Shown here: piece after piece, positions 1 to 64,000 of the stretch
How positions within the stretch are numbered: the first letter of the stretch is position 1
Layout: each line of letters begins with the position of its first letter
Assembly: GCA_963664405.1 (NCBI GenBank)
Contig: OY761158.1
Location: forward strand, 576,001-640,000
DNA length: 64,000 nucleotides
Reading direction: 5' to 3'
DNA from: Thermoanaerobaculia bacterium
GTDB taxonomy: Bacteria > Acidobacteriota > Thermoanaerobaculia > Multivoradales > Multivoraceae
Position numbers and translations under genes: made by a program
The notes under the pieces: model-generated
Database searches by the model: none
Seen by the model: only the letters and a program-made list of their open reading frames with translations
What the model was told of the DNA's origin: nothing

Positions 1-503
1 GCACCTACCTCAACCACGAGTTCTTCTCACATCTCTTCCGCACGATGCCAGACCAGGCGGAGTTGGTCATTGCCGAAAGGGAAGGTCGCACGATCGCCGG
101 CGCAATCAACCTCGCCTCCCAGACTCACCTCTTCGGACGTTACTGGGGATGCCTCGAAGAGCACCGATTCCTCCATTTCAACGTGGGTCTCTACCATTCC
201 ATCGCCGAATGCATCGCGCACTCGAGGCAGGTCTTCGAAGGAGGAGCTGGGGGCGAGCACAAATTGGCTCGCGGCTTCGACCCCACCCTCGTCTACACCG
301 GCTATCTCTTCCTCGACGAGGCCTTCCACGACGCAGTGAGCCGTTACTTCAGCGCAGAAACTGCGTCGCGAGAACAAGAACTGGGCCGTTGGCACGCTCA
401 GAAGAAAGCACGAGCAGCTTCGCCTACCGCCGAAGCCCAAGGCATGCGAAAACAGTCACGCGGGATCTGGTTTCCCACCGGCTTTGCGATCGTGAAAAAA
501 TGA
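1..503 (+). CDS. GNAT/FemAB-like protein (DUF482 family), 5'-partial
   Basis: Motifs LFGRYWG, FLHFNVGLYHSI, FEGGAGGEHKLARGF; ORF runs off the window start; such genes are often found near clpS/clpA. Confidence 0.8.
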   Translation, partial: TYLNHEFFSHLFRTMPDQAELVIAEREGRTIAGAINLASQTHLFGRYWGCLEEHRFLHFNVGLYHSIAECIAHSRQVFEGGAGGEHKLARGFDPTLVYTGYLFLDEAFHDAVSRYFSAETASREQELGRWHAQKKARAASPTAEAQGMRKQSRGIWFPTGFAIVKK

Positions 504-859
504 GCCTGAAGCGCAAGGGAGATGCGGAGAGCCAAGTTCTTCCGCGAACTCGCACCAAAAAGAAGCTCAAGAGGCCACCACTCTACAAAGTCCTCTTCCA
601 CAATGACGATTACACACCGATGGAGTTCGTCGTATTGCTGCTGACCTCTATCTTCGGCCGCTCGGAGGTCGAGGCGACAGAAATCATGCTTCACGTCCAC
701 AACAATGGCCTGGGAGTCGCGGGCATCTACCCCTTCGCCATCGCCGAGACCAAGGTCACTGAGGCCTCGGCGGCGGCGGAAAAATCGCAGTACCCCCTGT
801 TGGTGACGATGGAGCCGGCTGACGACGGCGAGGACGCGGAGGGCCCTTCTTCTTCATGA
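500..859 (+). CDS. clpS: ATP-dependent Clp protease adaptor ClpS
   Basis: PPLYKVLFHNDDYTPMEFVV...MLHVHNNG...AETKV; ATG at 500 overlaps upstream TGA (ATGA). Confidence 0.95.
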   Translation: MSLKRKGDAESQVLPRTRTKKKLKRPPLYKVLFHNDDYTPMEFVVLLLTSIFGRSEVEATEIMLHVHNNGLGVAGIYPFAIAETKVTEASAAAEKSQYPLLVTMEPADDGEDAEGPSSS

Positions 860-3144
860 ACATCACCGACGAGCTACGCGCGACTCTCGAGTCCGCATTC
901 GACGAGGCAAGGGCCCGGCGCCATGAGTACGTGACCCTCGAGCATCTCCTCCTCGCGCTGTGCGGGAGCTTAGAAGGCCTCACCATTTTCAAGGCCACCG
1001 GCGTCAGCGTTGATGATCTGCTGGAAGACATCGAAGGCTACCTCCAAGAGAACTTCGCCGCCGTCCCCAACGAAGACGAGCTCGAGCCTCGCCAAACGGT
1101 TGCCTTCTGGCGGGTTCTGCAGCGGGCGGCGATGCACGTTCAAAGCTCTGGGAAGGGTGAGATCGGCGCCGGCAATGTGCTCGCGTCGATTTTCCGCGAG
1201 GAAGAATCCCACGCCGTCTATCTGCTCAAGAAGTACGGGCTGACCCGGCTCGACATCACCCGCTATCTGTCGCACGGCGTGGCCAAGCCACAGGCCCTCG
1301 AGTCTCGGTCATCAAGCGATCCGGACAGCGAAAGCGACGGCGAAGAAGTGTTCGAGGACGAAGTCGCTGAAGACCCGCTCGAGGCCTTCACCACCGACTT
1401 GGTGGAGCGCGCATCACGAGGCGGAATCGACCCCCTCGTGGGCAGGAAGAACGAGCTCCTGCTGGTCAGCCAAACCCTCGCGAGGCGGCGCAAGAACAAT
1501 CCTGTCCTGGTCGGTGACCCGGGCGTTGGCAAGACAGCGATTATCGAGGGACTGGCTCTTGCCATCCTCGAGGGCAACGTGCCCGACTTTCTCAGTGACG
1601 CTCGAATCTACTCTCTCGATATGGGCGCGGTGCTGGCAGGAACTCGCTATCGGGGCGACTTCGAAGAGCGCCTCAAAGCCGTCATCCAGGCGATCGTGGA
1701 GCAACCGAAGTCGATCCTCTTCATCGACGAGATCCACACCATTGTCGGCGCCGGAGCGACCAGTGGCGGAACTCTCGATGCTTCTAACCTGCTCAAGCCC
1801 GCCTTGGCGTCGGGCGAGCTACGGTGTATCGGCTCGACCACCTATTCCGAGTTCAAAGCTTCCTTCCAAAGGGATCGTGCCCTGGCGCGGCGCTTCGAGA
1901 GAATCGACATCGACGAGGCTTCGGTCGACGACTCGATCAAAGTCCTCAAGGGCCTACGTGATCGCTACGAGGATCACCACGAAGTCCGCTACGAGAACGC
2001 GGCACTGACCACTGCGGCGGAGCTCGCGGCCAAGTACATCAACGAGCGGCGCCTGCCCGACAAGGCGATCGACGTCATCGACCAGGCAGGAGCCGCCAAT
2101 CGTCTCCTACCCAAGAGCCGCCGCAAGAAGAGACTCAACTCCTCGGACATCGAGGCCATCGTCGCCAAGCTCGCACAGATCCCGGAAAAGAACATTTCGC
2201 GCTCCGACAAGGAGGCGCTCGGCGAGCTCGAGAAGGAGCTCAAGAAGGTCATCTTTGGACAAGACAAGGCGATCGACACCCTTGCCGGCGCGATCAAGCT
2301 CTCCCGGGCCGGTCTAGGGCCAGAGGAGCGACCGATCGGCTCCTTCTTGTTCTCAGGCCCTACTGGAGTCGGGAAGACCGAATTGGCCAAGCAGCTCGCC
2401 GAGGCGATGGGCATCCGCTTCATTCGCTTCGACATGTCGGAGTACATGGAGAGGCACACCGTCTCGAGGCTCATCGGCGCGCCTCCCGGCTATGTGGGTT
2501 TCGACCAGGGCGGGCTTCTGACCGATGCCGTCCGTCGCACTCCACACGCCGTGCTCTTGCTTGACGAGATCGAGAAGGCGCACCCGGACGTCTTCAACAT
2601 TCTGTTGCAGGTAATGGACCACGCAACCCTCACCGACAACAACGGCAACAAGGCGGACTTCCGCCACGTCATTCTGTTGATGACCACCAATGCCGGAGGG
2701 CGCGAGCTCACCTCCGGCGGCCTCGGCTTCGCCGGCTCCACCACTTCCACAAGAGTGAAGTCCCAGGAATCTATCGAGCGATTCTTCAGTCCGGAATTTC
2801 GCAACCGGCTCGACGCATGGGTCGTCTTCGAGCCACTCGAAGGCGATTCGGTGACTCTCATCGTCGACAAACTGATCGCGGAGCTCAAGCAGCAGTTGGT
2901 CGCAAAGAAAGTAGAGATCGAGCTCAGCGAAGCGGCCAGGCGTTGGCTCGCAGAAAAGGGCTACGACGCCAGCTTCGGTGCTCGACCCATGAGTCGGCTG
3001 ATCGAGCGCGAGATCAGGCGCCCCCTGGTCGATAAGATCCTGTTCGGAGAGCTGGAGAACGGGGGAACTCTGCGCATCGAGGCGCCGGCCGAAGAGGGAG
3101 AAGAAGAGCATCTAGTTCTGGTAGCGGAGCCGGTAGCGAGTTGA
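856..3144 (+). CDS. clpA: ATP-dependent Clp protease ATP-binding subunit ClpA
   Basis: Clp N domain ([13 protein letters not shown]); two AAA+ modules ([16 protein letters not shown]); no long M-domain; follows clpS. Confidence 0.95.
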
Positions 3145-3371
3145 AACGGGCCTGGGCGTTAAAGAGCCTGGACCTGTCGAGCACAATGTGGCAAAATCGC
3201 CCGCCTGGGAACGTCCACGTGCCCAGGTAGATAGCAACTGAGGATTGAACTCATCGCAACGATCTCCGGCCTCCGCTCCTCATCTCACTTCCACTAAGGT
3301 AGGGCCTCCTTTCGAGCGGGTCGTGGTACGCGAGCAGAAGCCGGCAAGACGTAAGCGAACGGAGGAGTCAG

Positions 3372-3971
3372 TTGAACTACACCGGACCCAAAATCAGGCT
3401 TTCGCGCAAGCTCGGCATCTCCCTGACGCCGAAGGCCGATAAGTATCTAGAGAAGAAGCCGTACCCGCCCGGCGCCCATGGTTTTCGCCGGCGTCGGCGC
3501 TTGAGCCCTTATGGGACCCAGCTGATCGAAAAGCAGCGGCTTCGCTTTCAGTACAACGTGACTGAGCGCCAGATGCGCAACTACTTCGCCCGAGCCGCTC
3601 GGCGCAAGGGAACAACCGGTGACACCTTGGTACAGATGCTCGAAAGCCGCCTCGACGCTCTCGTGCTTCGCGCTCGCCTCGCTCGCACGATCTATCAGGC
3701 GCGTCAGGTAGTGACCCATCGGCACATCCTGGTCAACGGCAAGATTGCCAAGAGCCCTGCCTACCAATTGCGCCCCGGTGACACCGTCTCGGTGAAGGAG
3801 TCGAGCCGCAAGCTTCGCTGCTTCAACGAAGGGGTGATGACTACTGCGCTGCCGCCCTATTTGAGTGTCGACGACACCGGCTACACCGCAGAGCTCTCCT
3901 ATGCGCCTCCGCGCAACGAAGTGCCGGTCGTCTGCGACGTGCAGCTCGTCGTAGAGTTCTACAGCCGTTAG
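3372..3971 (+). CDS. rpsD: 30S ribosomal protein S4
   Basis: YTGPKIRLSRK, EKQRLRFQY, LESRLDALV, QARQVVTHRH, LVVEFYSR; TTG start after GGAGG RBS. Confidence 0.95.
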   Translation: MNYTGPKIRLSRKLGISLTPKADKYLEKKPYPPGAHGFRRRRRLSPYGTQLIEKQRLRFQYNVTERQMRNYFARAARRKGTTGDTLVQMLESRLDALVLRARLARTIYQARQVVTHRHILVNGKIAKSPAYQLRPGDTVSVKESSRKLRCFNEGVMTTALPPYLSVDDTGYTAELSYAPPRNEVPVVCDVQLVVEFYSR

Positions 3972-3981
3972 GCCGCGCTCG

Positions 3982-4740
3982 CTACGGTTTCACTAGGCGA
4001 CGGGCTGCGATGACAGCCTTCATCGCCAGCTGTGTATCTGTGCCTACGGGCAAGAATCGCCAGCCCTCGGCGGCGCGGCGCGCAGCTTCCTCGGGGCCGG
4101 CGGTGAAGATCCCCGGCGCCACGCCGTGCCTCTGACAACCCTCGAGTACCTGGGTGCAGAGCGCTTGATGGCCTGGGTCGGGATGATCCGCCCGCGGCGG
4201 CAAGCCCATGTCCAAAGCCAGGTCCGTAGGACCGATCATCACTCCGTCAATCCCCTCTACCGAGAGAATTTCATCGATCCTTTCGACTGCGGCTACCGTC
4301 TCGATCTGGATGATGCAAGCGATCTCGTCGTTGGCGTGGGCCGCATAGTCGCGCCCGCCGTAGAGCGCACCGCGCCAAGGGCCAAAGCCTCTCTGCCCGA
4401 CCGGCGGGTATCGGCAGGCGGCCACCGCCTGCTGTGCTTCTTCCCGGGTGTTCACCCAAGGAATGACCACACCGTAGGCACCGGCATCGAGGACGCGCTT
4501 GATCTCGACCGCATCGTTCCACTGCACGCGAGCCAGGGGGATCACGTCTGTGGTCGAGATCGCTTGAAACATCTGCACCATGGTCGGAAGGTCCACAGGA
4601 CTGTGCTCGCCATCCACCAATAGCCAGTCGAATCCGACCGACGCGATCTGCTCGGTGAGAAGGGGGCTACAGGAGCCCAGCCATACGCCGAAGGCCGGCT
4701 TGCCCTCTTTCCACAGTTGCTTCACTACGTTGGGGCGCAT
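3982..4740 (-). CDS. HpcH/HpaI-family aldolase
   Basis: GFDWLLVDGEH, KRVLDAGAYG, IQIET, IGPTDL. Confidence 0.9.
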   Translation of the reverse strand: MRPNVVKQLWKEGKPAFGVWLGSCSPLLTEQIASVGFDWLLVDGEHSPVDLPTMVQMFQAISTTDVIPLARVQWNDAVEIKRVLDAGAYGVVIPWVNTREEAQQAVAACRYPPVGQRGFGPWRGALYGGRDYAAHANDEIACIIQIETVAAVERIDEILSVEGIDGVMIGPTDLALDMGLPPRADHPDPGHQALCTQVLEGCQRHGVAPGIFTAGPEEAARRAAEGWRFLPVGTDTQLAMKAVIAARRLVKP

Positions 4741-4795
4741 ACCAGCATTCTCCTTCTTGTCTCTATGGGTGGGGGCGAATCATAGAATACTCTGC

Positions 4796-4962
4796 CTAGT
4801 GTCCCGTGCGGGAAGTTCGTTGCCATTCGAGCGCCGATGCATCCCGCTGGGCGGCGTTGCTCCTCGTCGACAGAGTCCCAGCTATGCCTGCCTCGGAGCG
4901 CCTTGCCCAGCGGGCGCCTCGACGCTCTCGGTGGTCAACGAACTTCCCACACGGGACACTAG
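4796..4962 (-). repeat. CTAG-bounded ~167-bp palindromic element, copy 1 (core on - strand)
   Basis: ctagtgtcccgtgcgggaagttcgttg ... caacgaacttcccacacgggacactag; core is reverse complement of CAAGGCGC...GCAGGCATAG. Confidence 0.85.
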
Positions 4963-4979
4963 CGACAAAGGAGACACGC

Positions 4980-5294
4980 AGGATCCGGCGAGTGGTCGCA
5001 GTCAAGCTCAAAGAGGCCTACTCCAACCCTGATGATCGCGCCGTGGCGGCGGGTCACACGCGAGAGGTCCTGGCAGCGGCGCCCGGAGTTCGCGAAATCG
5101 AGGTCGACACTCCAGCCGACGCCACCACGGAGCGGTCTTGGGACTTGCTGATCCTGCTCAGCTTCGACAGCATGACTGCTGTCGAAGAGTACCGAGCTCA
5201 TCCGCTGCATCGCCAATACCTGGATGTCTTCCTGAGACCCATGCTCGAAGTGATCAAAGTCTGGAACTTCGAGCAGCTCGAGACCCCGTACTAG
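4980..5294 (+). CDS. Dabb (stress-responsive A/B barrel) protein
   Basis: IRRVVAVKLK...WDLLILLSFDS...YRAHPLH; AAGGAG RBS precedes an AGG codon at 4980 (alternative GTG at 4992). Confidence 0.75.
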   Translation, partial: RIRRVVAVKLKEAYSNPDDRAVAAGHTREVLAAAPGVREIEVDTPADATTERSWDLLILLSFDSMTAVEEYRAHPLHRQYLDVFLRPMLEVIKVWNFEQLETPY

Positions 5295-5301
5295 GCGCTC
5301 C

Positions 5302-5706
5302 TTACTTCAAAGGCCTCCCACGCTGCACGAACTGAAGCGGCGCACCTTCGGGATCGCGGAAGAACAACAACTTGTTCTCACCCATCGTCGCCGGCTCTCC
5401 CTCCATCTCGACCCCTGCGGCTGCCAGCCCGGCTACGGCTTCATCCATGTCTTCCACATCGAACGCCAAATGGACGTGAGCGGTACTGATGTCGCCCAGC
5501 TGCGCTGTGTCACCCGCGGGCATGGGAATGATCTCGATAAAACCGGTCCCGGCTGGGTCCTTGAGAAAAAAGATATGCGCTCCGATCGTCGGATGCACAA
5601 ATTTCACAGCGACTTCAAACCCCAGTACGTCGCAGTACCACTGCGCTGCCGCATCCGTGTCTCGATAAGCCACAGCAACGTGCTCCAGCGAGCCGATCTT
5701 GATCAT
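5302..5706 (-). CDS. VOC/glyoxalase family protein
   Basis: LEHVAVAYRD...WYCDVLGF, HLAFDVEDMD, FFRDPEG; AAAAGGAG RBS. Confidence 0.9.
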   Translation of the reverse strand: MIKIGSLEHVAVAYRDTDAAAQWYCDVLGFEVAVKFVHPTIGAHIFFLKDPAGTGFIEIIPMPAGDTAQLGDISTAHVHLAFDVEDMDEAVAGLAAAGVEMEGEPATMGENKLLFFRDPEGAPLQFVQRGRPLK

Positions 5707-5901
5707 CAGGGACTCCTTTTCAAAGTGCTCTTCGGAGCCCGAGAGACTAGCACGCCAAGACTGCGACAAGCTGAGCTCCAGTCGCTTCAAATTCAGATAG
5801 CGCCATCCCCTCGCAAAACCCATCAAAGAGCGCTGAAAGTGTTTTCAGCGAGGGTTCTGCCCCCCGAGCGCGTCTAAGGGGGTAGGAAGGGAGAATGATC
5901 G

Positions 5902-6498
5902 ATGAACATGTTGAATCCCTCGAGTACGTTGGTTTCGCGAAGTCAGACGAGGCCGGCCGAGAGGCGCAAGCTCTGGCGCAAGCGGGGTAGAAATATCCGT
6001 GGGCTCGCCTTCGACTCCTCAGGAGGTCGTCTGTGTATCGGTTTCCGTACTCCCCTGTTCGACGACAAAGCTCTGTTGGTCGCACTCGAACGTCGCCGGC
6101 GAGCCTTCATGGGCATGAAGGAGCGCGACCCCCAAAACGAGCTGGTGCTTCTCGATCTCGACGGTGACGGCATCCGTGACCTAGCTCACTGCTCTAGTCT
6201 CGGAGGCTGGCTCATACTCAGCCAACGCGAGGCCCAGAAGCGCCGGCGCTGCAAGCTATGGCTGTGGAGCGGCGATCCGTCCGCCAGACCCAAGAGAGTG
6301 CGGGTTAGCGGCAGCGACCATCTCGACCGGGCCGAGGGGATTACACCCTTGACGCTCGCCGGCAAGCAGAAGCTCCTGCTCGGAAGAGGCGATGCTGACT
6401 TGGTTCACCAACCCGGAGCAAAGGGTCGCATTATAGACTTCAGCGAGCTACGAGTCGAAAGCGAGGAGTCGGCTCAGAGACAAGCCGCCGGTCTATGA
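5902..6498 (+). CDS. DUF3616-like beta-propeller fragment, probably degenerate
   Basis: NIRGLA...IGFRTPL...LDLDGDGIRDLA...LWLWSG...AEGIT; N-terminus looks truncated. Confidence 0.5.
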   Translation: MNMLNPSSTLVSRSQTRPAERRKLWRKRGRNIRGLAFDSSGGRLCIGFRTPLFDDKALLVALERRRRAFMGMKERDPQNELVLLDLDGDGIRDLAHCSSLGGWLILSQREAQKRRRCKLWLWSGDPSARPKRVRVSGSDHLDRAEGITPLTLAGKQKLLLGRGDADLVHQPGAKGRIIDFSELRVESEESAQRQAAGL

Positions 6499-6510
6499 GA
6501 GTCAGCGGCC

Positions 6511-7233
6511 TCAGCCAAGGTGGCGGCGTAGGAGAGCATGCACTCGCTCCCAGTGCAGTTCGGAGGCCGCCCGGTTGTAGCGCTCACCCCCCGGCGCGTA
6601 CCCGTGAAGAGCCTCCTCCAACCAATCGAGAGTGTAGGTGATGCCGGCCGCATCGAGGGCCTCGCGCATCACCGGCACGTGCTCGGCGGGCGCGGTCGGA
6701 TCGTTGTCACACCAACCGAAGTAAACCTCGGCCTTGACCGAGTCCAGGCCCAGATGCGGCGAGTCGGGCGTGTCCCTAACCAGCCAAGCGCCGTGAATCG
6801 AAGCCACGGCCGCGACTCGTTCGGGCATAGCTCTGGCCAGGGAGATCACTAGGCCGCCGCTCATACAGAAACCGACGGCCCCAATCTTCCCGCCCGCAGC
6901 CGCCGGGTCATCGCCCGCCACTGCCAAGAGCGCTTCGGCGTCGCTGATGATGTTGGTGGGTGTCACCGTCCCCATCAGATCTCTTCTAACGTGCATATCC
7001 TCGTCACTTTGACCGAACTCTCGGAACGGCCCGCCGCGGTAAAACAGGTACGGCATCATCACGTAGTACCCGGCGCTAGCGAGTCGCGAGGCCATCTCCT
7101 TGAGGGCGGGTCGGATGCTGGGGGCGTCCATCAAGTAGAGCACGACCGGGTGCGGCCCTCCGTGCTCGGGGTGGTAGATGAAGGTCTTCATATCGCCTTC
7201 GGTTGTCGTGATATCCAGCTCGCGGTCAATCAT
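6511..7233 (-). CDS. Dienelactone hydrolase family protein
   Basis: GAVGFCMSG nucleophile motif, HGYA, ASELHWER. Confidence 0.9.
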   Translation of the reverse strand: MIDRELDITTTEGDMKTFIYHPEHGGPHPVVLYLMDAPSIRPALKEMASRLASAGYYVMMPYLFYRGGPFREFGQSDEDMHVRRDLMGTVTPTNIISDAEALLAVAGDDPAAAGGKIGAVGFCMSGGLVISLARAMPERVAAVASIHGAWLVRDTPDSPHLGLDSVKAEVYFGWCDNDPTAPAEHVPVMREALDAAGITYTLDWLEEALHGYAPGGERYNRAASELHWERVHALLRRHLG

Positions 7234-7313
7234 GCCGTCATCATCTCATGTGCAGATCGTAAAGACAGGCCGCTGCCAATCAAGAGAAACGTCGATGTTA
7301 GTGTTCGCCGAAT

Positions 7314-8102
7314 ATGACGAACCTAAAGGGAAAAACTGCACTCGTCACTGGAGCAAGCCGAGGCATTGGCGAAGCGAGCGCCAGGGCCCTCGACGCCGCC
7401 GGGGCGCGCGTACTACTCTCCGGCCGCACTGTCTCCGATCTCGAGCGAGTCGCCTCAGACCTAGACAACGAACCGGCCGTTTTCGAATCCGATCTCGCCC
7501 CGCCACGGGCAGGGACCGAGCTTGCAGAGCGAGTCCTCGCCGAGACGGGCGGCGTCGACATCCTGGTCAACAACGCCGGGATCGCGATGCGCCGTACACC
7601 GGACAAGTTGAGCGAAGAAGACTTCGACCTCGTCTTCTCGATCAACGTTCGGTCTCTTCTGATGCTGACTCTCGGCCTCGGCCCGGCGATGATCGAGCGC
7701 GGCGGGGGCTCGGTGATCAATATTTCGTCGATCGCGAGTCTGCGAGGGCCGATGGGAAGGGTGGCCTATGCCGGAACCAAAGGTGCCGTTGACGCGATGA
7801 CACGCGCACTGGCCGCCGATTGGGGACCCGATGGCATTCGTGTCAACGCGATCTGCCCTGGGCTCATCTCCACAGCAATCTGGGAAGAGAGTCGCAACAC
7901 GGTCCCCGGCCTCATAGAAGAGCTCGAAGAGCGCATCGCACTCAAACGTTGGGGCGACGGGAGTGACATCGCCGACGTGGTCGTCTTCTTCGCCTCCGAC
8001 GCCTCCCGCTACGTCACCGGCGAGGTGATGGCGGTCGACGGCGGCATGGCGCGAGTGGGCTCGGCACCGCGCAAAGGCGTCAAAGTCCCCGGGACGAGTT
8101 AG
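7314..8102 (+). CDS. SDR family oxidoreductase
   Basis: TGASRGIG, NNAG, YAGTK, RVNAICPG. Confidence 0.95.
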   Translation: MTNLKGKTALVTGASRGIGEASARALDAAGARVLLSGRTVSDLERVASDLDNEPAVFESDLAPPRAGTELAERVLAETGGVDILVNNAGIAMRRTPDKLSEEDFDLVFSINVRSLLMLTLGLGPAMIERGGGSVINISSIASLRGPMGRVAYAGTKGAVDAMTRALAADWGPDGIRVNAICPGLISTAIWEESRNTVPGLIEELEERIALKRWGDGSDIADVVVFFASDASRYVTGEVMAVDGGMARVGSAPRKGVKVPGTS

Positions 8103-8113
8103 ACCGGGACGGC

Positions 8114-8779
8114 TTACTTGAAACTGAGCCGACCGGTGCCCTCGCGCCAGCTCCAAAGTGCCTCGGAGCCTGAATCGTAGTCGGAGCGCTCGAAGTTCGC
8201 GACCCATCCCTCGCCGGGGCCCTCGGCGCCGAGGAGCGTCCAGGGTATGGAGAGGCTGGCGACCCAGAGCTCCAACTTGTCGTGATTGGGCTTCCCCGGG
8301 ACGAACATCGCTCCTTCGCCCACGACCATCGCCGACGTCTTCAACGGTTCGAGATCGGTCGCCGAAAGCCGGCTGAATCCTCCTTCTCGTGCTCGTCTGC
8401 CCCGCACCTGGCCCAAGGCCGAGAGCACGACGTCGACCCCATCACCCGAGGGAGATCTCAGCATTACTCGCACCTGGTCCTCCCCTGCCAGCCTGGATCC
8501 GGCGTCGACCACACTGGCGCTCAGCCGAGTGTCTTCACACTCGAAGCTCACTCGCAGCCCGTTGTCATCGTAGCCGACTCTCAGGCGGGTGCTGAGAGCC
8601 AACCCGCCGCCCTTCCGGAAGGCGATGCTCTTCGGGCGCAGGCTGGATGACATCGGCTTGATCGGGCCGTCGACGCGTTCGATGAGGAAGGGCTCCTCGT
8701 TCTGCGCCTCGGCACGAGGGCCAAAGGCGCATCCGGCGATGAGTGCTACGAGAGCGAAAGCGATTGTATGGTGGCGCAT
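8114..8779 (-). CDS. Secreted CBM9/DOMON-like protein
   Basis: Signal peptide; VGYDDNGLRVSFECED, WVASLSIPWTLL, WVANFER. Confidence 0.55.
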   Translation of the reverse strand: MRHHTIAFALVALIAGCAFGPRAEAQNEEPFLIERVDGPIKPMSSSLRPKSIAFRKGGGLALSTRLRVGYDDNGLRVSFECEDTRLSASVVDAGSRLAGEDQVRVMLRSPSGDGVDVVLSALGQVRGRRAREGGFSRLSATDLEPLKTSAMVVGEGAMFVPGKPNHDKLELWVASLSIPWTLLGAEGPGEGWVANFERSDYDSGSEALWSWREGTGRLSFK

Positions 8780-9002
8780 GGACCGGAGCTCCTGTGGACC
8801 AAGGCCGTGGATTGGCGGCACATCAGCCGAGGCTCAGAGCGAGTCGCCTCGAACCCTCATTCGATTGCGACTGACGAGTGTCGATTGTAGCCTCTATTGA
8901 AGAACCGTGGAGGTCGCCACATCGCGAAGATCACTCCGCCTGGAGAGGTAGTCATCACCAGTGCACCACCTCCTCGGCTCTGCGAAGTCGAGTCCTTCGT
9001 CA

Positions 9003-9169
9003 CGAGTACATGCGGCCATAAGTACGGGTACGTTTCGAACGTCGATGCGCCTCGCCAGCAAGACGCGCGACTGAGGCGTACCTGGGAGTACGTCGCAGGG
9101 AGCGCAACGCCGCTGGAGAGGATGCAGCGGCGTTCCAAACGTGCCCGTACTTGTGGCCACATGTACTAG
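9003..9169 (+). repeat. CTAG-type palindromic element, copy 2 (167 bp)
   Basis: cgagtacatgcggccataagtacgggtacg ... cgtgcccgtacttgtggccacatgtactag; core CAAGACGCG...GAGGCGTAcctgggagTACGTCG...GCAACGCCGC. Confidence 0.8.
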
Positions 9170-9244
9170 TAGCTTCCGTCGCAGTGTGGCTGTAGGACAA
9201 AAGATCTGTCCGTTTGCGATGACCCGGATGAGGAGATTAGACTG

Positions 9245-10375
9245 GTGAACCAATCCGTCTGGAGGTCCATGATGATGAAACTAAAGGCGAGCCTGCTCAC
9301 GGCAGCCGCCCTCGCTGTTGTAAGCGCACCGCCCCTAGTTGCAGAGGCCGACGGCATCGCACGCACGGCGAGCGGGCACCCGAATTTGTCGGGCACCTAC
9401 AACGCCGCCACCCTCACTCCTCTGGAGCGCCCAAGAGCGCTGGGCGAAAAGGCCTTCCTGACAATCGAGGAAGCCAAAGCTCTCGCCGACGAGGAGCGCG
9501 ACGTGATCTCCAGGGCCTCAGCGCAGTCGGACGCCAACCGAGAGGCGCCGGCCGAAGGCGGCGCAAAAGTCGTCGGCCTAGAGCACACCGCGACCGGAGG
9601 CAATGAGTTCGGTGCCGGCAACGTCGGCGGTTACAACTTCTTCTGGATCGACCGCGGCAGCGATGCCTTCGCTATCGACGGTCAGCTCCCGACGTCAATC
9701 ATCGTAGATCCGTCCAACGGACGCATGCCAGCCATGAGGCCGGCAGCAATGAGGGAGCTGATGGCCCGGTTCTCGAGCTTCCTCCGCCCCAACGATGGCA
9801 CCGCGTGGTGGGTCACTCAGGATGGGCCTGGCCCCTATGACGGGCCCGAGTCGCTCGCGGTCAGCGAGCGCTGCATTGTCGGCTTCACCGGCGCCGCGCC
9901 GACCCTTCCCAGCCTCTACAACAACTTCAAGAGAATCGTGCAGACCGACGATGACATCATGATCCTTATCGAGATGGTCCACGACGCGCGCCTCGTGCGC
10001 ATGAAATCCGAAGGGCGCCCCGCGACGCACTTACCACCCGGCGTGAACAAGTGGCTCGGCGACTCGATCGGCTGGTGGGAGGGCGACACGTTGGTCGTCG
10101 ACACCACCAACTTCCACCCCCAGGCGGCAATGCGCGGCGGCTCGGAAAACACCCACGTCGTCGAGCGCTTCATGATGCAGCCGGACGGCAACGTCGTCTA
10201 TCGCTTCACGGTCGAGGACGACGGGGTATGGACGGCGCCATGGACCGGTGAGTACATCTGGCGGGCGAGCGACGATCGCGTCTTCGAGTACGCCTGTCAC
10301 GAAGGAAACTACGCGATGGGTAACATCATGCGTGGAGCTCGGCTACTCGAAAAGGAAGCTCTAGAAGCGAACTAA
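9245..10375 (+). CDS. Secreted hypothetical protein (PNLSG...SERC...DSIGWWEGDTLVV...EYACHEGN family)
   Basis: Signal peptide; paralog of 12891..13910. Confidence 0.8.
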   Translation: MNQSVWRSMMMKLKASLLTAAALAVVSAPPLVAEADGIARTASGHPNLSGTYNAATLTPLERPRALGEKAFLTIEEAKALADEERDVISRASAQSDANREAPAEGGAKVVGLEHTATGGNEFGAGNVGGYNFFWIDRGSDAFAIDGQLPTSIIVDPSNGRMPAMRPAAMRELMARFSSFLRPNDGTAWWVTQDGPGPYDGPESLAVSERCIVGFTGAAPTLPSLYNNFKRIVQTDDDIMILIEMVHDARLVRMKSEGRPATHLPPGVNKWLGDSIGWWEGDTLVVDTTNFHPQAAMRGGSENTHVVERFMMQPDGNVVYRFTVEDDGVWTAPWTGEYIWRASDDRVFEYACHEGNYAMGNIMRGARLLEKEALEAN

Positions 10376-10577
10376 GTCGAAGCCGACGCGAGGCCGCGTG
10401 CTTAGCCTCGCATGTGAGCAGGAGCTCAGACAGCTCCCGGTGAGGAGCGGCAAGCCGCACTTCATACGCACTCATCTGACCTACGGTAGCAGTCGCGGCA
10501 GAGCGCAAGTACGGGCACTCCTGAGGCGGGCCGGAATCACGTGCCTTCCGATTCTCACAATCCTACTTGTCTCTAAG

Positions 10578-11090
10578 CTACTCGCCGCGAAAGTTCAAAT
10601 CGGAAACGGTCCGGCCCATCATCTCGCGAATGCTCTGCCGCAGCTCCTCCGGCGTCGGTCGACCGACGAAGTACCAGCCGTTCCAGATCCGGTGGATCTC
10701 GAGGCTGGGCAGCAGTGCAAAGGTGAAGGGCACCGGTAACGGACCGTGCCGTTTGTCTGTGGTCTCGCGAATGCCAAGCTCGTCCGTCAGGCGAAGCTCC
10801 TCGTCGCTCAGGAACGGAAATCTCGCGCCGAGGCCGCAACGAAAAGCCTCCTGCACCCGCGGTGGATCGACCGAGATCGCGGCGACGCGGCAGTACGCGA
10901 CCTCGCTAGATTGGTGGAACTCGACCAGCTCCCTCAGCTGCAGCTGTCACTTCGGTCACCACGGCCCTCGATAGAAGGCCAGAATCAGGGGATTGCCGTC
11001 GGCAACCTCTGCGATGGAGACTGTCTGGCCCCGATCGCTGGTTAGAGGAAGCGACGGGAAGGTGTCACCGACATCGAGCCGTAGAGACAT
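10578..11090 (-). CDS. AhpC/TSA redoxin, predicted selenoprotein with UxxU motif
   Basis: Single frame VGDTFP...FYRGPW-TGA-PK-TGA-QLQL...AISVDPP...FPFLSD; TGA codons at 10956-10958 and 10947-10949 occupy the CxxC positions. Confidence 0.8.
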
Positions 11091-11273
11091 GAGAAGTTTT
11101 TGAGGGAGTTTCTGTTTCCACAACCGGCGATCAACTCGAAACCGAGTAGATCGGCTCAGAACCCACCTACAGTACCGCATGACCTGCGTAGCGCGATTAC
11201 GTCAGCTGAGAGGATCGCCGAGAGCGGCGTTCTACTCCTTGCGATGCACCTTGGCGTATCGTTCGATGCCGTC

Positions 11274-11639
11274 CTACGCAGGCTGAAAGAGCTCGACTAC
11301 GTTGCCAGAAGGGTCTAAGCAAAGAATCTGTTTGCGCCCCCCCTGCTCCACAATGTCGTTCCTGAATTGCACACCATCGTCCTTCAGCTTGGAGACGAGG
11401 GACTCCAAATCATCAACAGTCAAGACGAACCTCGACCAGCCTCCCGGCTTGGGCGTGGCGCCATCTGGCATTGGCCTGGACGCTGATGCTGTTGGCCCCG
11501 CAACCCATAGCGTCAAGTCGCCATGTACCAAGATCGCGATCGCAGAGCCGTATTGCTGTTCGAGCTCAAAACCAAGCTTTGAAACATAGAAGGCAACGGC
11601 ATCATCTACGTCATCTACGATGTATCTTACTTGTGCCAT
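11274..11639 (-). CDS. VOC/glyoxalase family protein
   Basis: VRYIVDDVDDAVAFY...PGGWSRF...DPSGNVVELF; GGAG RBS. Confidence 0.9.
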   Translation of the reverse strand: MAQVRYIVDDVDDAVAFYVSKLGFELEQQYGSAIAILVHGDLTLWVAGPTASASRPMPDGATPKPGGWSRFVLTVDDLESLVSKLKDDGVQFRNDIVEQGGRKQILCLDPSGNVVELFQPA

Positions 11640-11769
11640 CCTCGTCTCCTCCGTTCAAAGCTCCGTGAGCCGCGTATCCCATATGGGCATCCGGCAATAC
11701 CACCCCTGATTGCAGCTCGAAATCGCCGAGCTCGAAGCGGCCCTCGATCGGTGTTGGCTGGCTACTCAT
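11611..11769 (-). pseudogene. 5' remnant of a homoserine O-acetyltransferase-like alpha/beta hydrolase
   Basis: FELGDFELQSGVVLPDAHMGYAAHGALN, cut off by the VOC gene; TATAAT 7 nt upstream of ATG. Confidence 0.6.
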
Positions 11770-11789
11770 CGAGCAGATTATAAGCGGCC

Positions 11790-11850
11790 TTTCCTGTCGC
11801 CCTTCTGGGATCAGCGGCTCAGGGCTCGATTCCCGCTGTCGCAAAGCACC
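11790..11850. repeat. Partial cassette-junction module (left end of array)
   Basis: gtcgccc..gggatcagcggctcagggctcgat..gctgtcgcaaagcacc matches modules at 29101, 35457, 38287; only a half-site remains. Confidence 0.7.
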
Positions 11851-11889
11851 TCCTGAGGTCTCGGCCGTACCCCCATGAGAAGACTCTCG

Positions 11890-12807
11890 TCAAGGGTGCG
11901 GGAGAGGATCCCAGGCCCAGAAGGCGCCGAGCCACTCCTTGAAGGTCGCCGCCTTCGCCTCCCGCATCATGATCGCGACATGGGCGTAGCGGTGAAGCAC
12001 GCACCAGGCGCGGAGTGACCGGAGGAGCTCTCGGGTCGGTTCCACCCCCCGTCCCTCCAGCATCCCCCGCTCTGCCGCTTCGTCTCCGCGGGTGAGGTAG
12101 CAGGCCGGCGCGGCGAGCTCGTAGGTCCAGGGCCCGACGAACGCGTCCGCGAAGTCGATCAGTCCAACGATACGACCGCCACGCACGAGGAAGTGGTCGC
12201 TGGTCAGATCCGCGTGAAGCAACACCGGCTCCGCGGAGACTAATTCGGGCAGTGGGGTCACGAATCGAAGCAGCGCGGCTTCGAGCTCGTCGTCACCGCC
12301 CCGATCACGCTGGTCTTCACACAGCGCCGGCAGACGTTCCGCCACGAGGGCATCTTGGTCGATCTGCAGGTGTTCCAGTCCGGCGGTCGGCAGGTCGTTG
12401 AGCCGCGCCATCGTCTCCCCCATCTGCCGAGCGAAAGAGACGCGCTCCGAGGGGGACGACCGGGGCCAGACCTCAACTATGGGCTCGCCCTCGAGATGGC
12501 TCATCACGACATAGGGCCAGCCGTCTATCTCTCCAACATGCTCCAGCTGGGGAACGCGGATCTGCGCGCCCGTCAGATGCCGTAGGAGCGAGACTTCCAC
12601 CTCCGCGTCCTCGGGCCAGAGGGGAACGAAGACCTTCAGGACCGATCGCTTCGTGTGCCAGACCAGGTGCGTACCGCGGTCGAAGGGCCGGAGCTCCGAC
12701 GCGGAGAGCCCGTGCCGCTCGGCGATGGCAATCATCGCCCGGCGCTGGGCCCCGGTGTCGTGCCGGAGCGCGCGGTACTCCTCGATGGACGGAACGGGCG
12801 GCAACAT
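11890..12807 (-). CDS. Aminoglycoside phosphotransferase (APH)/choline kinase family
   Basis: GWPYVVMS, LLHADL, GLIDFADA. Confidence 0.85.
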   Translation of the reverse strand: MLPPVPSIEEYRALRHDTGAQRRAMIAIAERHGLSASELRPFDRGTHLVWHTKRSVLKVFVPLWPEDAEVEVSLLRHLTGAQIRVPQLEHVGEIDGWPYVVMSHLEGEPIVEVWPRSSPSERVSFARQMGETMARLNDLPTAGLEHLQIDQDALVAERLPALCEDQRDRGGDDELEAALLRFVTPLPELVSAEPVLLHADLTSDHFLVRGGRIVGLIDFADAFVGPWTYELAAPACYLTRGDEAAERGMLEGRGVEPTRELLRSLRAWCVLHRYAHVAIMMREAKAATFKEWLGAFWAWDPLPHP

Positions 12808-12890
12808 CCCGAAATCCTATCGACTCGCGCGCGGTTCCCAACTCACGCTCCCGGAGCGACGTAGATGAAACGCCCCGACCTCCTCAGCGA

Positions 12891-13910
12891 CTACTTCTCG
12901 GCGCCACTTTTCAAGGAGGTCTTCTCTTCGAGGGCGGCCTTCTCCTGGTAGCGGGCTCCGGACAGAATGTTGGGCAGTCCGTAGTTGCCCTCGTGACACG
13001 CGAACTCGTAGATCGGTCCCTCGATGGCGCGTAGCGTGTTCTCGAGAGTCCACGACTGCGTATAGCTCGCCGGATCGGTCACGGTGAGTGAGTAGTCGAT
13101 CGTATTCTCGTCGAATCGCACGAGGCGCTCGACCAAACGCAGGCCGGCCGTCGCGCCCATGAACGGGTTGCGGCCATCGAAGCCGGCCGTCTCGATCACC
13201 AGAGTGTCTCCTTCCCAGTGGCCACGTGAAGATCCGTCCCAGAGGGCGATGTCCTCGCCGAGGGCCGGCCGGCCGTCGAGGGGAACCAGGCGGATCTGCG
13301 GACCGTGCTCGCTGAGGATGGCCACGGTTTCGGGCGTCTGGAGGATGTGATGGTTGTGCAAATAAAGGTTGCTGGGAAAATAGAAGAAGCCGGTCATCAG
13401 GCAGCGGGTGGCGATGTGCAGATCCTCGTGCGAGTCGAGAGACCCGAAGCCGAGCAATTGGAGCGTCGACTTTGTGTTCCGCTGACGACCTTCCGGGGTG
13501 AATGGGATCTTGCCGTCCGGCGGGTCCACGACCAACGACGTGCGGCGACTGCGCACGACTTCAGTGCCTGGCTCGAGGAAGATCTCGGTCAGCTCACCGG
13601 TGGTCTTGCCCTCTGCCGTGCCTTCGACGAGGTTGAGGACGTTCTCGAGGCCGGTGCCCCGTAGCGCCTCAGCCTCCTCTTCGCTCAGGTGAGTCTTGTC
13701 TCCCAGCTCGGCGGAACGCTCCATGGGAGTGACGGTGGCATTGCTCCACAGGCCCTGGAGATCCGGATCGCCCCACTCGGTGCGAGGTGCCGTCTGCGCC
13801 TCGGCGGCAAGTACCGCGAACGCCGTCGTCGCGGCAACGGCGAGGGCGAGTTGGATAAAGATTCGTCGAGGTCTCATGCGCCGCCTCGCGGGGGCCGAGC
13901 GGCCGGCCAT
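12891..13910 (-). CDS. Secreted hypothetical protein (paralog of 9245..10375)
   Basis: WGDPDLQGLWSNATVTPMER, GSSRGHWEGDTLVIET, YEFACHEGNY; start uncertain (13910 or 13877). Confidence 0.8.
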   Translation of the reverse strand: MAGRSAPARRRMRPRRIFIQLALAVAATTAFAVLAAEAQTAPRTEWGDPDLQGLWSNATVTPMERSAELGDKTHLSEEEAEALRGTGLENVLNLVEGTAEGKTTGELTEIFLEPGTEVVRSRRTSLVVDPPDGKIPFTPEGRQRNTKSTLQLLGFGSLDSHEDLHIATRCLMTGFFYFPSNLYLHNHHILQTPETVAILSEHGPQIRLVPLDGRPALGEDIALWDGSSRGHWEGDTLVIETAGFDGRNPFMGATAGLRLVERLVRFDENTIDYSLTVTDPASYTQSWTLENTLRAIEGPIYEFACHEGNYGLPNILSGARYQEKAALEEKTSLKSGAEK

Positions 13911-14551
13911 CAACCAGCCCGGACCAAGCCGTCCTGGTCGTAGTGGTGGACGCAGAAGAGCGCCCATGAATCTTCGAACGCCATTTCCAGCTCACCGTTC
14001 ACCGAGGTCGTGCCTCGTCCGATTGCCCCGTAGGTGAACTCGAAACTACCGCTCGGGCGCACCAGTGCAATGTCGAACGGTTCGCCATTGAACTCGTTGA
14101 TCATCGGTCTGCCGCTACTCTTCACGACGCCAGGGATGTCGACCTTCGCGGTCCTGAGCTCCAGGTCCACCTCGAGATCGATCGGCAGAAACAGTGTCTC
14201 GAAAAACTCCGAGCACAAGGAACCGAACACGGCGAAATGATTGCTGAGAGGCGCGCATGCCTCGCCCGCGACTATCGTCTCGAGAGCAATCCGCTGAGCC
14301 TCGTCCGCACGCTCGTCGACAACGATCTGGCGCTTCCCGTTTCCCTCGGCGATCTCACCGGGGAATATGCAAAGCATCGACCAATTCAGGCCCGAGAGCG
14401 GCGTGTCGTTGAAATGACCTTCCACGACGGTGCCGACGTAGGCGAAGTGACAATTGCCGTGTGTCGTGGGCTCGTTGAATTGACAACCACAGCTCACGGA
14501 GCAATTGCAGTTGTCGTAGGTATGGCTCCTGAACTCCCAATGGTCAGGCAT
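13910..14551 (-). CDS. DUF1326 family protein
   Basis: NCNCSVSCGC...PTTHGNC, GHFNDTPLSGL, DERADEAQR. Confidence 0.8.
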   Translation of the reverse strand: MPDHWEFRSHTYDNCNCSVSCGCQFNEPTTHGNCHFAYVGTVVEGHFNDTPLSGLNWSMLCIFPGEIAEGNGKRQIVVDERADEAQRIALETIVAGEACAPLSNHFAVFGSLCSEFFETLFLPIDLEVDLELRTAKVDIPGVVKSSGRPMINEFNGEPFDIALVRPSGSFEFTYGAIGRGTTSVNGELEMAFEDSWALFCVHHYDQDGLVRAG

Positions 14552-14581
14552 CTCACCGATCCTCCCTGGCGGTTGTGGCAA

Positions 14582-14749
14582 CTAGTGGACCGTAACACTC
14601 GAACGTTTAGTGGCTGAGTGAGTCATTCGTGGTCGAGATCAAGGCGCGCTGACGCAGGCATAGCGGGGACTATGTCGAGGAAGCGTAACGCAGAGATCGG
14701 CCACGAGGGCCGCTCAGGCGCTAAACGTTCGGGTGTTACGGCCCGCTAG
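14582..14749 (+). repeat. CTAG-bounded palindromic element, copy 3 (168 bp)
   Basis: ctagtggaccgtaacactcgaacgtttag ... ctaaacgttcgggtgttacggcccgctag; core CAAGGCGCG...GCAGGCATAGcggggaCTATGTCGAGG. Confidence 0.85.
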
Positions 14750-14855
14750 CCTACTTGCAAGCCCATTGGCGGATCAAGCGCTGGAGATCCGCCATTTGCT
14801 TCCAACCCCGTCGTGTATCCTCTTCTCATCTGGCAAATTCGTAGCGTGAGGACAT

Positions 14856-15524
14856 ATGCAAAGCGTACTTTTTGGGGACCAGTTTCAGGAAACCCAGACC
14901 ACCGACCTGATGGTCGTTCAGAATCAGCATCTGGTGAAGGTCAATCTCGATGGAACCATCCACGCCAAGCAGGGCTCGATGGTTGCTTACCAGGGCGAGG
15001 TGAACTTCAAGTACAAGGGGGCCGGCGCCAAGCGTCTGCTCAAGAAGCTGGTTTCGGGCGAGGACTTCCAGCTCATGGAGATCACCGGCAAGGGCGACGT
15101 ATTCCTTGCCGATACCGCCCAGGATGTCTACCTCGTGTTCCTCGAGAACGAGGCCCTCTCGATCAAGGGCGACCACGTGCTGGCGCTTGATGCCGCCCTC
15201 AGCTGGGACATCAAGTTCAACAGGTTGGCCGGTATGCTGGCCGGAGGTTTAGTGAACGTCATCGTCTCGGGAACCGGTTGGGTCGCGCTGACGAGCCACG
15301 GTGTGCCGGTCGTGCTTCAGGTTGATCGGCCGACCTTGACCGACATCAATGCGACTGTCGCGTGGTCGACCAGCCTCGATCAGGCGATCAAGAAGTCAGA
15401 CAGCGTGTTCAAGACGGCCATCGGCAGAGGCGGCGGAGAGCTCTTTCAGATGTCCTTTTCAGGAGACGGACATGTGATCGTGCAGCCGAGCGAGGGCTTC
15501 CCGGTAGCGCCGTCCAGCGGATGA
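14856..15524 (+). CDS. AIM24 family protein
   Basis: AKQGSMVAYQG, SGEDFQLM, GGGELFQMSFSGDGHVIVQPSE. Confidence 0.9.
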   Translation: MQSVLFGDQFQETQTTDLMVVQNQHLVKVNLDGTIHAKQGSMVAYQGEVNFKYKGAGAKRLLKKLVSGEDFQLMEITGKGDVFLADTAQDVYLVFLENEALSIKGDHVLALDAALSWDIKFNRLAGMLAGGLVNVIVSGTGWVALTSHGVPVVLQVDRPTLTDINATVAWSTSLDQAIKKSDSVFKTAIGRGGGELFQMSFSGDGHVIVQPSEGFPVAPSSG

Positions 15525-15625
15525 CCCATGGGATGCCCGCGAGACCCCGGCGCCTTCTCAGTCGGCGGGCTCTTGAGGCTTTCGCGTAGCTAGCCCCCGA
15601 AGATGCTTGTTTGGCGCTGATCTCG

Positions 15626-15652
15626 TATCGCAGTTCGCCCGGAAAGGCGACT
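15626..15652. repeat. 27-bp cassette-junction site (degenerate)
   Basis: TATCGCA-gttCGCCcggaaa-GGCGACT. Confidence 0.6.
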
Positions 15653-15724
15653 AGCCAAGGATTTCAGGTGCCCTGTCCACCACGAGGGTTGATCGACTCT
15701 AAACACCGCGGGGTGTACGGAGCG

Positions 15725-15889
15725 TCAATCGTCATCGCCACCGTCATCGCCGTCCGACGGGTCGTCCGTCCCTGAGAAGGGATCGTCGCGCTTGGCGTTG
15801 TCGCTGCGGTCCAGACGAAAACCTTTTCGCGCCACCGCGGCGACGATGGCAACGACGACGCCAATCGCGATCAAGAGCTCCAAAGACAT
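15725..15889 (-). CDS. Small (54 aa) single-TM protein with acidic tail
   Basis: AAGGAGG RBS; MSLELLIAIGVVVAIVAAVARKG...DGDDGGDDD; below the ORF-track length cutoff. Confidence 0.65.
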   Translation of the reverse strand: MSLELLIAIGVVVAIVAAVARKGFRLDRSDNAKRDDPFSGTDDPSDGDDGGDDD

Positions 15890-16099
15890 GTTTCCTCCTT
15901 TGTCAGCGCGGACCAGGGTACTGCATTTGGCACCATCTCCTGTCGCCCTCCTGCTCCGAGGCCAGGACCAGGATGTCGCCTCTCACCCAGAAAGGCGTAT
16001 CTGGACTCCTCTGTCAAGGACTCCTCCTTTGTTTCTTCAGGAAGTTCGGGCGATCACATGGTCATTGCCTCCGGGGCGAGCTCGAGAGCGAATCCTAGA

Positions 16100-16260
16100 C
16101 GGTAGGTCTGACTGCAGTCGTATCTTCGGCCCGTTGGTGGAGCTTCTCTATGCTCCTGGCCAGGATGGATTCCGCGGGCGGGGAGCCAATCGACACACGG
16201 CCCTGAATAGGCCAGCCTTTCGTCGGCTCTCCCCCGCCCCGGTCCGACCGGTTCGCCATC
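16100..16260 (-). ncRNA. Predicted IS1111 bridge/seek RNA
   Basis: Hairpins with loop segments CGAAAGGC and GTGTGTCG (match target) and TCCATC and AGATAC (match circle junction); boundaries approximate. Confidence 0.65.
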
Positions 16261-16306
16261 GTTACGTCTCTCGAAGCAGTCACTGGGTGGGTTCTAGTAA
16301 GGGGAT

Positions 16307-17336
16307 CTACGCGGCTTTTCTTTCGATGGTGAAGTCTCGATCCTCGCGCCACACCGTCCAGGCAATGCGGGCGATCTTGTTCGCCAGCGCGACGGCGGCG
16401 CGGTTGTGTCCTCGGCGTTTCTCGACCTGCAGCGCCCACGTGTACAGAGGGCTTGGGTTGTGGACTCTCTTGGCCGCCAACAGACAGGACCGAGCGCCGT
16501 GAATCAGAAGCCACCGCAGGTACTCGTCGCCTTGTTTGCTGATGTGGCCGAGCCGACGCTTTTGGGCGGTGGCGTGCACGCGCGGGGTCAGGCCCAAGTA
16601 CGATCCAAAGCGTCGAGCCGAGGGGAAGCGGTGGATCTCGCCGACAAACGCCACCATCGCGGTGGCGGTGAGCGGGCCGATGCCGGGCACAGATTGCAGA
16701 TGCGCGACGGCGGGCATCGTCGGGGCCAGTGCCTCGAGCTGCTTGGAAACGCTCGCGCAGCGCCGCTCCAGCTCCCGGATCTCCTCACATGCTTCCGCCA
16801 GGGTCAAACGCATGGGGTCGGGCAGATCGTTGGCGTCATCTGCGATCAGCTCTCGTACCCGGGGCACTACGTTCTTGGCACCCTGGGCGATGAAGTGACC
16901 GTGCTCTCGCAACAGGCCGCGTACGCCGTTCAGCCGTGCCGTGCGCGTCTCCATCCAGGCCGAGCGCAACCGGTGCAAGGCCCCCACACCGCGCTGCTCG
17001 ACGGTCTTGATCGGCACCGGCTCGATCTCCTCGTTGCGGTCGGCTTCCAGCAGCGCCTTCGCATCCGTGCGATCGGTCTTCTTGTGCCGGCGACGGTAGG
17101 GCCGTACCAGGTGAGGCGGTAGCAGCACCACCTCGTGACCGAGCTTCTGGATCTCCTCAGCCCAGAAGTGGGCGGAACCACATGCCTCCAGAAGCACACG
17201 CGAAGCCTCGCGCTGCGCGAAGAACCGCAGAAACTTCTTCCGCGACAAGCGACACCGTTCGGCCACCTTCCCGGGAACGTGGGACACGGCGATCTCCAAG
17301 ACGTTTTTCGCCAAGTCGACGGCGATGGTCGTAGAC
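16307..17336 (-). pseudogene. IS110-family transposase; first codons displaced to 20732-20736 by the IS21 insertion
   Basis: (MQS)TTIAVDLAKN, LEACGSAHFWA, KTDRTDA, PGIGPLTA, GLTPR, ISKQGD, AVALANK. Confidence 0.9.
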
Positions 17337-17695
17337 TGTTGATGGCTGCGAGAAAGCGCATCCCGTTGGCTGCGAGCGCAGTTTCCGGGATGGAGTGAGC
17401 TGAGGGCTTCGCGACCGCGGGAAAGCTAGGCCTTCTTCAGGAAGGGCGGCATCATCCCGCCGGAACGGCGGTCCGGGTGCGTGGTCCCGGCGGCGTGTTT
17501 GCGGTCGGAAGAGATGCGTGAGTCGGTGTAGGGCTTTGCAGTGCGGGCTCTGCTCTGATAGAGCAGGCCGACCAGAGACGGCGAGAGCCCGGGAAAGCGA
17601 AGTAGAAAACGCCCCGGGCTCTGCCCCAAACCGCAGCATTAGCTGCGCTTGCAGTATGGCAGAGAGTCGGGGTCGTCGTCGAATGGGAGGCGACG

Positions 17696-18091
17696 ATGCG
17701 ACCGGACTACCGACTCTTCGACTGTGCTCGATGCCGTCGGCGTATCTCGCTGTGCTCGCACTGTGACCGTGGCCAGCGTTACTGCCGGGCTTGTGCTCTG
17801 GTGGCTCGTCGGGAATCGACTCGGGCGGCCGGCCATCGGTACCAGCGAAGCCTCCGAGGTCGGCATTGTCATGCCGCCCGTCAGGCCCGCTACCGTCGGC
17901 GCCAGCGCGAGCGGGCAGAGAAAGTGACGCATCAGGGTACCCCAGGCGGTACTTCGGGGAGGACACTGTGTCGGATCGAGACTCCGAGGCGCGAAGTGCG
18001 CTACGACCCGAGGAATCCGCGATGCATGCAGTGTGGAGAGGCCTGCCGAGAGTTTGTGCGAACGAGCTTTCGTCGTTGCCGACGGAGATAG
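17696..18091 (+). CDS. Cys-rich (Zn-finger-like), Arg-rich accessory ORF in IS21
   Basis: CARC...CSHCDRGQRYC..C, second CMQC; directly upstream of istA. Confidence 0.65.
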   Translation: MRPDYRLFDCARCRRRISLCSHCDRGQRYCRACALVARRESTRAAGHRYQRSLRGRHCHAARQARYRRRQRERAEKVTHQGTPGGTSGRTLCRIETPRREVRYDPRNPRCMQCGEACREFVRTSFRRCRRR

Positions 18092-18095
18092 GGGC

Positions 18096-19604
18096 GTGAT
18101 CGACGCACAGCTGCGCGGGGAGATCCGTCGTCTGTTCCTGGTCGAGAAGTGGAAAGTCGGCACGATCGCTCGACAGCTACAGCTGCACCCCTCAACCGTG
18201 CGCCGGGCGCTGGAGAAGTCCGGCGTGCTACCCCAGCAGCGACGAGGGAGGATGATCGATCCTTACCTGCCGTTCATCGAGCAGGTGCTCGGGACCTACC
18301 CACGACTGCCGGCGAGCCGTCTCTACACCATGGTGGTGGAGCGCGGCTATCCAGGAGGCCCGGATCAGTTTCGCCACCTGGTGGCCTCGATGCGACCGAA
18401 GCCCCAGCGCGAGGCGTTTCTCTCGCTGCGCATGCTGCCAGGAGAGCAGGCGCAGGTCGACTGGGGCCACTTCGGTCGGCTCCGCGTCGGCCGGGCACAT
18501 CGTCGGCTCTATGCCTTCGTCTTCGTGCTGTCGTTCTCGCGCACGGTCTTCGTGCACTTCACCCTCGACACTCGTCTCGAAACCTTCTTGCACGCTCACC
18601 AGCTGGCCTTCCACTACGTCGACGGCGTCGTCAGGACCGTTCTGTACGACAACCTGCGAACCGCGGTGATCGAGCGGCAGGGAACCGCGGTGCGCTTCCA
18701 TCCCGTGCTGCTCGATTTCGCCAGCCACTACGGCTTCCTTCCCACCGTCGCCGCGGTGGCTCGGGGAAATGAGAAAGGCCGCGTCGAGCGCGCAATCCGC
18801 TTCCTGCGAAGCTCGTTCTTCGGCGCCCGAACGGTGAGCGATTTGGATCGTCTGAATCGGCAGGTCCTGGAATGGTGCCAGAGGTCGCAGCGCAGACCCT
18901 GGCCGCAGGACCGACAGCGAACCGTGAAAAGCGCCCTGGCCCAGGAACGACCTCGACTGCTTGAGCTTCCCGGAGACGACTTCGAAACCGACCTGCGACT
19001 GGAGATCAAGGTCAGAAAGACGCCGATCGTGCGCTTCGACCTCAACGACTACTCGGTGCCGCACAGTCATGTGCAGAGGACCGTCACGCTCCTCGCCAGC
19101 GAGCATCGGGTGCGGATCCTCGATGGCCAGGAGCTCCTCGCCGAGCACCCTCGCTCGTACTCCCGGGGCGAGCAGATCCTCGATCCTCAACACCTCGAGG
19201 AGCTCCTCGCTCACAAACGCAGGGCCCGACGACACCGGGGCTTCCATCGGCTGTTTTCCGCTGTGCCTCGATGCGAAGAGCTGATGCAGCAGCTCGCCGA
19301 GCGAGGCGAGAACCTCGGAACGCAGACCGCCGGCCTGCTCCGACTCCTGCGCCAGTACGGCCCCCAGCGACTCGACAAAGCCGTGCGCGAAGCGCTCCTG
19401 AACCACGCACCGCGATTCCAGTCCGTCCGGCTCCTACTCGAACGGCACCAGCGCGGCCTCGGTCAGCCCCCGGCTTTACCGGTGCCGCTCAGCCAGGAGC
19501 TCCAACAGCGAGATCTCTCCGTGAGACCGCACAACCTCGAGGACTACGACCAACTTGGAGGCAACGACGATGGCCCGACCCAGGAAGAGTCCAACGATCC
19601 CTGA
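18096..19604 (+). CDS. istA: IS21 transposase IstA
   Basis: PGEQAQVDWG, LYDNLRT, EKGRVERAI. Confidence 0.92.
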   Translation: MIDAQLRGEIRRLFLVEKWKVGTIARQLQLHPSTVRRALEKSGVLPQQRRGRMIDPYLPFIEQVLGTYPRLPASRLYTMVVERGYPGGPDQFRHLVASMRPKPQREAFLSLRMLPGEQAQVDWGHFGRLRVGRAHRRLYAFVFVLSFSRTVFVHFTLDTRLETFLHAHQLAFHYVDGVVRTVLYDNLRTAVIERQGTAVRFHPVLLDFASHYGFLPTVAAVARGNEKGRVERAIRFLRSSFFGARTVSDLDRLNRQVLEWCQRSQRRPWPQDRQRTVKSALAQERPRLLELPGDDFETDLRLEIKVRKTPIVRFDLNDYSVPHSHVQRTVTLLASEHRVRILDGQELLAEHPRSYSRGEQILDPQHLEELLAHKRRARRHRGFHRLFSAVPRCEELMQQLAERGENLGTQTAGLLRLLRQYGPQRLDKAVREALLNHAPRFQSVRLLLERHQRGLGQPPALPVPLSQELQQRDLSVRPHNLEDYDQLGGNDDGPTQEESNDP

Positions 19605-20364
19605 CGAACCACTACGAGAGCTCGCCCGATCCCTCGGCTTCTACGCCCTCGTCGACGACTGGGGCACCTACCGAGAACAGCCCTGGCTCGAACAGCTGCT
19701 GCGCAAAGAAGAGGCCGAGCGCAAACGGCGCAGCCTCGAACGGCGCATCCGCACCAGCCGCGTCGGGCTCTTCAAGAGCATCGCCGACTTCGACTTCTCC
19801 TGGCCCCAGCGCATCGACCGCGAGCAGATCCAGGATCTGCTCACCCTCCAATTCCTCGACGACATCACCAACGTCATCCTCCTCGGACCCAACGGTGTCG
19901 GCAAGACCATGATTGCCAAGAACCTCCTCTACCAGGCGCTGCAACGAGGGGCCACCGCCAGCTTCGTCACCGCCTCCGACATGCTCAACGATCTCGCCGT
20001 CCAGGAAACCCCCTCGGCGCTCCAGAGAAGGCTCTCCAAATACACCCGACCCTCGCTTTTGGCAATCGATGAGCTCGGCTATCTCTCCTACGACCACCGC
20101 CACGCGGATCTCCTCTTCGAGGTCGTCTCCAGGAGATACGGCAACAAGCCCATTCTTCTCACCACCAACAAGCCCTTCGCCGAATGGGCCGAGGTCTTTC
20201 CCAACGCCTCCTGCGTCGTCACTCTCGTCGATCGACTCACCCACCACGCCGAGATCGTCAAGATCGAGGCTAACTCCTATCGCCGCAAGGAGGCCAAGGA
20301 GGCTGCTGAAAAAAAGGCCAAGGACCGCGCCAAAAGGCGGAGCGCAGCACGACGACGCTCATGA
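19570..20364 (+). CDS. istB: IS21 helper ATPase IstB
   Basis: FDFSWP, GPNGVGKT, LLAIDELGY, LVDRLTHH. Confidence 0.92.
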   Translation: MARPRKSPTIPDEPLRELARSLGFYALVDDWGTYREQPWLEQLLRKEEAERKRRSLERRIRTSRVGLFKSIADFDFSWPQRIDREQIQDLLTLQFLDDITNVILLGPNGVGKTMIAKNLLYQALQRGATASFVTASDMLNDLAVQETPSALQRRLSKYTRPSLLAIDELGYLSYDHRHADLLFEVVSRRYGNKPILLTTNKPFAEWAEVFPNASCVVTLVDRLTHHAEIVKIEANSYRRKEAKEAAEKKAKDRAKRRSAARRRS

Positions 20365-20717
20365 CCCGAAGCCACTATCGGCGCCAGCTCCTCCGCCTCT
20401 ATCGACTCCTTCCCGACACCCCGCACCGCTTCCACCACGGCGACCGCGTCATCGTCGACCAGCTCTTCGACCAAGACCTGCCTCTCACCGTCCTCCAGGC
20501 CGCCCTCCTCCTCGGCTCCGCCCGACGCGCATGCCGAGATCCGCGCCTACCAAAGCTCCAGCCCATCCGATCCCTCGCCTACTTTCTCCCCATCCTCCGA
20601 GAACTCCCCACGACGCCACCCCCCGAGGGGTACCTCGACTATCTGCGCCACACCCTGAGTCACGCCTCGCGGGGACAAAAAACCGACTCGCAGCCAACTA
20701 AGTGCGCTTTCTCGTAG
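20361..20717 (+). CDS. Hypothetical accessory ORF inside IS21
   Basis: ATGA overlap with istB stop; ends inside the right IR. Confidence 0.55.
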   Translation: MTRSHYRRQLLRLYRLLPDTPHRFHHGDRVIVDQLFDQDLPLTVLQAALLLGSARRACRDPRLPKLQPIRSLAYFLPILRELPTTPPPEGYLDYLRHTLSHASRGQKTDSQPTKCAFS

Positions 20718-21006
20718 CCGGTAACATAGACTGCATAGCGGACTCCTCTCATGTGAACGTTACGGTTCGTGCGACCTTGACATCTTAGATGCCGCTACAA
20801 GTCGCGGGAGGAGTCCATTCCATCAACATAGCCACTTTCTGAAGGCTTGAACGAAGGCCGCTGCGCGGCAGTTCCGGACGATGAGTCGAAGATCGTGGTC
20901 GTAGCGCCGGGCGTGAGCCGCGCCGAGAGTTAGCCACGGTCGAGGAAAGTCTCCATCCTCTTGGTTTGGCGTCAATGCCGACGCCTGCAACGAGGAGGAC
21001 CCTGTC

Positions 21007-21867
21007 ATGGGTGCACTGAGAGATCGGATGGAGACGGACATGAAGCTGCACGACTTTCGACCGGCGACCCAATCGCAGTACTTGCACTGCGTGCGCCGGC
21101 TGGCGAAGCACTACGGGCGCTCGCCCGATGAGCTGTGCGAAGAGGAGGTGCGCAGTTTCCTGCTCTACCTCCGCGAGGACCGTGCTTTGAGCTCGGCGAG
21201 TATCAGCACCTACACGGCGGCGCTGAAGTTCTTCTACGGGATCACCCTTCACCGCGAGGAGATGGTGCCCTCGTTAGGCGCGCCGAAGGTGCGCACGCAG
21301 CTTCCGGTCATCCTCTCGGGCACCGAGGTCGCGGCGGTGCTTGGCGCGATCCGCTCGCACGAGCTGCGTACGTTGGCCACGGTTCTGTACGCTTCGGGCC
21401 TGCGCATCAGCGAAGCGTGCGCGCTGGAGGTGTCAGACATCGACTCCGAGCGCATGCTGATCCATGTGCGCGACGGTAAGGGCGGGCGCGACCGCTTCGC
21501 CCTTCTCAGCCCGCAGCTGCTCAAGGTGCTGCGTCGATACTTCCGCAAAGAGCGCCCCGAGCCGCCCTATCTGTTTCCCGCTCCGCGCTCCGGCAAGACG
21601 TTGCGCCCCGACACGGTGCGTAAGAGCCTGCATCGGGCGGCTTTGCGCTGCGGGATTGTCAAGCGTGTGACCCCACACCTGCTGCGTCACTGCTTTGGCG
21701 CCCACATGCTGGAACTGGGCACTGATATCCGTGTGCTGCAGGCGCTGTTGGGTCACCGCTCGATCCGCACGACCCAGCTGTACGTACAGGTCTCCACCCA
21801 GCTGATCGCGCGCACCCCAAGCCCGTTGGACCTGCTCGGCACTCCCGCGGGCAAGGTCCTCGGATAA
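21007..21867 (+). CDS. Site-specific tyrosine recombinase/integrase
   Basis: SGLRISE, GKGGRDR, HLLRHCF, LLGHRSIRTTQLY. Confidence 0.95.
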   Translation: MGALRDRMETDMKLHDFRPATQSQYLHCVRRLAKHYGRSPDELCEEEVRSFLLYLREDRALSSASISTYTAALKFFYGITLHREEMVPSLGAPKVRTQLPVILSGTEVAAVLGAIRSHELRTLATVLYASGLRISEACALEVSDIDSERMLIHVRDGKGGRDRFALLSPQLLKVLRRYFRKERPEPPYLFPAPRSGKTLRPDTVRKSLHRAALRCGIVKRVTPHLLRHCFGAHMLELGTDIRVLQALLGHRSIRTTQLYVQVSTQLIARTPSPLDLLGTPAGKVLG

Positions 21868-21885
21868 CCGCGCGCTACAGCAACC

Positions 21886-23112
21886 GTGCACCCCCAGCAG
21901 GGGTGCGCTCGGCAGCTCGACCGCAAGGCGGGTCGGCCTCGCTTTGAGCTCGGCGAGATCTTCCGGGCGCACATCGACGCCTTTCGCGACCGCACCACCC
22001 TGAGCCCAGAGCAGGCTCAGGTGGTGCGGGCCCTCTGTGCCTGCCGCACCGCGCAGCTCGGCGGGCATCTGGACGTATGTCTGAACTGCGGCTTTAGGCG
22101 CCCGGCCTATAACTCATGCCGGAATCGTCACTGCCCCAAGTGCCAGGCGCTGGATCAGCACCGCTGGCTCGAGCGGCGCCTTTCTCGCATCCTGCCGGTC
22201 GCGTACTTTCACGTCGTCTTCACTCTGCCAGGAGAGCTTGCCTCGGTCGGCCTGCGCAACCGGCGGTTGGTGTACGAGCTGCTCTTCCGAGCCGCCTCCG
22301 AAACGCTGTTGACCCTTGGCAAGGACCCCCAGCGGCTCGGGGCTCTGCTCGGCATCACAATGGTGCTGCACACCTGGACCCGGGACCTGCGCTTCCATCC
22401 GCATGTGCACGCCATCGTCACGGGCGGGGGTCTGAGCCTCGAGGGTCAGCGGTGGCTCTCGACGGGCAACAAGTATCTGTTTCCCGTGAAGCTTCTGGGC
22501 AGGCTGTACCGCGGCAAGTTTCTGCACCACCTCGCCCGCGCTTACCAAGACGGACAGCTCGACCTGCCAGCAGAGCTGGCTGCCGACGGTGGCTTCGACC
22601 GCCTGCTGGACAAGCTCTACGCCAAGGACTTCATCGTCTACGCCAAGCGTCCCTTCGCCGGCCCGCAGCAGGTCTTCTCCTACCTCGGCCGCTATACCCA
22701 TCGGGTCGCCCTGTCCAACCACCGAATCCTCGACGTTACCGACAAGGCCATCACCCTCGCCACCCGCCACCCAAAGACGGTGACGCTGTCCCCCGAGGAG
22801 CTCATCCGCCGTTTCCTACTGCACGTCCTGCCCCGACGATTCCAAAAGATCCGCCATTACGGATTGATGGCCTCGGCCAACGTCCACTCTCGCCTCGAGC
22901 GAGCCCGCGCTCTGCTCGAGTCCACCGCCACAGCTACCCAGGCCGAAACCTCCCGCCCCGTCCCCATCGAGTCGGAAACCACAAACGAGCTCCTCCAACG
23001 CCTCACCGGCATCGACCTCGCGATCTGTCCCGCCTGCCAAGGTCCCCGCCTCCAACGTTTCCCCCTCGACCCTCCTGCCTACGCCCGGCCTCCACCGGTG
23101 GCGGCCGCGTGA
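21886..23112 (+). CDS. IS91-family (Y2/HUH) transposase with Zn-binding N-terminus
   Basis: CRTAQLGG, YNSCRNRHCPKCQ, HPHVH (HUH), YLGRYTHR, IRHYG. Confidence 0.92.
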   Translation: MHPQQGCARQLDRKAGRPRFELGEIFRAHIDAFRDRTTLSPEQAQVVRALCACRTAQLGGHLDVCLNCGFRRPAYNSCRNRHCPKCQALDQHRWLERRLSRILPVAYFHVVFTLPGELASVGLRNRRLVYELLFRAASETLLTLGKDPQRLGALLGITMVLHTWTRDLRFHPHVHAIVTGGGLSLEGQRWLSTGNKYLFPVKLLGRLYRGKFLHHLARAYQDGQLDLPAELAADGGFDRLLDKLYAKDFIVYAKRPFAGPQQVFSYLGRYTHRVALSNHRILDVTDKAITLATRHPKTVTLSPEELIRRFLLHVLPRRFQKIRHYGLMASANVHSRLERARALLESTATATQAETSRPVPIESETTNELLQRLTGIDLAICPACQGPRLQRFPLDPPAYARPPPVAAA

Positions 23113-23466
23113 TCCCACGCCTTTCTCTTCCCGCGCTCCCGGTCCCGCCGCGGACAAGGCGGAGGTGTGCCCGCGGTGGCTCCGAACCCAAAATCGAGAC
23201 GCCGGTGGACCTCCCAGGGGCCGCGCAGGCGCCTGACCGCAACCCAGTGCACCTCTGGAACTACCTCACAACCCTCGACCTGGGGCGCGTCGCGCGCAGC
23301 ACAGCCTGCCAACGAGGCTGATAACCCCATACACAACCGCTCGTCTGGCGGCCTCCGCTCAAGCCAGGTCTAGCAGAATCCCGCTCGGGTAGATCCGCGC
23401 GACGACGACCCTCCTACCTCGCGGGACTCTGCGAGATCCTTCTCCTTATGCAGAACGAGCTATAGC

Positions 23467-23493
23467 TGTCGTAGTGCGCCGAAAACTGCGACA
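23467..23493. repeat. 27-bp junction site (second site of the module split by IS1111 and IS91)
   Basis: TGTCGTA-gtgCGCCgaaaac-TGCGACA; 4 bp from the stop codon at 23498. Confidence 0.8.
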
Positions 23494-23497
23494 CCCA

Positions 23498-23929
23498 TCA
23501 GAGCGCAAGCGCGCCGAAGTAGACAAAGGGCGCGCTGATGGCGATGCGCACCAGTCCCAACAGGCGCCACCCGATCAGGCTCCCACTCAGGTCAGAGGGC
23601 ACGAACGCCTGGATGATGGCTCGGAAAGAGCCTGGGAACAGCACCAACGCTGTTGTCATGAACACGACCAAGACCCAGCCGATGAGCGACAGGATGAACG
23701 CCAAGGTGCTCTGCCCATTCAGGTCCAAGGACCCCTGCTCTGAAGCTCCTGCCCAAATCATCGCCAACCCGAGTGGGAGCAGGAACGCCCCGAACGTTCG
23801 GGTTCGACCGTTCGTCGTGGTCGTCCTAGTGAACCAGCGCAGCACAGACGCTGGCGCGACGAAGACGAAGCCCCCGTAGCCAACACCGAGGACCCCAACC
23901 GCGATGCTCACGATTCCAAGCGCGCTCAC
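23498..23929 (-). CDS. Four-TM membrane protein
   Basis: Hydrophobic helices; AAGGAGG RBS before GTG. Confidence 0.75.
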   Translation of the reverse strand: MSALGIVSIAVGVLGVGYGGFVFVAPASVLRWFTRTTTTNGRTRTFGAFLLPLGLAMIWAGASEQGSLDLNGQSTLAFILSLIGWVLVVFMTTALVLFPGSFRAIIQAFVPSDLSGSLIGWRLLGLVRIAISAPFVYFGALAL

Positions 23930-24054
23930 GAGCCCTCCTTAGAGACTTCCTTGGGGGTGGCTGAACAAGCTACCCGAGTGGCTGCTTTCAGCGCCATCGA
24001 ATGGACAGCATTCTAGCTGGCGGTTCAGGAGCCTGATAGCTATTCAGCTCTTCC

Positions 24055-24081
24055 TGTCGTCCTTCGCCACATTTCGCGACA
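24055..24081. repeat. 27-bp junction site
   Basis: TGTCGTC-cttCGCCacattt-CGCGACA, preceded by cagctcttcc. Confidence 0.75.
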
Positions 24082-24403
24082 CGCGACCTAGACCAGAGGA
24101 ATGGTCCAGCTACGGCACGACGCAGATCGAGTCCGAGGCCCCGATCGGAGTGCCATCGAAGAGCGTACCGGCAAGGGCGGCTCGGCGACACCGACGAACG
24201 GTACCCCGAGCTGCAGCGGGTTGAGAGGCAGTAGTGGTAGTGAAGCCGCCGCCGCTAGCCGCGGCGAGCCGAGGGGCTCAAGAGCTCCTGGTGACCAGCC
24301 CGGAAGCCGAGCCGCTGACGGGCGGACCTCGCCCGGTGGCACACGGCGAGGCCTCGGCAACGTACGGCTCCCAGAGGCGACCGGTCTCGAACAGACAGCG
24401 AAC

Positions 24404-25837
24404 CTAAGCAGTCTCCGCTGCCGCGACCGACGTCCATTCGTGCAACTCGTCCACCGTCTTGCGGTAGTGCTTCATACCCACATAGAGAAATGACGCCGCC
24501 ATCAGATGCGCGAAGCAACCGACGAGAACGATCGAATAGTTGATCTTCATTTCGTCCTGAAAGAGCAAATCGGTCGCCAGCCCGAGAGCGCCAGGGCCGA
24601 GCCCGAGACCGATCAGCGCATTGAAGAAAATGAAAATGGCGGACGCCTGGCCCCGCAACGTATTGGGCATGATCTCTTGGATGGCCGCCGCCTGGACGCC
24701 GATCGTCATCGCACCAATGAAGGCTGGCGGGACCATGAACGCGGCGGCGAGATACACATTCGGCATGAGCGGATAAAGAAGACCGCACGGTAGCCAGGCC
24801 AGACTAACCCAGACGCCGATCCGCATCTTGGCGTCGCGGTACCCGCGAGCATAGAGACGATCCGCCGCCCACCCCCCGAAAACCGTCCCTGCCGTGCCAA
24901 AGACGATTCCGACGCCCCCCAGCAGGTAACCGGCCTGCGTCGCCGTCAAGCCATGGACGCGCATATAGAACGCGGGGAGCCAAGCGCCGAGGCCGTAGCC
25001 CGAGAACGCCAGCCACGCGTAGCCGACGTTGTGGCACAACACTGTCTTCCAGTTCTTGCGCAGATAGAGCACCAGCTCGCCTCTCGGCGGCTTGGCCATC
25101 TGCCACTCACCGTCGTCGTCTCGGACTCGCCTCACGTTTCGGCGGAACGGTTCCTTCACAAACAGCATCAACGCCGTTAGAGGAATGGTCGGCAGGCAAA
25201 TCAGGAAGAACACAATCTGCCAGCGGTATCGCTCTCCGAGAACGGGCACCTCATACAACACGCCAGGCTCCATCAGCCCAACTGCCCACGCCCCAAGAAG
25301 GTTCGCGACGTTCGCTCCCAGCGTGACCCCCATCCCGTAGACGCCTAGCGCCAACGCGATCTTCTTGAGCGGAAAACTGTCCGCGACGATCGAGTAGGCC
25401 GAAGGCGACAACGTCGCTTCCCCAACCCCCACGCCGAACCGGCAAGTGAACAACTGCCAATAACGCGTGGCCAAGCCGCAGGAGAAGGAGGCCAGCGTCC
25501 AGAAGATCTGACCGACGATAATGATCCGAGTCCGCTTGCTCCGGTCGACGAGATATCCAATGGGCAGACCGGCGGTCGCATAGAAGAACGCAAACGCGAT
25601 ACCCATCAGCAAACCCATCTGCGTGTCGCTGACATCAAGAGAGTCCTTGATGTCCTCAACCAGCAAACCCATGATTTGCCGGTCGAGAAACGAATTCAGA
25701 TAGATGCCGACAAGAATCGAGACCGTAAGCCAAGACTTCCATTCCGCCGGAAGGGGCGGATCCTCAGGCGCGCCACCAGGAGCCTCCTCCAGTTCTGGCG
25801 CGATCCCATCCGGGTTCCTCGGTTCTTCTGGGGTCAT
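24404..25837 (-). CDS. MFS transporter (spinster-like)
   Basis: SFLDRQI, GYLVDRSKR, CRFGVGVGEATLSPSAYSIVAD; about 12 TMs. Confidence 0.9.
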   Translation of the reverse strand: MTPEEPRNPDGIAPELEEAPGGAPEDPPLPAEWKSWLTVSILVGIYLNSFLDRQIMGLLVEDIKDSLDVSDTQMGLLMGIAFAFFYATAGLPIGYLVDRSKRTRIIIVGQIFWTLASFSCGLATRYWQLFTCRFGVGVGEATLSPSAYSIVADSFPLKKIALALGVYGMGVTLGANVANLLGAWAVGLMEPGVLYEVPVLGERYRWQIVFFLICLPTIPLTALMLFVKEPFRRNVRRVRDDDGEWQMAKPPRGELVLYLRKNWKTVLCHNVGYAWLAFSGYGLGAWLPAFYMRVHGLTATQAGYLLGGVGIVFGTAGTVFGGWAADRLYARGYRDAKMRIGVWVSLAWLPCGLLYPLMPNVYLAAAFMVPPAFIGAMTIGVQAAAIQEIMPNTLRGQASAIFIFFNALIGLGLGPGALGLATDLLFQDEMKINYSIVLVGCFAHLMAASFLYVGMKHYRKTVDELHEWTSVAAAETA

Positions 25838-26014
25838 CCCTTCTGCTTTCACAATAGGGCCTGCGTAAAGGTACGTGAGCGTAGCCACTGACAGCCAGCG
25901 CGTCAACGGTAGGGCCGTCAGCCTGGATCCCGCAGGCTCTCGGACTAGGATTCGATGCTCTGGCAGACCGACTTCACCAGGCACCAGATGCGATATCGAG
26001 TCAGGAGGCCTGCC

Positions 26015-26158
26015 ATGACAACCGAGGACGAAGTCATCCTCACGATTCCTCGGAAGCCGTTCCGCCGGCTGAAGGAACTGGCCCGCAGAGAAGGCACCGA
26101 ACCCGAAGGCGATTATTATCGAGTCGCTGGAGATGAGGCTGGCGGACGAGCGGCGTGA
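26015..26158 (+). CDS. Small protein, possible ribbon-helix-helix/antitoxin remnant
   Basis: AGGAGG RBS; ILTIPRKPFRRLKELARREG. Confidence 0.4.
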   Translation: MTTEDEVILTIPRKPFRRLKELARREGTEPEGDYYRVAGDEAGGRAA

Positions 26159-26202
26159 CTCCGCGCATCGTATCGCCTCAATTGAGAGCTATCTTCGCGC
26201 AG

Positions 26203-26286
26203 TCTCGCAATCCACCCAAAAGTGCGACAGCGGGAGACTTATTCGCTTCGAGCTATTCCTGTCGTACTCCGCCACATTTCACGACA
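26203..26286. repeat. Paired junction sites (30-bp spacer type)
   Basis: TCTCGCA-atcCACCcaaaag-TGCGACA + TGTCGTA-ctcCGCCacattt-CACGACA; spacer nearly identical to 38372-38401. Confidence 0.85.
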
Positions 26287-26346
26287 ACTTCCCGTCACTC
26301 GGTCGCAACTAGCGGACTAGGCCGCTACTCTGATGCCCGCGCCCAG

Positions 26347-27798
26347 GGCGGATTCAACTGGTCGTCGCAACATCTCGTGATGGAGGTGTTTCGATGGGAG
26401 TTGGCAAGTGTCAGGGTGCGATTCGAGCGATGCGTGGCCAGATGCGGTCACCTGGCCGGCCCTCGACAGCGCGGCGCGAGGACCGGATCCGGTTCTGGGA
26501 GACGATCGCTCGTGGGGCGTCCAGCGAGGACGCCGCAACAGAGGCTGGGGTGTCGCCGGCTGTCGGGTCGAGATGGTTCAGGCAAGCTGGTGGAATGCGA
26601 CCTATCTCGTTGGCTCCGGTGTCGGGGCGTTATCTGTCGTTCGCCGAGCGTGAAGAGATCGCCATCCTTCACGCTCAGCATGTTGGGGTACGTGAGATCG
26701 CTCGCCGCCTGGGTCGTTCACCGTCGACGATTTCGCGGGAGCTGCGCCGCAACGCGGCGACTCGCAGCCGTGCCGTAACTTATCGGGCCACGACTGCGCA
26801 GTGGCACGCGGAGCGGCGCGCCAGCCGTCCGAAGGTCTCCAAGCTTGCCGCGAACGATGCCTTGCGTGAGTACGTGCAGAACCGCCTCGCCGGCGTGATC
26901 GCAAGGCCTGACGGGGAGCTGGTGCCGGGTCCGGATGTGCGTTGGATCGGCCGTCGGCACGGCCGTCGCCAGGATCGGCGTTGGGCGAAATCCTGGAGTC
27001 CGGAGCAGATCTCGAACCGGCTTCGGATTGATTTCCCCCATAATGAGTCGATGCGGATCTCTCACGAGGCGATCTACCAAGCGCTCTACATCCAAGGTCG
27101 AGGAGCCCTCAAACGCGAGCTCGTCGCGTGCCTGCGAACCGGGCGAGCGCTACGAGTGCCGCATGCGCGAACCCGGGGGAGAGGCAAGAAATTTGTAACT
27201 CCGGAGATCATGATCAGCGAACGCCCCGCCGAAGCCGCCGACAGGGCCGTGCCGGGTCACTGGGAAGGCGACCTGATCGTCGGGCTCGAGAGCTCAGCGA
27301 TCGGGACCCTCGTCGAACGCACTACGCGGTTCACGATGCTGCTGCACCTGCCCCGCATGGAAGGGCACGGGACCGAATCGAGGGTGAAGAACGGGCCGGC
27401 CCTCGCCGGGCACGGCGCCGAAGCCGTCCGTGACGCGATCGCGGTGTCAATCACCACGCTGCCCGAGCAGCTCCGCCGGTCCTTGACCTGGGACCAGGGC
27501 GCCGAGATGGCTCAACACGCTCAACTCCGCGTCGATACCGGCCTCGCGATCTACTTCTGCGACCCGCACAGCCCCTGGCAGCGGGGCACCAACGAGAACA
27601 CCAACGGACTACTACGCCAGTACTTCCCGAAGGGCACCGACCTTGTCAGATACTCCTGCGACGACCTCGCCGCGGTCGCGCTCGCACTCAACGGCCGACC
27701 CCGCAAGACCCTCGGCTGGAGAACCCCTGCCGAAGTCTTCGATGAGCTTGTACACTCTGCTCACCAAGGCAACGCTGCGACGACTCCTTGAACCCAAG
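26347..27798 (+). mobile_element. IS30-family element
   Basis: IRs ggcggattcaactggtcgtcgcaaca / cgctgcgacgactccttgaacccaag; flanking CAG on both sides. Confidence 0.85.
26394..27791 (+). CDS. IS30-family transposase
   Basis: LSFAEREEI, WSPEQIS, PGHWEGDLI, LTWDQGAEM, PWQRGTNENTNGLLRQY. Confidence 0.95.
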   Translation: MGVGKCQGAIRAMRGQMRSPGRPSTARREDRIRFWETIARGASSEDAATEAGVSPAVGSRWFRQAGGMRPISLAPVSGRYLSFAEREEIAILHAQHVGVREIARRLGRSPSTISRELRRNAATRSRAVTYRATTAQWHAERRASRPKVSKLAANDALREYVQNRLAGVIARPDGELVPGPDVRWIGRRHGRRQDRRWAKSWSPEQISNRLRIDFPHNESMRISHEAIYQALYIQGRGALKRELVACLRTGRALRVPHARTRGRGKKFVTPEIMISERPAEAADRAVPGHWEGDLIVGLESSAIGTLVERTTRFTMLLHLPRMEGHGTESRVKNGPALAGHGAEAVRDAIAVSITTLPEQLRRSLTWDQGAEMAQHAQLRVDTGLAIYFCDPHSPWQRGTNENTNGLLRQYFPKGTDLVRYSCDDLAAVALALNGRPRKTLGWRTPAEVFDELVHSAHQGNAATTP

Positions 27799-28212
27799 CA
27801 GTACGCCTCGAAGGCTTACCAGGATCGGCTGGCTGAGCTGCGGTTTCGCTGCAGCATGTCCGGCGTCGGAAATTGTTATGACAATGCGGTCTTGGAGAGC
27901 TTCTTCGACAGTCTCAAGACCGAGGTCTGGGACCGACCCTTCGAGACTCGTCAGCGAGCTCACGACGAAGCGGTTTCTTACCTCGAAGTGTTCTACAACC
28001 TGAGACGCCAGCATTCGACGCTCGGATTCCTGAGCCCCGAGGCCTTCGAAGGGGCAGCGTGAACTCACGCGCGACCGGCGGTCGGATCCGAAGGGAGGCT
28101 GCGCTCCCCGAACCTCGCACAGCCTCGTCCGAAGCTGACTACCCGAACTGATGCAGAATAGGAACTGCCCCGATGGGGCTTAACTTGGTGTCCACGAAAC
28201 CGTGACCGCTCA
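27799..28212 (+). pseudogene. IS3-family remnant (orfB C-terminus and right IR)
   Basis: QYAS...SMSGVGNCYDNAVLESFFDSLKTE...YNLRRQHSTLGFLSP; end gtgtccacgaaaccgtgaccgctca. Confidence 0.8.
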
Positions 28213-29033
28213 GAACCCCTGCCGAAGTCTTCGATGAGTTTGTACACTCTGCTCACCAAGGCAACGTTGCGACGACCCCTTGAACCCAAGCAGTCTGCCT
28301 GCGGCAGCTCTATGGCGAGCACCTCGTCGGCGTCCCGGATCTGCCAGATCGCCTCCTCCGGGACAGCGGGCTCGGGAGCGAGATTGTGGATCGGTGGGAT
28401 CGAGCGCAGGTAGGCGAAGATCGAGATCAGATCCTCGTCGGTCAGGTTGCGAATCCACAGCCATGGCATCGGCGGCAGGACGCCCCGACCGGCCCCGCCG
28501 AGGTGTCGCCCCGTGCGAAAGATGTCGAGGAACATCTCCTCGGTCCAGGAGCCGGTGCCGGTCTCGATGTCGGGGGTGAGGTTGAGGGAGTACATGGTGC
28601 CGAAAGGCAGAGCGAAGCTCGTGAAGGTCGGACCGATCAGGGCGATGTCCCCCGGACCGATGGTTCCCTGGGGATCGGGTGCGCCGCTCGGATGCCCCGA
28701 CAGCATGCGGCTCATGTCGGGTCTCGGGGCGCCGATCACCGGATCGAAGTTCCAGGGCGTGTGGCAGTCGTTGCAGCTGCCGAAACGCACCAGGTACTCA
28801 CCACGCTCGATCTGAGCATCGCTGTAGGGGTTCTCGGGTGCCGTGCCTGGGACGACGGGGCCCAAGTCGAATGGTTCCGGTGGTGGCGATGCCTCCGCAT
28901 CCGGTGTTGTTGCCGCGCCGGTGGCGGATTGCTCGGCTGGCCCTCGAGTGCAGGCTATCAACGCCAGGAACAGAATGGTCACGGCGAGTCCGAAAGCTCC
29001 CCCCAGGATGATCTGCACTCTCGTGTTCTTCAT
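28065..29033 (-). CDS. Cytochrome c lipoprotein; native C-terminus replaced by IS sequence below 28291
   Basis: RGEYLV..GSCNDCHTP, NLTPD.ETG.GSWTEE, PPMPW, DL.SIFAYLRSIPP. Confidence 0.8.
   Translation of the reverse strand: MKNTRVQIILGGAFGLAVTILFLALIACTRGPAEQSATGAATTPDAEASPPPEPFDLGPVVPGTAPENPYSDAQIERGEYLVRFGSCNDCHTPWNFDPVIGAPRPDMSRMLSGHPSGAPDPQGTIGPGDIALIGPTFTSFALPFGTMYSLNLTPDIETGTGSWTEEMFLDIFRTGRHLGGAGRGVLPPMPWLWIRNLTDEDLISIFAYLRSIPPIHNLAPEPAVPEEAIWQIRDADEVLAIELPQADCLGSRGRRNVALVSRVYKLIEDFGRGSERSRFRGHQVKPHRGSSYSASVRVVSFGRGCARFGERSLPSDPTAGRA
28213..28290 (+). mobile_element. Orphan IS30 right-end fragment
   Basis: About 78-bp near copy of 27721-27798, again followed by CAG. Confidence 0.8.
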
Positions 29034-29100
29034 CTCCAACAATGTGTATTCAACTCCTCTGAGGCTCCTCGTGGCCGAGGCGAGTTCCTGCTTCCAGAAC

Positions 29101-29255
29101 GATGACTTGGCGACATCTTACCCGTCGCCCGTGGGATCAGCGGCTCAGTGCTCGATCTGTGCGGTCGCACCTCACCGAATTTCACGACAGCCCCTCTGTT
29201 CAGAGGCTTATCCGCTTCCGGCTATACGTGTCGTCTCTCGCCACATAAAGCGTCA
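29101..29255. repeat. Full junction module (-10 box + paired sites, 39-bp spacer type)
   Basis: ttggcgacatcttacccgtcgccc...GGTCGCA-cctCACCgaattt-CACGACA...TGTCGTC-tctCGCCacataa-AGCGTCA. Confidence 0.85.
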
Positions 29256-29416
29256 CACTCCTGACGCGAGAAGGATCTCGTACGAGCGGCTTAGGGGGCG
29301 AGACAATCTTCTTTGCGTTCTGTGATCGCCTCGCCGTACGACAGGAAAGCGCTCTCCTCTCGTCCTTCTCCTCAGTGCTCGGTCGGAGCACCAGGCTATA
29401 CTGGCTTCAACGACCA

Positions 29417-29570
29417 ATGACTTCGCGAGCGAGCGGTCTTGTCGTGCTCCTGGTCTCCGTTGGACCGGCGTTAGCTCAGGAGGGCCAACAGGTCCCAGAT
29501 CCGGGCGCCGAGACCCGCGTCGTCCCCTATACAGACCACTTTGGGGATACTCGAGTCGACTACATTATTG
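29417..29570 (+). pseudogene. Possible 5' remnant of a secreted S9 (oligopeptidase B-like) peptidase
   Basis: Signal peptide then P..A.TRVVPYTDHFGDTRVDY, cut at the low-GC insert. Confidence 0.4.
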
Positions 29571-29828
29571 GCGGTCGGGCTGACCGGAATGGCATTAACA
29601 TCTTCATATAACGTGCGTGGCCAACGGTTAAGCATTGCTTTCCCGCCGCAGCTGCCAACGTGTGACAGCTACGAAATCATTGGGGGTTTCGCCCGCCGAA
29701 GTCTTGCAGCATTGAAGTCACAGCATGACGTAACCGTTGTCGTGATTGGTTTTACGAAGATGTTAATGCCATTCAGGGCTGACCGCAGCGAAGCCCCCGT
29801 CGTCTGCAATTCCATGACCGGTTGAACC

Positions 29829-32800
29829 ATGATGATTGACGAGTCGGCGTTCTCGGCGTATTTGGACTGCCCATATAAGGCCTTTCTTACATTGCAACAA
29901 CTGACTGGCCCACAGCGCGAATTTCAGAAACTGCGGTCGAGGCTCCACGAGAAACTCCTGTCCCGTGTCGAATCAGAGATCCTTCGGGTAATAACGCCAC
30001 GTACTCTGTCGAGAAAGTCTCGGACGACAGTTTCAGATCTAAGACGAGGATCGCCCCTCATCCTCAACACCGTACTGTCCAGCTCTCAGTTTTCTTGTCG
30101 AGTTGCCGCGCTCCAACGCATAGATGGTCCATCCTCGTTAGGATCCTTCCTTTACACACCAATCCTTTTTCACGAGGATGCGGCGATTACGTCATCTCAG
30201 AAACTTCTTCTAGCATTTGCTGCGAATGTATTGGGCCGGGTTCAAGGATACGAACCGTCGGTTGGGCACATTGTTTCAGGAACGTCATGTACGCTGAAGA
30301 AGGTTTCCCTGAAGGCACTATCCCAACAGGTTGAAGATATCATTAACGAACTCCAGCGGTACTCTTCCCAGATATCGGAACCTCGACAACTCCTAAACTC
30401 GCATTGTCATATTTGCCAGCACCATGACCGATGCGAGTCTGACGCACAGCAAATCGACCATCTAAGCAGGCTCAATCGAATAAGCGCGAGTGAAATCGAC
30501 AAGTTGAATGCCAAGGGGATATTCACCGTTCATCAGTTGTCCCACACGTTTCGGCCACGGAAGCGTCCGAAGCGGCAAGGTGGACGCGACTACATCCCAT
30601 ACCACCATTCGCTGAGAGCCCTCGCGATTCGCGAGCAGAAGATCCACGTCTTTCAGCGTCCACCAAGCGTCTCTGCTACGACTCGCGCCTACATTGACAT
30701 GGAAGGCGACCATGCCGCGCGGCACGTTTACCTAATCGGCCTCTTCCTTATCCGAAATGGGCGCCAACAGTACACGTCGTTCTGGGCCGAGAATCGAGAC
30801 GACGAAGAACGCATCTTCCACGCACTGTTCGACAGACTATCGCGGCTAGACGACTGCCATTTGTTCCACTATGGAAGCTATGACGGGCGTGCGCTAAAGC
30901 GCATGGTTCACTTGGCTCCAACGGAGAGTGTGAAGGAGCTAGTCACGAAGAACACTACCAATGTCCTCACAAACATCTATGCGCAGGTGTATTTCCCGAC
31001 ATACGGCAATCGACTGAAGGACGTTGCTGCGTTCCTCGGGTTTGAGTGGACCTACCCAGATTATTCTGGCATGGAAGCGATCTTGTGGCGACACCTGTGG
31101 GATCTCAGCCACTCCGCACAAATAAAGGCCCTGCTGACCAAATACAACCGTGACGACTGCATGGCATTGAGGCTCGTGCATGAGGCGATCGAAGAAATCG
31201 CGACTGACTCACATGAACCGGTCGCTTGCGTGTCCTCGGAGTCAAATCCGCTGAAAGAGCCGATTGTATCCACAGAATCCCTCATGCACTCATCTGACTA
31301 TAAAGATTGGGGACGAAGGGAGTTTGCGCGAGAAGAGTTTCGTCTTGTGGCCGACAGCGCCTACTTCGACTACCAACGAAACAGAGTCTACGTCCGCACG
31401 AACACAAAGGTGAGACGATATCAGCGACGGTCAAAGAAGCGGAGTGAGAAGGTCACGACTCGCCCGAACAAGATCATTGATTACACTGTCGCAGTGTGTC
31501 CGCGATGCAAGTCCGACCCTCTCTGCCAAGATGCTTGAGACATCTCGCCACCGCTTAAATAGAGTAGGGCGGAGAGGTGAAACCTGATGTCTGAAGAGAG
31601 GAAGATGCAAGAGATGAGATCAGCAGGCACGTCCATTGCGGTCCGGGGCGAGGAGGAGGTTTCCCAGCTTCCCCCGTGCGCCCAGATGGGGTCCGCGGAG
31701 GCGCCGACGGGCGAGCGTAGCGAGCACGGAGACGCAGCAGCGGGCGCCATCTGGGCGCGGCCGAGCCCTGTGTTGGATCCTGAGGTGGTCGCCAAGCCAA
31801 CGCGGCGAACCTTCACGGCCGAGTACAAGCTGCGAATCCTCGAGGAAGTCGAAGTGGCCACGCCTGGCGACATCGGCGCGATCCTGCGTCGCGAGGGATT
31901 GTACAGCTCACACCTGACGGCCTGGCGCAGGGCACGCAGGACCGGCGCTCTGCGAAGGCTGGGCCGAAGGCGAGGGCGCAAGGCGAAGTCCGGCAATCCG
32001 CTGGCCAAGAAGGTCGAGCAACTGGAAAAGGAGCTATCCCGTACTCGCGAGGCGCTGCGCAAGGCAGAGCTGATCCTCGAAGTGCAGGGAAAAGTTGCCG
32101 GGCTGCTGGGCTTCAACCTCGAGGACGGGAGGAGCTCCTGATCGCCGCCGCCGAATTGGCGCTGCAGGTCGGCGTCAAGCCGTCCTGTATCGCTCTCGGC
32201 GTGGCACGGGCGACCCTGTACCGTCGTCGGAAGCCAACTACCGGGCCGCAGCCCCGGCCAACACCCGCCCGGGCTCTGAGCGAGGACGAGTGCCAAGCCG
32301 TCCTGGACGTCCTGGACTCGCCTCGTTTCGTCGATCGTGCCCCCGCCGAGGTCGTCGCCACGCTCCTGGACGAGCAACGCTACCTCTGCTCGGAGAGGAC
32401 CATGTACCGCATCCTCGCTGCGCGAGCTCCGGTGCGCGAGCGGCGCAACCAGCTTCGCCACCCCGATTACACCAAGCCGGAGCTGGTGGCGGTCGCCCCC
32501 AACCAAGTCTGGTCCTGGGATATCACCCGATTGCGGGGTCCTGAGAAGTGGAGCTACTACTACCTCTACGTCCTGCTCGACATCTTCAGCCGCTACGTCG
32601 TCGGCTGGATGCTCGCTCCCCGCGAGAACGCCAATCTCGCCGGTCGCCTCATCGAGGAGACGTGCTGCAAGCACGATGTCAAACCCGAGGTCCTCACTCT
32701 GCACAGCGATCGGGGCTCCCCGATGACCGCCAAGTGCACGGCTCAGCTGCTCGCCGATCTGGGACTCACTCAGTCGCTCAGCCGGCCCCAGGTCTGTGAC

Positions 32801-34242
32801 GACAATCCCTTTTCCGAGGCCCAGTTCAAGACCCTCAAGTACCACCCGAGCTTCCCCTCCCGATTCGCCAGCCAGGAGGCCGCCCAGGCTTTCTGCAGGA
32901 CCTTCTTCCCTTGGTACAACACCGAGCACCGCCACGGTGGGATCGCCCACCTGACGCCGCACGGCGTCCACCACGGTCGAGCGGAGCAGGACCTTGCCGC
33001 ACGGCAAGTCACGCTCGATGCCGCCTTCCAAACTCACCCAGAACGCTTCCTCCGAGGGCGACCCATCGTCTCGCCTTTACCTGGAACCGTATACATCAAC
33101 CGGCCTGAGGATCCGCAGGTCTCGACCGAAGAGGACCTTCACTAATTTATGACTCGAGGTGTCTCAAAGTTCTTGACAGGTTCCGCGATGATCTTGTGCT
33201 CGACTATCAAGAGGGCAAGGAAAAGTACGCCTATGATCTTCGGTTCTCGCGGGGTGGGATTCGCAGATGGGTAACCAAAAGGCGAATGCCTCGCCATCAG
33301 TGCAAGTCGTGCAATCATGCATTTATACCGGTCGAACCGAAGTCTCAACAGCGCCTCGGCCACAACCTGCTCGCTTGGGCCATGCACCAGCATGTCATCA
33401 ACCGAACTTCCCTCGCGAACCTGACGATGACCGCACGTGAGTGTTTTGGCTTGGAACTCGGAGAATGGGACTTCCAGAGGCTGAAGTCAATGGCCGGGAA
33501 GTACTATCAAGAAACGTATGACAAGTTACTGAGTGAGCTGGTGGCGGGGCCTCTGCTTCATATCGACGAGACGAGTGTTTGGTTAAGAGGCCATGTCACC
33601 GGCTACGTGTGGGTATTCACAAGCATGGAGTCGGTCGTGTTCATGTACCGGTCTACGCGGGAAGGCGATTTTCTACACGACCTCTTGCGGACGTTCACGG
33701 GCGTAATGGTGACGGACTTCTATACGGCGTATGACTCGATACAGTGCCCACAGCAAAAATGCCTAGTGCACCTGATGTGGGATATCAATCGGGCGCTGCT
33801 TAAGCATCCGTTTGACGAGGAACTGAACGAACTTGGCAGGACGTTTGGGACTCTCATGCGAGATGTCGTCGGCACAATCGATCGATTTGGTTTGAAGGAC
33901 CGGTATCTGAGAAAGCATCGAGAGCAAGCGTCGACATGGCTTCGCGGACTGCGAGGGAGTCCGTGGAAATCGGTCATCGCGGAGAAGTTTCGTAAGAGGA
34001 TTGTCAAGTACGACGATCGTCTATTCACTTTCCTCGACTACGATGGCGTACCTTGGAATAACAACAACGCTGAGAATGCAATTAAGCCGTTTGCGAAGTA
34101 CAGAAGACTGGTTCGGGGACGGATAACCGAGCCTGGACTTCGCGACTATTTGGTGCTGCTGAGTATTGCCCACACATGCAAATACCGTAGCGTCTCACTG
34201 CTTGACTTTCTCTTGTCCGGGGCTCAGGAGATTCCTGATTGA
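29829..34242 (+). pseudogene. TM0106 RecB-like nuclease / IS66-family transposase fusion, split by IS3
   Basis: N-part: YLDCPYK, HCHICQHHDRC, YIDMEG, FHYGSYD, LKDVAAFLGFEW, YNRDDC. C-part: LHIDET, GYVWVF, VMVTDFYTAYD, QKCLVHL, VPWNNNNAENAIK. Lower GC than flanks. Confidence 0.85.
31516..33185 (+). mobile_element. IS3-family element (orfA 31587-32141, orfB ~32138-33145)
   Basis: RRTFTAEYKLRIL; PNQVWSWDIT, HSDRGSPM, DNPFSEAQFKTLKY; G-GGA-AAA slippery site at 32087; imperfect IRs; 2-bp CG duplication; removal restores the host frame (KS|DDLV). Confidence 0.88.
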
Positions 34243-35456
34243 GCGGGCTCCGCCGGGGATCCTCCACTCTTAACTGTAATCGCGACTCTGGCACCCTCGC
34301 TGCCGGATATGCGCTCGGCAACCAGGGAGTCGAGAGGGCGCCGGTAGAGGCTGGTCTCGGCTCCCTCGCGACGGACGAAGACCACCATCCGACCGTCCGG
34401 AGAGAGCGCGAAGGGCTGATCCGGAGCTGCCTCGAGGTCGAGAGCCGTGACCGTCCAGGTGTCGCCCGAGGCAGCGTCGCTCGCCGCATCGCCTCCATCT
34501 CGGAACAGGACGAAGCCCAAGACAAGACCGACCACCACGGCGAGGGCGAGGACGAGGACCGCCAACACCGGTCGCCTGGTAGGCACCGTCTCGGTCTCGG
34601 GCTTATCGGTAAGGGCCTCGAGTTCGAGGGCCAGGTCGTGGGCGTGCCAGCGCCGCTCGGGAGCCTTCTCGAGGCAGCGACTCACCAGCCAGTCGAGGCG
34701 ATCGGGAGCGACTGGCCGCCGCTCCCGTAACGGCTCCGGCTCGCTGGTCATGATCGCGGCCATGAGCCTCACCTGGGATTCCCCGGCAAAGGGTCGCGCT
34801 CCGGTCACCATCTCGTAGAGGACAGCACCCAGCCCCCAGATGTCCGAGCGCTCGTCGGCCTCCTTGCCTTCGAGCTGCTCAGGGGCCATGTACTGGAGCG
34901 TCCCCAGGATCGAGCCTTCGCCGGTCAGGGGCTGCGTGACGGTCGGGGTCTGTGTATCCCCCACGGCCAGCCCGGAGTGAACCACGCCCTTGGCGAGGCC
35001 GAAGTCCAGAACCTTGGCTCCGTCTCGGGTCAGCATGACATTGCCAGGTTTGAGGTCCCGGTGGATCACTCCGTGACGATGGGCGGCATCGATGGCCTCG
35101 GCGATCTCCGAACCGATCGTCGCCACCTCCTCTAGGGGCAGGGCGCCGCGTCGAAGCCGGTCCTCGAGAGTTTCGCCCTCCAGGTACTCCATGACCAGGT
35201 AATCGACACCGTCTTCGCTGCCAATGTCGTGGAGGGTACAGATGTTGGGATGGCTCAGCTGCGAGAGGCTCTTCGCTTCACGCTCCAGCCGCTGGCGGTA
35301 GAGCGTGTCCTGCCCGAGCTCCTCAGGCAGTACCTTGATCGCGACATCCCGCTCCAGGCGTGTGTCACGACCCAGGTACACCTCTCCCATGCCGCCCTTT
35401 CCGCGCAGCTCGACGATCTCGTAGGGACCGAGGCGGGAGCCTGGTTCTAGAGCCAT
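34224..35456 (-). pseudogene. Ser/Thr protein kinase, C-terminally truncated paralog
   Basis: GKGGMGEVY, HRDLKPGN, DFGLAK, YMAPEQ, TM; similarity to the full copy ends near 34280. Confidence 0.85.
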
Positions 35457-35609
35457 GACTTGGCGACATCTTACCCGTCGCCCGGTGGAATCAGCGGCTC
35501 GGAGCTCGATCTGTGCTGTCGCACCTCACCCGGAAGTGCGACACCGCCCCGATTTCGGGGCCTATCGACTTTCAGCTATGCCTGTCGCACTCCGCCAGCA
35601 AAGGCGACA
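35457..35609. repeat. Full junction module (39-bp spacer type)
   Basis: TGTCGCA-cctCACCcggaag-TGCGACA (35517-35543) + TGTCGCA-ctcCGCCagcaaa-GGCGACA (35583-35609); TAAGAT on - strand 11 nt before kinase ATG. Confidence 0.9.
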
Positions 35610-35619
35610 AGGCCCGCGC

Positions 35620-38286
35620 TCACGAGCCCCCATCGGAGAACATCTCGAGCACCTTGGCCCGCCAGTTCTGGATGAAGACTCGACGCTCCTCCTCGTCCTC
35701 TGCCGCCTGGATCATGAGGAAGCGACCGTCGGGGTGGATATCGTAGTTCTGGAAGCGGGTGGCCACGCGCAGGTACTCATCCACGAAGAGTGGCTCGGGA
35801 CGGCGGGTGACGAGACGCTCGCCGGTGATCTCGACCGGGAGCGTCATCATGTGGGTCGGGCTGCGATAGAGGATCTCCCGGCCTTCGGGGGAGAAGCTCG
35901 CCTCCTCGCCGCCGTCGAAGGTGAGCTGGCGCGGCTCGCCGGGACCGGGGAAGGGCCGAATCCAGACGTTCGCTTGTCCCTCAACGCGCACCGAGTAGGC
36001 GATCCAACGTCCGGCGGGGTGGAAGCGGGCGGCGTGGACCTGCTTCCCCTCGAGGAGGGTTTCGGACTCCCCGCTCTGCCGGTCGAAGACCCAGAGCCCG
36101 TTGACATCGAGGAGGCCCGTGTAGAGCAGGTAGCGCCCGTCCGGGGAGAAGTCGAGCGGGAGTTGGTTGTGCTCCGACGGTACGAGACGCTCCGCAGAGG
36201 ACCTGCGATCGGCGGGCTGGATGTAGATCTGCCGGCGTCCCTCGAAGCGATCCGACGCGAAGACGATCTCCCGTCCGTCGGGGGGCACCCACATCGCGCC
36301 AGTGTTGCGATTCCCCTCCTGGGTCGGGCGGGTCCAGGAGCCGGTCCCGAGGTCGAGCATCCACTGCTCATTATTCCCCCTGGCGTTGCGGGCTGCCACC
36401 GAGATCCGGCGCCAGTCCAGGGAATGTCGCGGCCTCGAGAAAGGCTTGCGCTCTGGCGCCACCTCCTCGATGTCCAGGCCGTCCCGACTCACCCAGACCA
36501 GGCGGTCCCCATTCCGACTCCCGAGGACGTAGAGCAGGTCGCCCGAGTCGGCGAGCGCGAAGCGGCCGCCGGCACCGACGCTGCCGGGGGACGGGGCCAC
36601 CCCGGTCTCGACCTGACGCGCTGGGCCGAGGAGGTCGGCGGTCTCGGGATCGATCGGCACCGCCCACAGTCCGCCTTCGCGATAGAAGACCAAAACCCCC
36701 GGATTGAGATAGCGCGGCTGCGTCCCAGGGAGGAGAACCCGTTCCTTGCCGGTCTCGAGGTCCACCGCCAGCACATCGCGCCCGAAGCCGTCCTGACGCT
36801 CGGATCTCGATTGGGTCAGGGCGATCCGTTCACCAGGCAGAAGCGCTGCCCCGTCGCCATGTCGTCCCACCTGCTCGGGGACACCCCCACCCGCCGGAAT
36901 CCGCCATAGCTCGCGAGACGTGGCGCTGCCTATCTCAGGCGTGTAGTAGAGGAAGCCGTCGCGCCCCCAGACAGCGGCTGCGCGGATCCGGATCCCTTCC
37001 ACCAGAGCGCTGGCGCCGCCTCCACCCTCCACGCGAAGCGTCTTCAGACTGCCCCCGGCGTCCACGAAGGCAAGCTGTTTGCCGTCGGGCGAGAAGATCG
37101 GGCTGCGGGCACCGTCGCTGCCGGAGATGCGCTCGACGACCAGGGAGCCGAGAGAGCGCCGGTAGAGGCTGGTCTCGGCTCCCTCGCGACGACGGAAAAC
37201 CACCATCCGACCGTCCGGAGAGAGCACTGCGGGCTCATCCGGAGCTGCCTCGAGGTCGAGAGCCGTGACCGTCCAGGTGTCGTCGGAGGCAGCGTCGCTC
37301 GCCGCATCGCCTCCATCTCGGAACAGGACGAAGCCCAAGACAAGACCGACCACCAGGGCAAGGAGGCCGAAGGCACCGGCGAGGACCGCCGATACCTGAC
37401 GCTTGGCAGGCGCCGTCTCGGTCTCGGGCCTATCGGTAAGGGCCTCGAGCTCCAGGGCCAGGTCGTGGGCGGAATGCCAGCGACGCTCGGGGGCCTTCTC
37501 GAGACAGCGGCTCACCAGCCAGTCGAGGCGGTCGGGAGCCACTGGCCGCCGCTCCCGTAACGGCTCCGGCTCGCTGGTCATGATGGCCGCCATGAGCCTC
37601 ACCTGGGATTCCCCGGCAAAGGGTCGCGCTCCGGTCACCATCTCGTAGAGGACCGCACCCAGACCCCAGATGTCCGAGCGCTCGTCGGCCTCTTTGCCTT
37701 CGAGCTGCTCCGGGGCCATGTATTGAAGGGTCCCCAGGATCGAGCCTTCGCCGGTCAGGGGCTGCGTGACGGTCGGGGTCTGTGTATCCCCCACGGCCAG
37801 TCCGGCGTGAACCACGCCCTTGGCGAGGCCGAAGTCCAGGACCTTGGCTCCGTCTCGGGTCAGCATGACGTTGCCGGGCTTGAGATCGCGGTGGACTACT
37901 CCGTGACGATGGGCGGCATCGATGGCCTCGGCGATCTGCGATCCGATCGCCGCCACCTCATCCAGCGGCAGGGCGCCGCGTCGAAGCCGACCCTCGAGGG
38001 TCTCGCCCTCCAGGTACTCCATGACCAAAAAGTCGACACCGTCTTCGCTGCCAATGTCGTGGAGGGTACAGATGTGGGGATGGCTCAGCTGCGAGAGGCT
38101 CTTCGCTTCACGCTCGAGCCGCTGGCGGTAGAGCGTGTCCTGCCCGAGCTCCTCAGGCAGCACCTTGATCGCTACATCCCGCTCCAGGCGTGTGTCGCGG
38201 CCCAGGTACACCTCTCCCATGCCGCCCTTGCCGCGCAGCTCGACGATCTCGTACGGACCGAGGCGGGAGCCTGGTTCTAGAGCCAT
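35620..38286 (-). CDS. Ser/Thr protein kinase with TM and TolB/PD40 beta-propeller
   Basis: Hanks kinase motifs; repeated SPDG/FSPEG blades; YDIHPDGRFLM. Confidence 0.92.
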   Translation of the reverse strand: MALEPGSRLGPYEIVELRGKGGMGEVYLGRDTRLERDVAIKVLPEELGQDTLYRQRLEREAKSLSQLSHPHICTLHDIGSEDGVDFLVMEYLEGETLEGRLRRGALPLDEVAAIGSQIAEAIDAAHRHGVVHRDLKPGNVMLTRDGAKVLDFGLAKGVVHAGLAVGDTQTPTVTQPLTGEGSILGTLQYMAPEQLEGKEADERSDIWGLGAVLYEMVTGARPFAGESQVRLMAAIMTSEPEPLRERRPVAPDRLDWLVSRCLEKAPERRWHSAHDLALELEALTDRPETETAPAKRQVSAVLAGAFGLLALVVGLVLGFVLFRDGGDAASDAASDDTWTVTALDLEAAPDEPAVLSPDGRMVVFRRREGAETSLYRRSLGSLVVERISGSDGARSPIFSPDGKQLAFVDAGGSLKTLRVEGGGGASALVEGIRIRAAAVWGRDGFLYYTPEIGSATSRELWRIPAGGGVPEQVGRHGDGAALLPGERIALTQSRSERQDGFGRDVLAVDLETGKERVLLPGTQPRYLNPGVLVFYREGGLWAVPIDPETADLLGPARQVETGVAPSPGSVGAGGRFALADSGDLLYVLGSRNGDRLVWVSRDGLDIEEVAPERKPFSRPRHSLDWRRISVAARNARGNNEQWMLDLGTGSWTRPTQEGNRNTGAMWVPPDGREIVFASDRFEGRRQIYIQPADRRSSAERLVPSEHNQLPLDFSPDGRYLLYTGLLDVNGLWVFDRQSGESETLLEGKQVHAARFHPAGRWIAYSVRVEGQANVWIRPFPGPGEPRQLTFDGGEEASFSPEGREILYRSPTHMMTLPVEITGERLVTRRPEPLFVDEYLRVATRFQNYDIHPDGRFLMIQAAEDEEERRVFIQNWRAKVLEMFSDGGS

Positions 38287-38428
38287 GAGTTGGCGACATC
38301 TTACAGTCGCCCGGTGGATCAGCGGCTCAGAGCTCGATCTGTGCTGTCGCAGAGCACCCAAAAGTGCGACAGCGGGAGGCTTATTCGCTTCGAGCTATTC
38401 TTGTCGTGGTCCGCCCCCAAATGCGACA
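38287..38428. repeat. Full junction module (30-bp spacer type)
   Basis: TGTCGCA-gagCACCcaaaag-TGCGACA (38345-38371) + TGTCGTG-gtcCGCCcccaaa-TGCGACA (38402-38428). Confidence 0.9.
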
Positions 38429-38458
38429 GTCTCGTCCGACTTGCGCCGCGCCGGCTCT

Positions 38459-39110
38459 TCAGGCTCTGGCAAGCAGAGCTTCCGTAAGGCCGACGTGTCT
38501 GGGCATCCCGATCTGCTCGTAAATGGTGAGCGCCTCTTCCAGGAGCCGATGCGCCCGAGCCGTGTCGTCGGGGGCGGCACGTTCGAGGAGCATATCCGCG
38601 TACCAACGACGGGCGTCCGCCTGCTCACTCTTGAAAGGGATTCTCTCGGCCTGGTCGAGAGCCTCTCGGAAGTGCTCTTCAGCGCGATCCCAATCGCCGA
38701 GGCAGGAGGCCCCGATGCCGGCAGTCGTCTGCAGGAGCCGCGGAACGTTAGGCGGGATGAGCGTGCCGGTATCGATGGCTCTCTCGAGCATCGGGTAGAG
38801 CTCAGCGGCCCGGTCCCGCTCTCCCATGATGGCGAGCGCCTCTGTAGCGCCCAGTAGAATGGACCAAGCACCGTTGGCGTTCGGGCCGGAGCCTCGAGGA
38901 AGGGCGTCTTCCGAGTCAACGAGGGCGAGCACCTCGCTTCGTCGACCGAGATAGCCGGAGACGAGGAGCAACGAGGACGTGGTGACGCCGTAGAGCGCCC
39001 CGACCGGCTCTCCTCTCACGGCTTCTTCCAAAAGGTCGTACGCCGCCTTCCAGTCGCCTCTCCAGAACGCAGCCAAACCACGCCACCCTCGCGCGAACGA
39101 ATGCCAAGGC
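38459..39110 (-). pseudogene. TPR-like C-terminal fragment of a signalling protein, truncated at IS91 copy 2
   Basis: WDRAEEHFREALDQAE, ARAHRLLEEALTIYEQIGMPRH. Confidence 0.65.
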
Positions 39111-39270
39111 TTGAACGAAGGCCGCTGCGCGGCAGTTCCGGACGATGAGTCGAAGATCGTGGTCGTAGCGCCGGGCGTGAGCAGGGCCGAGAGTTAGCCA
39201 CGGTCGAGGAAAGTCTCCATCCTCTTGGTTTGGCGTCAATGCCGACGCCTGCAACGAGGAGGACCCTGTC

Positions 39271-40131
39271 ATGGGTGCACTGAGAGATCGGATGGAGACG
39301 GACATGAAGCTGCACGACTTTCGACCGGCGACCCAATCGCAGTACTTGCACTGCGTGCGCCGGCTGGCGAAGCACTACGGGCGCTCGCCCGATAAGCTGT
39401 GCGAAGAGGAGGTGCGCAGTTTCCTGCTCTACCTCCGCGAGGACCGTGCTTTGAGCTCGGCGAGTATCAGCACCTACACGGCGGCGCTGAAGTTCTTCTA
39501 CGGGATCACCCTTCACCGCGAGGAGATGGTGCCCTCGTTAGGCGCGCCGAAGGTGCGCACGCAGCTTCCGGTCATCCTCTCGGGCACCGAGGTCGCGGCG
39601 GTGCTTGGCGCGATCCGCTCGCACGAGCTGCGTACGTTGGCCACGGTTCTGTACGCTTCGGGCCTGCGCATCAGCGAAGCGTGCGCGCTGGAGGTGTCAG
39701 ACATCGACTCCGAGCGCATGCTGATCCATGTGCGCGACGGTAAGGGCGGCCGCGACCGCTTCGCCCTTCTCAGCCCGCAGCTGCTCAAGGTGCTGCGTCG
39801 ATACTTCCGCAAAGAGCGCCCCGAGCCGCCCTATCTGTTTCCCGCTCCGCGCTCCGGCAAGACGTTGCGCCCCGACACGGTGCGTAAGAGCCTGCATCGG
39901 GCGGCTTTGCGCTGCGGGATTGTCAAGCGTGTGACCCCACACCTGCTGCGTCACTGCTTTGGCGCCCACATGCTGGAACTGGGCACTGATATCCGTGTGC
40001 TGCAGGCGCTGTTGGGTCACCGCTCGATCCGCACGACCCAGCTGTACGTACAGGTCTCCACCCAGCTGATCGCGCGCACCCCAAGCCCGTTGGACCTGCT
40101 CGGCACTCCCGCGGGCAAGGTCCTCGGATAA
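39271..40131 (+). CDS. Site-specific tyrosine recombinase/integrase
   Basis: One amino acid different (E/K) from 21007..21867. Confidence 0.95.
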   Translation: MGALRDRMETDMKLHDFRPATQSQYLHCVRRLAKHYGRSPDKLCEEEVRSFLLYLREDRALSSASISTYTAALKFFYGITLHREEMVPSLGAPKVRTQLPVILSGTEVAAVLGAIRSHELRTLATVLYASGLRISEACALEVSDIDSERMLIHVRDGKGGRDRFALLSPQLLKVLRRYFRKERPEPPYLFPAPRSGKTLRPDTVRKSLHRAALRCGIVKRVTPHLLRHCFGAHMLELGTDIRVLQALLGHRSIRTTQLYVQVSTQLIARTPSPLDLLGTPAGKVLG

Positions 40132-40149
40132 CCGCGCGCTACAGCAACC

Positions 40150-41376
40150 GTGCACCCCCAGCAGGGGTGCGCTCGGCAGCTCGACCGCAAAGCGGGTCGG
40201 TCTCGCTATGACCTGGGCGAGATCTTCCGGGCGCACATCGACGCCTTCCGTGACCGCCACTTCTTGAGTCCTTTACAGGCTCAGGTGGTGCGGGCGATCT
40301 GTGCCTGCCGCACCGCGCAGCTGGGCGGGCATCTGGACGTGTGTCGGGACTGCGGCTATAGGCGCCCTGCGTATAACTCATGCCGGAATCGTCACTGCCC
40401 CAAGTGCCAGGCGCTGGATCAGCACCGTTGGCTCGAGCGGCGCCTGTCTCGCATTCTCCCGGTCGGCTACTTTCACGTCGTCTTCACCCTGCCGGGGGAG
40501 CTCGCCTCAGTGGGTCTGCGCAACCGCCGCCTTGTCTACGAGCTGCTCTTCCGAGCCGCGGCGGAAACGCTTCTGACCCTCGGCAAGGATCCCCAACGGC
40601 TCGGAGCCCTGCTCGGCATCACGATGGTGCTGCACACCTGGACTCGGGACCTGCGTTTCCACCCCCATATCCACGCCATCGTCACCGGCGGAGGACTCAG
40701 CCTCGACGGACGGCGGTGGCTCTCGACGGGCGAGAAGTATCTGTTTGCCGTCAAGCTTCTGGGGAGGCTGTACCGCGGTAAGTTTCTCGGCCACCTGGCC
40801 CGTGCCTACAAAGACGGACAGCTCGACCTGCCACGAGATCTGGCCGAGGACGGTGGCTTCGATCGCCTGCTGTCGAAGCTCTACGCCAAGGACTTCATCG
40901 TCTACGCCAAGCGTCCCTTCGCCGGTGCGCAGCAGGTCTTCTCCTACCTGGGCCGCTATACCCATCGAGTCGCACTGTCCAACCACAGAATCCTCAACGT
41001 CACGGAGCAGGCCATCACCCTCGCCACGCGCGATGGCAAGACCGTGACGCTCTCTCCCGAGGAGCTCATCCGCCGCTTTGTGCTGCACGTCCTGCCCCGA
41101 CGATTCCAAAAGATTCGCCACTATGGACTCATGGCCTCGGCCAACGTCCACTCTCGCCTCGAGCGAGCCCGCGCTCTGCTCGAGTCCACCGCCACAGCGA
41201 CCCAGGCCGAAACCTCCCACCCCATCCCCATCGAGTCGGAAACCACAAACGAGCTCCTCCAACGCCTCACCGGCATCGACCTCGCGATCTGTCCCGCCTG
41301 CCAAGGTCCCCGCCTCCAACGTTTCCCCCTCGACACTCCTGCCTACGCCCGGCCTCCACCGGTGGCGGCCGCGTGA
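40150..41376 (+). CDS. IS91-family (Y2/HUH) transposase
   Basis: YNSCRNRHCPKC, HPHIH, YLGRYTHR. Confidence 0.92.
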   Translation: MHPQQGCARQLDRKAGRSRYDLGEIFRAHIDAFRDRHFLSPLQAQVVRAICACRTAQLGGHLDVCRDCGYRRPAYNSCRNRHCPKCQALDQHRWLERRLSRILPVGYFHVVFTLPGELASVGLRNRRLVYELLFRAAAETLLTLGKDPQRLGALLGITMVLHTWTRDLRFHPHIHAIVTGGGLSLDGRRWLSTGEKYLFAVKLLGRLYRGKFLGHLARAYKDGQLDLPRDLAEDGGFDRLLSKLYAKDFIVYAKRPFAGAQQVFSYLGRYTHRVALSNHRILNVTEQAITLATRDGKTVTLSPEELIRRFVLHVLPRRFQKIRHYGLMASANVHSRLERARALLESTATATQAETSHPIPIESETTNELLQRLTGIDLAICPACQGPRLQRFPLDTPAYARPPPVAAA

Positions 41377-41756
41377 TCGCGCGCCTTTCTCTTCCCGCGC
41401 TCCCGGTCCCGCCGCGGACAAGGCGGAGGTGTGCCCGCGGTGGCTCCGAACCCAAAATCGAGACGCCGGTGGACCTCCCAGGGGCCGCGCAGGCGCCTGA
41501 CCGCAACCCAGTGCACCTCTGGAACTACCTCACAACCCTCGACCTGGGGCGCGTCGCGCGCAGCACAGCCTGCCAACGAGGCTGATAACCCCATACACAA
41601 CCGCTCGTCTGGCGGCCTCCGCTCAAGCCAGGTCTAGCAGAATCCCGCTCGGGTAGATCCGCGCGACGACGAACCTCCTGCCTCGCGGGACTCTGCGAGA
41701 TCCTTCTCCATAAGACGACACCGATGCTCGGAAAGGCCAGTAGACGTTGGACCGTC

Positions 41757-41813
41757 GTGTTGGCCCAGGGGCGAAAGGCGACAGTTTGTCGCGATATGTG
41801 CGTGGGTGCGACA
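41757..41813 (-). repeat. Two adjacent junction-type sites in inverted orientation (right end of array)
   Basis: On - strand: TGTCGCA-cccACGCacatat-CGCGACA and TGTCGCC-tttCGCCcctggg-CCAACAC, 3 bp apart. Confidence 0.6.
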
Positions 41814-41896
41814 CCCATACCTGGATGACGACTCAGTCGAGCGCCACTTCGGCTTCCATGGGGCTGAGGGGAGAGGGCGCTTTCGGTCGCTCTCCA

Positions 41897-42406
41897 CTAC
41901 TCCGCCAGAAGCTCTTCGATGCTCCAGTAGGCCGTCCGGCCGCTATGCTGGTCGCGAATGTGCTCTACCGTCTCCGGCGCGATCGCGGCGCTTGATGAGC
42001 CGAAACGGATACGGACGAAGCTGAGCAAGGCCGCCACCTCCTGATTGGACAGGATCTCGCCGAACCCCGGCATCTCGCGATCGTAGGTCTCACCCAGTAC
42101 CTCGACCGGGCCGCGGACGCCATGAAGCACGATCTTGATAATCCGCTCCTCAGGCCCGCGAACCCAGGACGACTGATCCAGGGGAGGACCCTCCAAGCCC
42201 CCGCGGCCATTGTATAGATGGCAAGCTGAACAGTGGCTTCCGTACAGCTTCTCTCCGGCCTTTCCCCCTAGGCGATCACCGTCCACACTCTCCTCTAACG
42301 GGCCGACTCCACAGGAAGTCAAAGCAAGCAGAGAGGCGAACCCAACGGGTATCCCGAGACGCATCATCGAGGGTAATCTGGGGACCTTGAAGAACAACCG
42401 GCTCAT
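41897..42406 (-). CDS. Monoheme cytochrome c (lipoprotein)
   Basis: CSACH, PPL..S.WV.G, MPGF. Confidence 0.88.
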   Translation of the reverse strand: MSRLFFKVPRLPSMMRLGIPVGFASLLALTSCGVGPLEESVDGDRLGGKAGEKLYGSHCSACHLYNGRGGLEGPPLDQSSWVRGPEERIIKIVLHGVRGPVEVLGETYDREMPGFGEILSNQEVAALLSFVRIRFGSSSAAIAPETVEHIRDQHSGRTAYWSIEELLAE

Positions 42407-42491
42407 TTAGACGAGAACCCTAGTGCAATTTAACGCTCGGCTCAGTTCCGTTGAGAGATAGACTGCTCGCAAAGCTGCAAGGAGAGTTGAA

Positions 42492-45344
42492 ATGAGCAGA
42501 GCCTTCCTCTGTGCCGTAGGCACGACCCTCGTTCTTACAACTGCGACCTCCGCACTCGACAACGACGTCACCCTACTCTTGACTTTCGGCATCGATGCCG
42601 AAGCGGAAGATCAATGGGACGGGCGCATCGAGGTGGACGGCGGCGAACTGCTCAATCTCGAAGAGCGAGACTTCCTCAACATCGATCCGGTGCTGAGAGA
42701 GCCGGTCGTCGCCGAGATCGATGCCAACGGCTCGTGGAAGGTCTCCGTCCGCAAGGATTGGAATCAATTTCATCGGATTAATTACATCGAGGCCAGTCCA
42801 GCTCACCCCCTGCCGACTCTCTTCTTTCCGGTTTCTGTCTTCGCCACGGTGCGAGACCTCGGCTCGGCACGCGTGAGCGTCAACACCGTTCAGGGCGACT
42901 TCGACTTCTCGCTCGCTGATATCGGTACCGAGCCTCGCCACTTTCTCGACGGTAGGGCCTCGGCAGTGCGAACGCCGACGGTCGAGCGACTGAGCAGCCC
43001 AGAGTTCGAAGACGACGAGCCGGCTATCGTCGCCCACTCGAATGGCGACGTGTCAGTCGCATGGATCGCCTACCGAGAGAGCGGGGACCGAGTCCTTCTT
43101 CGCACTCGATCCGGCGACTCCTGGTCCGAAAGTGAAGAGATCACACCGGCACCCGCCGATATCTTTCGCTGCTCTCTCGCGGTCGATGGCCAGAAGCGGC
43201 TCTGGGCCTTCTGGAGCGAGCGCGAAGGCACCCGCTGGCACATCTGGGGGCGGGTGCGCGGTACCCGAGGATGGGAGGAGCCGATCCGTATCTCTTCCGA
43301 CGGCTCGAACACTTTTCACCGAGCCGCCTCCGGCGGAGGTTCTGTTTTCGTCGCTTGGCAGAGCTTCCGATCAAGCCAGGGTGTCGCGCAAAGCGACATC
43401 CAAGTGCGAGTTCTCAGCAATGGCCGTTGGTCCTCGGAGCTCCAGGCGAGCAGCTCTCCAGCCAACGACTGGGAACCGGCGATCGCCGCCACCGACAACG
43501 GCTCTGCCTACCTGGTCTGGGACAGCTACGACGGTGACAACTACGATGTCTTCTTTCGTAGCCTCGAAGGCGATCGCCTCGGCAGACTGGAACAGATCAC
43601 AACCAGCCCCCGCTTCCAAGCGCATGCCACGGTCGCCGTCGACGGATCGGGGCAAGCTTGGGTGGCGTGGGATGAGTCCGGAGTCAACTGGGGCAAGGAT
43701 CAGGGCTTCCTCATCAACCCCTCGCTGGCTTCACCGCTGCACCAGGAGCGCAGCATTCGTGTCGCGCGTCACCAAGGCGGGGCCTGGCAAGAGCTCAGCC
43801 CGAGGCTGCCCGAGTTCTACCTCTATCGCCTCTATCCTAATTTCGAAAGCCCCCAGCTTCACTTCGACGGTCACGACACTCTGACCATGGTCTTCCGACA
43901 CTGGACTCGGGTCCAGGCGCGAGGAATAGGAAGTCCTCTGGGGTGGGAGAATTTCGTCACCCGATTCCGTAACGGAAGCTGGTCGACTCCGGTCGCCCTT
44001 CCCCACAGCCGTGGATCGATCGAGAAGCGACCCGCCCTGGCCCGTGCCGACAACGGGCGTCTGGTGGCAGCCTGGATGACGGACAATCGCACCTTCTCCG
44101 GTCGCGATCTCCCACCGATAGGACGCCGCGCGTTGATGCTTCCCCAAAACGCCGAGGTTTACTTCGCGGACCTGGGACTTGCAGAAGAAACATCCGGATC
44201 CATCGGCGACTCCCTCGAGCCTTTCATCGAGCCCTACGCCGAGGAAGTGCCGATTCATGTCGACGAGAAGGGAGACGTAGCGGCGATTCGCGGCTACCGG
44301 ATACAGGCGGGCGAGAAGACCTACGGCATCTATCGTGGCGATCTCCATCGCCACACCGACGTCTCTACAGACTTCAAATACGACGGATCGCTGATCGAGG
44401 TCTATCGTTACGCCCTCGATGCGGCCGCCTTCGATTTCATCGCCCCCACCGACCACCAATTGGGCTTCGACATGGAGTTCACCTGGTGGCAGGACGAGAA
44501 GCTCACCGACCTCTTTCACGTCCCCGGCGCCTTCACTCCCCTCTTCGGCTACGAACGTAGCCTGACTTTCCCCAACGGGCACCGCAATGTGATCTTCGCC
44601 CATCGAGGCGTACGACCACTCCCGATCCCGGCAGACGAGAGTCGCGGTGAAGCTGGAGCCGCCAAGCTCTACGACTATCTCCACGAGAACAATGGCATCT
44701 CCATGCCCCACTCCAGCGGCACCGACCAGGGCACGGACTTTCGAGACAACGACCCAGAAGTCGAGCCTTTGATGGAAGTGTTCCAGGGCTACCGCGCGAG
44801 CTACGAGTACACGGATGCACCCAAGGCCGCCAGCCGACAGAGGCTGATCACCCAGCGCAGCGGCTTCAACGCGGCAGGCTACTGGTGGGACGCGCTCGCC
44901 AAAGGGCTCAAGATCGGTGTCCAGGCAAGCTCGGACCATTGGTCCACACACATCTCCTACGCCTGTCTCATCGCCGAGGATCTCAGCCGCGAAGCACTCT
45001 TCGACGCGATCAAGAAGAGGCACGCATACGGCGCCACCGACAACATCGTGCTCGATTTCCAGGCCCAGAGCGGCGGCGAGGCCTACATCATGGGCGACAT
45101 CATCGAAACCGACCAGGTGCCCAAACTGCGTATCCGGGCTCGAGGCACCGGCGTCATCTCACAGTTGGTAATCGTCAAGAACCAGCAATTGATCTTCGAG
45201 AGCCGACCCGGCGAGCAGGAGATCGATGTCGAGTTCGTCGATCAGAACTTCGAGCCCGGAGACAGCTACTACTACGCCCGAGTGATGCAAGCCGACGGCA
45301 ACCTCGCCTGGAGCTCACCGATCTGGATAGAAGCACCGCCCTAG
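42492..45344 (+). CDS. Large secreted PHP-type metallohydrolase (DUF3604/CehA-like) with N-terminal propeller
   Basis: GDLHRHT, TDH, GHRNVIF, ASSDH, YYYARV.Q.DG..AWSSPIW. Confidence 0.75.
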   Translation: MSRAFLCAVGTTLVLTTATSALDNDVTLLLTFGIDAEAEDQWDGRIEVDGGELLNLEERDFLNIDPVLREPVVAEIDANGSWKVSVRKDWNQFHRINYIEASPAHPLPTLFFPVSVFATVRDLGSARVSVNTVQGDFDFSLADIGTEPRHFLDGRASAVRTPTVERLSSPEFEDDEPAIVAHSNGDVSVAWIAYRESGDRVLLRTRSGDSWSESEEITPAPADIFRCSLAVDGQKRLWAFWSEREGTRWHIWGRVRGTRGWEEPIRISSDGSNTFHRAASGGGSVFVAWQSFRSSQGVAQSDIQVRVLSNGRWSSELQASSSPANDWEPAIAATDNGSAYLVWDSYDGDNYDVFFRSLEGDRLGRLEQITTSPRFQAHATVAVDGSGQAWVAWDESGVNWGKDQGFLINPSLASPLHQERSIRVARHQGGAWQELSPRLPEFYLYRLYPNFESPQLHFDGHDTLTMVFRHWTRVQARGIGSPLGWENFVTRFRNGSWSTPVALPHSRGSIEKRPALARADNGRLVAAWMTDNRTFSGRDLPPIGRRALMLPQNAEVYFADLGLAEETSGSIGDSLEPFIEPYAEEVPIHVDEKGDVAAIRGYRIQAGEKTYGIYRGDLHRHTDVSTDFKYDGSLIEVYRYALDAAAFDFIAPTDHQLGFDMEFTWWQDEKLTDLFHVPGAFTPLFGYERSLTFPNGHRNVIFAHRGVRPLPIPADESRGEAGAAKLYDYLHENNGISMPHSSGTDQGTDFRDNDPEVEPLMEVFQGYRASYEYTDAPKAASRQRLITQRSGFNAAGYWWDALAKGLKIGVQASSDHWSTHISYACLIAEDLSREALFDAIKKRHAYGATDNIVLDFQAQSGGEAYIMGDIIETDQVPKLRIRARGTGVISQLVIVKNQQLIFESRPGEQEIDVEFVDQNFEPGDSYYYARVMQADGNLAWSSPIWIEAPP

Positions 45345-45973
45345 CGCCACGCAAAGACAGGCTGCTCAAAATGAGCGACTCGCGTCGCGCGCCCGCGCAA
45401 CGCGACTTCGAGCAGCTGATAGATGAAGGCCGCAGTCGGCGCATGGACGTGCATGCCAAGCACAGGCATAGAGAGTACCGGCTTATCACTCTGCGGTATT
45501 TTGGTGATAATCGGCGCGTCGGGATGCTCCAGGTCGCCAAGCGGTACGCGGTATAGACGTGACACCTCGTGGGGGTCGGGCACCAGATCGCGCCACTCGT
45601 CGCACCACACCAGGAACGGGCTGATGACGAATCCGGATCGCGTCGCGAAGTCGTCGAGGCGGCCGAGAATTGACGCCTCGCCGAGAACGAGCCCGACCTC
45701 TTCTGCGAGCTCCCGCAGAGCGGCATGCCGCGCCTCCTCTCCCGGCTCCAGTTTGCCGCCGGGCAGGGCGAACTGGCCACGATGATTGCGCAGGCCCAAT
45801 CCGCGTCGAGTGAGGATGAAACAGGCCCGCCCGTCCTCGTCAGGCACCAAAGCGATGGACACTGCGGCGCGACGAGCATCGGGCTTCTCTATCGCCCGCC
45901 AATCGAAGTCGGACACGCGCTCCTTTACCCAGATCCGCAGCTCCTCGCCGTGCTCCACCGGGAAAGTCGCCAT
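45341..45973 (-). CDS. Nudix CoA pyrophosphatase (NudL-like)
   Basis: AAVSIAL, LTRR...HRGQFALPGG...AALRELAEEVG. Confidence 0.88.
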   Translation of the reverse strand: MATFPVEHGEELRIWVKERVSDFDWRAIEKPDARRAAVSIALVPDEDGRACFILTRRGLGLRNHRGQFALPGGKLEPGEEARHAALRELAEEVGLVLGEASILGRLDDFATRSGFVISPFLVWCDEWRDLVPDPHEVSRLYRVPLGDLEHPDAPIITKIPQSDKPVLSMPVLGMHVHAPTAAFIYQLLEVALRGRATRVAHFEQPVFAWR

Positions 45974-46017
45974 CGGCGTAGCAGTATACTTGCCCCCACT
46001 TCAGGAGGACCCGCCCG

Positions 46018-47253
46018 ATGGATTTCAATGATTCTCCCCAGGAAAGCGAGTTTCGCGCCGAATGCCGTGCCTGGCTGGAGGCCAACGCCGAACCTCTTGA
46101 CAGCGCTTCAGCGGCCTTTCGCTGGCAGGCGAAGATGTCCCTCGACGAAGCCGTCCAGAGTGCTCGCGACTGGCAGGCCAAGAAGGCCGAAGCAGGCTTC
46201 GCCTGCATTACCTGGCCCAAGGAGCACGGCGGCCAGGGGTTGAGCCTGATGCACAAGATCATCTACGACGACGAGGAGAAGGGTTTCGAAGTGCCCAGGG
46301 GCTTCCTCGACATCGGTCTCAACATCTGCGCGCCGCCGGTCGCGGCTTATGCCACTGAGGAGCAGAGGCAGCGCTACCTGCCGAAGCTCGCGAACGGCGA
46401 GGAGATCTGGTGTCAGCTCTTCTCCGAGCCGGTGGCGGGCTCGGATCTCGCCGGCCTGCGCACCCGAGCCGAGCGCGACGGTGATGAATGGGTGGTCAAC
46501 GGCCAAAAAGTGTGGAACTCGGGGGCTCACTACGCCGACTACGCGATCCTGGTCACCCGCCACGATCCAGACTTGCCGAAGCACAAGGGCATGACCTTCT
46601 TCTTCCTGAGCATGTCGACCCCAGGTGTCGAGGCGCGTCCCATCAAGCAGATCTCCGGCGCCTCCAATTTCAACGAGGTCTTCCTGACTAATGTGCGCAT
46701 CCCCGATTCTCAGCGCCTCGGAGAGATCGGTGAGGGCTGGCAGGTCTCGCTCACCACCTTGATGAGCGAGCGACTCGCCTCATCACCGGGGCCACCCGAC
46801 TTCCAGCACATCTTCGAGCTTGCCAAGCGCACCGAGCTCGAGAGTGGCCCAGCCGTCAGCAACGCGGCCGTTCGGCAGAAGCTCGCCGACTGGTATGTCG
46901 AGCACCAGGGTCTGCGCTATACCCGGGCGCGGCTCCTCACCGCGATCTCGAAAGGCAAGCGTCCGGGACCGGAAGCATCGATCCAGAAAGTGATCAACGC
47001 CAGTAAGCTCCAGGACATCGCCTCCTTCGGTGCCGACCTCCAGGAACTGGGGGGAATGATGACCGAGCCAGATCTGGCGGCGGCGGAAGGCCTGTTCCAA
47101 CAGGGCTACCTCAACGCTCCCGGCGGACGTATCGCGGCAGGCACCGATGAGATTCTGCGCAACGTCATCGCGGAGCGTGTGCTCGGACTGCCGGGCGACA
47201 TCCGGGTCGATCGAGACACCCCCTACTCCGACATTCCCGCCGGCTCCGCCTGA
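46018..47253 (+). CDS. Acyl-CoA dehydrogenase family protein
   Basis: WCQLFSEPVAGSDLAGL, NGQKVW, FNEVFL, IAAGTDEILRN. Confidence 0.93.
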   Translation: MDFNDSPQESEFRAECRAWLEANAEPLDSASAAFRWQAKMSLDEAVQSARDWQAKKAEAGFACITWPKEHGGQGLSLMHKIIYDDEEKGFEVPRGFLDIGLNICAPPVAAYATEEQRQRYLPKLANGEEIWCQLFSEPVAGSDLAGLRTRAERDGDEWVVNGQKVWNSGAHYADYAILVTRHDPDLPKHKGMTFFFLSMSTPGVEARPIKQISGASNFNEVFLTNVRIPDSQRLGEIGEGWQVSLTTLMSERLASSPGPPDFQHIFELAKRTELESGPAVSNAAVRQKLADWYVEHQGLRYTRARLLTAISKGKRPGPEASIQKVINASKLQDIASFGADLQELGGMMTEPDLAAAEGLFQQGYLNAPGGRIAAGTDEILRNVIAERVLGLPGDIRVDRDTPYSDIPAGSA

Positions 47254-47263
47254 GCACTGCGCC

Positions 47264-47632
47264 ATGGGTGAGTTCATTCGCCTGGAGCCGATTTGGCTTC
47301 AGGCCTGGATTCTGTTCATGGTGGTGGTGAACTCGATGTCGCTCCTTTTCGTACGGCAGCTCGAAGCTCGCTGGATACTCATAGCCTGGGTCGCCAATGT
47401 CCTACTCATGAACTGGCTCTTCGCACGCTTCGGATACGTAAGGCTTCTCGGCGCCAGTCACGCTCTGTTTTGGTCCCCACTTCTCCTCTACCTCTACCTG
47501 AGACGAGCGAAAATCGCCGAGGCGGGCCGGATCTTCCGCGCCTGGGTGGCCGTGCTCGTGGTCACCGACGCCACGTCTTTGGTCATAGACTACGTCGACA
47601 TTGCTCGCTACTTTCTAGGAGATCGGAGCTGA
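47264..47632 (+). CDS. Membrane protein
   Basis: Four hydrophobic segments; in operon with neighbours. Confidence 0.7.
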   Translation: MGEFIRLEPIWLQAWILFMVVVNSMSLLFVRQLEARWILIAWVANVLLMNWLFARFGYVRLLGASHALFWSPLLLYLYLRRAKIAEAGRIFRAWVAVLVVTDATSLVIDYVDIARYFLGDRS

Positions 47633-47635
47633 ATC

Positions 47636-48880
47636 ATGAGCGTCGCCCAGATTAGAACTGAGCTCGAGACCGTCGACCCGACCGAGGTGGGGCTTTCGCC
47701 CGAGCGCCTCGCTCGCATCGAAACTCACCTCGACCGCCGCTACATCGAGCCCGGAAAGATCGTCGGCTGCCTGACTCTGGTCGCTCGCGACGGTCGCCTG
47801 GCCTGGCTCTCGTGTCAAGGTCTGCGCGATCGTGAGCGCGACCTGCCGATGAGCGAAGACACGATCTTTCGCATTTACTCGATGAGCAAACCGATCACTT
47901 CGGTCGCCCTCATGAGTCTGTACGAAGAAGGCGGCTTCCAGCTCGACGATCCGGTGGCGAAGTTCATCCCCGAGTTTCGTGATCTGCGCGTCTACCGATC
48001 GGGAATCCATCCGAACTGGCTCACCGAGCCATGCGCCAGGCCGATGACCGTTCGCCATCTTCTCAGTCACATGTCGGGTCTCACTTACGGTTTCATGCTG
48101 CGCACCAACGTAGATGCGGCGTACCGCAAGCTGGGTCTAGGCGAGCGCAAAGGCACCCTCCGCGAGATGGTAGAGGCGATGGCAGAGATTCCGCTCGAAT
48201 TCTCGCCGGGCGAGCGATGGAGCTACTCGATGGCCACCGACGTCTGCGGCTATCTGGTGGAGGTTCTCTCGGGCAAATCTTTCGACCAGTTCCTGCAAGA
48301 AAGAATCTTCGATCGTCTGGGGATGGTGGACACGGGTTTTCACGTACCCGATGACAAGGTGCACCGCTTTGCCGCCAACTATCAACGCGGCGCTGACAAG
48401 ACCCTGGCACTGCTCGACGATCCCCAAGAGTCTCCCTATCGGAAACCGGCGAGGTTCCTTTCCGGCGGCGGCGGGCTGGTCTCGACCGCCCATGACTACC
48501 TCCGCTTCTGTCAGATGCTCCTGGCTGGGGGCGAGCTCGCCGGCGAGCGAATCCTTGGGCCGAGAACCCTCGAGCTGATGACCAGCAACCACCTGCCCGA
48601 TGGCAAGCTCCTCACCGACCTCGCAACGGGCTCCTTCAGCGAGATCACCTACGAAGGCCAAGGCTTTGGGCTGGGCTTCTCGGTCGTACAAGACCCGGTT
48701 CGCGCAGGCGGTGGGGGCTCGCTGGGAGAGTCGGGCTGGGGAGGAGCAGCGTCGACGGCATTCTGGATCGATCCGAGTGAGGACCTCGCCGTCATCTTCC
48801 TAACCCAGTTCATGCCCTCAGGCACCTTCAATTTCCGCGGCCAGCTCAAGAGCATCGTCTACGGGTCCATCACAGAGTAG
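47636..48880 (+). CDS. Serine hydrolase (beta-lactamase class C-like)
   Basis: FRIYSMSK (SxxK), PGERWSYS, WGGAAST. Confidence 0.92.
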   Translation: MSVAQIRTELETVDPTEVGLSPERLARIETHLDRRYIEPGKIVGCLTLVARDGRLAWLSCQGLRDRERDLPMSEDTIFRIYSMSKPITSVALMSLYEEGGFQLDDPVAKFIPEFRDLRVYRSGIHPNWLTEPCARPMTVRHLLSHMSGLTYGFMLRTNVDAAYRKLGLGERKGTLREMVEAMAEIPLEFSPGERWSYSMATDVCGYLVEVLSGKSFDQFLQERIFDRLGMVDTGFHVPDDKVHRFAANYQRGADKTLALLDDPQESPYRKPARFLSGGGGLVSTAHDYLRFCQMLLAGGELAGERILGPRTLELMTSNHLPDGKLLTDLATGSFSEITYEGQGFGLGFSVVQDPVRAGGGGSLGESGWGGAASTAFWIDPSEDLAVIFLTQFMPSGTFNFRGQLKSIVYGSITE

Positions 48881-48882
48881 CT

Positions 48883-49073
48883 CTGGGAATGGTGAATACC
48901 ATTCCCAGAGCTACCATACTGTTGGCGCCGAGGACGGCGCACGTCCCTGGGAATGGTCAATACCATTCCCAGAGCTACCATACTGTTGGCGCCGAGGACG
49001 GCGCACGTCCCTGGGAATGGTCAATACCATTCCCAGAACTACCATGCTGTTGGCGCCGAGGACGGCGCGCGTC
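48883..49073. repeat. REP/BIME-like tandem repeat, 3 x 64 bp
   Basis: Units at 48883, 48947, 49011, each with hairpin ctgggaatggt-caat-accattcccag; between convergent genes. Confidence 0.85.
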
Positions 49074-49116
49074 GCCCGGCCGAGGGGCTCGGACGGGCTC
49101 CCTGCTTCGGGAAGGT

Positions 49117-50475
49117 TTAGGCCGAAGAGGGCTTGTCGTCTTGCTTTCGGGGTGGGCGGATCAGGCAGACGAGTACGATCGGCACGATCGCGATCAGAGC
49201 ATCGAGGCCCAGCGTTCGGCGGTAACCGTGCCGACCGGCGAAAGCCCCCTGCCAGACGCTGGTGTAGGTGTTCGCCAAATTGCACAGCGCCATGTAGCCG
49301 GTGAACTGGGTCGCGGCCACGTTGCGGTTGGTCAGACTCATGAACACTGCGTTTCCGGTTCCATACTGCAATCCGTTGGTCAGACTCGCGCCGATGGTTG
49401 CAAGGGTGAAAGCGGTCAGCGTCAGCCCGACAACACCATCGTCTCCGAGGTGGGCCATGAGATAGAGATTGGGCAGGGTCGTCAGAGCGAACCAAGTCAC
49501 CAGCGAGCGTCGGTGGCCCAGACGATCGGAGATCCAGCCGCCGGCGACACATCCCAGAGCTCCACCGATAGAGCCGAGCAGAGCAACCAGCGCGATCTGG
49601 TTCTCATTGAGTCCCATGTCGACCCGGATGGTGGTCGCAATCGTCAGCCCAAGCGCGATCGCACCCTTAGGTGCAAAGGCCAGCAGCACGCCGACAGCGG
49701 GTCCCCAACCTGAGCGAAAGAAACCGCCATAGACATCCCTCAGAAAACCTCCAACGCGACGATAGAGGAGCCTGAGACGGTCTACCGCCGAACCGAGCTC
49801 CGACGAGGCATCATCGCCTAGCCCAGAAAGCACCTCGTCGGGCTCCTGGAGTCGCGTCGATACAAAGAGCAGCAACAGGACGAGCACCAGAAGCACTAGC
49901 AAGAAGGCGGCGCGGAACCCGAACAATCCAGAGATGAAGAGGGCCGCGCTACCGCCGATCGCCTGACCACCAAAGGCTGCCGCGAACATGAATCCATTCG
50001 CGGTGCCAAGCTCCGAGGAGGGGATAACCCTCACCGCAAGGGCGTCAATGGCAACATCCTGGGTCGCCGCAAAAATATTGTGCACCACCATCATGGTGAT
50101 GAGCAGTCGAAAATTCGTCGACAGATCTAAGAAGAGGGCCGTCGACAGAGTGAGAATCATCAGGCTCTGCGACGCGACGATCCAGGTGCGATGCGGCCCG
50201 AAACGGCGCGGCCGAATGAGATCGATAAGAGGGGCCCAAGCCCACTTGAAGCCCCAGGGACCATACAGAGCAGCGGTGAAGAGGCCGATCTCCGCCAGCC
50301 CCACCCCCTGCTGACGCATGTATGTCGCCATCGTCGTCAGGGTGAAGCCAAGGGGGATGCCCTCGGAGATGTAGAGCAGCGAAAAGGTCGTGAAGCGACC
50401 GCGACGGGACTCGAGAAGCCGCGAGCTCACAAGACAACCTTTGACTAACAGACCGAGGCCGCGCTCAGGACACAA
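49117..50475 (-). CDS. AmpG-like MFS transporter
   Basis: LYISEGIPLG, PWGFKWAWAPLID, AATQDVAIDALA, ATQFT; start uncertain. Confidence 0.85.
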   Translation of the reverse strand: MCPERGLGLLVKGCLVSSRLLESRRGRFTTFSLLYISEGIPLGFTLTTMATYMRQQGVGLAEIGLFTAALYGPWGFKWAWAPLIDLIRPRRFGPHRTWIVASQSLMILTLSTALFLDLSTNFRLLITMMVVHNIFAATQDVAIDALAVRVIPSSELGTANGFMFAAAFGGQAIGGSAALFISGLFGFRAAFLLVLLVLVLLLLFVSTRLQEPDEVLSGLGDDASSELGSAVDRLRLLYRRVGGFLRDVYGGFFRSGWGPAVGVLLAFAPKGAIALGLTIATTIRVDMGLNENQIALVALLGSIGGALGCVAGGWISDRLGHRRSLVTWFALTTLPNLYLMAHLGDDGVVGLTLTAFTLATIGASLTNGLQYGTGNAVFMSLTNRNVAATQFTGYMALCNLANTYTSVWQGAFAGRHGYRRTLGLDALIAIVPIVLVCLIRPPRKQDDKPSSA

Positions 50476-50567
50476 TATCCTCGACCACGACGCCTTCGAC
50501 GTCGGTCAGGAGAGCGCCGACGGAGGGCCAACGAGCGGTTTCTCACAGGGGCAGTCTCGGTGTTGCT

Positions 50568-51386
50568 CTACTGACCGTATCGTTCCTTCCTGAGCCCCTT
50601 CAGCGCCAGATCGACCCCCTCCAACCTGAGCTGGCCCTCCGGTCGGGGGCCTCGAGTCTGCATGGTGACCAGATAATCGGCGAACGCAGCGTCGATACCG
50701 ATGCTGTAACCCTGAAGATCCTGGGCGCGATTCGTCGCCACCTTCGCCAACCGCACCGATGCCGCCGTGTTCTCGGCCACCCGTCGCGCGTAAGCCACCG
50801 TCTCGCGTTCGAGATCCTCAGGCTCGAAAACTTGGTTCACGAAGCCGATCTCCTTGGCCTCGGCGGCGTCGACGAATCGATACTCGAATAGGAGCTCTTT
50901 CGCCTTCCTGGGGTGAAGATCCCACGGCAGCGAGAAATACTCGAGCTGCGAAGGAAGAAAGAGAGCCTCCGTCGAGGCGAAAACCAGATCCATCGCCGCG
51001 GCAATCATCCAGCCACCGAAGATGCAATAGCCCTCGACCAGAGCTATCGTCGGCTTGGGAAGGTTGCGCCACTTGAGGGTGTAGTCGAGGTTGTACTTGC
51101 GAAAGTTATCGTAGAACTCGAGGCCTTGGTCAGGAACACCCCGCTGCTTCTGGTCCGCGGCCTGCTCGGCGGTGCCGAGATCGTGGCCCGACGAGAAGTT
51201 TCCGTCGGCGCCATCGACGATCACCACTCGTACGTCCTTGTCATCGACGGCCCGGTCCAGTGCCTGATCCAGCTGATCGAGAAGGCGCCAGCTCTGGGCG
51301 TTCCGATACCTGGGTCGATTCAGAGTGACTCTGGCGATAGGGCCATCAACAGAGTAGAGAACATCCTGGGTCGCAGTCTTGTGCAT
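50568..51386 (-). CDS. Enoyl-CoA hydratase/isomerase family
   Basis: TLNRPRYRNA, FSSGHDL, PKPTIALVEGYCIFGG. Confidence 0.9.
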   Translation of the reverse strand: MHKTATQDVLYSVDGPIARVTLNRPRYRNAQSWRLLDQLDQALDRAVDDKDVRVVIVDGADGNFSSGHDLGTAEQAADQKQRGVPDQGLEFYDNFRKYNLDYTLKWRNLPKPTIALVEGYCIFGGWMIAAAMDLVFASTEALFLPSQLEYFSLPWDLHPRKAKELLFEYRFVDAAEAKEIGFVNQVFEPEDLERETVAYARRVAENTAASVRLAKVATNRAQDLQGYSIGIDAAFADYLVTMQTRGPRPEGQLRLEGVDLALKGLRKERYGQ

Positions 51387-51547
51387 CGCATCTCCTGAGG
51401 TTACCGAAGAGCATACCGCCCGCAGCCTACCGAGGTCACGACGGCTGCGATCTCGCGATTGCGGTGCCGGTAACGCCGCGGTCGAATAGGCGCTGAATCT
51501 CGGCCTCACTGAAGCCGAGTCGCTCTCGCAAAAGACGAGCCACCGAA

Positions 51548-51721
51548 ATGGGGTTCGACGCCAACCACTGGTTCATGAACGTCGAGTACGCCGCCCTCGA
51601 TCGCATCGGCCACGAGACCGTGCGCTACGTCGCCAACATCTACAAGTACTACTCCGCCTACCGGGTCGGCCTCGAGCTCGCGGATCAAAGACGCGAGCTC
51701 CTGGACGAACTCGAGAGATGA
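51548..51721 (+). pseudogene. C-terminal remnant of an MltF-like lytic transglycosylase
   Basis: MGFDANHWFMNVEYAALDRIGHETVRYVANIYKYY; no upstream body. Confidence 0.6.
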
Positions 51722-51745
51722 GAAGAAGCTTAGCCGACCGCGCTT

Positions 51746-53035
51746 TCAGCTGCCGAAAGAGCGGTCGAAGAGCTCTTCGATCGCTTTGAGAGCCGCGTCC
51801 GTGGGAAAACGCGTTCCGGTACCGGCGAAGTGCGTCCGACGGATCACAGGTGCATCCACCGGCTGCCAGACTTCGTCGCGCCACTCGAACCATCGCTCCT
51901 GCGCCTGATCGAAGACGTAGACCCGTTTGTGGAAGTGCCGAGCCAGCTCGACACCCCATCCCGTGCCGCCACGGACGGTGCCGTCCTCCTGAAGGTACCC
52001 GACCGCAAACACCTCTCCGGCGGTCGCTACCTGGTGCCAGATCATCTTGAGAATACGCTGGAAGGTCTCAGTCTTGGGAAACGACCTGTGAAGCTGAACT
52101 TTGATGTAGGCCTCACTGACGCTACCGCGGTCGAGAGCCTCTTCGCTCAGGATCTCTAGTCCTCGTGAACGCTTCGGCTCACGACCGGCAAAGGTGAAGT
52201 TGACCTCGCCCACGCGGTGGCGCTCGGCGGCCTCTCCGAACGCCTTTTCCACACCCTTCGCGCTCCCCGAGATCAGGGTGAAGGCCTTGGGCGGAAGACT
52301 GACACGAGTCTCTTCCTGCTCCTCCCTTGCAATCTGCATGGTATCGGGATGAAGAACCAAGTGGGTCTCCGAGGGTTCGGGGTTGTCGTGATCCTTGAGC
52401 AGGCGGATACTAACTTCCGCCCCCTCGGGTTCGAGAAAGATCGCGATGTCGATCTCGTTCGCGCATCCGTCGCAGGGCGGAGTGATCCGGGTCGGATGGT
52501 CGGTGGTCGCCGCGCGCTGAGTCTGCGCCGACATCCACAGCTCGGCGCCGACGGTAGCAGCCAGTTCTTTGAGCAAGCCGATCTCGGCGACCAGGCTGTC
52601 CGGCTCGAAACCTGCCCAATCGAAGCCATCGATGAGAATCGCCCTTGGCATGAAGCCCAGCCCGTTGTCGTAGAGCTTGAGGGTTTCCGCCAGCTTCTCA
52701 GCATCCAGCGAGCCGCGTGGGGCAGCGTGGATCAGCCGATTCCGACCCAGCCTCTCTCGCGCTTGCACGACTTCTTCGTCATCGAAACTACTCTCAGCAA
52801 GATCCTCGAAGAGCGCGTCGTAGAACGACTCCATGTGGTCGAGATCCTGGCCGAAGGCAACGTGGAGCGTAGGCTTCTCGCGAAGCGCGTGATCAATACC
52901 GACCTGCACCAAGAACGCAGTCTTGCCGACTCCGGCGCGCGCCATGACGACGCCGAGGTCGCCGGGGCGAACCGCCCCGTGGGCGGTCTCTTCGAGGATT
53001 CGAAGAGGACTTCTCGAAATCTCTGTCGTCAACAT
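51746..53035 (-). CDS. RecA/KaiC/DnaB-like P-loop ATPase fused to a C-terminal SLOG-like domain
   Basis: MARAGVGKT, ILIDG, WMSAQT; then SGSAKG, VRGGTGWGVELA, FAGTGTR. Confidence 0.7.
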   Translation of the reverse strand: MLTTEISRSPLRILEETAHGAVRPGDLGVVMARAGVGKTAFLVQVGIDHALREKPTLHVAFGQDLDHMESFYDALFEDLAESSFDDEEVVQARERLGRNRLIHAAPRGSLDAEKLAETLKLYDNGLGFMPRAILIDGFDWAGFEPDSLVAEIGLLKELAATVGAELWMSAQTQRAATTDHPTRITPPCDGCANEIDIAIFLEPEGAEVSIRLLKDHDNPEPSETHLVLHPDTMQIAREEQEETRVSLPPKAFTLISGSAKGVEKAFGEAAERHRVGEVNFTFAGREPKRSRGLEILSEEALDRGSVSEAYIKVQLHRSFPKTETFQRILKMIWHQVATAGEVFAVGYLQEDGTVRGGTGWGVELARHFHKRVYVFDQAQERWFEWRDEVWQPVDAPVIRRTHFAGTGTRFPTDAALKAIEELFDRSFGS

Positions 53036-53048
53036 CTAGATCTACTCC

Positions 53049-55130
53049 TCAAGCCTTTACTTCGGCGGCCTTACGGGCCACCAATTCTTCTTGCACAGAA
53101 TCCGGGGCGGGGGCGTAGCGGGAAAACTCCATGGTGAACTCGGCCTTGCCCTGGGTCGACGAGCGTAGCGAGGTGGCGTAGCCGAACATCTCGGCCAGCG
53201 GTACCTCGGCATCGGTGGCCGCCATGACCCCGTCCTCCTCCGAGCCTATGATCGAGGCGCGGCGCTGCATCAAAGTGGTCAGAACAGCACCGCTGAACTC
53301 ACTCGGGCTCTCGACCGAGACGCGCATGATCGGCTCGAGTACCCGCGGCTTACCGCGATCGTAAGCCTCTCTCCAGGCGCCGCGAGCCGCCTCTTTGAAA
53401 GCGATCTCCGAAGAGTCGACTGCGTGGTTGTTGCCATCGTTGATGACCACTCGTACGTTGACGACCGGAGCGCCGATCTTGCGACCCTCGGCTATCATCG
53501 AGCGAAATCCCTTCTGCACCGCCGGGATGAACTTGGTGGGAATGACTCCACCCCTGATCTCGTCAACGAACTCGAATTCGGCATCCGGATTCGGTTCGAT
53601 GTACCCGGTGACGCGACCGTACTGGCCTGAGCCACCGGTCTGCTTCTTGTGGATGTAGTCGAAGTCGACGCGCCGGGTCACCGTCTCGCGGTAGGCGACG
53701 CGAGGGGGAGAGACTTCGACTTCGACGCTGTACTCCCGTCGCATGCGCTCGAGATAGACCTCGAGCTGTAGCTCGCCCATGCCGTGAATAACGGTCTCTC
53801 CCGAATCGGGATCGGCACCGGCCCGGAAGGTTGGATCCTCCTTGGTGAAGCGACGCAGGGCCTTGGTGAGGTTGGCCTGCGACTTGTTGCCCACCGGATG
53901 CACCGACAAGGAGATGACCGGCTCCGGAACGTAAATCGAAGTCAAGGCCACCTGCAGGCCGCCGCTGGTAAAGGTGTCGCCGGAGTGGCAGTCGAGACCA
54001 AATATGGCAACGATGTCGCCAGGTCCCGCCTCCAACACATCCTCCATCTCGTCTGCGTGCATCCGCACCAGACGACCGATCTTGGTCTGTTTGCCCGTAC
54101 GCGTGTTAGTGATCAACGTCTCGCGGTTGGCCGTGCCCTGGTAGAGACGGATGTAGGTGAGTTGCCCATAACGCCCGTCTTCGAGCTTGAAGGCGAGGAG
54201 AACGACATCATCGTCAGGGTCGCTGGACAAGATCATCTTGTCCTCATCAGCGCTATCGAGGCGGATGCCCTCGTTCACAATCTCGGTGGGGTTCGGGAGA
54301 TAGCGACATACTGCATCGAGTAGGGGCTGCACGCCCTTGTTCTTGTAGGCCGAACCAATCAACATCGGCGTCAGCTGAAGCGAGATCGTCGCTTCTCGAA
54401 TCGCCTCCCAGATGACCTCTTCGCTGAGCGTGTCTTCGAGAATGGCTTCCATGAGCTCGACCGAGAACATCGAAACCGCATCGAGCATCTCTTCGCGAGC
54501 AGCTTCGGCGGCCGCTTTATGCTCGCCGGGAATCTCCCGATCCACCGGCTCTTCGCCAAATTCGCCCTCGAAATAGATCGCCTTCATCGAGATGAGATCG
54601 ATGACCCCCTCGAAGTCGTGACCCAGGCCGATCGGCAACTGCAAGAGCACCGGATTCTGCCCGAGCTTCTCTCGTAGCTGATCCCTCACCCGATGAGGAT
54701 CGGCCCCCTCCCGATCGCACTTGTTGACGAAGGCAATACGGGGCACCTTGTAGCGGTTCATCTGCCGGTCGACGGTGAAGGACTGACTCTGTACTCCGGC
54801 CACCGCGCAGAGCACCAGCACCGCCCCATCGAGCACCCGCAAACTACGCTCGACTTCGATGGTGAAGTCGACGTGGCCAGGGGTATCGATGATGTTGATG
54901 TGATTGCCGTCCCATTCGCAGTGAGTGGCGGCGGAGGCGATGGTGATGCCTCGCTCGCGCTCCAGCTCCATCGAGTCCATCTTGGCGCCGACCCCGTCCT
55001 TGCCACGAACGTCGTGGATGGCGTGAACCCGATCGGTGTAGAAAAGAACTCGCTCCGTCAGGGTAGTCTTGCCGCTGTCGATGTGTGCGGAGATCCCGAT
55101 ATTGCGTAGAGTGCTGAGGTCTTGGGTCAT
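53049..55130 (-). CDS. fusA: Elongation factor G
   Basis: [58 protein letters not shown]. Confidence 0.95.
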
Positions 55131-55348
55131 GGCTGCTCTCCTGGAGGGCTACCTGCGGAGCTCGAGTTCAGCGCCTAGACCTAGACGCCCCAAGCTCAGG
55201 GGCAATCGAAATAGTTGATCTTGTTGAGGAATCGAAATGCCGACGACTGCCGGCACACCGCATTGCGCGAACAGGCCAAACTCAGAGCCCGATACATACG
55301 CAGAGAGCGTACTTTACCACAGAAGTCAAATAGAAAGGCGATTAGTTC

Positions 55349-56029
55349 ATGGATTTCAACGAGGTAGTCCGCACCACCTTTGCTGCGCGCGAGTTCCTGC
55401 CCGATCCAGTCCCCGACCAGGCCCTCTACGAGATCCTCGAACACGCTCGCTTCGCACCTAGTGGAGGTAATCGCCAGGGCTGGCACGTCATCATCGTCCG
55501 CGACCCCACCGCTCGCGCGCGGCTTGCCGAAATGATTCAGCCGGTGTGGCGCCTCTACCGAGCGCAGGTGGGCGCCGGCGAGAACCCGCTAAACGCCATC
55601 GTGCCAAGCAAAGTCGACGCTGAGCAAGCGGCGGAGACTCCCGCCCCCTCTCCACTTCTCGACCACCTTGACGAGCCGCTCCGGATCCCGACCCTGCTCG
55701 TTGTCACCGTCGACCTCTCGGTCGTCGCATCGATGGACAAGGATCTCGACCGCATCGGTGTCATCAGCGGAGCTTCGATCTACCCCTTCGTCTGGAACCT
55801 CCTCCTCTCCGCACGAAGCCGAGGCTACGGGGGCGTACTCACGACCTTCCTCGCCGCGGCCGAGCCTGCTGCCCAGGAGCTGCTTGGAATTCCACCCAGT
55901 CATGCGGTCGCCGCGATGGTGCCTCTGGGAAAGCCGGTCAGGCAGCTCACCAAGCTCCGACGGCGACCGGTTGAGGAGTTTGCGACTTTGGACCGCTTCG
56001 ATGGCGAGAGCTTTTCGCTTCCGGGATAG
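55349..56029 (+). CDS. Nitroreductase family protein
   Basis: ARFAPSGGNRQGWH, GASIYPFVWNLLL. Confidence 0.9.
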   Translation: MDFNEVVRTTFAAREFLPDPVPDQALYEILEHARFAPSGGNRQGWHVIIVRDPTARARLAEMIQPVWRLYRAQVGAGENPLNAIVPSKVDAEQAAETPAPSPLLDHLDEPLRIPTLLVVTVDLSVVASMDKDLDRIGVISGASIYPFVWNLLLSARSRGYGGVLTTFLAAAEPAAQELLGIPPSHAVAAMVPLGKPVRQLTKLRRRPVEEFATLDRFDGESFSLPG

Positions 56030-56064
56030 AGACCGAGACGAAAGTGAGGATCGGCGCTCGAGAG

Positions 56065-56231
56065 CGAGTGTCCTGTATCAGTGGTTCGTTGCATAAATCG
56101 CGCAGTCATTTTGGGTGCTGCCAAGGCGCTACGACGAAGGCATATTGGGCAATATTGCGAGGAGGAGAAACGACGGCAGCGCGCAAAAGGGCCAGCGAGT
56201 TGTGGGACGAACTACTGGTACAGGACACTAG
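56065..56231 (+). repeat. CTAG-type palindromic element, copy 4 (167 bp)
   Basis: cgagtgtcctgtatcagtggttcg ... cgaactactggtacaggacactag; core CAAGGCGC...GAAGGCATATtgggcaATATTGCGAGG. Confidence 0.85.
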
Positions 56232-56776
56232 CTCTTCAGCCCCTCGAGCATGCTGATGAAGGCATCACGCTCGGCGGCAGCGGTCGCACCAGGAGCAACC
56301 AAGCGCAAGAACCAGGGCCCGCCCTCGCCCTCGACGATCGCCCCCAGCAGACGGTAGCCCGGCAGATCCGTGCTCGGAAAGGAGCCGATACGGCTCGCTT
56401 TGAGCGTCCCGGAAACGTCAACCGTGTGCACTCGGAGGCTGCCGACCGAGAGCTCTTCACGGATCGGCCCGCTTCCTGCCGCCAATTCGAGCTGGCCAAT
56501 CCACCGCTCGATATTGGCCTCGACTCCCCCACCGCCGCCCACTCCAAAATGAAAAACCAGAAACTCCCCATCGCCGCCGGCTCCAGGCACCCTCGCCTGC
56601 AGAAGACGCATATTCGAGCTTGGTGTCTCGGGCTCCCAGCCGGACGGAATCTCGATGCCTAGTCCACGAGCAGAGATCACCTCGGCCGCCACTCCGCCGC
56701 CAACCGCGAACAAGAATGCCGCGGCTATCAGCGTCGGAAGCCGGTAAGGGGCCGGGCCCGTGACGATTCGGATCAT
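56228..56776 (-). CDS. Secreted hypothetical protein
   Basis: PSSNMRL, FHFG...GGVEANIERWIGQ, YRLLGAIVEGEGGPWFLRL; stop TAG lies in the CTAG of element copy 4. Confidence 0.75.
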   Translation of the reverse strand: MIRIVTGPAPYRLPTLIAAAFLFAVGGGVAAEVISARGLGIEIPSGWEPETPSSNMRLLQARVPGAGGDGEFLVFHFGVGGGGGVEANIERWIGQLELAAGSGPIREELSVGSLRVHTVDVSGTLKASRIGSFPSTDLPGYRLLGAIVEGEGGPWFLRLVAPGATAAAERDAFISMLEGLKS

Positions 56777-56856
56777 GAAAGTAGGCTGCGGAGCGTTGGA
56801 AGACACCGGCGCAGAGGCTAGCAGAAAGTGAAATGGATCGTCTCGGCCCTTCGCAC

Positions 56857-57022
56857 CTAGTGTTGTGTCTCCGACATGGCTTGCCAAGAGCTCGAGGTCA
56901 TTTTGTTCGCTGTCAAGGAGCGACGAGGCAGGCATATTTGGAATATGTCGACGAGTCGCGACGACGGCAGCGGGCAAAAGGGGCCGAGATATTGGTAAGC
57001 CATGTCGGAGACACGGCACTAG
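56857..57022 (+). repeat. CTAG-bounded palindromic element, copy 5 (166 bp)
   Basis: ctagtgttgtgtctccgacatggcttgccaa ... ttggtaagccatgtcggagacacggcactag. Confidence 0.88.
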
Positions 57023-57031
57023 AATGGCGCG

Positions 57032-57985
57032 GTGAGCAGCTCTCCCCAAGAGACCCCTTTGCCTACGTTCCGGCGGCGCACTCTGGATGAGCCAGAGATC
57101 GTCCACCCCCACCGGCGCCATCTCTTCCATCCCAAGCGGGGCTGGTTCCGTAGACTCGAGCGCTGGCTGAGCTCCCTGCTGAGCGCTCGAATCTACCCCC
57201 ACTTCCCCATCCTTGGCGCTGTCTACTCTCGACAGATCGAACGCGACCTCACAGTGGCGGAGGTCGAAATCGGGATCCGGAGTCTAGGTAGTGCCTTCGA
57301 TGGTCTGCAGCTGTTGTTGGTGAGCGACATTCATACCGGGGCCTTCCTTCCTCCGCCCATCCTCAGTCAGACCTTCGAACGGCTTGCCTCGCTCGCGCCC
57401 GATGTGATCCTCCTCTGCGGCGACCTCATTACGACCCGGCTGGAAGACCTCACAGAACATCTGGAAGCCTTCGCCGCCCTCGGGGCCCCACTCGGCGTCT
57501 TCGCAGTTCTCGGCAACCATGACCACTACACCGAGGACGTGGGTGCGCTGAAGCAGCAGTTGGAAGAAACAGGGGTTGAGCTCCTCCACAACCGCTCGAT
57601 CGAGCTGAAGTGCGGCGGCGACCGTCTCTTCCTCGCCGGCATCGACGACTGGCTCATGGGCGAGCCGGACCTTCCAGCAGCGCTCGAAGGTGTAGAGCGC
57701 CCCACCGTTCTCCTCTCACACAACCCGGACTCCTTCTTCGACGCGGCGGCATCGAGCGTAGATCTCGTGCTCTCGGGGCACACTCACGCCGGCCAGATCC
57801 GAGTTCCCGGACTCGGGGTTCTGGTACGCCAGAGTCGTTACGGCCTCGATGACGGCCGTTACCGGCTCGGGGAGTGCGAGCTCGTTGTCAGTCGGGGATT
57901 AGGAGCCGTAGGACTTCCGTTGCGCTTGGCCTGCCCGCCAGAAGCCGTGCTCATCCGACTGCGACAGCGGACGCCCCGCCCCTAG
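57032..57985 (+). CDS. Metallophosphoesterase (YkuE/YaeI-like)
   Basis: SDIH, GDL, GNHDH, LSHNPD, SGHTHAGQ. Confidence 0.92.
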   Translation: MSSSPQETPLPTFRRRTLDEPEIVHPHRRHLFHPKRGWFRRLERWLSSLLSARIYPHFPILGAVYSRQIERDLTVAEVEIGIRSLGSAFDGLQLLLVSDIHTGAFLPPPILSQTFERLASLAPDVILLCGDLITTRLEDLTEHLEAFAALGAPLGVFAVLGNHDHYTEDVGALKQQLEETGVELLHNRSIELKCGGDRLFLAGIDDWLMGEPDLPAALEGVERPTVLLSHNPDSFFDAAASSVDLVLSGHTHAGQIRVPGLGVLVRQSRYGLDDGRYRLGECELVVSRGLGAVGLPLRLACPPEAVLIRLRQRTPRP

Positions 57986-58005
57986 CCGAATGGTAGCCTG
58001 CCGAA

Positions 58006-58767
58006 GTGCCAGGGCCCGACTATCTACAGCGGAACCGGACGCAGTGGAACACCCTCGCCGCCGAGTACGCGCCCCGCGCCGTTCTCTCCTGGGCGCAGTC
58101 GGAGCCGAGCTGGGGAATCTGGGGGATCCCGGAGTCCGAGCTCGGCCTACTTGCCGACGTCGCCGGCAAGGACGCGCTCGAAGACGGCTGCGGCACCGCT
58201 TATGTATCGGCGTGGATGAAGCGCAGAGGAGCCGCACCGGTCGGGCTCGACAACTCCCCCGCCCAACTGGCGACGGCGAGGCGGATGCAGCGCGAGCACG
58301 ATCTTCACTTTCCGCTCGTTCACGGTGCGGCAGAGACGCTGCCCTTCCCGACGGAGAGCTTCGACCTGGTCTTCTCCGAGTACGGGGCCGCGATCTGGTC
58401 CGACCCTTACCTGTGGATTCCCGAGGCGAGCCGTGTGCTCCGCCAGGGTGGAGAGCTCATTCACCTCGGCAACGGGACTCTGCTCATGGCCTGCATGCCG
58501 GAGCTCGATACCGACCTGCCCGCCAAGCACGAGCTGTTGAGGGACTATTTCGGCATGCATCGATTCGAGTGGCCCGACGACGAAAGCGTCGAGTTTCATC
58601 TCGGATACGGCGACTGGATTCGCCTCTTTCGAAGCCACGACCTCGAGGTCCTGGACCTTCTGGAACTGCGCCCGTCAGCAGGAGCGGAAACGGTCTATGA
58701 CTTCGTCAGCGCGGAATGGGCGCGCCGATGGCCGGCAGAGCAGGTCTGGAGGGTGCGCAAGCGCTGA
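58006..58767 (+). CDS. Class I SAM-dependent methyltransferase
   Basis: LEDGCGTAY, GLDNS, SFDLVFSEYGA. Confidence 0.9.
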   Translation: MPGPDYLQRNRTQWNTLAAEYAPRAVLSWAQSEPSWGIWGIPESELGLLADVAGKDALEDGCGTAYVSAWMKRRGAAPVGLDNSPAQLATARRMQREHDLHFPLVHGAAETLPFPTESFDLVFSEYGAAIWSDPYLWIPEASRVLRQGGELIHLGNGTLLMACMPELDTDLPAKHELLRDYFGMHRFEWPDDESVEFHLGYGDWIRLFRSHDLEVLDLLELRPSAGAETVYDFVSAEWARRWPAEQVWRVRKR

Positions 58768-58797
58768 GCGGACCTAGGGCCACCCCTCAAAGCGAAC

Positions 58798-60027
58798 ATG
58801 AGCACTCTGGCTGCACCGCGCCTCTGTTGCCTCGACCTCGACACCTTCTTCGTCTCGGTCGAGAGACTCCTCGACTCCTCCCTCGAAGGCAAGCCTGTGA
58901 TCGTGGGAGGTCGGCCAGGCCAGCGCGGCGTGGTCACCGCATGTAGCTACGAGGTACGCACTTTCGGCGTGCGCTCCGGAATGTCCCTCACCGAGGCTGT
59001 GCGCCTCGCCCCTCGAGAGGCCATCTTCCTGCCGACCCGCAGCGACACCTACGGGCAGTACTCCAAGGCCGTGCGAGAAATCGCCGCCCGCTACTCGCCG
59101 GTCATCCAGGTCGCCAGCATCGACGAGCTCTACATGGACCTCGCCGGCTGCGAAGCGCTCTACCGCAAGCCTGGCGACGCCTCGGATGACGCGACGATCT
59201 TGCGCACCGTTCGCGAGCTGACGACGACGATCAAAACTGAGCAGGGACTCCCGGCCAGCGTCGGCATCGCCACCAGTCGATCGATGGCCAAGGTCGCAAG
59301 CGGACTCGCCAAGCCGGCGGGAGTTCTTCTCATTCCCGGCGGCACCGAAGCGGAGCTACTGGCGCCACTTCCCGTTCGCAAGCTCCCCGGCATCGGACCG
59401 GTGGCGGAGGCGAAGCTCTCCAGCCACGGGATCGGGACTCTCGGCCAGATCGCCTCGGCGCCGCTCCCCGAGCTACAGCAGATCTTCGGGGCCTGGGCCG
59501 AGCATGTTCAGGCGGGGGCGCGCGGCGAAGGATCCTCGGATCTCAGTCGCGATCGGCCCGCGTTCCGCGAGCATGACCTCGCCGGCGACTCGGTCGGTAG
59601 CATCTCGAACGAGCGTACCTTCGGTCGCGACGTGCGCGATCCCAGCGTCCTCGAGGCGCGCTTGTGCTCTCTGTGCGAACGAGTGTGCTGGCGGGCACGA
59701 AAGCGGGGAGTCAAAGCTCGTACGGTGACACTCAAGCTTCGCTATTCCGATTTCCAGACCCTCTCCCGTTCCAGAACCATCCCCCCCACCTCCTCCGAGC
59801 TCGAGATCTTTCCCGTCATCAAGGAGCTCATGGCCAAGGCGCACACCCGCGGTAGAAGCATCCGCCTGCTCGGCGTGGCGCTCTCAAATCTCGGATTCTT
59901 CGACAACCAGCTATCACTCTTCGAAGACGCTCGGCGCAACCAGGCCGTGGACGGGATCCGCGAGAAGTTCGGCTACGATGCAGTTCGCCTGGCTTCTGGG
60001 CGTCGGTTTCAAACGCGACGGCAATGA
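58798..60027 (+). CDS. dinB: DNA polymerase IV
   Basis: LDLDTFFVSVE, CSYEVRTFGVRSGM, SIDELY, AKPAG, LPGIG, IRLLGV. Confidence 0.93.
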   Translation: MSTLAAPRLCCLDLDTFFVSVERLLDSSLEGKPVIVGGRPGQRGVVTACSYEVRTFGVRSGMSLTEAVRLAPREAIFLPTRSDTYGQYSKAVREIAARYSPVIQVASIDELYMDLAGCEALYRKPGDASDDATILRTVRELTTTIKTEQGLPASVGIATSRSMAKVASGLAKPAGVLLIPGGTEAELLAPLPVRKLPGIGPVAEAKLSSHGIGTLGQIASAPLPELQQIFGAWAEHVQAGARGEGSSDLSRDRPAFREHDLAGDSVGSISNERTFGRDVRDPSVLEARLCSLCERVCWRARKRGVKARTVTLKLRYSDFQTLSRSRTIPPTSSELEIFPVIKELMAKAHTRGRSIRLLGVALSNLGFFDNQLSLFEDARRNQAVDGIREKFGYDAVRLASGRRFQTRRQ

Positions 60028-60100
60028 GAGTGGGCGCCGCTGCGGGAAGCGGTAGGCGAGCGGCGGCCCGGCCCGCGCTTCGGGTGTCTTGAGGGCGGGT

Positions 60101-60979
60101 TCAGGCCCTGTTTGCGGCAAGCAGGCTGGTTTCTCTCACAATGGCAGGGAGGCTGAGTCGCGACGCCATTTCCGCCAAGCCGTCACCGCCGCCACGCCAA
60201 CACAATGCATCGACTGAGCCGGAGACCGGTGCTTGGCGAACGACGGTGGCGATCTTTCTGAACAGCAGCGCCAGCTCGACCCGGCCCGCAAGAGTCTCTG
60301 CGAGCTTCGCCCGGCCACGAACCTCGACCGCCCAGTCCTCTCCGCGCGCCGGGATCTGTTCAATATGCTCGTAGTGAGCCAGCACCTTGGCGCTCGACTT
60401 CGCCCCCCAGCCCTTGATCCCGGGAAAGCCGTCGGCGGTGTCACCAACCAGGGCCAGGTAGTCTGGGATCGACGTCGGCAGCACCCCGAACTTGGCAACC
60501 ACTCCCGCCTCGTCGTAGCGCACTCCCTGGCGACGGTCGAACTGCACGACTCGCTTCCCCACCACGCACTGCGAAAGATCCTTGTCCGGGGTACAGATCA
60601 GAACTTCGGTCACGCGCTCGTCGCGCCCCGCCATCTCCGCGCCGGCGGCAAGAGCATCGTCAGCCTCGTACTCGACCATCGGCCAGACCACGATACCGAG
60701 CGCCTCCAGCGCCTCCTCCACCACCGGAAACTGCGCCAGGAGATCCGGCTCCACGCCCTCGCCGGACTTGTAGCCCGGCCACAGATCGTTTCGAAACGAG
60801 GGAATGATGTGGTCGGTGGCGACCGCGAGGTGGGTGGCCCCATCATGCAGCATGTTGAGGACCGACATGACGACGCCTCGAGTTGCGGCCAACTCGAAGC
60901 CCGCGGCGTCACGGTAGCTCGGCACCGCGAAGTAGTGGCGAAAAAGCTCGTAGGTACCGTCGATCAGGTGCACGCGCAT
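60101..60979 (-). CDS. Stand-alone 5'-3' exonuclease/flap endonuclease
   Basis: LIDGTYELFR, EADDALA, PDKDL, DYLALVGDTADGFPGIKGWGAKS. Confidence 0.9.
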   Translation of the reverse strand: MRVHLIDGTYELFRHYFAVPSYRDAAGFELAATRGVVMSVLNMLHDGATHLAVATDHIIPSFRNDLWPGYKSGEGVEPDLLAQFPVVEEALEALGIVVWPMVEYEADDALAAGAEMAGRDERVTEVLICTPDKDLSQCVVGKRVVQFDRRQGVRYDEAGVVAKFGVLPTSIPDYLALVGDTADGFPGIKGWGAKSSAKVLAHYEHIEQIPARGEDWAVEVRGRAKLAETLAGRVELALLFRKIATVVRQAPVSGSVDALCWRGGGDGLAEMASRLSLPAIVRETSLLAANRA

Positions 60980-60992
60980 GGCGGATGGGTCC

Positions 60993-61159
60993 CTAGTGTC
61001 GTGTCCCAGAAATGCCTACCCAATAGCTCGGCCCCTTTCGCTCGCTGCCTTCGTTACGCCTCGTCGACAGATTTCCCAATATGCCTGCCTCGCCGCGCCT
61101 TGGCAGCGAACGAAATGACCTCGATCTATTAGGCAGGCATTTCCGGGACACGGCACTAG
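60993..61159 (-). repeat. CTAG-bounded palindromic element, copy 6 (167 bp, core on - strand)
   Basis: ctagtgtcgtgtcccagaaatgcct ... aggcatttccgggacacggcactag. Confidence 0.88.
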
Positions 61160-61177
61160 CTATACTAACCGCCAGCG

Positions 61178-61936
61178 ATGAGCAGCAGGAAAGCCTCCGC
61201 CGTTGTACTGCTCGTCGCCGCTCTGGGCGCCGGCGCCAGCGCTTGTGGGCGGGCACCCGACAGCGGCCCCGAAACCCAACGTCCGACCCATGGCCTCGAT
61301 CAAGGGCAGGTGATGATCCGCGTTCATCTCGGAGGCGATGAGATACCGTCGCCAACCCGCATCGAGAACACGACCGACCCAGATATCTGTGGCGTCAGCC
61401 ATTCGCTCGAAGATCTTTCCGTCGACAGAGAGACACGGGGGATTCGCGACGTCTTTGTATCCCTCGACCCCGGCCCCCTCGCCGCCGAGGCGTCGATGGA
61501 GACCGTCAACGAGATCTCCCTAGAGCTCGCCAATCAAGGCTGCCGCTTCGAGCCCCACGCCGCGGCCGTGACTGTAGGCACGATTCTCGAGACCACCAAT
61601 CGCGACTCGGTTCTCCACACTGTTCACATCTACGGTCCGAGGGAGATCAATCTCGCCCTGCCCCTGGAGGGCTCGAGCGCCGAGTACCGCCTGACCGAGC
61701 CCGGCCTCTACGTCATCAAATGCGATGTGCACGGCTGGATGCAGGCCTTCGTCCGAGTCGACGAGCACCCCTACCACGGGGTCACCGATGGGGCCGGAGC
61801 CCTCCTGATCACCGGGATCCCAGCGGGCGACTACCCTCTCGAGGCCTGGCACGAGCGACTCGGTGGCCAAGAGATGCGAGTCCAGGTCAGGTCTGGAGAG
61901 ACAACCGAGATCGAAATCGAGTACGGTTCTCTCTGA
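61178..61936 (+). CDS. Cupredoxin / carboxypeptidase-regulatory-like lipoprotein
   Basis: Lipobox ASAC; QGCRFEPH, LHTVH, KCDVHGWM, AWHERLG. Confidence 0.75.
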   Translation: MSSRKASAVVLLVAALGAGASACGRAPDSGPETQRPTHGLDQGQVMIRVHLGGDEIPSPTRIENTTDPDICGVSHSLEDLSVDRETRGIRDVFVSLDPGPLAAEASMETVNEISLELANQGCRFEPHAAAVTVGTILETTNRDSVLHTVHIYGPREINLALPLEGSSAEYRLTEPGLYVIKCDVHGWMQAFVRVDEHPYHGVTDGAGALLITGIPAGDYPLEAWHERLGGQEMRVQVRSGETTEIEIEYGSL

Positions 61937-61961
61937 CAAACCACCATTCCGGGAGCGAACC

Positions 61962-62690
61962 ATGTACCGAGTACGAAAAAATCTCCTCAGCGTCGGCCTA
62001 GTGCTCATCAGCCCCGTGCTGGCGGGCCAGGAGTCGAGCTTGCGAAACCAGCCTGGCGCCGACTCGATGAGTCTCTACACGCCGGAGCAGCACGACCTCT
62101 ACGACGGCCATTTCGTGATCTCGGCCGGGAAGATGCACCAGATCGGCAGGTTGTCCGACCCTCCGGGGTGGAACCACATGGGCAACGATGCCTCCAATGT
62201 GCGTGCGATTGGAGGCAGTGCAGAGATCGATGTCGACGAGAAAGCGAATACAGGTACCTTCATCGCACGCCTACGCGTGCCCGAGGGACAGATGGTCATC
62301 GAGCTCGAGCGTTTTATCGAGTCCAACCCCTGTCAAGACGGCGGAGTGGCCGCCTTTATCTACGAGCACGGCGATGCCGGCTGCGGCGACACCAACTGGC
62401 CCAAGACCCTGATCTACGTTGCCGGGTGGGGGTTGGGCAGCGCCACCTTGAACGGTGAGAAGCTCTACGAGGACTATCAGATCCACTTCATGGTCACGCA
62501 GGGCATGCGCGACCGCAAGACCCTGAAGACCAGTTACCCGATGCTCGACAAGAAGTCTCGCGCCGGGGCGGTCAATCCCGCCACTCAGCAGCTCGATTTC
62601 TTCATTCGAAGCCCGGAGACCGACGAGCGAAACAACCCCACCCGTAAGGTCTTCGACCACTTCTTCGCCATGGAAGTGACGTGGAAGTAG
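61962..62690 (+). CDS. Secreted hypothetical protein
   Basis: Signal peptide; GGAG RBS; coding-like codon use. Confidence 0.7.
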   Translation: MYRVRKNLLSVGLVLISPVLAGQESSLRNQPGADSMSLYTPEQHDLYDGHFVISAGKMHQIGRLSDPPGWNHMGNDASNVRAIGGSAEIDVDEKANTGTFIARLRVPEGQMVIELERFIESNPCQDGGVAAFIYEHGDAGCGDTNWPKTLIYVAGWGLGSATLNGEKLYEDYQIHFMVTQGMRDRKTLKTSYPMLDKKSRAGAVNPATQQLDFFIRSPETDERNNPTRKVFDHFFAMEVTWK

Positions 62691-62904
62691 CAGATAGCGG
62701 CCGCTGCGGGCCGCTGCGTAGCTTTCCGTCCTAGCGAAAGAAGTTGGAGCGGTTCTCCCGTACTTCTCGCATATATAGGTGTGAAGGAGACCAGGCGTGA
62801 AGCCGGGTCTCGAAGATAGTGCCCCGCCCTGTTGGCAAGGTACCACCCGACAGCAGGTAGGGTCATCCGGCATCGAGCCGATCAGCTACCCGCAGTTCCC
62901 TATC

Positions 62905-64000
62905 TCAGTCCCGAAACCGACGCCCCTCCGACGCCAGCTGGCGCAGGAGTGGCGCCGCCTCCCAACCTTCTCCGAAACGCTCGCGGAACTCGTCATAGCC
63001 GGCCACCACGCGCTCCAAGCCAACATCGTCGGCCCAGAACATCGGGCCGCCCCGATAGACCGGCCAACCGTAACCGTTGACCCAGATGACGTCGATGTCA
63101 CTAGCGCGCGAAGCGATCCCCTCCTCCAGGATCTTGGCCCCTTCGTTGACCATCGGGTAGAGACAGCGCGCGAGTATCTCGGCATCGTCGATCTCTCTTT
63201 GCTCCACCCCCTGCTTGTCGGCGAACTCGCGAATGAGGCCCTCGACCTCGGGATCCGGAGCTCCGGCGCGCGTCTCGGGGTTGTAGACGTAGTAACCCTT
63301 CCCCGACTTCTGGCCGAATCGGCCCCACTCGCAGAGCACCTCGCGCAGAGTGCTGCTCGAAGAGGTCTCCTTCTTCCAGCCGATGTCGAGGCCAGCCAGA
63401 TCGCTAGCGGCAAAGGGCCCCATCGGCATGCCGAAATCGTAGAGAACCTGGTCGATCCGCCACGGCATCGCTCCGTTGAGCACGAGCCGGTCCGCCTGGG
63501 CGCGGCGTTGGGCCATCATCCGGTTGCCCACGAAACCGTGGCAGACACCGACGGTCACGGGAATCTTGCCGATGCGCCGCCCCACTTCGAGAGCGGTCGC
63601 CAAGACATCATTCGCTGTTTTCTCTCCGCGCACGACCTCGACCAATTTCATTACGTTGGCGGGGCTGAAGAAGTGCATGCCCAAAACACTCTCCGGCCGC
63701 GAAGTCGCCCCAGCGATCTCGTTGATATCGAGATAAGAGGTGTTGCTCGCGAGAATAGCGCCGTCTTTACAGATGGCGTCGAGACTGCCGAAGACCTCCC
63801 TTTTCAGATCCATGTGCTCGAATACCGCTTCTACCACGAGATCGCACTCCGCGATTTGCTCCCGTTCGGTACTTCCACGAAGCAGCCCCATTCGTCTTTC
63901 GACCTCGTCATCGGTGAATCGCCCACGCTTGGCACTGCGCTCGTAATTGCCGCGAACGACGCCCAAACCCCGATCGAGGGCATCGCGACTCACCTCGACA
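62905..64000 (-). CDS. 3-hydroxyacyl-CoA dehydrogenase (multifunctional beta-oxidation enzyme), 5'-partial
   Basis: VVEAVFE, ASNTSYL, GMHFFSPA, GFVGNRM, GQKSGKGYY. Confidence 0.92.
   Translation of the reverse strand, partial: VEVSRDALDRGLGVVRGNYERSAKRGRFTDDEVERRMGLLRGSTEREQIAECDLVVEAVFEHMDLKREVFGSLDAICKDGAILASNTSYLDINEIAGATSRPESVLGMHFFSPANVMKLVEVVRGEKTANDVLATALEVGRRIGKIPVTVGVCHGFVGNRMMAQRRAQADRLVLNGAMPWRIDQVLYDFGMPMGPFAASDLAGLDIGWKKETSSSSTLREVLCEWGRFGQKSGKGYYVYNPETRAGAPDPEVEGLIREFADKQGVEQREIDDAEILARCLYPMVNEGAKILEEGIASRASDIDVIWVNGYGWPVYRGGPMFWADDVGLERVVAGYDEFRERFGEGWEAAPLLRQLASEGRRFRD

Follow-up and report, generated by a model that had tools for sequence, protein, structure and literature searches.

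A window of 64,000 nucleotides from a Thermoanaerobaculia genome (the whole stretch of DNA analysed here) carries six hairpin elements of almost invariant length whose arms differ strongly between copies while each copy stays self-complementary. These elements raise two questions: whether they are mobile DNA or loci of a structured RNA, and what selection acts upon. Reading of the window located all six copies of the preliminary description, with lengths of 167, 167, 168, 167, 166 and 167 bp in the order of their positions. The copies at 4796..4962 (core on the minus strand), 14582..14749 (plus strand), 56857..57022 (plus strand) and 60993..61159 (core on the minus strand) have CTAG at both ends. 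Those at 9003..9169 and 56065..56231, both on the plus strand, begin with CGAG and end with CTAG. The asymmetric internal loop GTCAT/GGGCC is found in the copies at 14582, 56065, 56857 and 60993; a different conserved asymmetric loop takes its place in those at 4796 and 9003. In the 14582 copy the element proper begins at the G after TA, and its left terminal inverted repeat spans approximately 14584..14612 (plus strand; partner 14719-14747). Alignments, pair counts and folds place the conserved asymmetric core of this copy at 14640..14691 on the plus strand, from CAAGGCG to AACGC. Its small covarying stem-loop includes a conserved G-U pair and is flanked by two purine-rich internal loops, GA/GA(A), with one covarying C:G/G:C pair between them.

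An nhmmer profile built from the six window copies and run on the 6.78-Mb genome gave 273 matches, with the core present at 265 loci. The copies are dispersed singly around the chromosome and the family amounts to 0.65% of the genome. Clustering defined eight subfamilies (142, 35, 22, 16, 13, 11, 10 and 8 copies) and seven clusters of one or two copies; within the eight subfamilies 242 of the 257 copies are complete. The elements are non-coding, 166-198 bp long, and their median similarity to the subfamily consensus ranges from 0.86 to 1.00. By nhmmer and clustering, the window copies belong to six different subfamilies: D (4796; 8 genome copies; nhmmer match at genome positions 580962-580796), G (9003; 13 copies), E (14582; 35 copies), A (56065; 22 copies), C (56857; 16 copies) and B (60993; 11 copies). 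Each of these subfamilies has 8-35 near-identical copies in the genome. The earlier statement that the copies are not near-identical is thus to be withdrawn: the apparent divergence is a sampling effect, the window holding one copy per subfamily. Internally deleted “mini” and “solo” forms also occur. Integron attC sites, which are arrayed at cassette boundaries beside an integron integrase and keep their structure but not their central sequence, were considered as a candidate and do not fit on two counts: the copies are scattered singly rather than arrayed, and it is the centre of the element, not its ends, that is conserved in sequence.

An ORF on the minus strand (56228-56779) takes its TAG stop codon from the right-hand CTAG of the 56065 copy, and the 60993 copy sits between the divergent starts of a 5′-3′ exonuclease gene (60101-60979, minus strand) and an ORF at 61178 (plus strand). 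Location between divergent genes, described previously as frequent, applies to four or five of the six window copies according to rough gene calls but does not extend to the genome, where only 50 of the 265 copies are so placed against a background of 20%. Convergent gene sites are the ones enriched (82 of 265 copies; background 20%). Of the 191 copies in the genome that are bounded by CTAG, 74 are directly adjacent to a predicted TAG stop codon. The orientation of the 265 copies shows no preference relative to flanking genes (66 sense-tandem and 67 antisense-tandem), and of the copies next to a stop codon, 27 have the core strand in sense and 41 in antisense orientation (p = 0.11).

The ends of the elements were compared in 243 near-complete copies, 188 of which have CTAG on both sides. 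The inner G is found in all 243 and the inner C in 240, while the outermost C and G are found in 223 and 226, respectively. Mixed ends are TTAG..CTAG (4 copies), CTAG..CTAA (9) and TTAG..CTAA (2); TTAG..TTAG and CTAA..CTAA are absent from the 243 copies, and CTAG is the sole matched 4-bp repeat. This pattern of end variants argues for a 2-bp TA duplication rather than a 4-bp one. On these statistics, the TA inside a preferred CTAG target would be duplicated and the element would run from G to C. IS630 itself prefers CTAG and inserts at TA with TA duplication. A 2.7-kb composite found at two loci (97.3% identical) consists of an F-type MITE whose loop contains an IS91-like element, and is bounded at each locus by MITE ends and CTAG, which lends indirect support to mobility. 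Contigs of four public runs end at copies of the family; no empty site or polymorphism was found among them.

Candidate sources of the transposition function were searched in the genome and in relatives. DDE_3 transposase genes (Pfam) are present at two loci of the genome. The full resident DDE_3 element has CTAG on both flanks and ends like those of subfamily G; by a count made by eye, ~21 of 31 terminal bases of the 9003 copy are common with the left end of this IS. The two resident IS630-type elements are either truncated or split, with HTH and DDE lying in separate reading frames. A relative (G039) has at least 69 near-identical MITE matches and a 1.2-kb element whose product is an intact HTH+DDE_3 transposase of 365 aa (Pfam); the terminal bases of this IS and of the MITE are alike at 23 of 24 positions at one end and at 15 of 15 at the other. 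Two further CTAG-flanked IS630 types are found in another relative (G034), one with ends similar to the subfamily E type. No match to DDE_3 or to the G039 transposase was obtained in three relatives with 30-40 copies each (G004, G005 and G024); 20 of the ~38 copies of G005 were compared and have a median identity of 97.6%. The core is missing from all 13 IS630 loci examined. An autonomous IS with shared terminal repeats was found in G039, and the resident IS shows a looser likeness to subfamily G; for subfamilies A-F and H, no cognate of the IS630 type was found in the genome.

The elements might instead move as single-stranded DNA by means of an HUH (Y1) transposase, like REPINs or IS200/IS605, CTAG being then a cleavage or target tetranucleotide and not a duplication. 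This would suit an element that is wholly hairpin, with strand-specific stability and an orientation biased relative to replication, in a genome with 13 Y1_Tnp-like ORFs. However, only one of these 13 ORFs lies within 1.5 kb of a copy (random expectation 10.8%), the end variants fit TA duplication, and the ends match IS630 elements located in the same CTAG sites. The replication bias is also weak: with the origin assumed at the GC-skew minimum (2.74 Mb; dnaA is at 3.42 Mb), the core strand coincides with the lagging-strand template in 102 copies and with that of the leading strand in 155 (a modest 60:40; p = 0.001), which puts the stable strand on the leading-strand and not the lagging-strand template. 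We consider movement by a Y1 enzyme highly improbable. The option of a non-autonomous mobile element with a CTAG target, already raised in the preliminary description, is in turn sustained by the TA/CTAG flank statistics, the near-identical dispersed copies and the ends common with IS630-family insertion sequences. IS630-mobilised MITEs are probably the best reading of these sequences, with mobilisation in trans as an inference. We are rather confident that they form a large non-autonomous MITE family, trans-mobilised by IS630/Tc1-mariner-type DDE transposases and composed of outer terminal inverted repeats and a conserved inner cargo.

Covariation of the arms was substantiated by RNAalifold, which predicted 47 pairs from 15 sequences of the genome, 37 of them with compensatory double changes. 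Paired cells amount to 96.1% compared to 70.6 ± 1.2% in 500 shuffles, none of which reached the observed value, and to 30-46% when partners were slid by 1-3 columns. The outer ~25-30 nt vary between subfamilies but match within each copy, and the terminal ~15 nt are almost devoid of G-U pairs; the inner arms are conserved, as is the asymmetric core of ~52 nt. For the outer ~25-30 nt, covariation has a simpler cause than selection on a fold, since a single transposase has to accept both ends. The strand bias of mismatches is also borne out: on the core strand, the arms of the eight subfamily consensus sequences have 47 G:T versus 14 A:C. In 11 relatives the outer-arm G-U pairs number 52 versus 19, and 10 of the 11 are more stable when folded on the core strand; in 44 distinct public elements these pairs number 155 versus 49, and all 44 have their more stable fold on the core strand. 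Young single-copy mutations show 43 versus 31 only (Fisher tests of young mutations against fixed differences, p = 0.027 and 0.0045). An asymmetry stronger in fixed differences than in young mutations argues for selection rather than mutation bias, and points to a fold selected on one strand only. This family-wide asymmetry supports the initial proposal of selection on a single-stranded fold, but its corollary that sequence itself is not selected was too strong, as the ~52-nt core and the inner-arm loops are sequence-conserved across phyla. Acidobacteriota contain full-length relatives, as do genomes that bear the labels Geobacteraceae, Gemmatimonadota and Actinomycetota, and the core alone is found in other hairpin elements (Bdellovibrio, Bifidobacterium and others). 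Across families, classes and phyla the length (165-170 nt) and the fold are kept while the arms diverge by point changes.

Selection on the fold would be dispensable if young subfamilies were born as near-perfect palindromes, or were kept so by template switching from one arm to the other as the DNA replicates, the G:T excess being a mutational by-product. Copies within a subfamily are indeed near-identical, double compensatory changes are found even in single copies (13 singleton events), and the “mini” and “solo” deletion forms show that the hairpin is mutagenic. These processes do not account for the persistence of length and fold between phyla despite arm divergence, nor for the compensated flips of the one C:G/G:C pair that separates the two GA loops in the core. 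Mutation bias would also be expected to give equal G:T to A:C ratios, whereas the ratio is ~3.2-3.4 in fixed differences and 1.4 in young mutations. We hold this explanation to be unlikely.

The same data bear on the possibility that the family is a multicopy structured ncRNA gene, in which every copy would encode a functional RNA and CTAG at the ends would be either included in it or incidental. Strong covariation, tolerance of G-U on one strand, conserved purine-rich internal loops (of tandem G-A type) and the conserved G-U pair of the core are features of such a gene, and bcr1 and ERIC are described as transcribed repeats that keep an RNA fold by compensatory changes (PMC3184786, PMC2229807). 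On the other side, Rfam release 15 gave no match at gathering score in the 64-kb window, and 14 elements from several phyla gave only chance-level matches at E ≤ 1. No conserved promoter-like block precedes the 5′ arm, as the outer arms vary by subfamily, and orientation relative to neighbouring genes is random. Single copies decay about neutrally (the 43 versus 31 above), and near-identical scattered copies, target-site statistics and transposon-like ends point to mobility as DNA. The stand-alone ncRNA gene, the second option put forward at the outset, is thus quite improbable.

For the IS630-mobilised MITE, we propose the following arrangement. The element would insert at TA, preferably in CTAG. 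Its outer terminal inverted repeats (~25-30 nt) are subfamily-specific and look like the termini of various IS630-family insertion sequences; one transposase having to fit both ends, these would change together. The cargo (~110 nt) comprises the inner arms with their fixed asymmetric loops and the ~52-nt core; it is retained across phyla, evolves by compensatory changes and has a good fold on just one strand. Against this arrangement, neither a strand-specific fold nor a conserved non-terminal core is predicted by cut-and-paste DDE transposition of duplex DNA alone. We infer that the cargo acts in single-stranded form. Our guess is that this form could plausibly be a core-strand hairpin in single-stranded DNA during replication or transposition; it may well be neither this hairpin nor RNA, and RNA is a lesser possibility. 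More tentatively, the ~110-nt inner hairpin may be an ancient, horizontally spreading cargo that co-diverged with many IS630 lineages through re-tuning of the terminal repeats, and that works as a strand-specific single-stranded hairpin, either as ssDNA (aiding the element's own excision, synapsis or copying at the replication fork) or as RNA.

MITEs are usually described as short-lived deletion derivatives with conserved ends and arbitrary interiors. The present family reverses this pattern: its interior keeps length, fold and ~52-nt core from one phylum to another, and the ends change to match different IS630 transposases. Should the core serve transposition or the host, it would offer a practical way to study how non-autonomous elements last over long periods and cross lineages. 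A single-stranded cargo, if true, would introduce a step that depends on single-stranded structure into a transposon superfamily whose movement is held to involve duplex DNA alone. In practical terms, the copies break short-read assemblies and sit on the stop codons and in the promoter regions of many genes, and their absence from Rfam means that the family will go on being flagged as a candidate ncRNA.

Several known repeats share features with these elements. REPINs, and REP sequences with RAYT transposases, are hairpin-forming, high-copy and thought to act as single-stranded DNA. The present family likewise forms hairpins at high copy number but differs by its lack of association with Y1 genes, its terminal inverted repeats shared with IS630 and its TA-duplication pattern. 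RUP (repeat unit of pneumococcus) is described as a 107 bp non-coding element of about 100 copies that inserts at TA, has terminal repeats like those of IS630-family IS and is proposed to be moved by IS630-Spn1 (PMC2229807). Its small non-coding nature, IS630-like ends and TA insertion, as given in that description, are those found here; RUP is known from one genus and is presumably unrelated in sequence, and the same description reports for it neither a cross-phylum core nor a strand-specific fold. ERIC (IRU) is presented in the same source as an imperfect palindrome of ~127 bp, intergenic and co-transcribed, whose RNA fold is implicated in mRNA stability (PMC2229807), and it appears as MITEEc1_IS630 in an IS-Finder comparison (PMC11602168). 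According to these accounts it resembles our elements in being palindromic, intergenic and labelled IS630, but length and core differ and the gene orientation of the present family is unbiased. A window copy had no match in 5,426 complete E. coli genomes (blastn, word size 11, E ≤ 1). The Correia (nemis) element of Neisseria is portrayed as a MITE that forms one long hairpin by pairing of its ends and bears functional motifs at its centre, namely an IHF site and promoter-like sites (PMC2229807). The hairpin formed by the ends and the motifs in the middle are, on that portrayal, likenesses to our elements, but its central motif is a protein site in double-stranded DNA whereas in the present family covariation of the central stem speaks for base pairing and against a fixed duplex site. 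Finally, bcr1 of the Bacillus cereus group is characterized as a non-autonomous, transcribed element of ~155 bp whose fold is kept by compensatory changes (PMC3184786). As characterized there, it shares size, lack of autonomy and fold-preserving compensatory changes with the elements studied here, and is distinguished by its 5-bp direct repeats, two-hairpin fold and restriction to one group, while the present family has TA/CTAG ends and a single long hairpin and is found in multiple phyla.

The six hairpin copies of the window belong to a real and very abundant MITE family of the IS630 type, a known kind of element. Reading of the sequence bore out the copies at 4796-4962 (167 bp, subfamily D, core strand −), 9003-9169 (167 bp, subfamily G, core strand +), 14582-14749 (168 bp, subfamily E, core strand +), 56065-56231 (167 bp, subfamily A, core strand +), 56857-57022 (166 bp, subfamily C, core strand +) and 60993-61159 (167 bp, subfamily B, core strand −), the core strand being the one on which the conserved centre of the element reads. 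Their ends and inner loop are as the preliminary description gave them: all six end with CTAG, which is also the start of four copies while two start with CGAG, and the asymmetric loop GTCAT opposite GGGCC is present in four copies, the remaining two having a different asymmetric loop in common. The genome carrying the family is a single contig (here C1) of 6.78 Mb with a G+C content of 62.6%. A profile built on the six window copies has 273 matches in it, and a core-only profile identified 265 loci genome-wide (E < 1e-3). The latter form 15 clusters: eight subfamilies (F, 142 copies; E, 35; A, 22; C, 16; G, 13; B, 11; H, 10; D, 8), one two-member cluster and six single-member clusters. Within the eight subfamilies 242 of the 257 copies are complete, the median similarity to the subfamily consensus is 0.86-1.00, and MITE copies total 0.65% of the genome. 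Subfamily F, the largest, has no member in the window. The impression that copies differ strongly holds between the six window copies but not within subfamilies, whose members are near-identical; it arose because every window copy stands for another subfamily. An ORF of 183 aa without a Pfam match (56228-56779, − strand) sits between two copies: its TAG stop codon is part of the boundary CTAG of the subfamily A copy, and the subfamily C copy lies ~80 bp upstream of its start.

The ends define the target site. CTAG bounds 188 of the 243 near-complete copies on both sides. The left fourth base is always G (243/243) and the right first base C in 240, while the outermost bases vary (C in 223, G in 226). 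Mixed ends occur as CTAG..CTAA (nine copies), TTAG..CTAG (four) and TTAG..CTAA (two), with no case of TTAG..TTAG or CTAA..CTAA among the 243. A 4-bp duplication predicts matched repeats; the pattern seen is the exact prediction of a TA duplication inside xTAy by an element G...C. CTAG is strongly under-represented in the genome (7,502 occurrences versus 23,230 expected from base composition and 12,769 by a Markov estimate); MITE boundaries account for ~500 of these sites. By rough GC3-based gene calls, the 265 copies occupy 82 convergent, 50 divergent and 133 tandem sites against backgrounds of 20%, 20% and 60% (chi-square p = 3e-5). Of 191 copies bounded by CTAG on both sides, 74 have the TAG stop codon of a predicted gene within a boundary CTAG, which helps to explain why copies hug gene ends. 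In four DNA runs over window positions 55000-62000 the contigs break at the copies, with neither an empty site nor a joint across a copy.

IS630 elements prefer CTAG as target and duplicate its TA. That preference agrees with the CTAG that flanks IS630 elements of this genome and of the related genomes G039 and G034. The IS630-family DDE_3 domain is found at two loci of this genome. One is a complete element of ~1.25 kb with CTAG on both flanks, GTAC... ends and the HTH and DDE parts in separate reading frames; the second is devoid of its left part. The complete element is similar to subfamily G at its ends (~21 of 31 terminal bases alike, counted in the alignment). The preliminary description had raised a non-autonomous mobile element. 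A candidate autonomous partner is present in G039, in which at least 69 near-identical MITE copies were scored: a 1.2-kb IS630 element with an intact gene for a 365-aa protein (HTH_29/HTH_32 and DDE_3 in Pfam) has 23/24 terminal bases at one end and 15/15 at the other in common with the local MITE. G034 carries two further CTAG-bounded IS630 types, the ends of one resembling E-type arms. For subfamilies A-F and H the search in this genome revealed only solo or deleted ends and no cognate IS, and three relatives with 30-40 MITE copies each (G004, G005 and G024) yielded nothing matching DDE_3 or the transposase of G039. MITEs without a cognate IS are usually explained by a burst followed by loss of the autonomous partner, which may have happened in these cases; in G005, 20 of the ~38 copies were compared and have a median identity of 97.6%. 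The core was absent from all 13 IS630 loci examined with filters off. Two core matches at locus L028 lie outside its IS, and an apparent MITE-IS fusion in G034 proved to be two separate elements with a common CTAG. Weak Y1_Tnp (IS200-like) matches were found in 13 ORFs of 300-440 aa (e.g., at loci L141-L146); these are unlinked to the hairpin elements, and an association of Y1/RAYT genes with MITE copies was rejected.

The MITE ends may also move larger units. A 2.7-kb composite, found at locus L003 (137-2851) and on the reverse strand of L004 (122-2835) in copies 97.3% identical with different flanks, consists of an F-type MITE whose terminal loop holds a 2.55-kb unit coding for a tyrosine recombinase (299 aa) and an IS91-type Y2 transposase (398 aa). 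As both copies are bounded by MITE ends and CTAG, they are most simply explained by movement of the whole composite through use of the MITE ends. Two-gene units of the same kind occur in the window at 21007-23112 and 39271-41376, where no MITE halves were detected around them; they code for a 286-aa Phage_integrase protein and a 408-aa Y2_Tnp/Zn_Tnp_IS91 protein, as assigned by Pfam for the first unit and by identical ORF lengths for the second. In six F-type copies of ~260 nt (C1 481085, 657544, 706532, 4131251, 5542612 and 5754954) a CTAG within the core is interrupted by a different element of ~93 nt, and the opposite arm of most of these copies also has a short additional segment. A sequence resembling this insert, which looks like a second family of small CTAG-targeting elements, also adjoins the composite in L004. 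Reduced derivatives are found as well. Core-less ‘mini’ forms of subfamilies F and H (C1 2783084-2783142, 2214909-2214980, 3203597-3203683 and 6126379-6126437) keep both ends and differ in their deletion end-points. An identical 29-bp ‘solo’ remnant, composed of CTAG, the first ~21 nt of the subfamily C left end, the last right-end bases and CTAG, is present at nine or more loci (e.g., C1 515322, 970881, 1386527, 2162961 and 5442182, outside the window); it is either a very small mobile derivative or the product of hairpin-mediated deletions that recurred at a single microhomology.

The fold of the element was analyzed in an alignment of 15 sequences of this genome (the six window copies and nine representatives). 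RNAalifold yielded a single long irregular hairpin of 47 pairs, 37 of them with compensatory double changes, so that the covariation earlier noted between the self-complementary arms is confirmed. Standard pairs fill 96.1% of the 697 cells, versus 70.6 ± 1.2% after shuffling (none of 500 shuffles equalled the observed value), and 30.6-46.2% after partners are displaced by 1-3 columns; these counts are biased in favour of the structure, which comes from the same alignment, but the margin is still very large. The core extends over ~52 nt from CAAGGCG to AACGC. It is topped by a small stem-loop with a covarying stem in which one G-U pair is kept. Beneath it come two internal loops rich in purines, GA facing GA and GAA facing GA; the one pair between them switches from C:G to G:C with compensation. 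A covarying helix and another conserved internal loop follow. Variation between subfamilies and between genera is highest in the outer ~25-30 nt, the inner arms fall into two conserved types, and the core hardly varies. No Rfam family was matched, either at gathering score or at E ≤ 1.

A covariance model built from these 15 sequences matches 27 of 40 related genomes of the same order (E ≤ 0.001) and at least 24 of 150 genomes drawn evenly across the phylum (E ≤ 1e-12), a minimum due to strict filters and the few candidates scored; a length of 165-170 nt is shared by almost all matches. Several of the relatives that carry copies have complete genomes. A pattern scan with one genome per species, in which 80 of at least 103 stretches were examined, gives a minimal taxonomic range and not a census. 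Among the matches listed, full-length elements are found in records labelled Acidobacteriota (Thermoanaerobaculia, Candidatus Multivoradales), Geobacteraceae, Gemmatimonadota and Actinomycetota, many of them metagenome bins in which single cases may be mis-binned. The core also occurs, among the matches listed, in hairpins that differ in arms and length, from Bdellovibrio (one of 108 nt with CTAG ends), Bifidobacterium, Ruminococcus, Dysosmobacter, Oscillospiraceae, a Syntrophobacteraceae bin and a Gammaproteobacteria bin; in these core-only matches the core prefix and suffix, outside the search pattern, are still conserved. A blastn search with one copy found no match in E. coli genomes or among plasmids. 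Two core-pattern matches in viral contigs are due to chance, neither fitting the covariance model. Between three species of one genus the copies differ in their flanks and are thus independent insertions rather than orthologues. A supposed larger core-bearing element in a Geobacteraceae-labelled genome resolved into ordinary copies cut by contig ends.

The two strands of the element are not equivalent. The strand bias of G-U pairs already noticed in the window extends to the arms of the eight subfamily consensus sequences (core strand: 47 G:T versus 14 A:C; binomial p = 3e-5), for which ViennaRNA predicts that the core strand folds 2-37 kcal/mol more stably than its opposite. The core strand is also the more stable one in 10 of 11 other genomes (outer-arm G-U 52 versus 19) and in all 44 distinct full-length public elements (155 versus 49, Wilcoxon p = 3e-8); the strand was set by the asymmetric core, which makes the outer-arm counts largely independent of that choice. 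The terminal ~15 nt avoid G-U pairs, which are scattered elsewhere. Young, single-copy variants comprise 43 changes from Watson-Crick pairs to G:T and 31 to A:C (p = 0.2). Fixed differences show other proportions (Fisher p = 0.027 for the consensus set and 0.0045 for the public set), with counting methods that vary somewhat between the sets. This contrast is predicted by selection on propagating lineages and not by mutation bias.

Selection of this kind might act on the cargo (inner arms and core) as RNA or as single-stranded DNA. RNA seems rather unlikely: copies in tandem with their flanking genes show no preference for sense (66) or antisense (67) orientation and, at the 68 copies that abut one stop codon only, the core strand reads sense 27 times and antisense 41 times (p = 0.11). 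With respect to replication, 155 copies have the core strand on the leading-strand template and 102 on the lagging-strand template (p = 0.001). This bias is modest, and it was computed with the origin placed at the minimum of the cumulative GC skew (2.74 Mb), a position made uncertain by the location of dnaA at 3.42 Mb. The lean towards the leading-strand template is seen in seven of the eight subfamilies. The skew minimum lies ~0.68 Mb from dnaA (3.418 Mb) and implies unequal replichores of ~4.0 and 2.8 Mb. Either faster loss or preferential excision of copies with the stable hairpin exposed on the lagging-strand template would fit the bias, and the existence of ‘mini’ and ‘solo’ forms demonstrates that internal deletions happen. 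We therefore lean towards a single-stranded DNA hairpin over RNA as the acting form of the cargo, a reading that is plausible but falls short of probable and leaves a large remainder unexplained.

A full-text search of literature outside subscription journals and supplements found no description of the family, which may be listed unnamed in the MITE catalogue of a 183,232-genome survey (PMC11602168). That survey labels ERIC as MITEEc1_IS630. The closest described elements are RUP, ERIC and Correia elements (PMC2229807) and bcr1 (PMC3184786). RUP of pneumococcus has ends like IS630-Spn1 and a TA target, and the MITE cores of different bacteria are described there as without similarity (PMC2229807); bcr1 is transcribed and its fold is kept by compensatory changes (PMC3184786). 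As an abundant set of IS630-type MITEs the present family is a known kind of thing. It is unusual in its architecture, in that variable ends enclose a conserved, strand-specifically folded interior that is spread across phyla.

Follow-up and report, generated by a model that had tools for sequence, protein, structure and literature searches.

Twenty-seven-base-pair sites as candidate crossover points of gene-cassette arrays in a Thermoanaerobaculia bacterium

A stretch of 64,000 nucleotides from a Thermoanaerobaculia bacterium, referred to here as the window, contains a row of genes punctuated by a recurrent sequence, TGTCG-N17-CGACA. We ask whether these sites mark the places at which single genes are shuffled between positions, as the original prediction proposed, or whether they are regulatory or selfish elements that merely lie between the members of an amplified gene family. 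Among bacterial platforms that store and reshuffle single genes, only integrons are, to our knowledge, well understood, and a limited search of the literature turned up no account of the sites or arrays described here. We conclude that the 27-bp elements are probably the crossover points at which a conservative site-specific recombination system moves single-gene cassettes and places them in new combinations, in the manner of an integron but at sites other than attC.

The site, its modules and its arrays

The recurrence of the site is real. Exact matches to TGTCG-N17-CGACA start at eight places in the window (23467, 24055, 26260, 35517, 35583, 38345, 38402 and 41787), compared with a mean of 0.07 and a maximum of 1 in 100 dinucleotide shuffles; when up to two mismatches are allowed, the 61 matches in the window, against 44.4 expected, are mostly noise. 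Scored with a weight matrix, the 6.78-Mb genome has 107 sites that exceed 20 bits, the majority of them grouped in about ten arrays, and 2 Mb of shuffled sequence has none that exceeds 18 bits. The near-copies listed in the original prediction are genuine by the same matrix, with 27.6 bits at 26203, 25.1 at 29163, 21.9 at 29229 and 20.2 at 15626; the weight-matrix scan of the window gives no site above 20 bits outside 15626-38428. A search of a plasmid collection gave no match to the module.

The full consensus is 27 bp long, TGTCG-N5-CRCC-N8-CGACA, conserved at positions 1-5, 11-14 and 23-27 and variable in the inner arms. The CRCC core, from which the polarity of the site had been proposed, is invariant at positions 11-14, and it divides the sites into two subtypes, A with a CACC core and B with a CGCC core. 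In the usual module an A site is followed by a conserved spacer and a B site; the predicted spacer lengths of 30 and 39 bp correspond to pairs lying 57 or 66 bp apart, start to start. Within the window the array comprises the following features, with the strand given in brackets.

11837..11850 (+): distal array boundary, an A left half (TGTCGCAAAGCACC) fused at the core to unrelated DNA
15626..15652 (+): B-type site, degenerate (20.2 bits; outer pentamers with two mismatches)
15974..15997 (+): positions 1-24 of an A site interrupted by IS110; its final three bases (ACA) are at 20826-20828
15998..20825 (no strand assigned): IS110-family element between CG and ACA of the A site
16307-17314 (-): IS110 transposase
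17336-20726: nested 3.39-kb IS21-like element within the IS110 element
20847..23445 (+): IS91-family element, copy 1, between CTTG and TTAT of the A-B spacer; tyrosine recombinase 21007-21867, Y2 transposase 21886-23112
23467..23493 (+): B site (CGCC core); the stop of the 143-aa gene is 4 bp away
23494..24054 (-): cassette whose 143-aa gene belongs to no known family
24055..24081 (+): B site; identity with the second copy of the cassette stops after ...CGCCA (site position 15)
24404..25984 (-): cargo gene for an MFS transporter
26203..26286 (+): A-30 bp-B module (A 26203-26229, B 26260-26286)
29163..29255 (+): A-39 bp-B module, one outer-pentamer mismatch in each site
34224..35456 (-): truncated Ser/Thr kinase cassette, 410 aa; TAAGAT 11 nt before the ATG
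35517..35609 (+): A-39 bp-B module with a kinase gene on either side
35620..38286 (-): Ser/Thr kinase with PD40 beta-propeller repeats; TAAGAT 11 nt before the ATG
38345..38428 (+): A-30 bp-B module
38459..39076 (-): 3' part of an AAA_16/TPR kinase cassette that is cut short by IS91 copy 2
39111..41709 (+): IS91-family element, copy 2; recombinase 39271-40131, Y2 transposase 40150-41376
41710..41813 (+): terminal-module remnant consisting of an A right end, a spacer of about 36 bp, a degenerate B*, GTT and the inverted site C (41787-41813)

Two of the irregular sites are what they had been taken for. The half site at 11837 is the left half of an A site, ending in CACC and joined to unrelated DNA, and the split site at 15974/20826 is an A site parted by an IS110 element that itself carries a nested IS21-like element. 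The supposed inverted pair at 41757 and 41787, on the other hand, is not an ordinary pair; it belongs to a separate, conserved terminal module of three sites (an A site, a degenerate site and an inverted site) that forms the upstream end of an array. Apart from this inverted site, every site of an array points in the same direction. No conserved set of genes lies beyond the terminal modules, and ARAGORN identified no tRNA gene at the array ends, the one exception being a tRNA-Lys some 180 bp away from the site at 2684027.

Along the direction of its gene, a cassette runs from a promoter-like sequence and ATG to the stop codon, a B site no more than about 10 bp beyond it, the spacer and an A site, which lies some 58 bp before the next ATG. 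The distance from A to the start codon is 58-61 bp at 19 of the 32 A sites that have a nearby reading frame of at least 100 aa (42 A sites examined), and this fixed distance holds for the kinase cassettes. A TANNNT hexamer stands 4-14 nt ahead of the start codon at 22 of the 42 A sites; in the window, the predicted -10 box is present as the TAAGAT before the kinase ATGs at 35456 and 38286. At the other end of the cassette, 28 of 61 B sites are no more than 13 bp from the stop codon that closes a long open frame, and stop codons do lie 4, 10 and 30 bp from B sites of the window, as had been reported. The cargo is less diverse than claimed. Array genes are mostly sensor kinases pointing in the same direction, and the cargo in the window, which is riddled with insertion sequences, is dominated by a single family of Ser/Thr kinases of about 900 aa.

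Exchange at the four-base core

Comparisons between copies show that exchange, as read from their sequences, falls inside or at the 4-bp core. Each half of a site goes with the flank on its own side, left or right, and shows no linkage to the other side. For example, in the 27 of 861 A-site pairs whose right flanks are at least 85% identical, identity is 0.84 at positions 15-22 (0.40 over all pairs), 0.42 at positions 6-10 (0.45) and 0.47 in the left flank (0.44). Conversely, the 120 of 861 A-site pairs with matching left flanks have identities of 0.66 at positions 6-10 and 0.41 at positions 15-22, and the 35 of 1830 B-site pairs with matching left flanks have 0.61 and 0.39. In the 23 of 1830 B-site pairs with matching right flanks the corresponding values are 0.53 and 0.67; here the left side is slightly above background (left half 0.53 versus 0.41, left flank 0.48 versus 0.37), and thus some of these pairs are plain duplicates. 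The pairs in all these comparisons are non-independent, and many cassettes are paralogues.

The same independence of the two halves is seen in individual sequences. Among its 12 occurrences, the A left half CACCT is paired with 10 different right halves; the right half GAATTTCA, seen 10 times, is combined with 6 left halves, and a single 30-bp spacer with the right half CAAAAGTG is found attached to 4 left halves. A second family of sites (TGCACCTTCCAC...) is joined to A halves at the core in hybrid sites. Three other analyses are less informative. A clustering-based association test (single-linkage) was poorly resolved, short strings being merged and the B right halves falling into one cluster. 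The ends of BLAST alignments between arrays accumulate at positions 14-17 (10 ends), 26-30 (9) and -2 to 1 (8), which is compatible with a break at the core, but 24 alignments are too sparse and we do not use them. In a similarity profile drawn from metagenomes only, the spacers are too uniform for the break to be located within the site.

Whole cassettes are found in different company. The cassette with the 143-aa gene measures 582 bp and is 99.5% identical to genome positions 4990909-4991490, with different neighbours on both sides; its right junction lies exactly at the core of a B site, identity stopping right after ...TCGCCA. The presence of the cassette in two arrays reflects a recent event. 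A family of Ser/Thr kinase cassettes with PD40 repeats, to which the kinase at 35620-38286 belongs, has seven copies in six arrays (two of them in the array at 748-783 kb), and its neighbours differ among the seven positions. Between organisms, an orthologous hydrolase gene about 93% identical in genomes G000 and G773 and in a metagenome contig has different neighbours in all three: it retains the A half on its promoter side and is joined there, again at the core, to a different second half, a different spacer and a different upstream gene, and the locus in G000 holds no intact module. The part of the original prediction that concerned gene shuffling is supported, in that the points at which paralogous arrays, or different genomes, cease to agree fall on the sites and more precisely on their CRCC core; the resemblance to res sites that accompanied it is not substantiated.

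The sites are conserved in organisms with other cargo: exact A-N-B modules occur on 30 metagenome contigs and 3 contigs of metagenome-assembled genomes (MAGs), with sites of 26-40 bits and diverse cargo. Compared with G000 by megablast, 14 of these 33 loci have no match and 19 have partial matches only, at 76-96% identity. G773 and another genome, G008, have few sites, including single ones ahead of genes. Six public sequencing runs contain 0.76-0.92 of the words sampled from 22900-29400; in four runs compared with 22900-41900 all the contigs end at the repeats, the apparent joints are paralogous loci, and no excised circle or empty site was observed. Modules of 93 bp break short-read assemblies, and so the arrays are largely invisible in MAGs.

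Recombination and its alternatives

How might such a site work? Positions 6/22 and 7/21 do not covary (CG 36, TA 16, CA 32, TG 21, GG 2; n=107), which argues for half-sites read by a protein and against a hairpin. RNAalifold, applied to 59 modules, returns just two site stems of 5-6 bp with a covariation term of -0.08, and an Rfam scan of the window at the gathering threshold gives no match. By eye, a short GC hairpin of varying sequence is frequent in the spacer; RNAalifold finds no consensus structure for it. A protein dimer would read the outer pentamers, two helical turns apart, and the asymmetric core would confer polarity on the site. The A/G difference in the core may bar recombination between A and B; events of the type A x A or B x B would then each excise or insert one gene and one module.

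The placement of the sites invites a different account, which we consider unlikely: that they are operators of a regulator, possibly with a terminator or insulator function, in a tandemly amplified kinase family whose mosaic structure arose through duplication, gene conversion and homologous exchange between intergenic modules. The regular A-to-start distance, the hexamer before the start and the closeness of B sites to stop codons all speak for operators, as does the resemblance of the outer pentamers, without stem covariation, to the half-sites of dimeric proteins; the single sites before genes in G008 and G773 are also what one expects of a regulatory box. The invariant stretches of 5, 4 and 5 bp, however, are too short for homologous exchange, and similarity nevertheless reaches background within the 4-bp core, where the 99.5% identical cassette stops exactly. 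The genes that adjoin the sites are, moreover, functionally unrelated and not syntenic between genomes, and no sigma-54-type element is seen by eye between A and the ATG. Recombination and a regulatory role of the sites could be compatible.

Less probable still is that the 93-bp module is a selfish repeat, similar to REP/BIME or MITE sequences, which spreads itself by a RAYT-like or other transposase and separates the genes passively. Short terminal inverted repeats (TGTCGYR...YRCGACA), an intergenic position after stop codons, and two unit types with few linker types, as in the BIMEs of E. coli, would fit such a repeat, and so would the great uniformity of the stretch from A right half through spacer to B left half in the metagenome set and the targeting of the module by IS110 elements. 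But a mobile unit should keep its own ends linked, whereas here each flank is linked to the adjacent half-site and the halves are unlinked; the stems do not covary, the copies are clustered with one orientation per array, and all 13 weak Y1_Tnp matches in the genome lie far from any site. A MITE in particular would move as a whole, with target duplications, of which none is seen by eye at the module ends. The module behaves like neither a MITE nor a REP, and the comparison with known RNA families gave no match.

Elements of two unrelated families, IS110 and IS91, do insert specifically into the modules, at fixed points. The 2.6-kb elements of the window score 401.5 bits with the IS91 model NF033538 (transpos_IS91, cut-off 125) and hence belong to that family, which is represented in or near arrays by five full copies and a partial one. 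It is known that IS91 inserts beside CTTG/GTTC targets with no duplication, and that IS110 elements target REPs. That the arrays were built by one-ended rolling-circle transposition of an IS91/ISCR-like kind, with the sites as surrogate Y2 termination or origin signals, we regard as very improbable: three IS91 right ends do abut the same spacer point (before TTAT/CTAT), both left ends in the window follow CTTG and one copy has removed DNA from within a kinase gene up to the terminal module, but the IS91 junctions lie in the spacer or the A right half and the cassette joints at the CRCC core, most cassette junctions have no IS91 nearby, and site-bearing contigs of other organisms (only 1-6 kb long) carry no Y2 gene.

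Site-specific recombination requires an enzyme, and the candidates are an enzyme of the host or one of two tyrosine recombinases: one of 179 aa, whose gene lies at the far end of two arrays, and one of 286 aa, linked to IS91 and encoded twice in the window itself (21007-21867 and 39271-40131). A recombinase that co-occurs with the sites was not found; in particular, four other site-bearing genomes, all MAGs, yielded no close homologues of the 179-aa and 286-aa proteins, and as these genomes are incomplete the absence is weak evidence. Against 401 genomes of the phylum, the small recombinase has only Xer-like matches, at no more than 41% identity, in 352. Nor is a serine resolvase favoured, contrary to the proposed resemblance to res: of 12 Resolvase-domain matches in the genome one, at 6509496, adjoins one of the ten arrays, and that gene appears to be part of an insertion.

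A more specific form of the recombination hypothesis, which we offer tentatively, is that marine Acidobacteriota possess a new gene-cassette platform independent of IntI and Xer, in which a dedicated recombinase, possibly the domain-minimal 179-aa one, would swap promoter-bearing cassettes at the 4-bp CRCC core; the A and B cores would keep the ends of a cassette distinct, and the platform would serve mainly to diversify beta-propeller sensor kinases. If true, this would be a second, unrelated platform, in a little-studied phylum, implying that the strategy evolved more than once; it would provide a new recombinase-site pair for genome engineering, and it would explain the very large families of eukaryote-like Ser/Thr kinases in some Acidobacteriota.

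Comparison with known systems

We know of no recombinase site with this geometry of 5-bp outer repeats, a 17-bp centre and an odd length of 27 bp. REP/BIME sequences of enterobacteria resemble the modules in several ways: both lie between genes, behind stop codons, both combine two types of unit with a few linkers, and both are targets of the IS110 family. The units here, in contrast, are direct and clustered, lack stem covariation, and exchange gene-sized pieces at the unit centre.

The res sites of Tn3 and gamma-delta have ends of TGTC...GACA about two helical turns apart and several subsites per locus, and the present sites agree with them in both respects. They differ in their odd length, which leaves no central 2-bp symmetric crossover point, in the crossovers at both subsites (similarity breaks at A and at B), and in that 9 of 10 arrays have no linked resolvase gene.

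In the pdif modules of Acinetobacter plasmids, sites of about 28 bp surround single-gene modules, and a host Xer recombinase encoded elsewhere is thought to act on them. Here, too, short sites flank single-gene modules that are found in varied contexts. The pdif site, however, has an 11-6-11 structure with conserved inner arms and alternates in orientation, while the present site is 27 bp long, with conserved outer pentamers and an off-centre core, and is chromosomal and always in direct repeat. The original exclusion of both attC and dif/pdif holds, given the TGTCG/CGACA ends and the direct 27-bp sites.

Integrons, including sedentary chromosomal ones and CALINs, offer the closest parallels in organisation. 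Their arrays, like those described here, are long and consist mostly of single-gene units in the same direction, each bounded by a site; a distinct compound site marks the upstream end; the site is bipartite, with two inverted-repeat simple sites around a variable centre; and, as in CALINs, a genome may hold several arrays without an integrase, their sites parasitised by site-specific insertion sequences, just as attC is entered at fixed points by IS1111-type elements and group II introns. The differences lie in the site and the enzyme. The attC ends are RYYYAAC/GTTRRRY rather than TGTCG/CGACA, and attC sites are imperfect palindromes of 57-141 bp that act as a folded single strand, whereas no covariation extends beyond 5 bp here; the simple sites are direct repeats with crossovers at both; the cassettes, often large (2.7-kb kinases), have promoter-like sequences of their own; and there is no IntI-type integrase, the 286-aa, 221-aa and 179-aa recombinases scoring 174.4, 77.3 and 68.3 bits with TIGR02249 against a cut-off of 265. 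The two systems also have in common cassettes that share one direction and are bounded at the recombination point of the site, here the core.

Anatomy of the sites and modules

The exact pattern TGTCG-N17-CGACA occurs eight times in the 64-kb window, as compared with a mean of 0.07 and a maximum of 1 in 100 shuffles that preserve dinucleotide content. When up to two mismatches are tolerated, the window contains 61 matches against a background of 44.4; that is, most of these matches are background. We therefore built a weight matrix from the 88 exact copies in the source genome that carry CRCC at positions 11-14. By this measure 107 sites score above 20 bits in the 6.78-Mb genome, in which the window spans positions 576001-640000 of one contig, and 2 Mb of shuffled sequence yields no score above 18 bits. 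The near-copies listed in the original prediction all score as genuine sites, and its two other proposals, a half site at 11837 and a site split between 15974 and 20826, are both real; the part of the window outside 15626-38428 contains no site above 20 bits.

Positions 1-5, 11-14 and 23-27 of the 27-bp site are invariant, and positions 17-20 are rich in A and T. At positions 6 and 22 (C or T, and G or A, respectively) the 107 sites carry the combinations CG (36), TA (16), CA (32), TG (21) and GG (2), a distribution that fits independence. Pairing from positions 7/21 onward is absent from the 107 sites, and RNAalifold, applied to 59 modules, returns only stems of 5-6 bp with essentially no covariation. 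Given this lack of covariation, the site ends look like half-sites for a dimeric protein, at a distance of two helical turns, rather than a hairpin.

Paired sites always have the CACC core first (A) and the CGCC core second (B), separated by a spacer of 39 bp or, less often, 30 bp, with the conserved motifs CTTATC and GCTAT; single sites are of the B type in most cases. The genes lie on the strand opposite to the site as written, and in their direction one meets a stop codon, then B, the spacer, A, a promoter-like region and the ATG. A long open frame (100 codons or more) has its stop codon within 120 bp of 46 of the 61 B sites, and within 13 bp of 28 of them. An ORF of at least 100 aa starts within 160 bp of A at 32 of the 42 A sites (at 58-61 bp in 19 of these 32), and at 22 of the 42 a TANNNT hexamer stands 4-14 nt ahead of the start codon, a position suggestive of very short leaders.

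A second, related site family, TGCACCTTCCACTAGAAAAGGTGCA, has 8-9-8 geometry and a CCAC core, is present in about eight copies in the source genome, and can stand in place of A before the usual spacer and B.

Sites of the second family (source-genome coordinates)
869193
2758785
3979835
3979944
4411958
5002397
6018768
6514875

Breaks of similarity between copies and between genomes

We selected pairs of sites of which one flank is at least 85% identical, and compared their identity elsewhere with the value for all pairs. Because site pairs are not independent, the permutation p-values are descriptive only.

Identity within selected pairs of sites (all-pairs value in brackets)
A, right flanks alike (27 of 861 pairs, 24 sites): left flank 0.47 (0.44); positions 6-10, 0.42 (0.45); positions 15-22, 0.84 (0.40)
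A, left flanks alike (120 of 861 pairs): left flank 0.91 (0.44); positions 6-10, 0.66 (0.45); positions 15-22, 0.41 (0.40)
B, left flanks alike (35 of 1830 pairs): left flank 0.91 (0.37); positions 6-10, 0.61 (0.41); positions 15-22, 0.39 (0.46)
B, right flanks alike (23 of 1830 pairs): left flank 0.48 (0.37); positions 6-10, 0.53 (0.41); positions 15-22, 0.67 (0.46)

The left side of the B pairs with similar right flanks is slightly above background because of a residue of whole duplicates. Overall, each half of a site has its own history, and the two meet in the 4-bp core.

Individual cassettes and half-sites agree with the pair statistics. The 582-bp cassette at window positions 23488-24069 is 99.5% identical to positions 4990909-4991490 of the source genome, where its neighbours differ on both sides; the identity extends through TGTCGTCCTTCGCCA of the B site and ends there. 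One family of kinase cassettes has seven copies, each beside different cassettes. Similarly, a single 30-bp spacer and the right half next to it occur with four different A left halves, the left half CACCT occurs 12 times with 10 different right halves, and hybrid sites consist of TGCACCTTCCACTAGAAAAGGTGCA-family halves and A halves joined at the core.

Exact copies of the site number 88 in the source genome, as compared with 0-5 in each of 40 relatives from its family and order, only one of which (G008) has convincing sites, and few of them. The pattern GCTAT-N3-B, which occurs 36 times in the source genome, is absent from 400 other genomes sampled from the class. Exact A-N-B modules are found in 3 MAG contigs and 30 metagenome contigs (1-6 kb), whose sites score 26-40 bits; by megablast against the source genome, 14 of these 33 loci have no match and 19 match only partially, at 76-96% identity. 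Their cargo includes kinases, cyclase-TPR proteins, sulfatases, hydrolases, DsbA, a metallo-beta-lactamase-fold protein and an isochorismatase, and some of their B-to-B units are just 245-360 bp long.

The best comparison across genomes is provided by a hydrolase gene that is about 93% identical in the source genome, in G773 (another site-bearing MAG) and in the metagenomic contig L047. In the latter two the promoter-side half of A is kept; differences begin with its distal half and extend through spacer and B site to the upstream gene. In the source genome the locus has no intact module, and synteny stops there. This comparison corresponds to the test of strain breakpoints suggested with the original prediction, and the breakpoints at this locus fall in the sites.

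We consider it likely that promoter-bearing cassettes of single genes are moved by conservative site-specific recombination, with crossover at the CRCC core. If the sites were regulatory boxes instead, the fixed promoter spacing and the single sites in relatives would be accounted for, but the break of similarity within 4 bp and the junction of the 99.5% identical cassette would be left unexplained, and we regard such a role as an unlikely explanation of the sites. Recombination and regulation may, of course, both be true.

Arrays, cargo and insertion elements

The source genome contains ten clusters of sites, and within each array all sites have one orientation.

Site clusters in the source genome
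17.6-41.4 kb, cluster 1
591.6-617.8 kb, cluster 2 (in the window)
747.7-782.9 kb, cluster 3
873.8 kb, cluster 4
2674-2684 kb, cluster 5
3944.8-3979.9 kb, cluster 6
4411.8 kb, cluster 7
4985-5004 kb, cluster 8
5456-5475 kb, cluster 9
6510-6523 kb, cluster 10

The upstream end of the array, in the direction of the genes, is occupied by a conserved terminal module, in which A is followed after about 36 bp by a degenerate site and, 3 bp further on, by an inverted variant site. The source genome has nine copies, and the module is also present in G008 (same family) and G773; in the window copy (41710-41813) most of the A site has been lost to an IS91-family insertion. The intergenic, two-unit mosaic look of the modules would fit a selfish repeat of the REP/BIME/MITE kind, but this explanation fails on linkage, covariation and orientation, no RAYT gene is associated, and we find it distinctly improbable.

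The cargo comprises about 25 Ser/Thr kinases with PD40 repeats, roughly 900 aa each, as well as AAA_16/TPR kinases, a methyltransferase, DUF1326, a CHAD protein, an RpoD-like sigma factor, a Na/H exchanger, a GNAT acetyltransferase, DUF3604, an MFS transporter, a PLD-like protein, an amidohydrolase and many ORFs without a known family; insertion sequences are numerous among it. The RpoD-like sigma-70 gene is full length (regions 1.1 to 4) and forms a cassette between sites in the 748-783 kb array (771143-772837; L015:7143-8837 in the extracted stretch). A family of proteins of about 340 aa, without a Pfam match, is encoded at window positions 12891-13967 and at 54 other places in the genome (55 tblastn matches).

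In three different A sites from three genomes, an IS110-family element of one type lies at the identical position, between TGT and CG as read on the gene strand.

Insertion points of the IS110-family element (TGT^CG)
Window, 15997/15998
Stretch L080 of G773, about 215
L042, a site-bearing contig from outside the source genome, about 2857

This coincidence implies that insertion into the A site is guided by sequence. The attC sites of integrons are targeted by IS1111-type elements and group IIC introns.

Nested in the IS110 element of the window is an IS21-like element of 3.39 kb (17336-20726), with a Mu-transposase C-terminal domain and rve, that has more than 20 copies in the source genome at 99.9-100% identity; the same nested pair occurs in G773 at 99.8-99.9% identity. 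Between G773 (stretches L080 and L081) and the source genome, insertion sequences are 99.8-100% identical and ordinary genes 87-93%, which suggests that mobile elements may have been exchanged recently between the two lineages. A repeat of about 170 bp (window 14581-14749) is scattered over the genome in more than 30 copies at 93-98% identity; it resembles a MITE and has no relation to the 27-bp sites.

The 2.6-kb IS91-family element is present in five full copies and a partial one. It has genes for a tyrosine recombinase of 286 aa (PF00589 and PF13495; window 21007-21867 in the first copy) and a Y2 transposase (NF033538, 401.5 bits); ISfinder/TnPedia includes IS91 relatives that carry an additional tyrosine recombinase. 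Three right ends of the element abut the same point of the spacer, before TTAT/CTAT, a further one falls within the A site of a terminal module, and the left ends of both window copies follow CTTG. Capture of the IS91/ISCR type is a highly implausible account of the arrays, since the IS91 junctions lie away from the core. The two window copies (21007-23112 and 39271-41376) share 99.65% identity in the recombinase and only 91.9% in the Y2 transposase, and the element is therefore a mosaic.

Candidate recombinases and relation to integrons

Domain matches across the genome number 25 for Phage_integrase and 12 for Resolvase, and none of the recombinases scored reaches the integron-integrase cut-off. 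One candidate for recombination at the core is a 179-aa tyrosine recombinase, composed of the catalytic domain only, with all catalytic motifs present by eye. Its gene (5456062-5456601) occupies the position of a spacer, with a hybrid A site at 5456004 on one side and a B site at 5456690 on the other. This locus is the far end of one array, and a truncated copy of the gene is found at the far end of a second. The IS91-linked 286-aa recombinase and two host Xer-like proteins (near 3565746 and 5350062) are also candidates, as is a resolvase (6509415-6510104) adjoining the first site of the 6510-kb array; this last is probably an insertion, because it adjoins an IS21-like element and a truncated module. 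Close homologues of the 179-aa and IS91-linked recombinases were not found in the incomplete assemblies of G008 and of three further site-bearing genomes (G772-G774).

Elsewhere, at a distance of 1.1 kb from a B site, there is a tyrosine recombinase fragment of 221 aa, adjoined by a group II intron reverse transcriptase/maturase (2675383-2678371; L017:3383-6371 in the extracted stretch). A large serine recombinase of 744 aa has five near-identical copies in the source genome (2343401, 3061206, 3327575, 6342275 and 2709297), which suggests that it may belong to another active mobile element.

A limited check of the literature found no description of such sites. The proposed cassette system would work like an integron, yet it stands outside the integron family, since both defining features of integrons were tested and neither was found. 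Cassette arrays kept by site-specific recombination are a known kind; the site itself is new, and the specificity of the enzyme is probably new as well.

Follow-up and report, generated by a model that had tools for sequence, protein, structure and literature searches.

An inactivated IS1111-group element with a predicted bridge/seek RNA whose guides match a 27-bp palindromic target site

The IS1111 elements ISEc11, ISKpn4, ISPst6 and ISPa11 (Siddiquee et al. 2024, PMC11187229) have, in the sections of that paper drawn on here, DEDD transposases of 330–350 aa, subterminal inverted repeats of ~11–13 bp with extensions of 7 nt on the left and 3 nt on the right, a gene followed by a long non-coding region, insertion without target duplication, and natural re-direction between closely related elements. 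In their seekRNAs the top-strand match comes first (5′) and the bottom-strand match second, the two overlapping at the cut, and the transposase C-terminal motif is GL-P----S/T-G, occasionally ending in T-A. The element described here resembles them in these respects, with the occasional T-A in place of S-G, but its target is a 27-bp TGTCGYN-N13-NRCGACA site of a single Acidobacteriota lineage, and the copy at hand is dead and known from sequence alone. The bridge RNA of IS621 (Durrant et al. 2024, PMC11208160), as far as the sections used here set it out, likewise has two internal loops, with a left guide for the bottom strand and a right guide for the top strand; in both systems the two guides reach the 2-nt core and the pairings overlap (the LTG/RTG scheme). 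However, the IS621 RNA lies at the left end of its element whereas ours lies at the right end, the order of the guides is reversed, and our donor core (TG) differs from the target core (CG), with no duplication of the core on insertion.

The window (the whole stretch of DNA analysed, 64,000 nucleotides) very probably contains an inactivated IS1111-group insertion sequence with a 344-codon RNA-guided DEDD recombinase and, downstream of it, a predicted 155-nt bridge/seek RNA with loops that read target and donor. The element occupies 15998-20825 on the minus strand and is ~1433 bp long without the IS21 element that interrupts it. The features of the element and its target are as follows.

15974..15997, plus strand: left-hand 24 bp of the 27-bp target site, which the element interrupts (arm TGTCGCC 15974-15980, spacer 15981-15993, GGCG 15994-15997)
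15998..17336, minus strand: 3′ portion of the IS1111 element, with the right end, the 309-nt non-coding region, transposase codons 3-344 and part of codon 2
16001..16011, minus strand: right subterminal inverted repeat GAGGAGTCCAG, followed by the 3-nt extension ATA (15998-16000); identified by eye
16307..17335, minus strand: transposase gene body (IS110-family RNA-guided transposase), severed from its own start codon by IS21
17337..20726, plus strand: IS21-family element, with istA at 18033-19604 and istB at 19555-20364, recognized by inverted repeat and protein families
20732..20825, minus strand: 5′ portion of the IS1111 element, with left end TGATGGA and inverted repeat, GAGGAG ribosome-binding site and ATG (20734-20736)
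20807..20818, minus strand: left subterminal inverted repeat ATGGACTCCTCC (also given as ATGGACTCCTC), preceded by the 7-nt extension TGATGGA (20819-20825)
20826..20832, plus strand: final 3 bp of the site (ACA) and flank TAGC
41772..41784, plus strand: unoccupied CGAAAGGCGACAG fitting both target guides, a right half-site with an exact 11-mer at 41773-41783

The element reads TATCTGG from 15998 and CCATCA up to 20825, with ACA next (20826-20828), and 29 relatives share the same ends. Its subterminal repeats are complementary at 10 of 11 positions, and the non-coding DNA measures 309 nt (15998-16306) downstream of the gene versus 89 nt upstream of the ATG. Judged by eye, a TTGACA hexamer at 16012-16017 and a TGGAAT hexamer at 20817-20822 would stand 17 nt apart in the joined circle, the junction of which forms a promoter in IS1111 elements. 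The transposase has both the DEDD (RuvC-like) N-terminal domain and the PF02371 C-terminal domain (88.2 bits for PF02371, 36.6 bits for PF01548), and scores 304.2 bits against the NCBIfam model NF033542, 'IS110 family RNA-guided transposase' (cut-off 140). The catalytic residues D6, E49, D87 and D90 are unchanged in 9 of 9 aligned relatives, and the C-terminal motif reads GLTPRVHATA in the window and in the metagenomic relative L051, HSTG in a second such relative, L052, and HSSG in the other aligned relatives. Assignment to the IS1111 type is thus supported by the protein family, the conserved catalytic residues, the subterminal repeats, the non-coding region 3′ of the gene and the lack of duplication on insertion.

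The initial annotation had treated 15974..20828 as one IS1111 span; the IS1111 identity stands, but the span includes the IS21 element, and the IS1111 copy is inactive. IS21, one of 22 full-length copies in the genome, sits in codon 2 of the transposase gene and is flanked by a 5-bp duplication, TAGAC (17332-17336 and 20727-20731). Because it parts the ATG and upstream sequence from the remaining codons, where an in-frame restart comes no earlier than a TTG beyond the first catalytic Asp, the window copy cannot move alone. The joint from 17331 to 20727 is the IS21-free form and exists as DNA in sequencing runs X2 and X8, and an uninterrupted counterpart of the 20732..20825 portion is present in locus L001. 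The element is single-copy, with no further copy in the source genome (G000) and one locus in the scan of genome contigs, and this exact element is known only from two disrupted copies, that in the window and that in another genome (G001), whose transposase gene has a 1-nt indel and whose non-coding region is interrupted by IS21. Neither a circle junction nor an empty-site joint is present in the sequencing-run contigs covering the element, and none of the runs listed as containing this stretch is recorded as RNA.

Removal of 15998-20825 makes the palindromic site TGTCGCC-N13-GGCG|ACA whole again, at the coordinates originally proposed, with tctcacccagaaa (listed also as tctCACCcagaaa) as the 13-nt spacer. 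Placing the boundary at a TA or AT core instead was rejected, since the palindrome would then stay broken and the unoccupied sites would disagree. The initial annotation expected other copies to lie in related targets, and three are found in the same site family and at the same bond: the G001 copy in TGTCGCA-cctcaccgtgaaa-GACG|ACA, and two on metagenome contigs, L051 (87% aa identity) in TGTCGCG-atccaccacgaaa-GACG|ACA and L052 (85%) in TGTCGCG-atccacccaaaag-TGCG|ACA. All four insertions of this clade are thus at the bond NRCG|ACA, in one orientation and with no target duplication, and an unoccupied look-alike site at G000:6523119 also shows no duplication. The annotation's further proposal, that the site family has its own RNA-guided parasite, agrees with the four insertions at one bond, but any one guide suits just a minority of the variants; this target preference, own parasite included, rests on the four insertions.

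The predicted RNA lies in the 3′ non-coding region, and its parts are as follows.

16108..16262, minus strand: core of the predicted bridge/seek RNA, 155 nt (alignments A1 and A2, covariation, covariance model R1)
16215..16222, minus strand: right-target guide CGAAAGGC, 5′ side of the target loop
16199..16214, minus strand: hairpin UGGCC-loop-GGCCG, which closes the target loop
16191..16198, minus strand: left-target guide GTGTGTCG (GUGUGUCG as RNA), 3′ side of the target loop
16163..16172, minus strand: right-donor guide GAAUCCAUCC, containing TCCATC (16164-16169)
16119..16125, minus strand: left-donor guide AGAUACG, in which CG follows the final 5 nt of the right end

The fold is supported by comparison with relatives. 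An alignment of 15 sequences and 29 pairs has 86.3% of its cells paired, and ten pairs vary on both sides, compared with 4.8 ± 1.4 in shuffles (none of 500 as high) and 0–3 in slid controls; RNAalifold gives 34 pairs, 11 of them compensatory. The model R1 scores 150.8 bits at 16108..16262, its sole match within the window, and also detects the RNA 3′ of the transposase gene in ISPa25 (95.8 bits), as well as in relatives with 31–39% aa identity. Rfam yields no match at E-values up to 1 for 15000-22000 or at gathering thresholds for the full window. Single-sequence folds beat shuffles only weakly, with z of -1.36 over 313 nt and -2.18 over 161 nt, and pair the two guides partly with each other. 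A candidate hairpin, CCGG-UCGGA-CCGG, at the RNA 5′ end rivals the base of the long stem, and both forms covary. The four guide positions of the initial annotation hold up (16215-16222, 16191-16198, 16164-16169 and AGATAC at 16120-16125), as does its placement of both target matches in one loop and both donor matches in a second, since covarying stems bound both internal loops and the guides fall between the stems rather than within them. Its second donor match is correctly placed, but is better read as the longer AGAUACG, with five right-end bases and CG.

The right-target guide (GAAAGGC) makes seven Watson-Crick pairs with the window target; against the G001 target there are six and a single G-T. 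The left-target guide GUGUGUCG has the same sense as the left flank from -6 to -1 plus CG (+1,+2), hence pairs with the bottom strand, and includes the CG at 15996-15997 together with 20826..20832 in its pairing. The right guide reads +2 to +8/9 and the left guide -6 to +2, with CG as the core. The right-donor guide is mismatched at +1 in the window copy; at +6 it shows G-C to A-U covariation in families B and C and in L015, with a mismatch in family A and in L007, L009 and L011 (by eye). The left-donor guide covaries with right ends ATATA (RNA AUAUA in L017, L019 and L016) and with a GG flank (AUAUAGG in L016 and L020), and it ends in CG, but the left end begins TG.

It is scarcely credible that these matches are chance in a GC-rich non-coding tail. 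Single 7-mers do arise readily: of 5000 mononucleotide shuffles of the 309-nt region, 752 match the right flank over 7 nt and 1214 match across the cut over 7 nt when wobble is tolerated. Both matches together, in the correct order and 15–60 nt apart, nevertheless occur in only 23 of 5000, and the stems covary, the cognate matches recur across families and a prediction made blind was met. On the window alone the chance test is suggestive; covariation in relatives makes it firm.

Among the close relatives the right guide is spelled GAAAGGC in the window (7 pairs), GAAAGAC in L051 (7 pairs) and AAAAGUGC in L052 (8 pairs), each against its own flank, whereas the window guide on the L052 target makes four pairs and one wobble. 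Three guide spellings, in elements with transposases 85–100% identical, at one bond in three site variants, amount to a natural guide-swap series. More distant relatives have quite different flanks, and the same loop positions follow them. Families A and B (6 copies) have the target TCTCGGA|CACGCTCCTAG with guides UUCUCGGACG and CUAGGAGCGU, and family C (8 copies used) has GACTTTCACCA|CGGGCTGCTAG with guides UCACCACG and UAGCAGCC; two further copies, L041 and L049, were omitted from the family C matrix and have aberrant-looking right flanks (GGCTGC... and TGGGCTGCTCGG). No target outscores the cognate one in 10 of the 12 rows for right guides and 9 of the 11 for left guides, ties included; the cognate targets of L039 and L015 are not row maxima. 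These rows exclude L016, L017, L020 and L021, on which the core pattern failed, and L019, which it mis-registered; the end patterns gave no complete element in L012, L018, L042 and L044.

In the window clade the left guide is mostly a constant UGUCG with 1–2 more positions that fit, and in the window, G001, L051 and L052 it matches only TGT|CG and 0–2 further bases; the left guides of L007, L009 and L011 also match their own flanks poorly (4.0 of 7). It is conceivable, though improbable, that the right-target guide alone is programmed, with the left UGUCG a fixed structural or core-reading segment and the flank beyond TGT unread. However, 5–8 left-flank bases match the same loop positions in families A, B and C and in L008, L039, L053 and L096. 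The last of these provided a blind test: the guide of L006, UGACAUCG, predicted a left flank ending in TGACAT, and L096, fetched later, reads ...cttgacat|TGATGG. We favor guides that read both sides of the cut.

A further alternative is that the recombinase reads the palindrome or an extruded hairpin directly, the RNA matches being by-products of descent. The target is a hairpin-forming palindrome, and other IS1111 members too sit in foldable sites in the part of their description used here (PMC11187229), but transposases 85–87% identical have different guides suited to different site variants, relatives with the same ends and fold occupy non-palindromic targets that match their own loops, and reprogramming the RNA of ISEc11 shifted its target in the experiments set out there (PMC11187229). 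We consider direct reading of the palindrome very unlikely.

In the RNA-guided reading, a long covarying stem opens into the target-binding loop, and a second stem-loop carries the donor-binding loop. GAAAGGC on the 5′ strand of the target loop would pair with the top strand immediately right of the cut and GUGUGU-CG on the 3′ strand with the bottom strand, on the left of the cut and through it, so that jointly they would read ~12 contiguous bases, GAAAGGCG|ACAY, comprising the spacer's variable right part and the right arm. In the donor loop UCCAUC would read the left end and AGAUA-CG the right end, the ends abutting as in the excised circle. Insertion separates the G from the A in NRCG|ACA, with a single orientation and no duplication. 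The anatomy, the covariation of stems and of guides with flanks, and the four independent insertions at one bond are seen directly; by analogy with the family, the RNA is presumably made, bound by the recombinase, and drives circle formation and insertion. These elements add a well-documented natural guide/target set to the IS1111 branch of the RNA-guided recombinases, and the exact guide/target geometry is useful for engineering IS1111-type bridge recombinases.

The best named match is ISPa25 (IS1111-attC group; locus L095), with 48.2% aa identity and a left end whose first 20 nt are identical to those of the window element; its guide CUUGAACG agrees with the flank cttgag|cg. Both ISPa25 and the window element occupy one fixed position in a repeated site that can fold and that bounds genes. 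The IS1111-attC group was reportedly treated by Tetu and Holmes in 2008 and by Post and Hall in 2009. Relatives of 57–70% identity lie at ...|CG(N)GTTGTTAGG-like flanks, which we take to resemble the attC core. attC sites have the core RYYYAAC/GTTRRRY and are 57–141 bp long; the window target is 27 bp, and the restored site has no GTTRRRY/RYYYAAC cores and is not an integron attC site by that consensus, nor is an integron integrase seen next to it.

In the window, the pattern TGTCGCC..GGCGACA has no matches and GTCGC..GCGAC has seven against ~6 expected, and the site family emerged solely with a looser, genome-wide pattern. The source genome has ~87–100 family sites (87 strict), whereas 120 genomes of the same order have 0–3 each, near background. 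The family is a real lineage-restricted feature and worth separate study. Its sites are clustered in direct orientation around arrays of Ser/Thr kinase paralogues. Where pairs of sites share one flank only, the printed examples lose homology within the site, past CRCC of the spacer; the breakpoint statistic is crude, with many pairs scored -8 or +2 owing to variable arm positions, and the break is clear in the printed examples only. The sites may conceivably be recombination sites like attC. One possible but doubtful scenario is that they are lineage-specific, integron-like cassette crossover junctions that shuffle Ser/Thr kinase genes, and that an attC-parasitic IS1111 clade re-spelled its guide to parasitize them. 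The empty close match that had been noted at 41772 is present, and this right half-site stands 3 nt before a full 27-bp site at 41787-41813.

An IS1111-group insertion sequence on the minus strand (window 15998-20825) sits in a 27-bp palindromic site of the form TGTCGYN-N13-NRCGACA, cut at NRCG|ACA. As the site halves directly flank the element, its removal makes TGTCGCC-N13-GGCGACA whole again in the plus-strand sequence, as proposed in the initial annotation; the coordinates given there all agree with the sequence, and the empty look-alike target it named, CGAAAGGCGACAG, is present at 41772-41784.

Features of the element and its site (window coordinates)
15974-15980, plus strand: site left arm, TGTCGCC
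15981-15993, plus strand: site spacer, tctcacccagaaa
15994-15997, plus strand: part of the site right arm, GGCG
15998-20825: element, with plus-strand first bases TATCTGGACTCC at 15998 and last bases GGAGTCCATTCCATCA at 20825, then ACATAGCC
16120-16125, minus strand: segment AGATAC
16164-16169, minus strand: segment TCCATC
16191-16198, minus strand: segment GTGTGTCG
16215-16222, minus strand: segment CGAAAGGC
17337-20726: IS21 with istA and istB, inverted repeats and a 5-bp duplication

The element is present once in the 6.78-Mb genome (G000), and with the IS21 left out it is ~1433 bp long with a gene of 344 codons. Its ends, TGATGGA+ATGGACTCCTCC and GAGGAGTCCAG+ATA, follow the IS1111 pattern of subterminal repeats extended by 7 nt and 3 nt (PMC11187229). 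The minus-strand ORF at 16307-17314 contains domains PF02371 and PF01548, and together with six further codons matches NF033542 (NCBIfam 'IS110 family RNA-guided transposase') at 304 bits (cut-off 140). Residues D6, E49, D87 and D90 (aligned protein) are unchanged in 9/9 relatives, and the C-terminal motif, GLTPRVHATA, is the T-A variant mentioned for IS1111 in the same paper.

The IS21 splits codon 2 of the transposase gene, so that 3.4 kb separates the start codon (ATG, 20734-20736) and left end from the remaining gene; the window element is an inactive copy of a known element type. The IS21-free joint (17331 to 20727) occurs as DNA in contigs of sequencing runs X2 and X8. There are 22 full-length copies of the IS21 in G000, the window copy included, and their 99.9-100% identity suggests a recent burst. 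A second genome (G001, also designated G165, a MAG labelled Acidobacteriota) carries the same IS1111 at another locus with an identical non-coding core, and there an IS21 lies at a different place, within the non-coding region (L001 from 3763, L003 to about 1500), such that IS21 has struck the same IS1111 twice independently, at differing positions in the two genomes. This MAG is placed in another family of the phylum; on its contig C5, IS21 copies match those of G000 at 100% identity and the flanking repeats at 91-97%, reflecting either DNA moved between lineages or a mixed bin.

Downstream of the transposase gene is a 309-nt region with a 155-nt core (16108-16262) that can be aligned among relatives whose transposases are 48-87% identical; an Rfam search found no family matching the RNA region. 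RNAalifold predicts 34 pairs, with compensatory changes in 11. For a 29-pair structure written by hand and evaluated on 15 sequences, 86.3% of cells are paired, and both-side changes occur at 10 pairs, compared with 4.8 +/- 1.4 in shuffles (0/500) and 0-3 with slid partners. Two helices, a long one (GGGGCGGGGG.../...CCCCGCCC) and a short one (GCC/GGC), lead into an internal loop, closed by a hairpin, UGGCC-loop-GGCCG. The strands of this target loop read ...CGAAAGGC (5′) and GUGUGUCG (3′), with AUUGGC next after the 3′ strand. The second stem, UGGCC/GGCCG, is invariant, encloses a GGAGC/GCUCC hairpin, and is flanked by ..AAUCCAUCC on its 5′ side and AAGAUACGAC on its 3′ side. In this fold, derived from the alignment of relatives, every one of the four segments originally picked out lies in a loop. 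Folded singly, the window sequence has only a weak advantage over shuffles (z -1.36 and -2.18), and the two target segments are partly paired to one another, as expected because the target itself is palindromic. RNAalifold also pairs a conserved 5′ GAUGG (16254-16258) with the donor-guide CCAUC (16164-16168; columns 4-8 with 108-112 of alignment A1), and L019 has a compensatory change to CAUGG/CCAUG; such pairing may represent a second, closed fold in which the donor guide is masked.

In IS orientation the target reads GGCTATGT|CGCCTTTCTGGG. In the window, 7 pairs join GAAAGGC to top-strand positions +2..+8. GUGUGU-CG agrees in sense with -6..-1 plus +1,+2, and its pairing is therefore to the bottom strand, where it has one G-T and one mismatch. 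Both target matches in order are reproduced as a pair in 23/5000 shuffles, and by themselves are suggestive. At the level of sequence, the question of whether the predicted loops read the flanks is settled in favour by the relatives. The G001 copy lies in TGTCGCA-cctcaccgtgaaa-GACG|ACA, to which the guide pairs with a single G-T wobble, and two relatives on metagenome contigs, L051 (87% identical) and L052 (85%), use the same site family and the same bond. The right-flank guide of L051 is re-spelled GAAAGAC and forms 7 pairs with its own ...cgaaaGACG|ACA; that of L052 is re-spelled AAAAGUGC and forms 8 pairs with its own ...caaaagTGCG|ACA, on which the window guide makes only 4 pairs plus one wobble. 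The original reading of an IS1111 with an RNA matching its site thus stands, and its description as a parasite of the site family has four insertions as its base.

More distant relatives have very different flanks fitting the same loop positions. Family C (8 copies used, 3 genomes) has guides UCACCACG and UAGCAGCC for the target GACTTTCACCA|CGGGCTGCTAG; those of families A and B (3+3 copies, of which G000 has five and G165 one) are UUCUCGGACG and CUAGGAGCGU, for TCTCGGA|CACGCTCCTAG. In a 12 x 12 table the cognate target scores highest, alone or tied, for 10/12 right guides (all except L039 and L015) and 9/11 left guides (all except L009 and L015); the left guides of L007, L009 and L011 fit their flanks weakly. 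In a blind test, the L006 guide UGACAUCG gave an expected left flank end of TGACAT, and L096, obtained later, reads ...cttgacat|TGATGG. L034-L038 in G000 (C1:5487767-5489300, 6026848-6028380, 3365431-3366931, 3695932-3697431 and 3899107-3900717) belong to two IS1111-type families other than that of the window element (57% and 54% aa identity to it); their common target, TCTCGGA|CACGCTCCTAG, is matched by their guides and forms part of a short, abundant repeat ~80-170 bp long.

In the donor loop, the segment after GGCCG equals the five terminal bases of the right end together with the two bases of flank that adjoin it; it becomes AUAUA in elements whose right end is ATATA, and ..GG in those whose flank begins GG. 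The segment before UGGCC is the complement of the left end; at position +6, three families have A-U in place of G-C and two have a mismatch. The donor match proposed initially is correctly placed in the loop and is better given as AGAUA+CG.

PMC11187229 describes IS1111 seekRNAs with a top-strand match 5′ of a bottom-strand match and an overlap at the cut, insertion without target duplication, and close relatives that are naturally re-directed; the window clade is alike in all four respects. The scheme is also that of the IS621 bridge RNA (PMC11208160): the left guide addresses the bottom strand, the right guide the top strand, and both reach a 2-nt core. For the window element this core is CG on the target side and TG on the donor side. 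Among plasmid records, ISPa25 (48.2% aa) is the best match that has a name; PMC11187229 describes it as an attC-targeting IS1111. It has the same left end over 20 nt, and its flank, cttgag|cg, agrees with its own loop, CUUGAACG. A covariance model built here (R1) detects the RNA in ISPa25 at 95.8 bits, and also downstream of transposases only 31-39% identical, with 19 matches in 28 sources (window, 1). Right flanks of L007, L009, L011, L021, L039, L053 and L015 (52-70% aa identity) are ...|CG(N)GTTGTTAGG-like, and L007 and L009 have GGCTAAC ~90 nt upstream. These features resemble integron attC sites; by this analogy the window clade would be an offshoot of the attC-targeting IS1111 elements.

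The pattern TGTCG[CT]N-N10-15-N[GA]CGACA occurs 222 times over both strands (reversed-genome control, 10), 200 of them with N13 and thus representing ~100 sites. A strict strand-specific pattern ([CG][AG]CC in the spacer) gives 87 sites in G000 and 3 in G165; across 120 other genomes from the order to which G000 belongs, the count per genome is 0-3 (reversed-pattern controls, 0-1). Sites fitting the window guide are few: exact GAAAGGCGACA occurs 7 times (control 3) and GAAAGACGACA 12 times (control 0). The sites are grouped in about seven regions of G000 (window 23468-41813 and six others, e.g. C1:747662-778552 and 5456690-5475299), in direct orientation and frequently paired, around arrays of Ser/Thr kinase paralogues ~2.8 kb apart. 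CACC-type sites are 10-90 nt upstream of the start of homology to this kinase gene family, with a site ≤400 nt upstream of 24/57 kinase-domain matches, and in the listed pairs a CGCC-type site begins 66 nt (57-67) past the CACC-type site. Where two sites have one flank in common and differ in the other, similarity ends inside the site, after CRCC in the three clearest examples; the breakpoint statistic is crude, and such a break is the trace that fixed-point recombination would be expected to leave. The 27-bp sites may constitute a cassette or recombination system specific to the lineage, in which an attC-like role would be an analogy.

Several copies of a 2.6-kb element adjoin 27-bp sites. 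It is present at window 20842-23445 and 39106-41714, codes for two proteins, first a tyrosine recombinase (PF00589 with PF13495) and then an IS91-type Y2 transposase (PF04986 with PF14319), and has five near-complete copies and one partial copy at 89-95% identity. A 64-bp unit occurs in three tandem copies at window 48883-49074, with a palindrome, CTGGGAATGGT.AATACCATTCCCAG, in every one.
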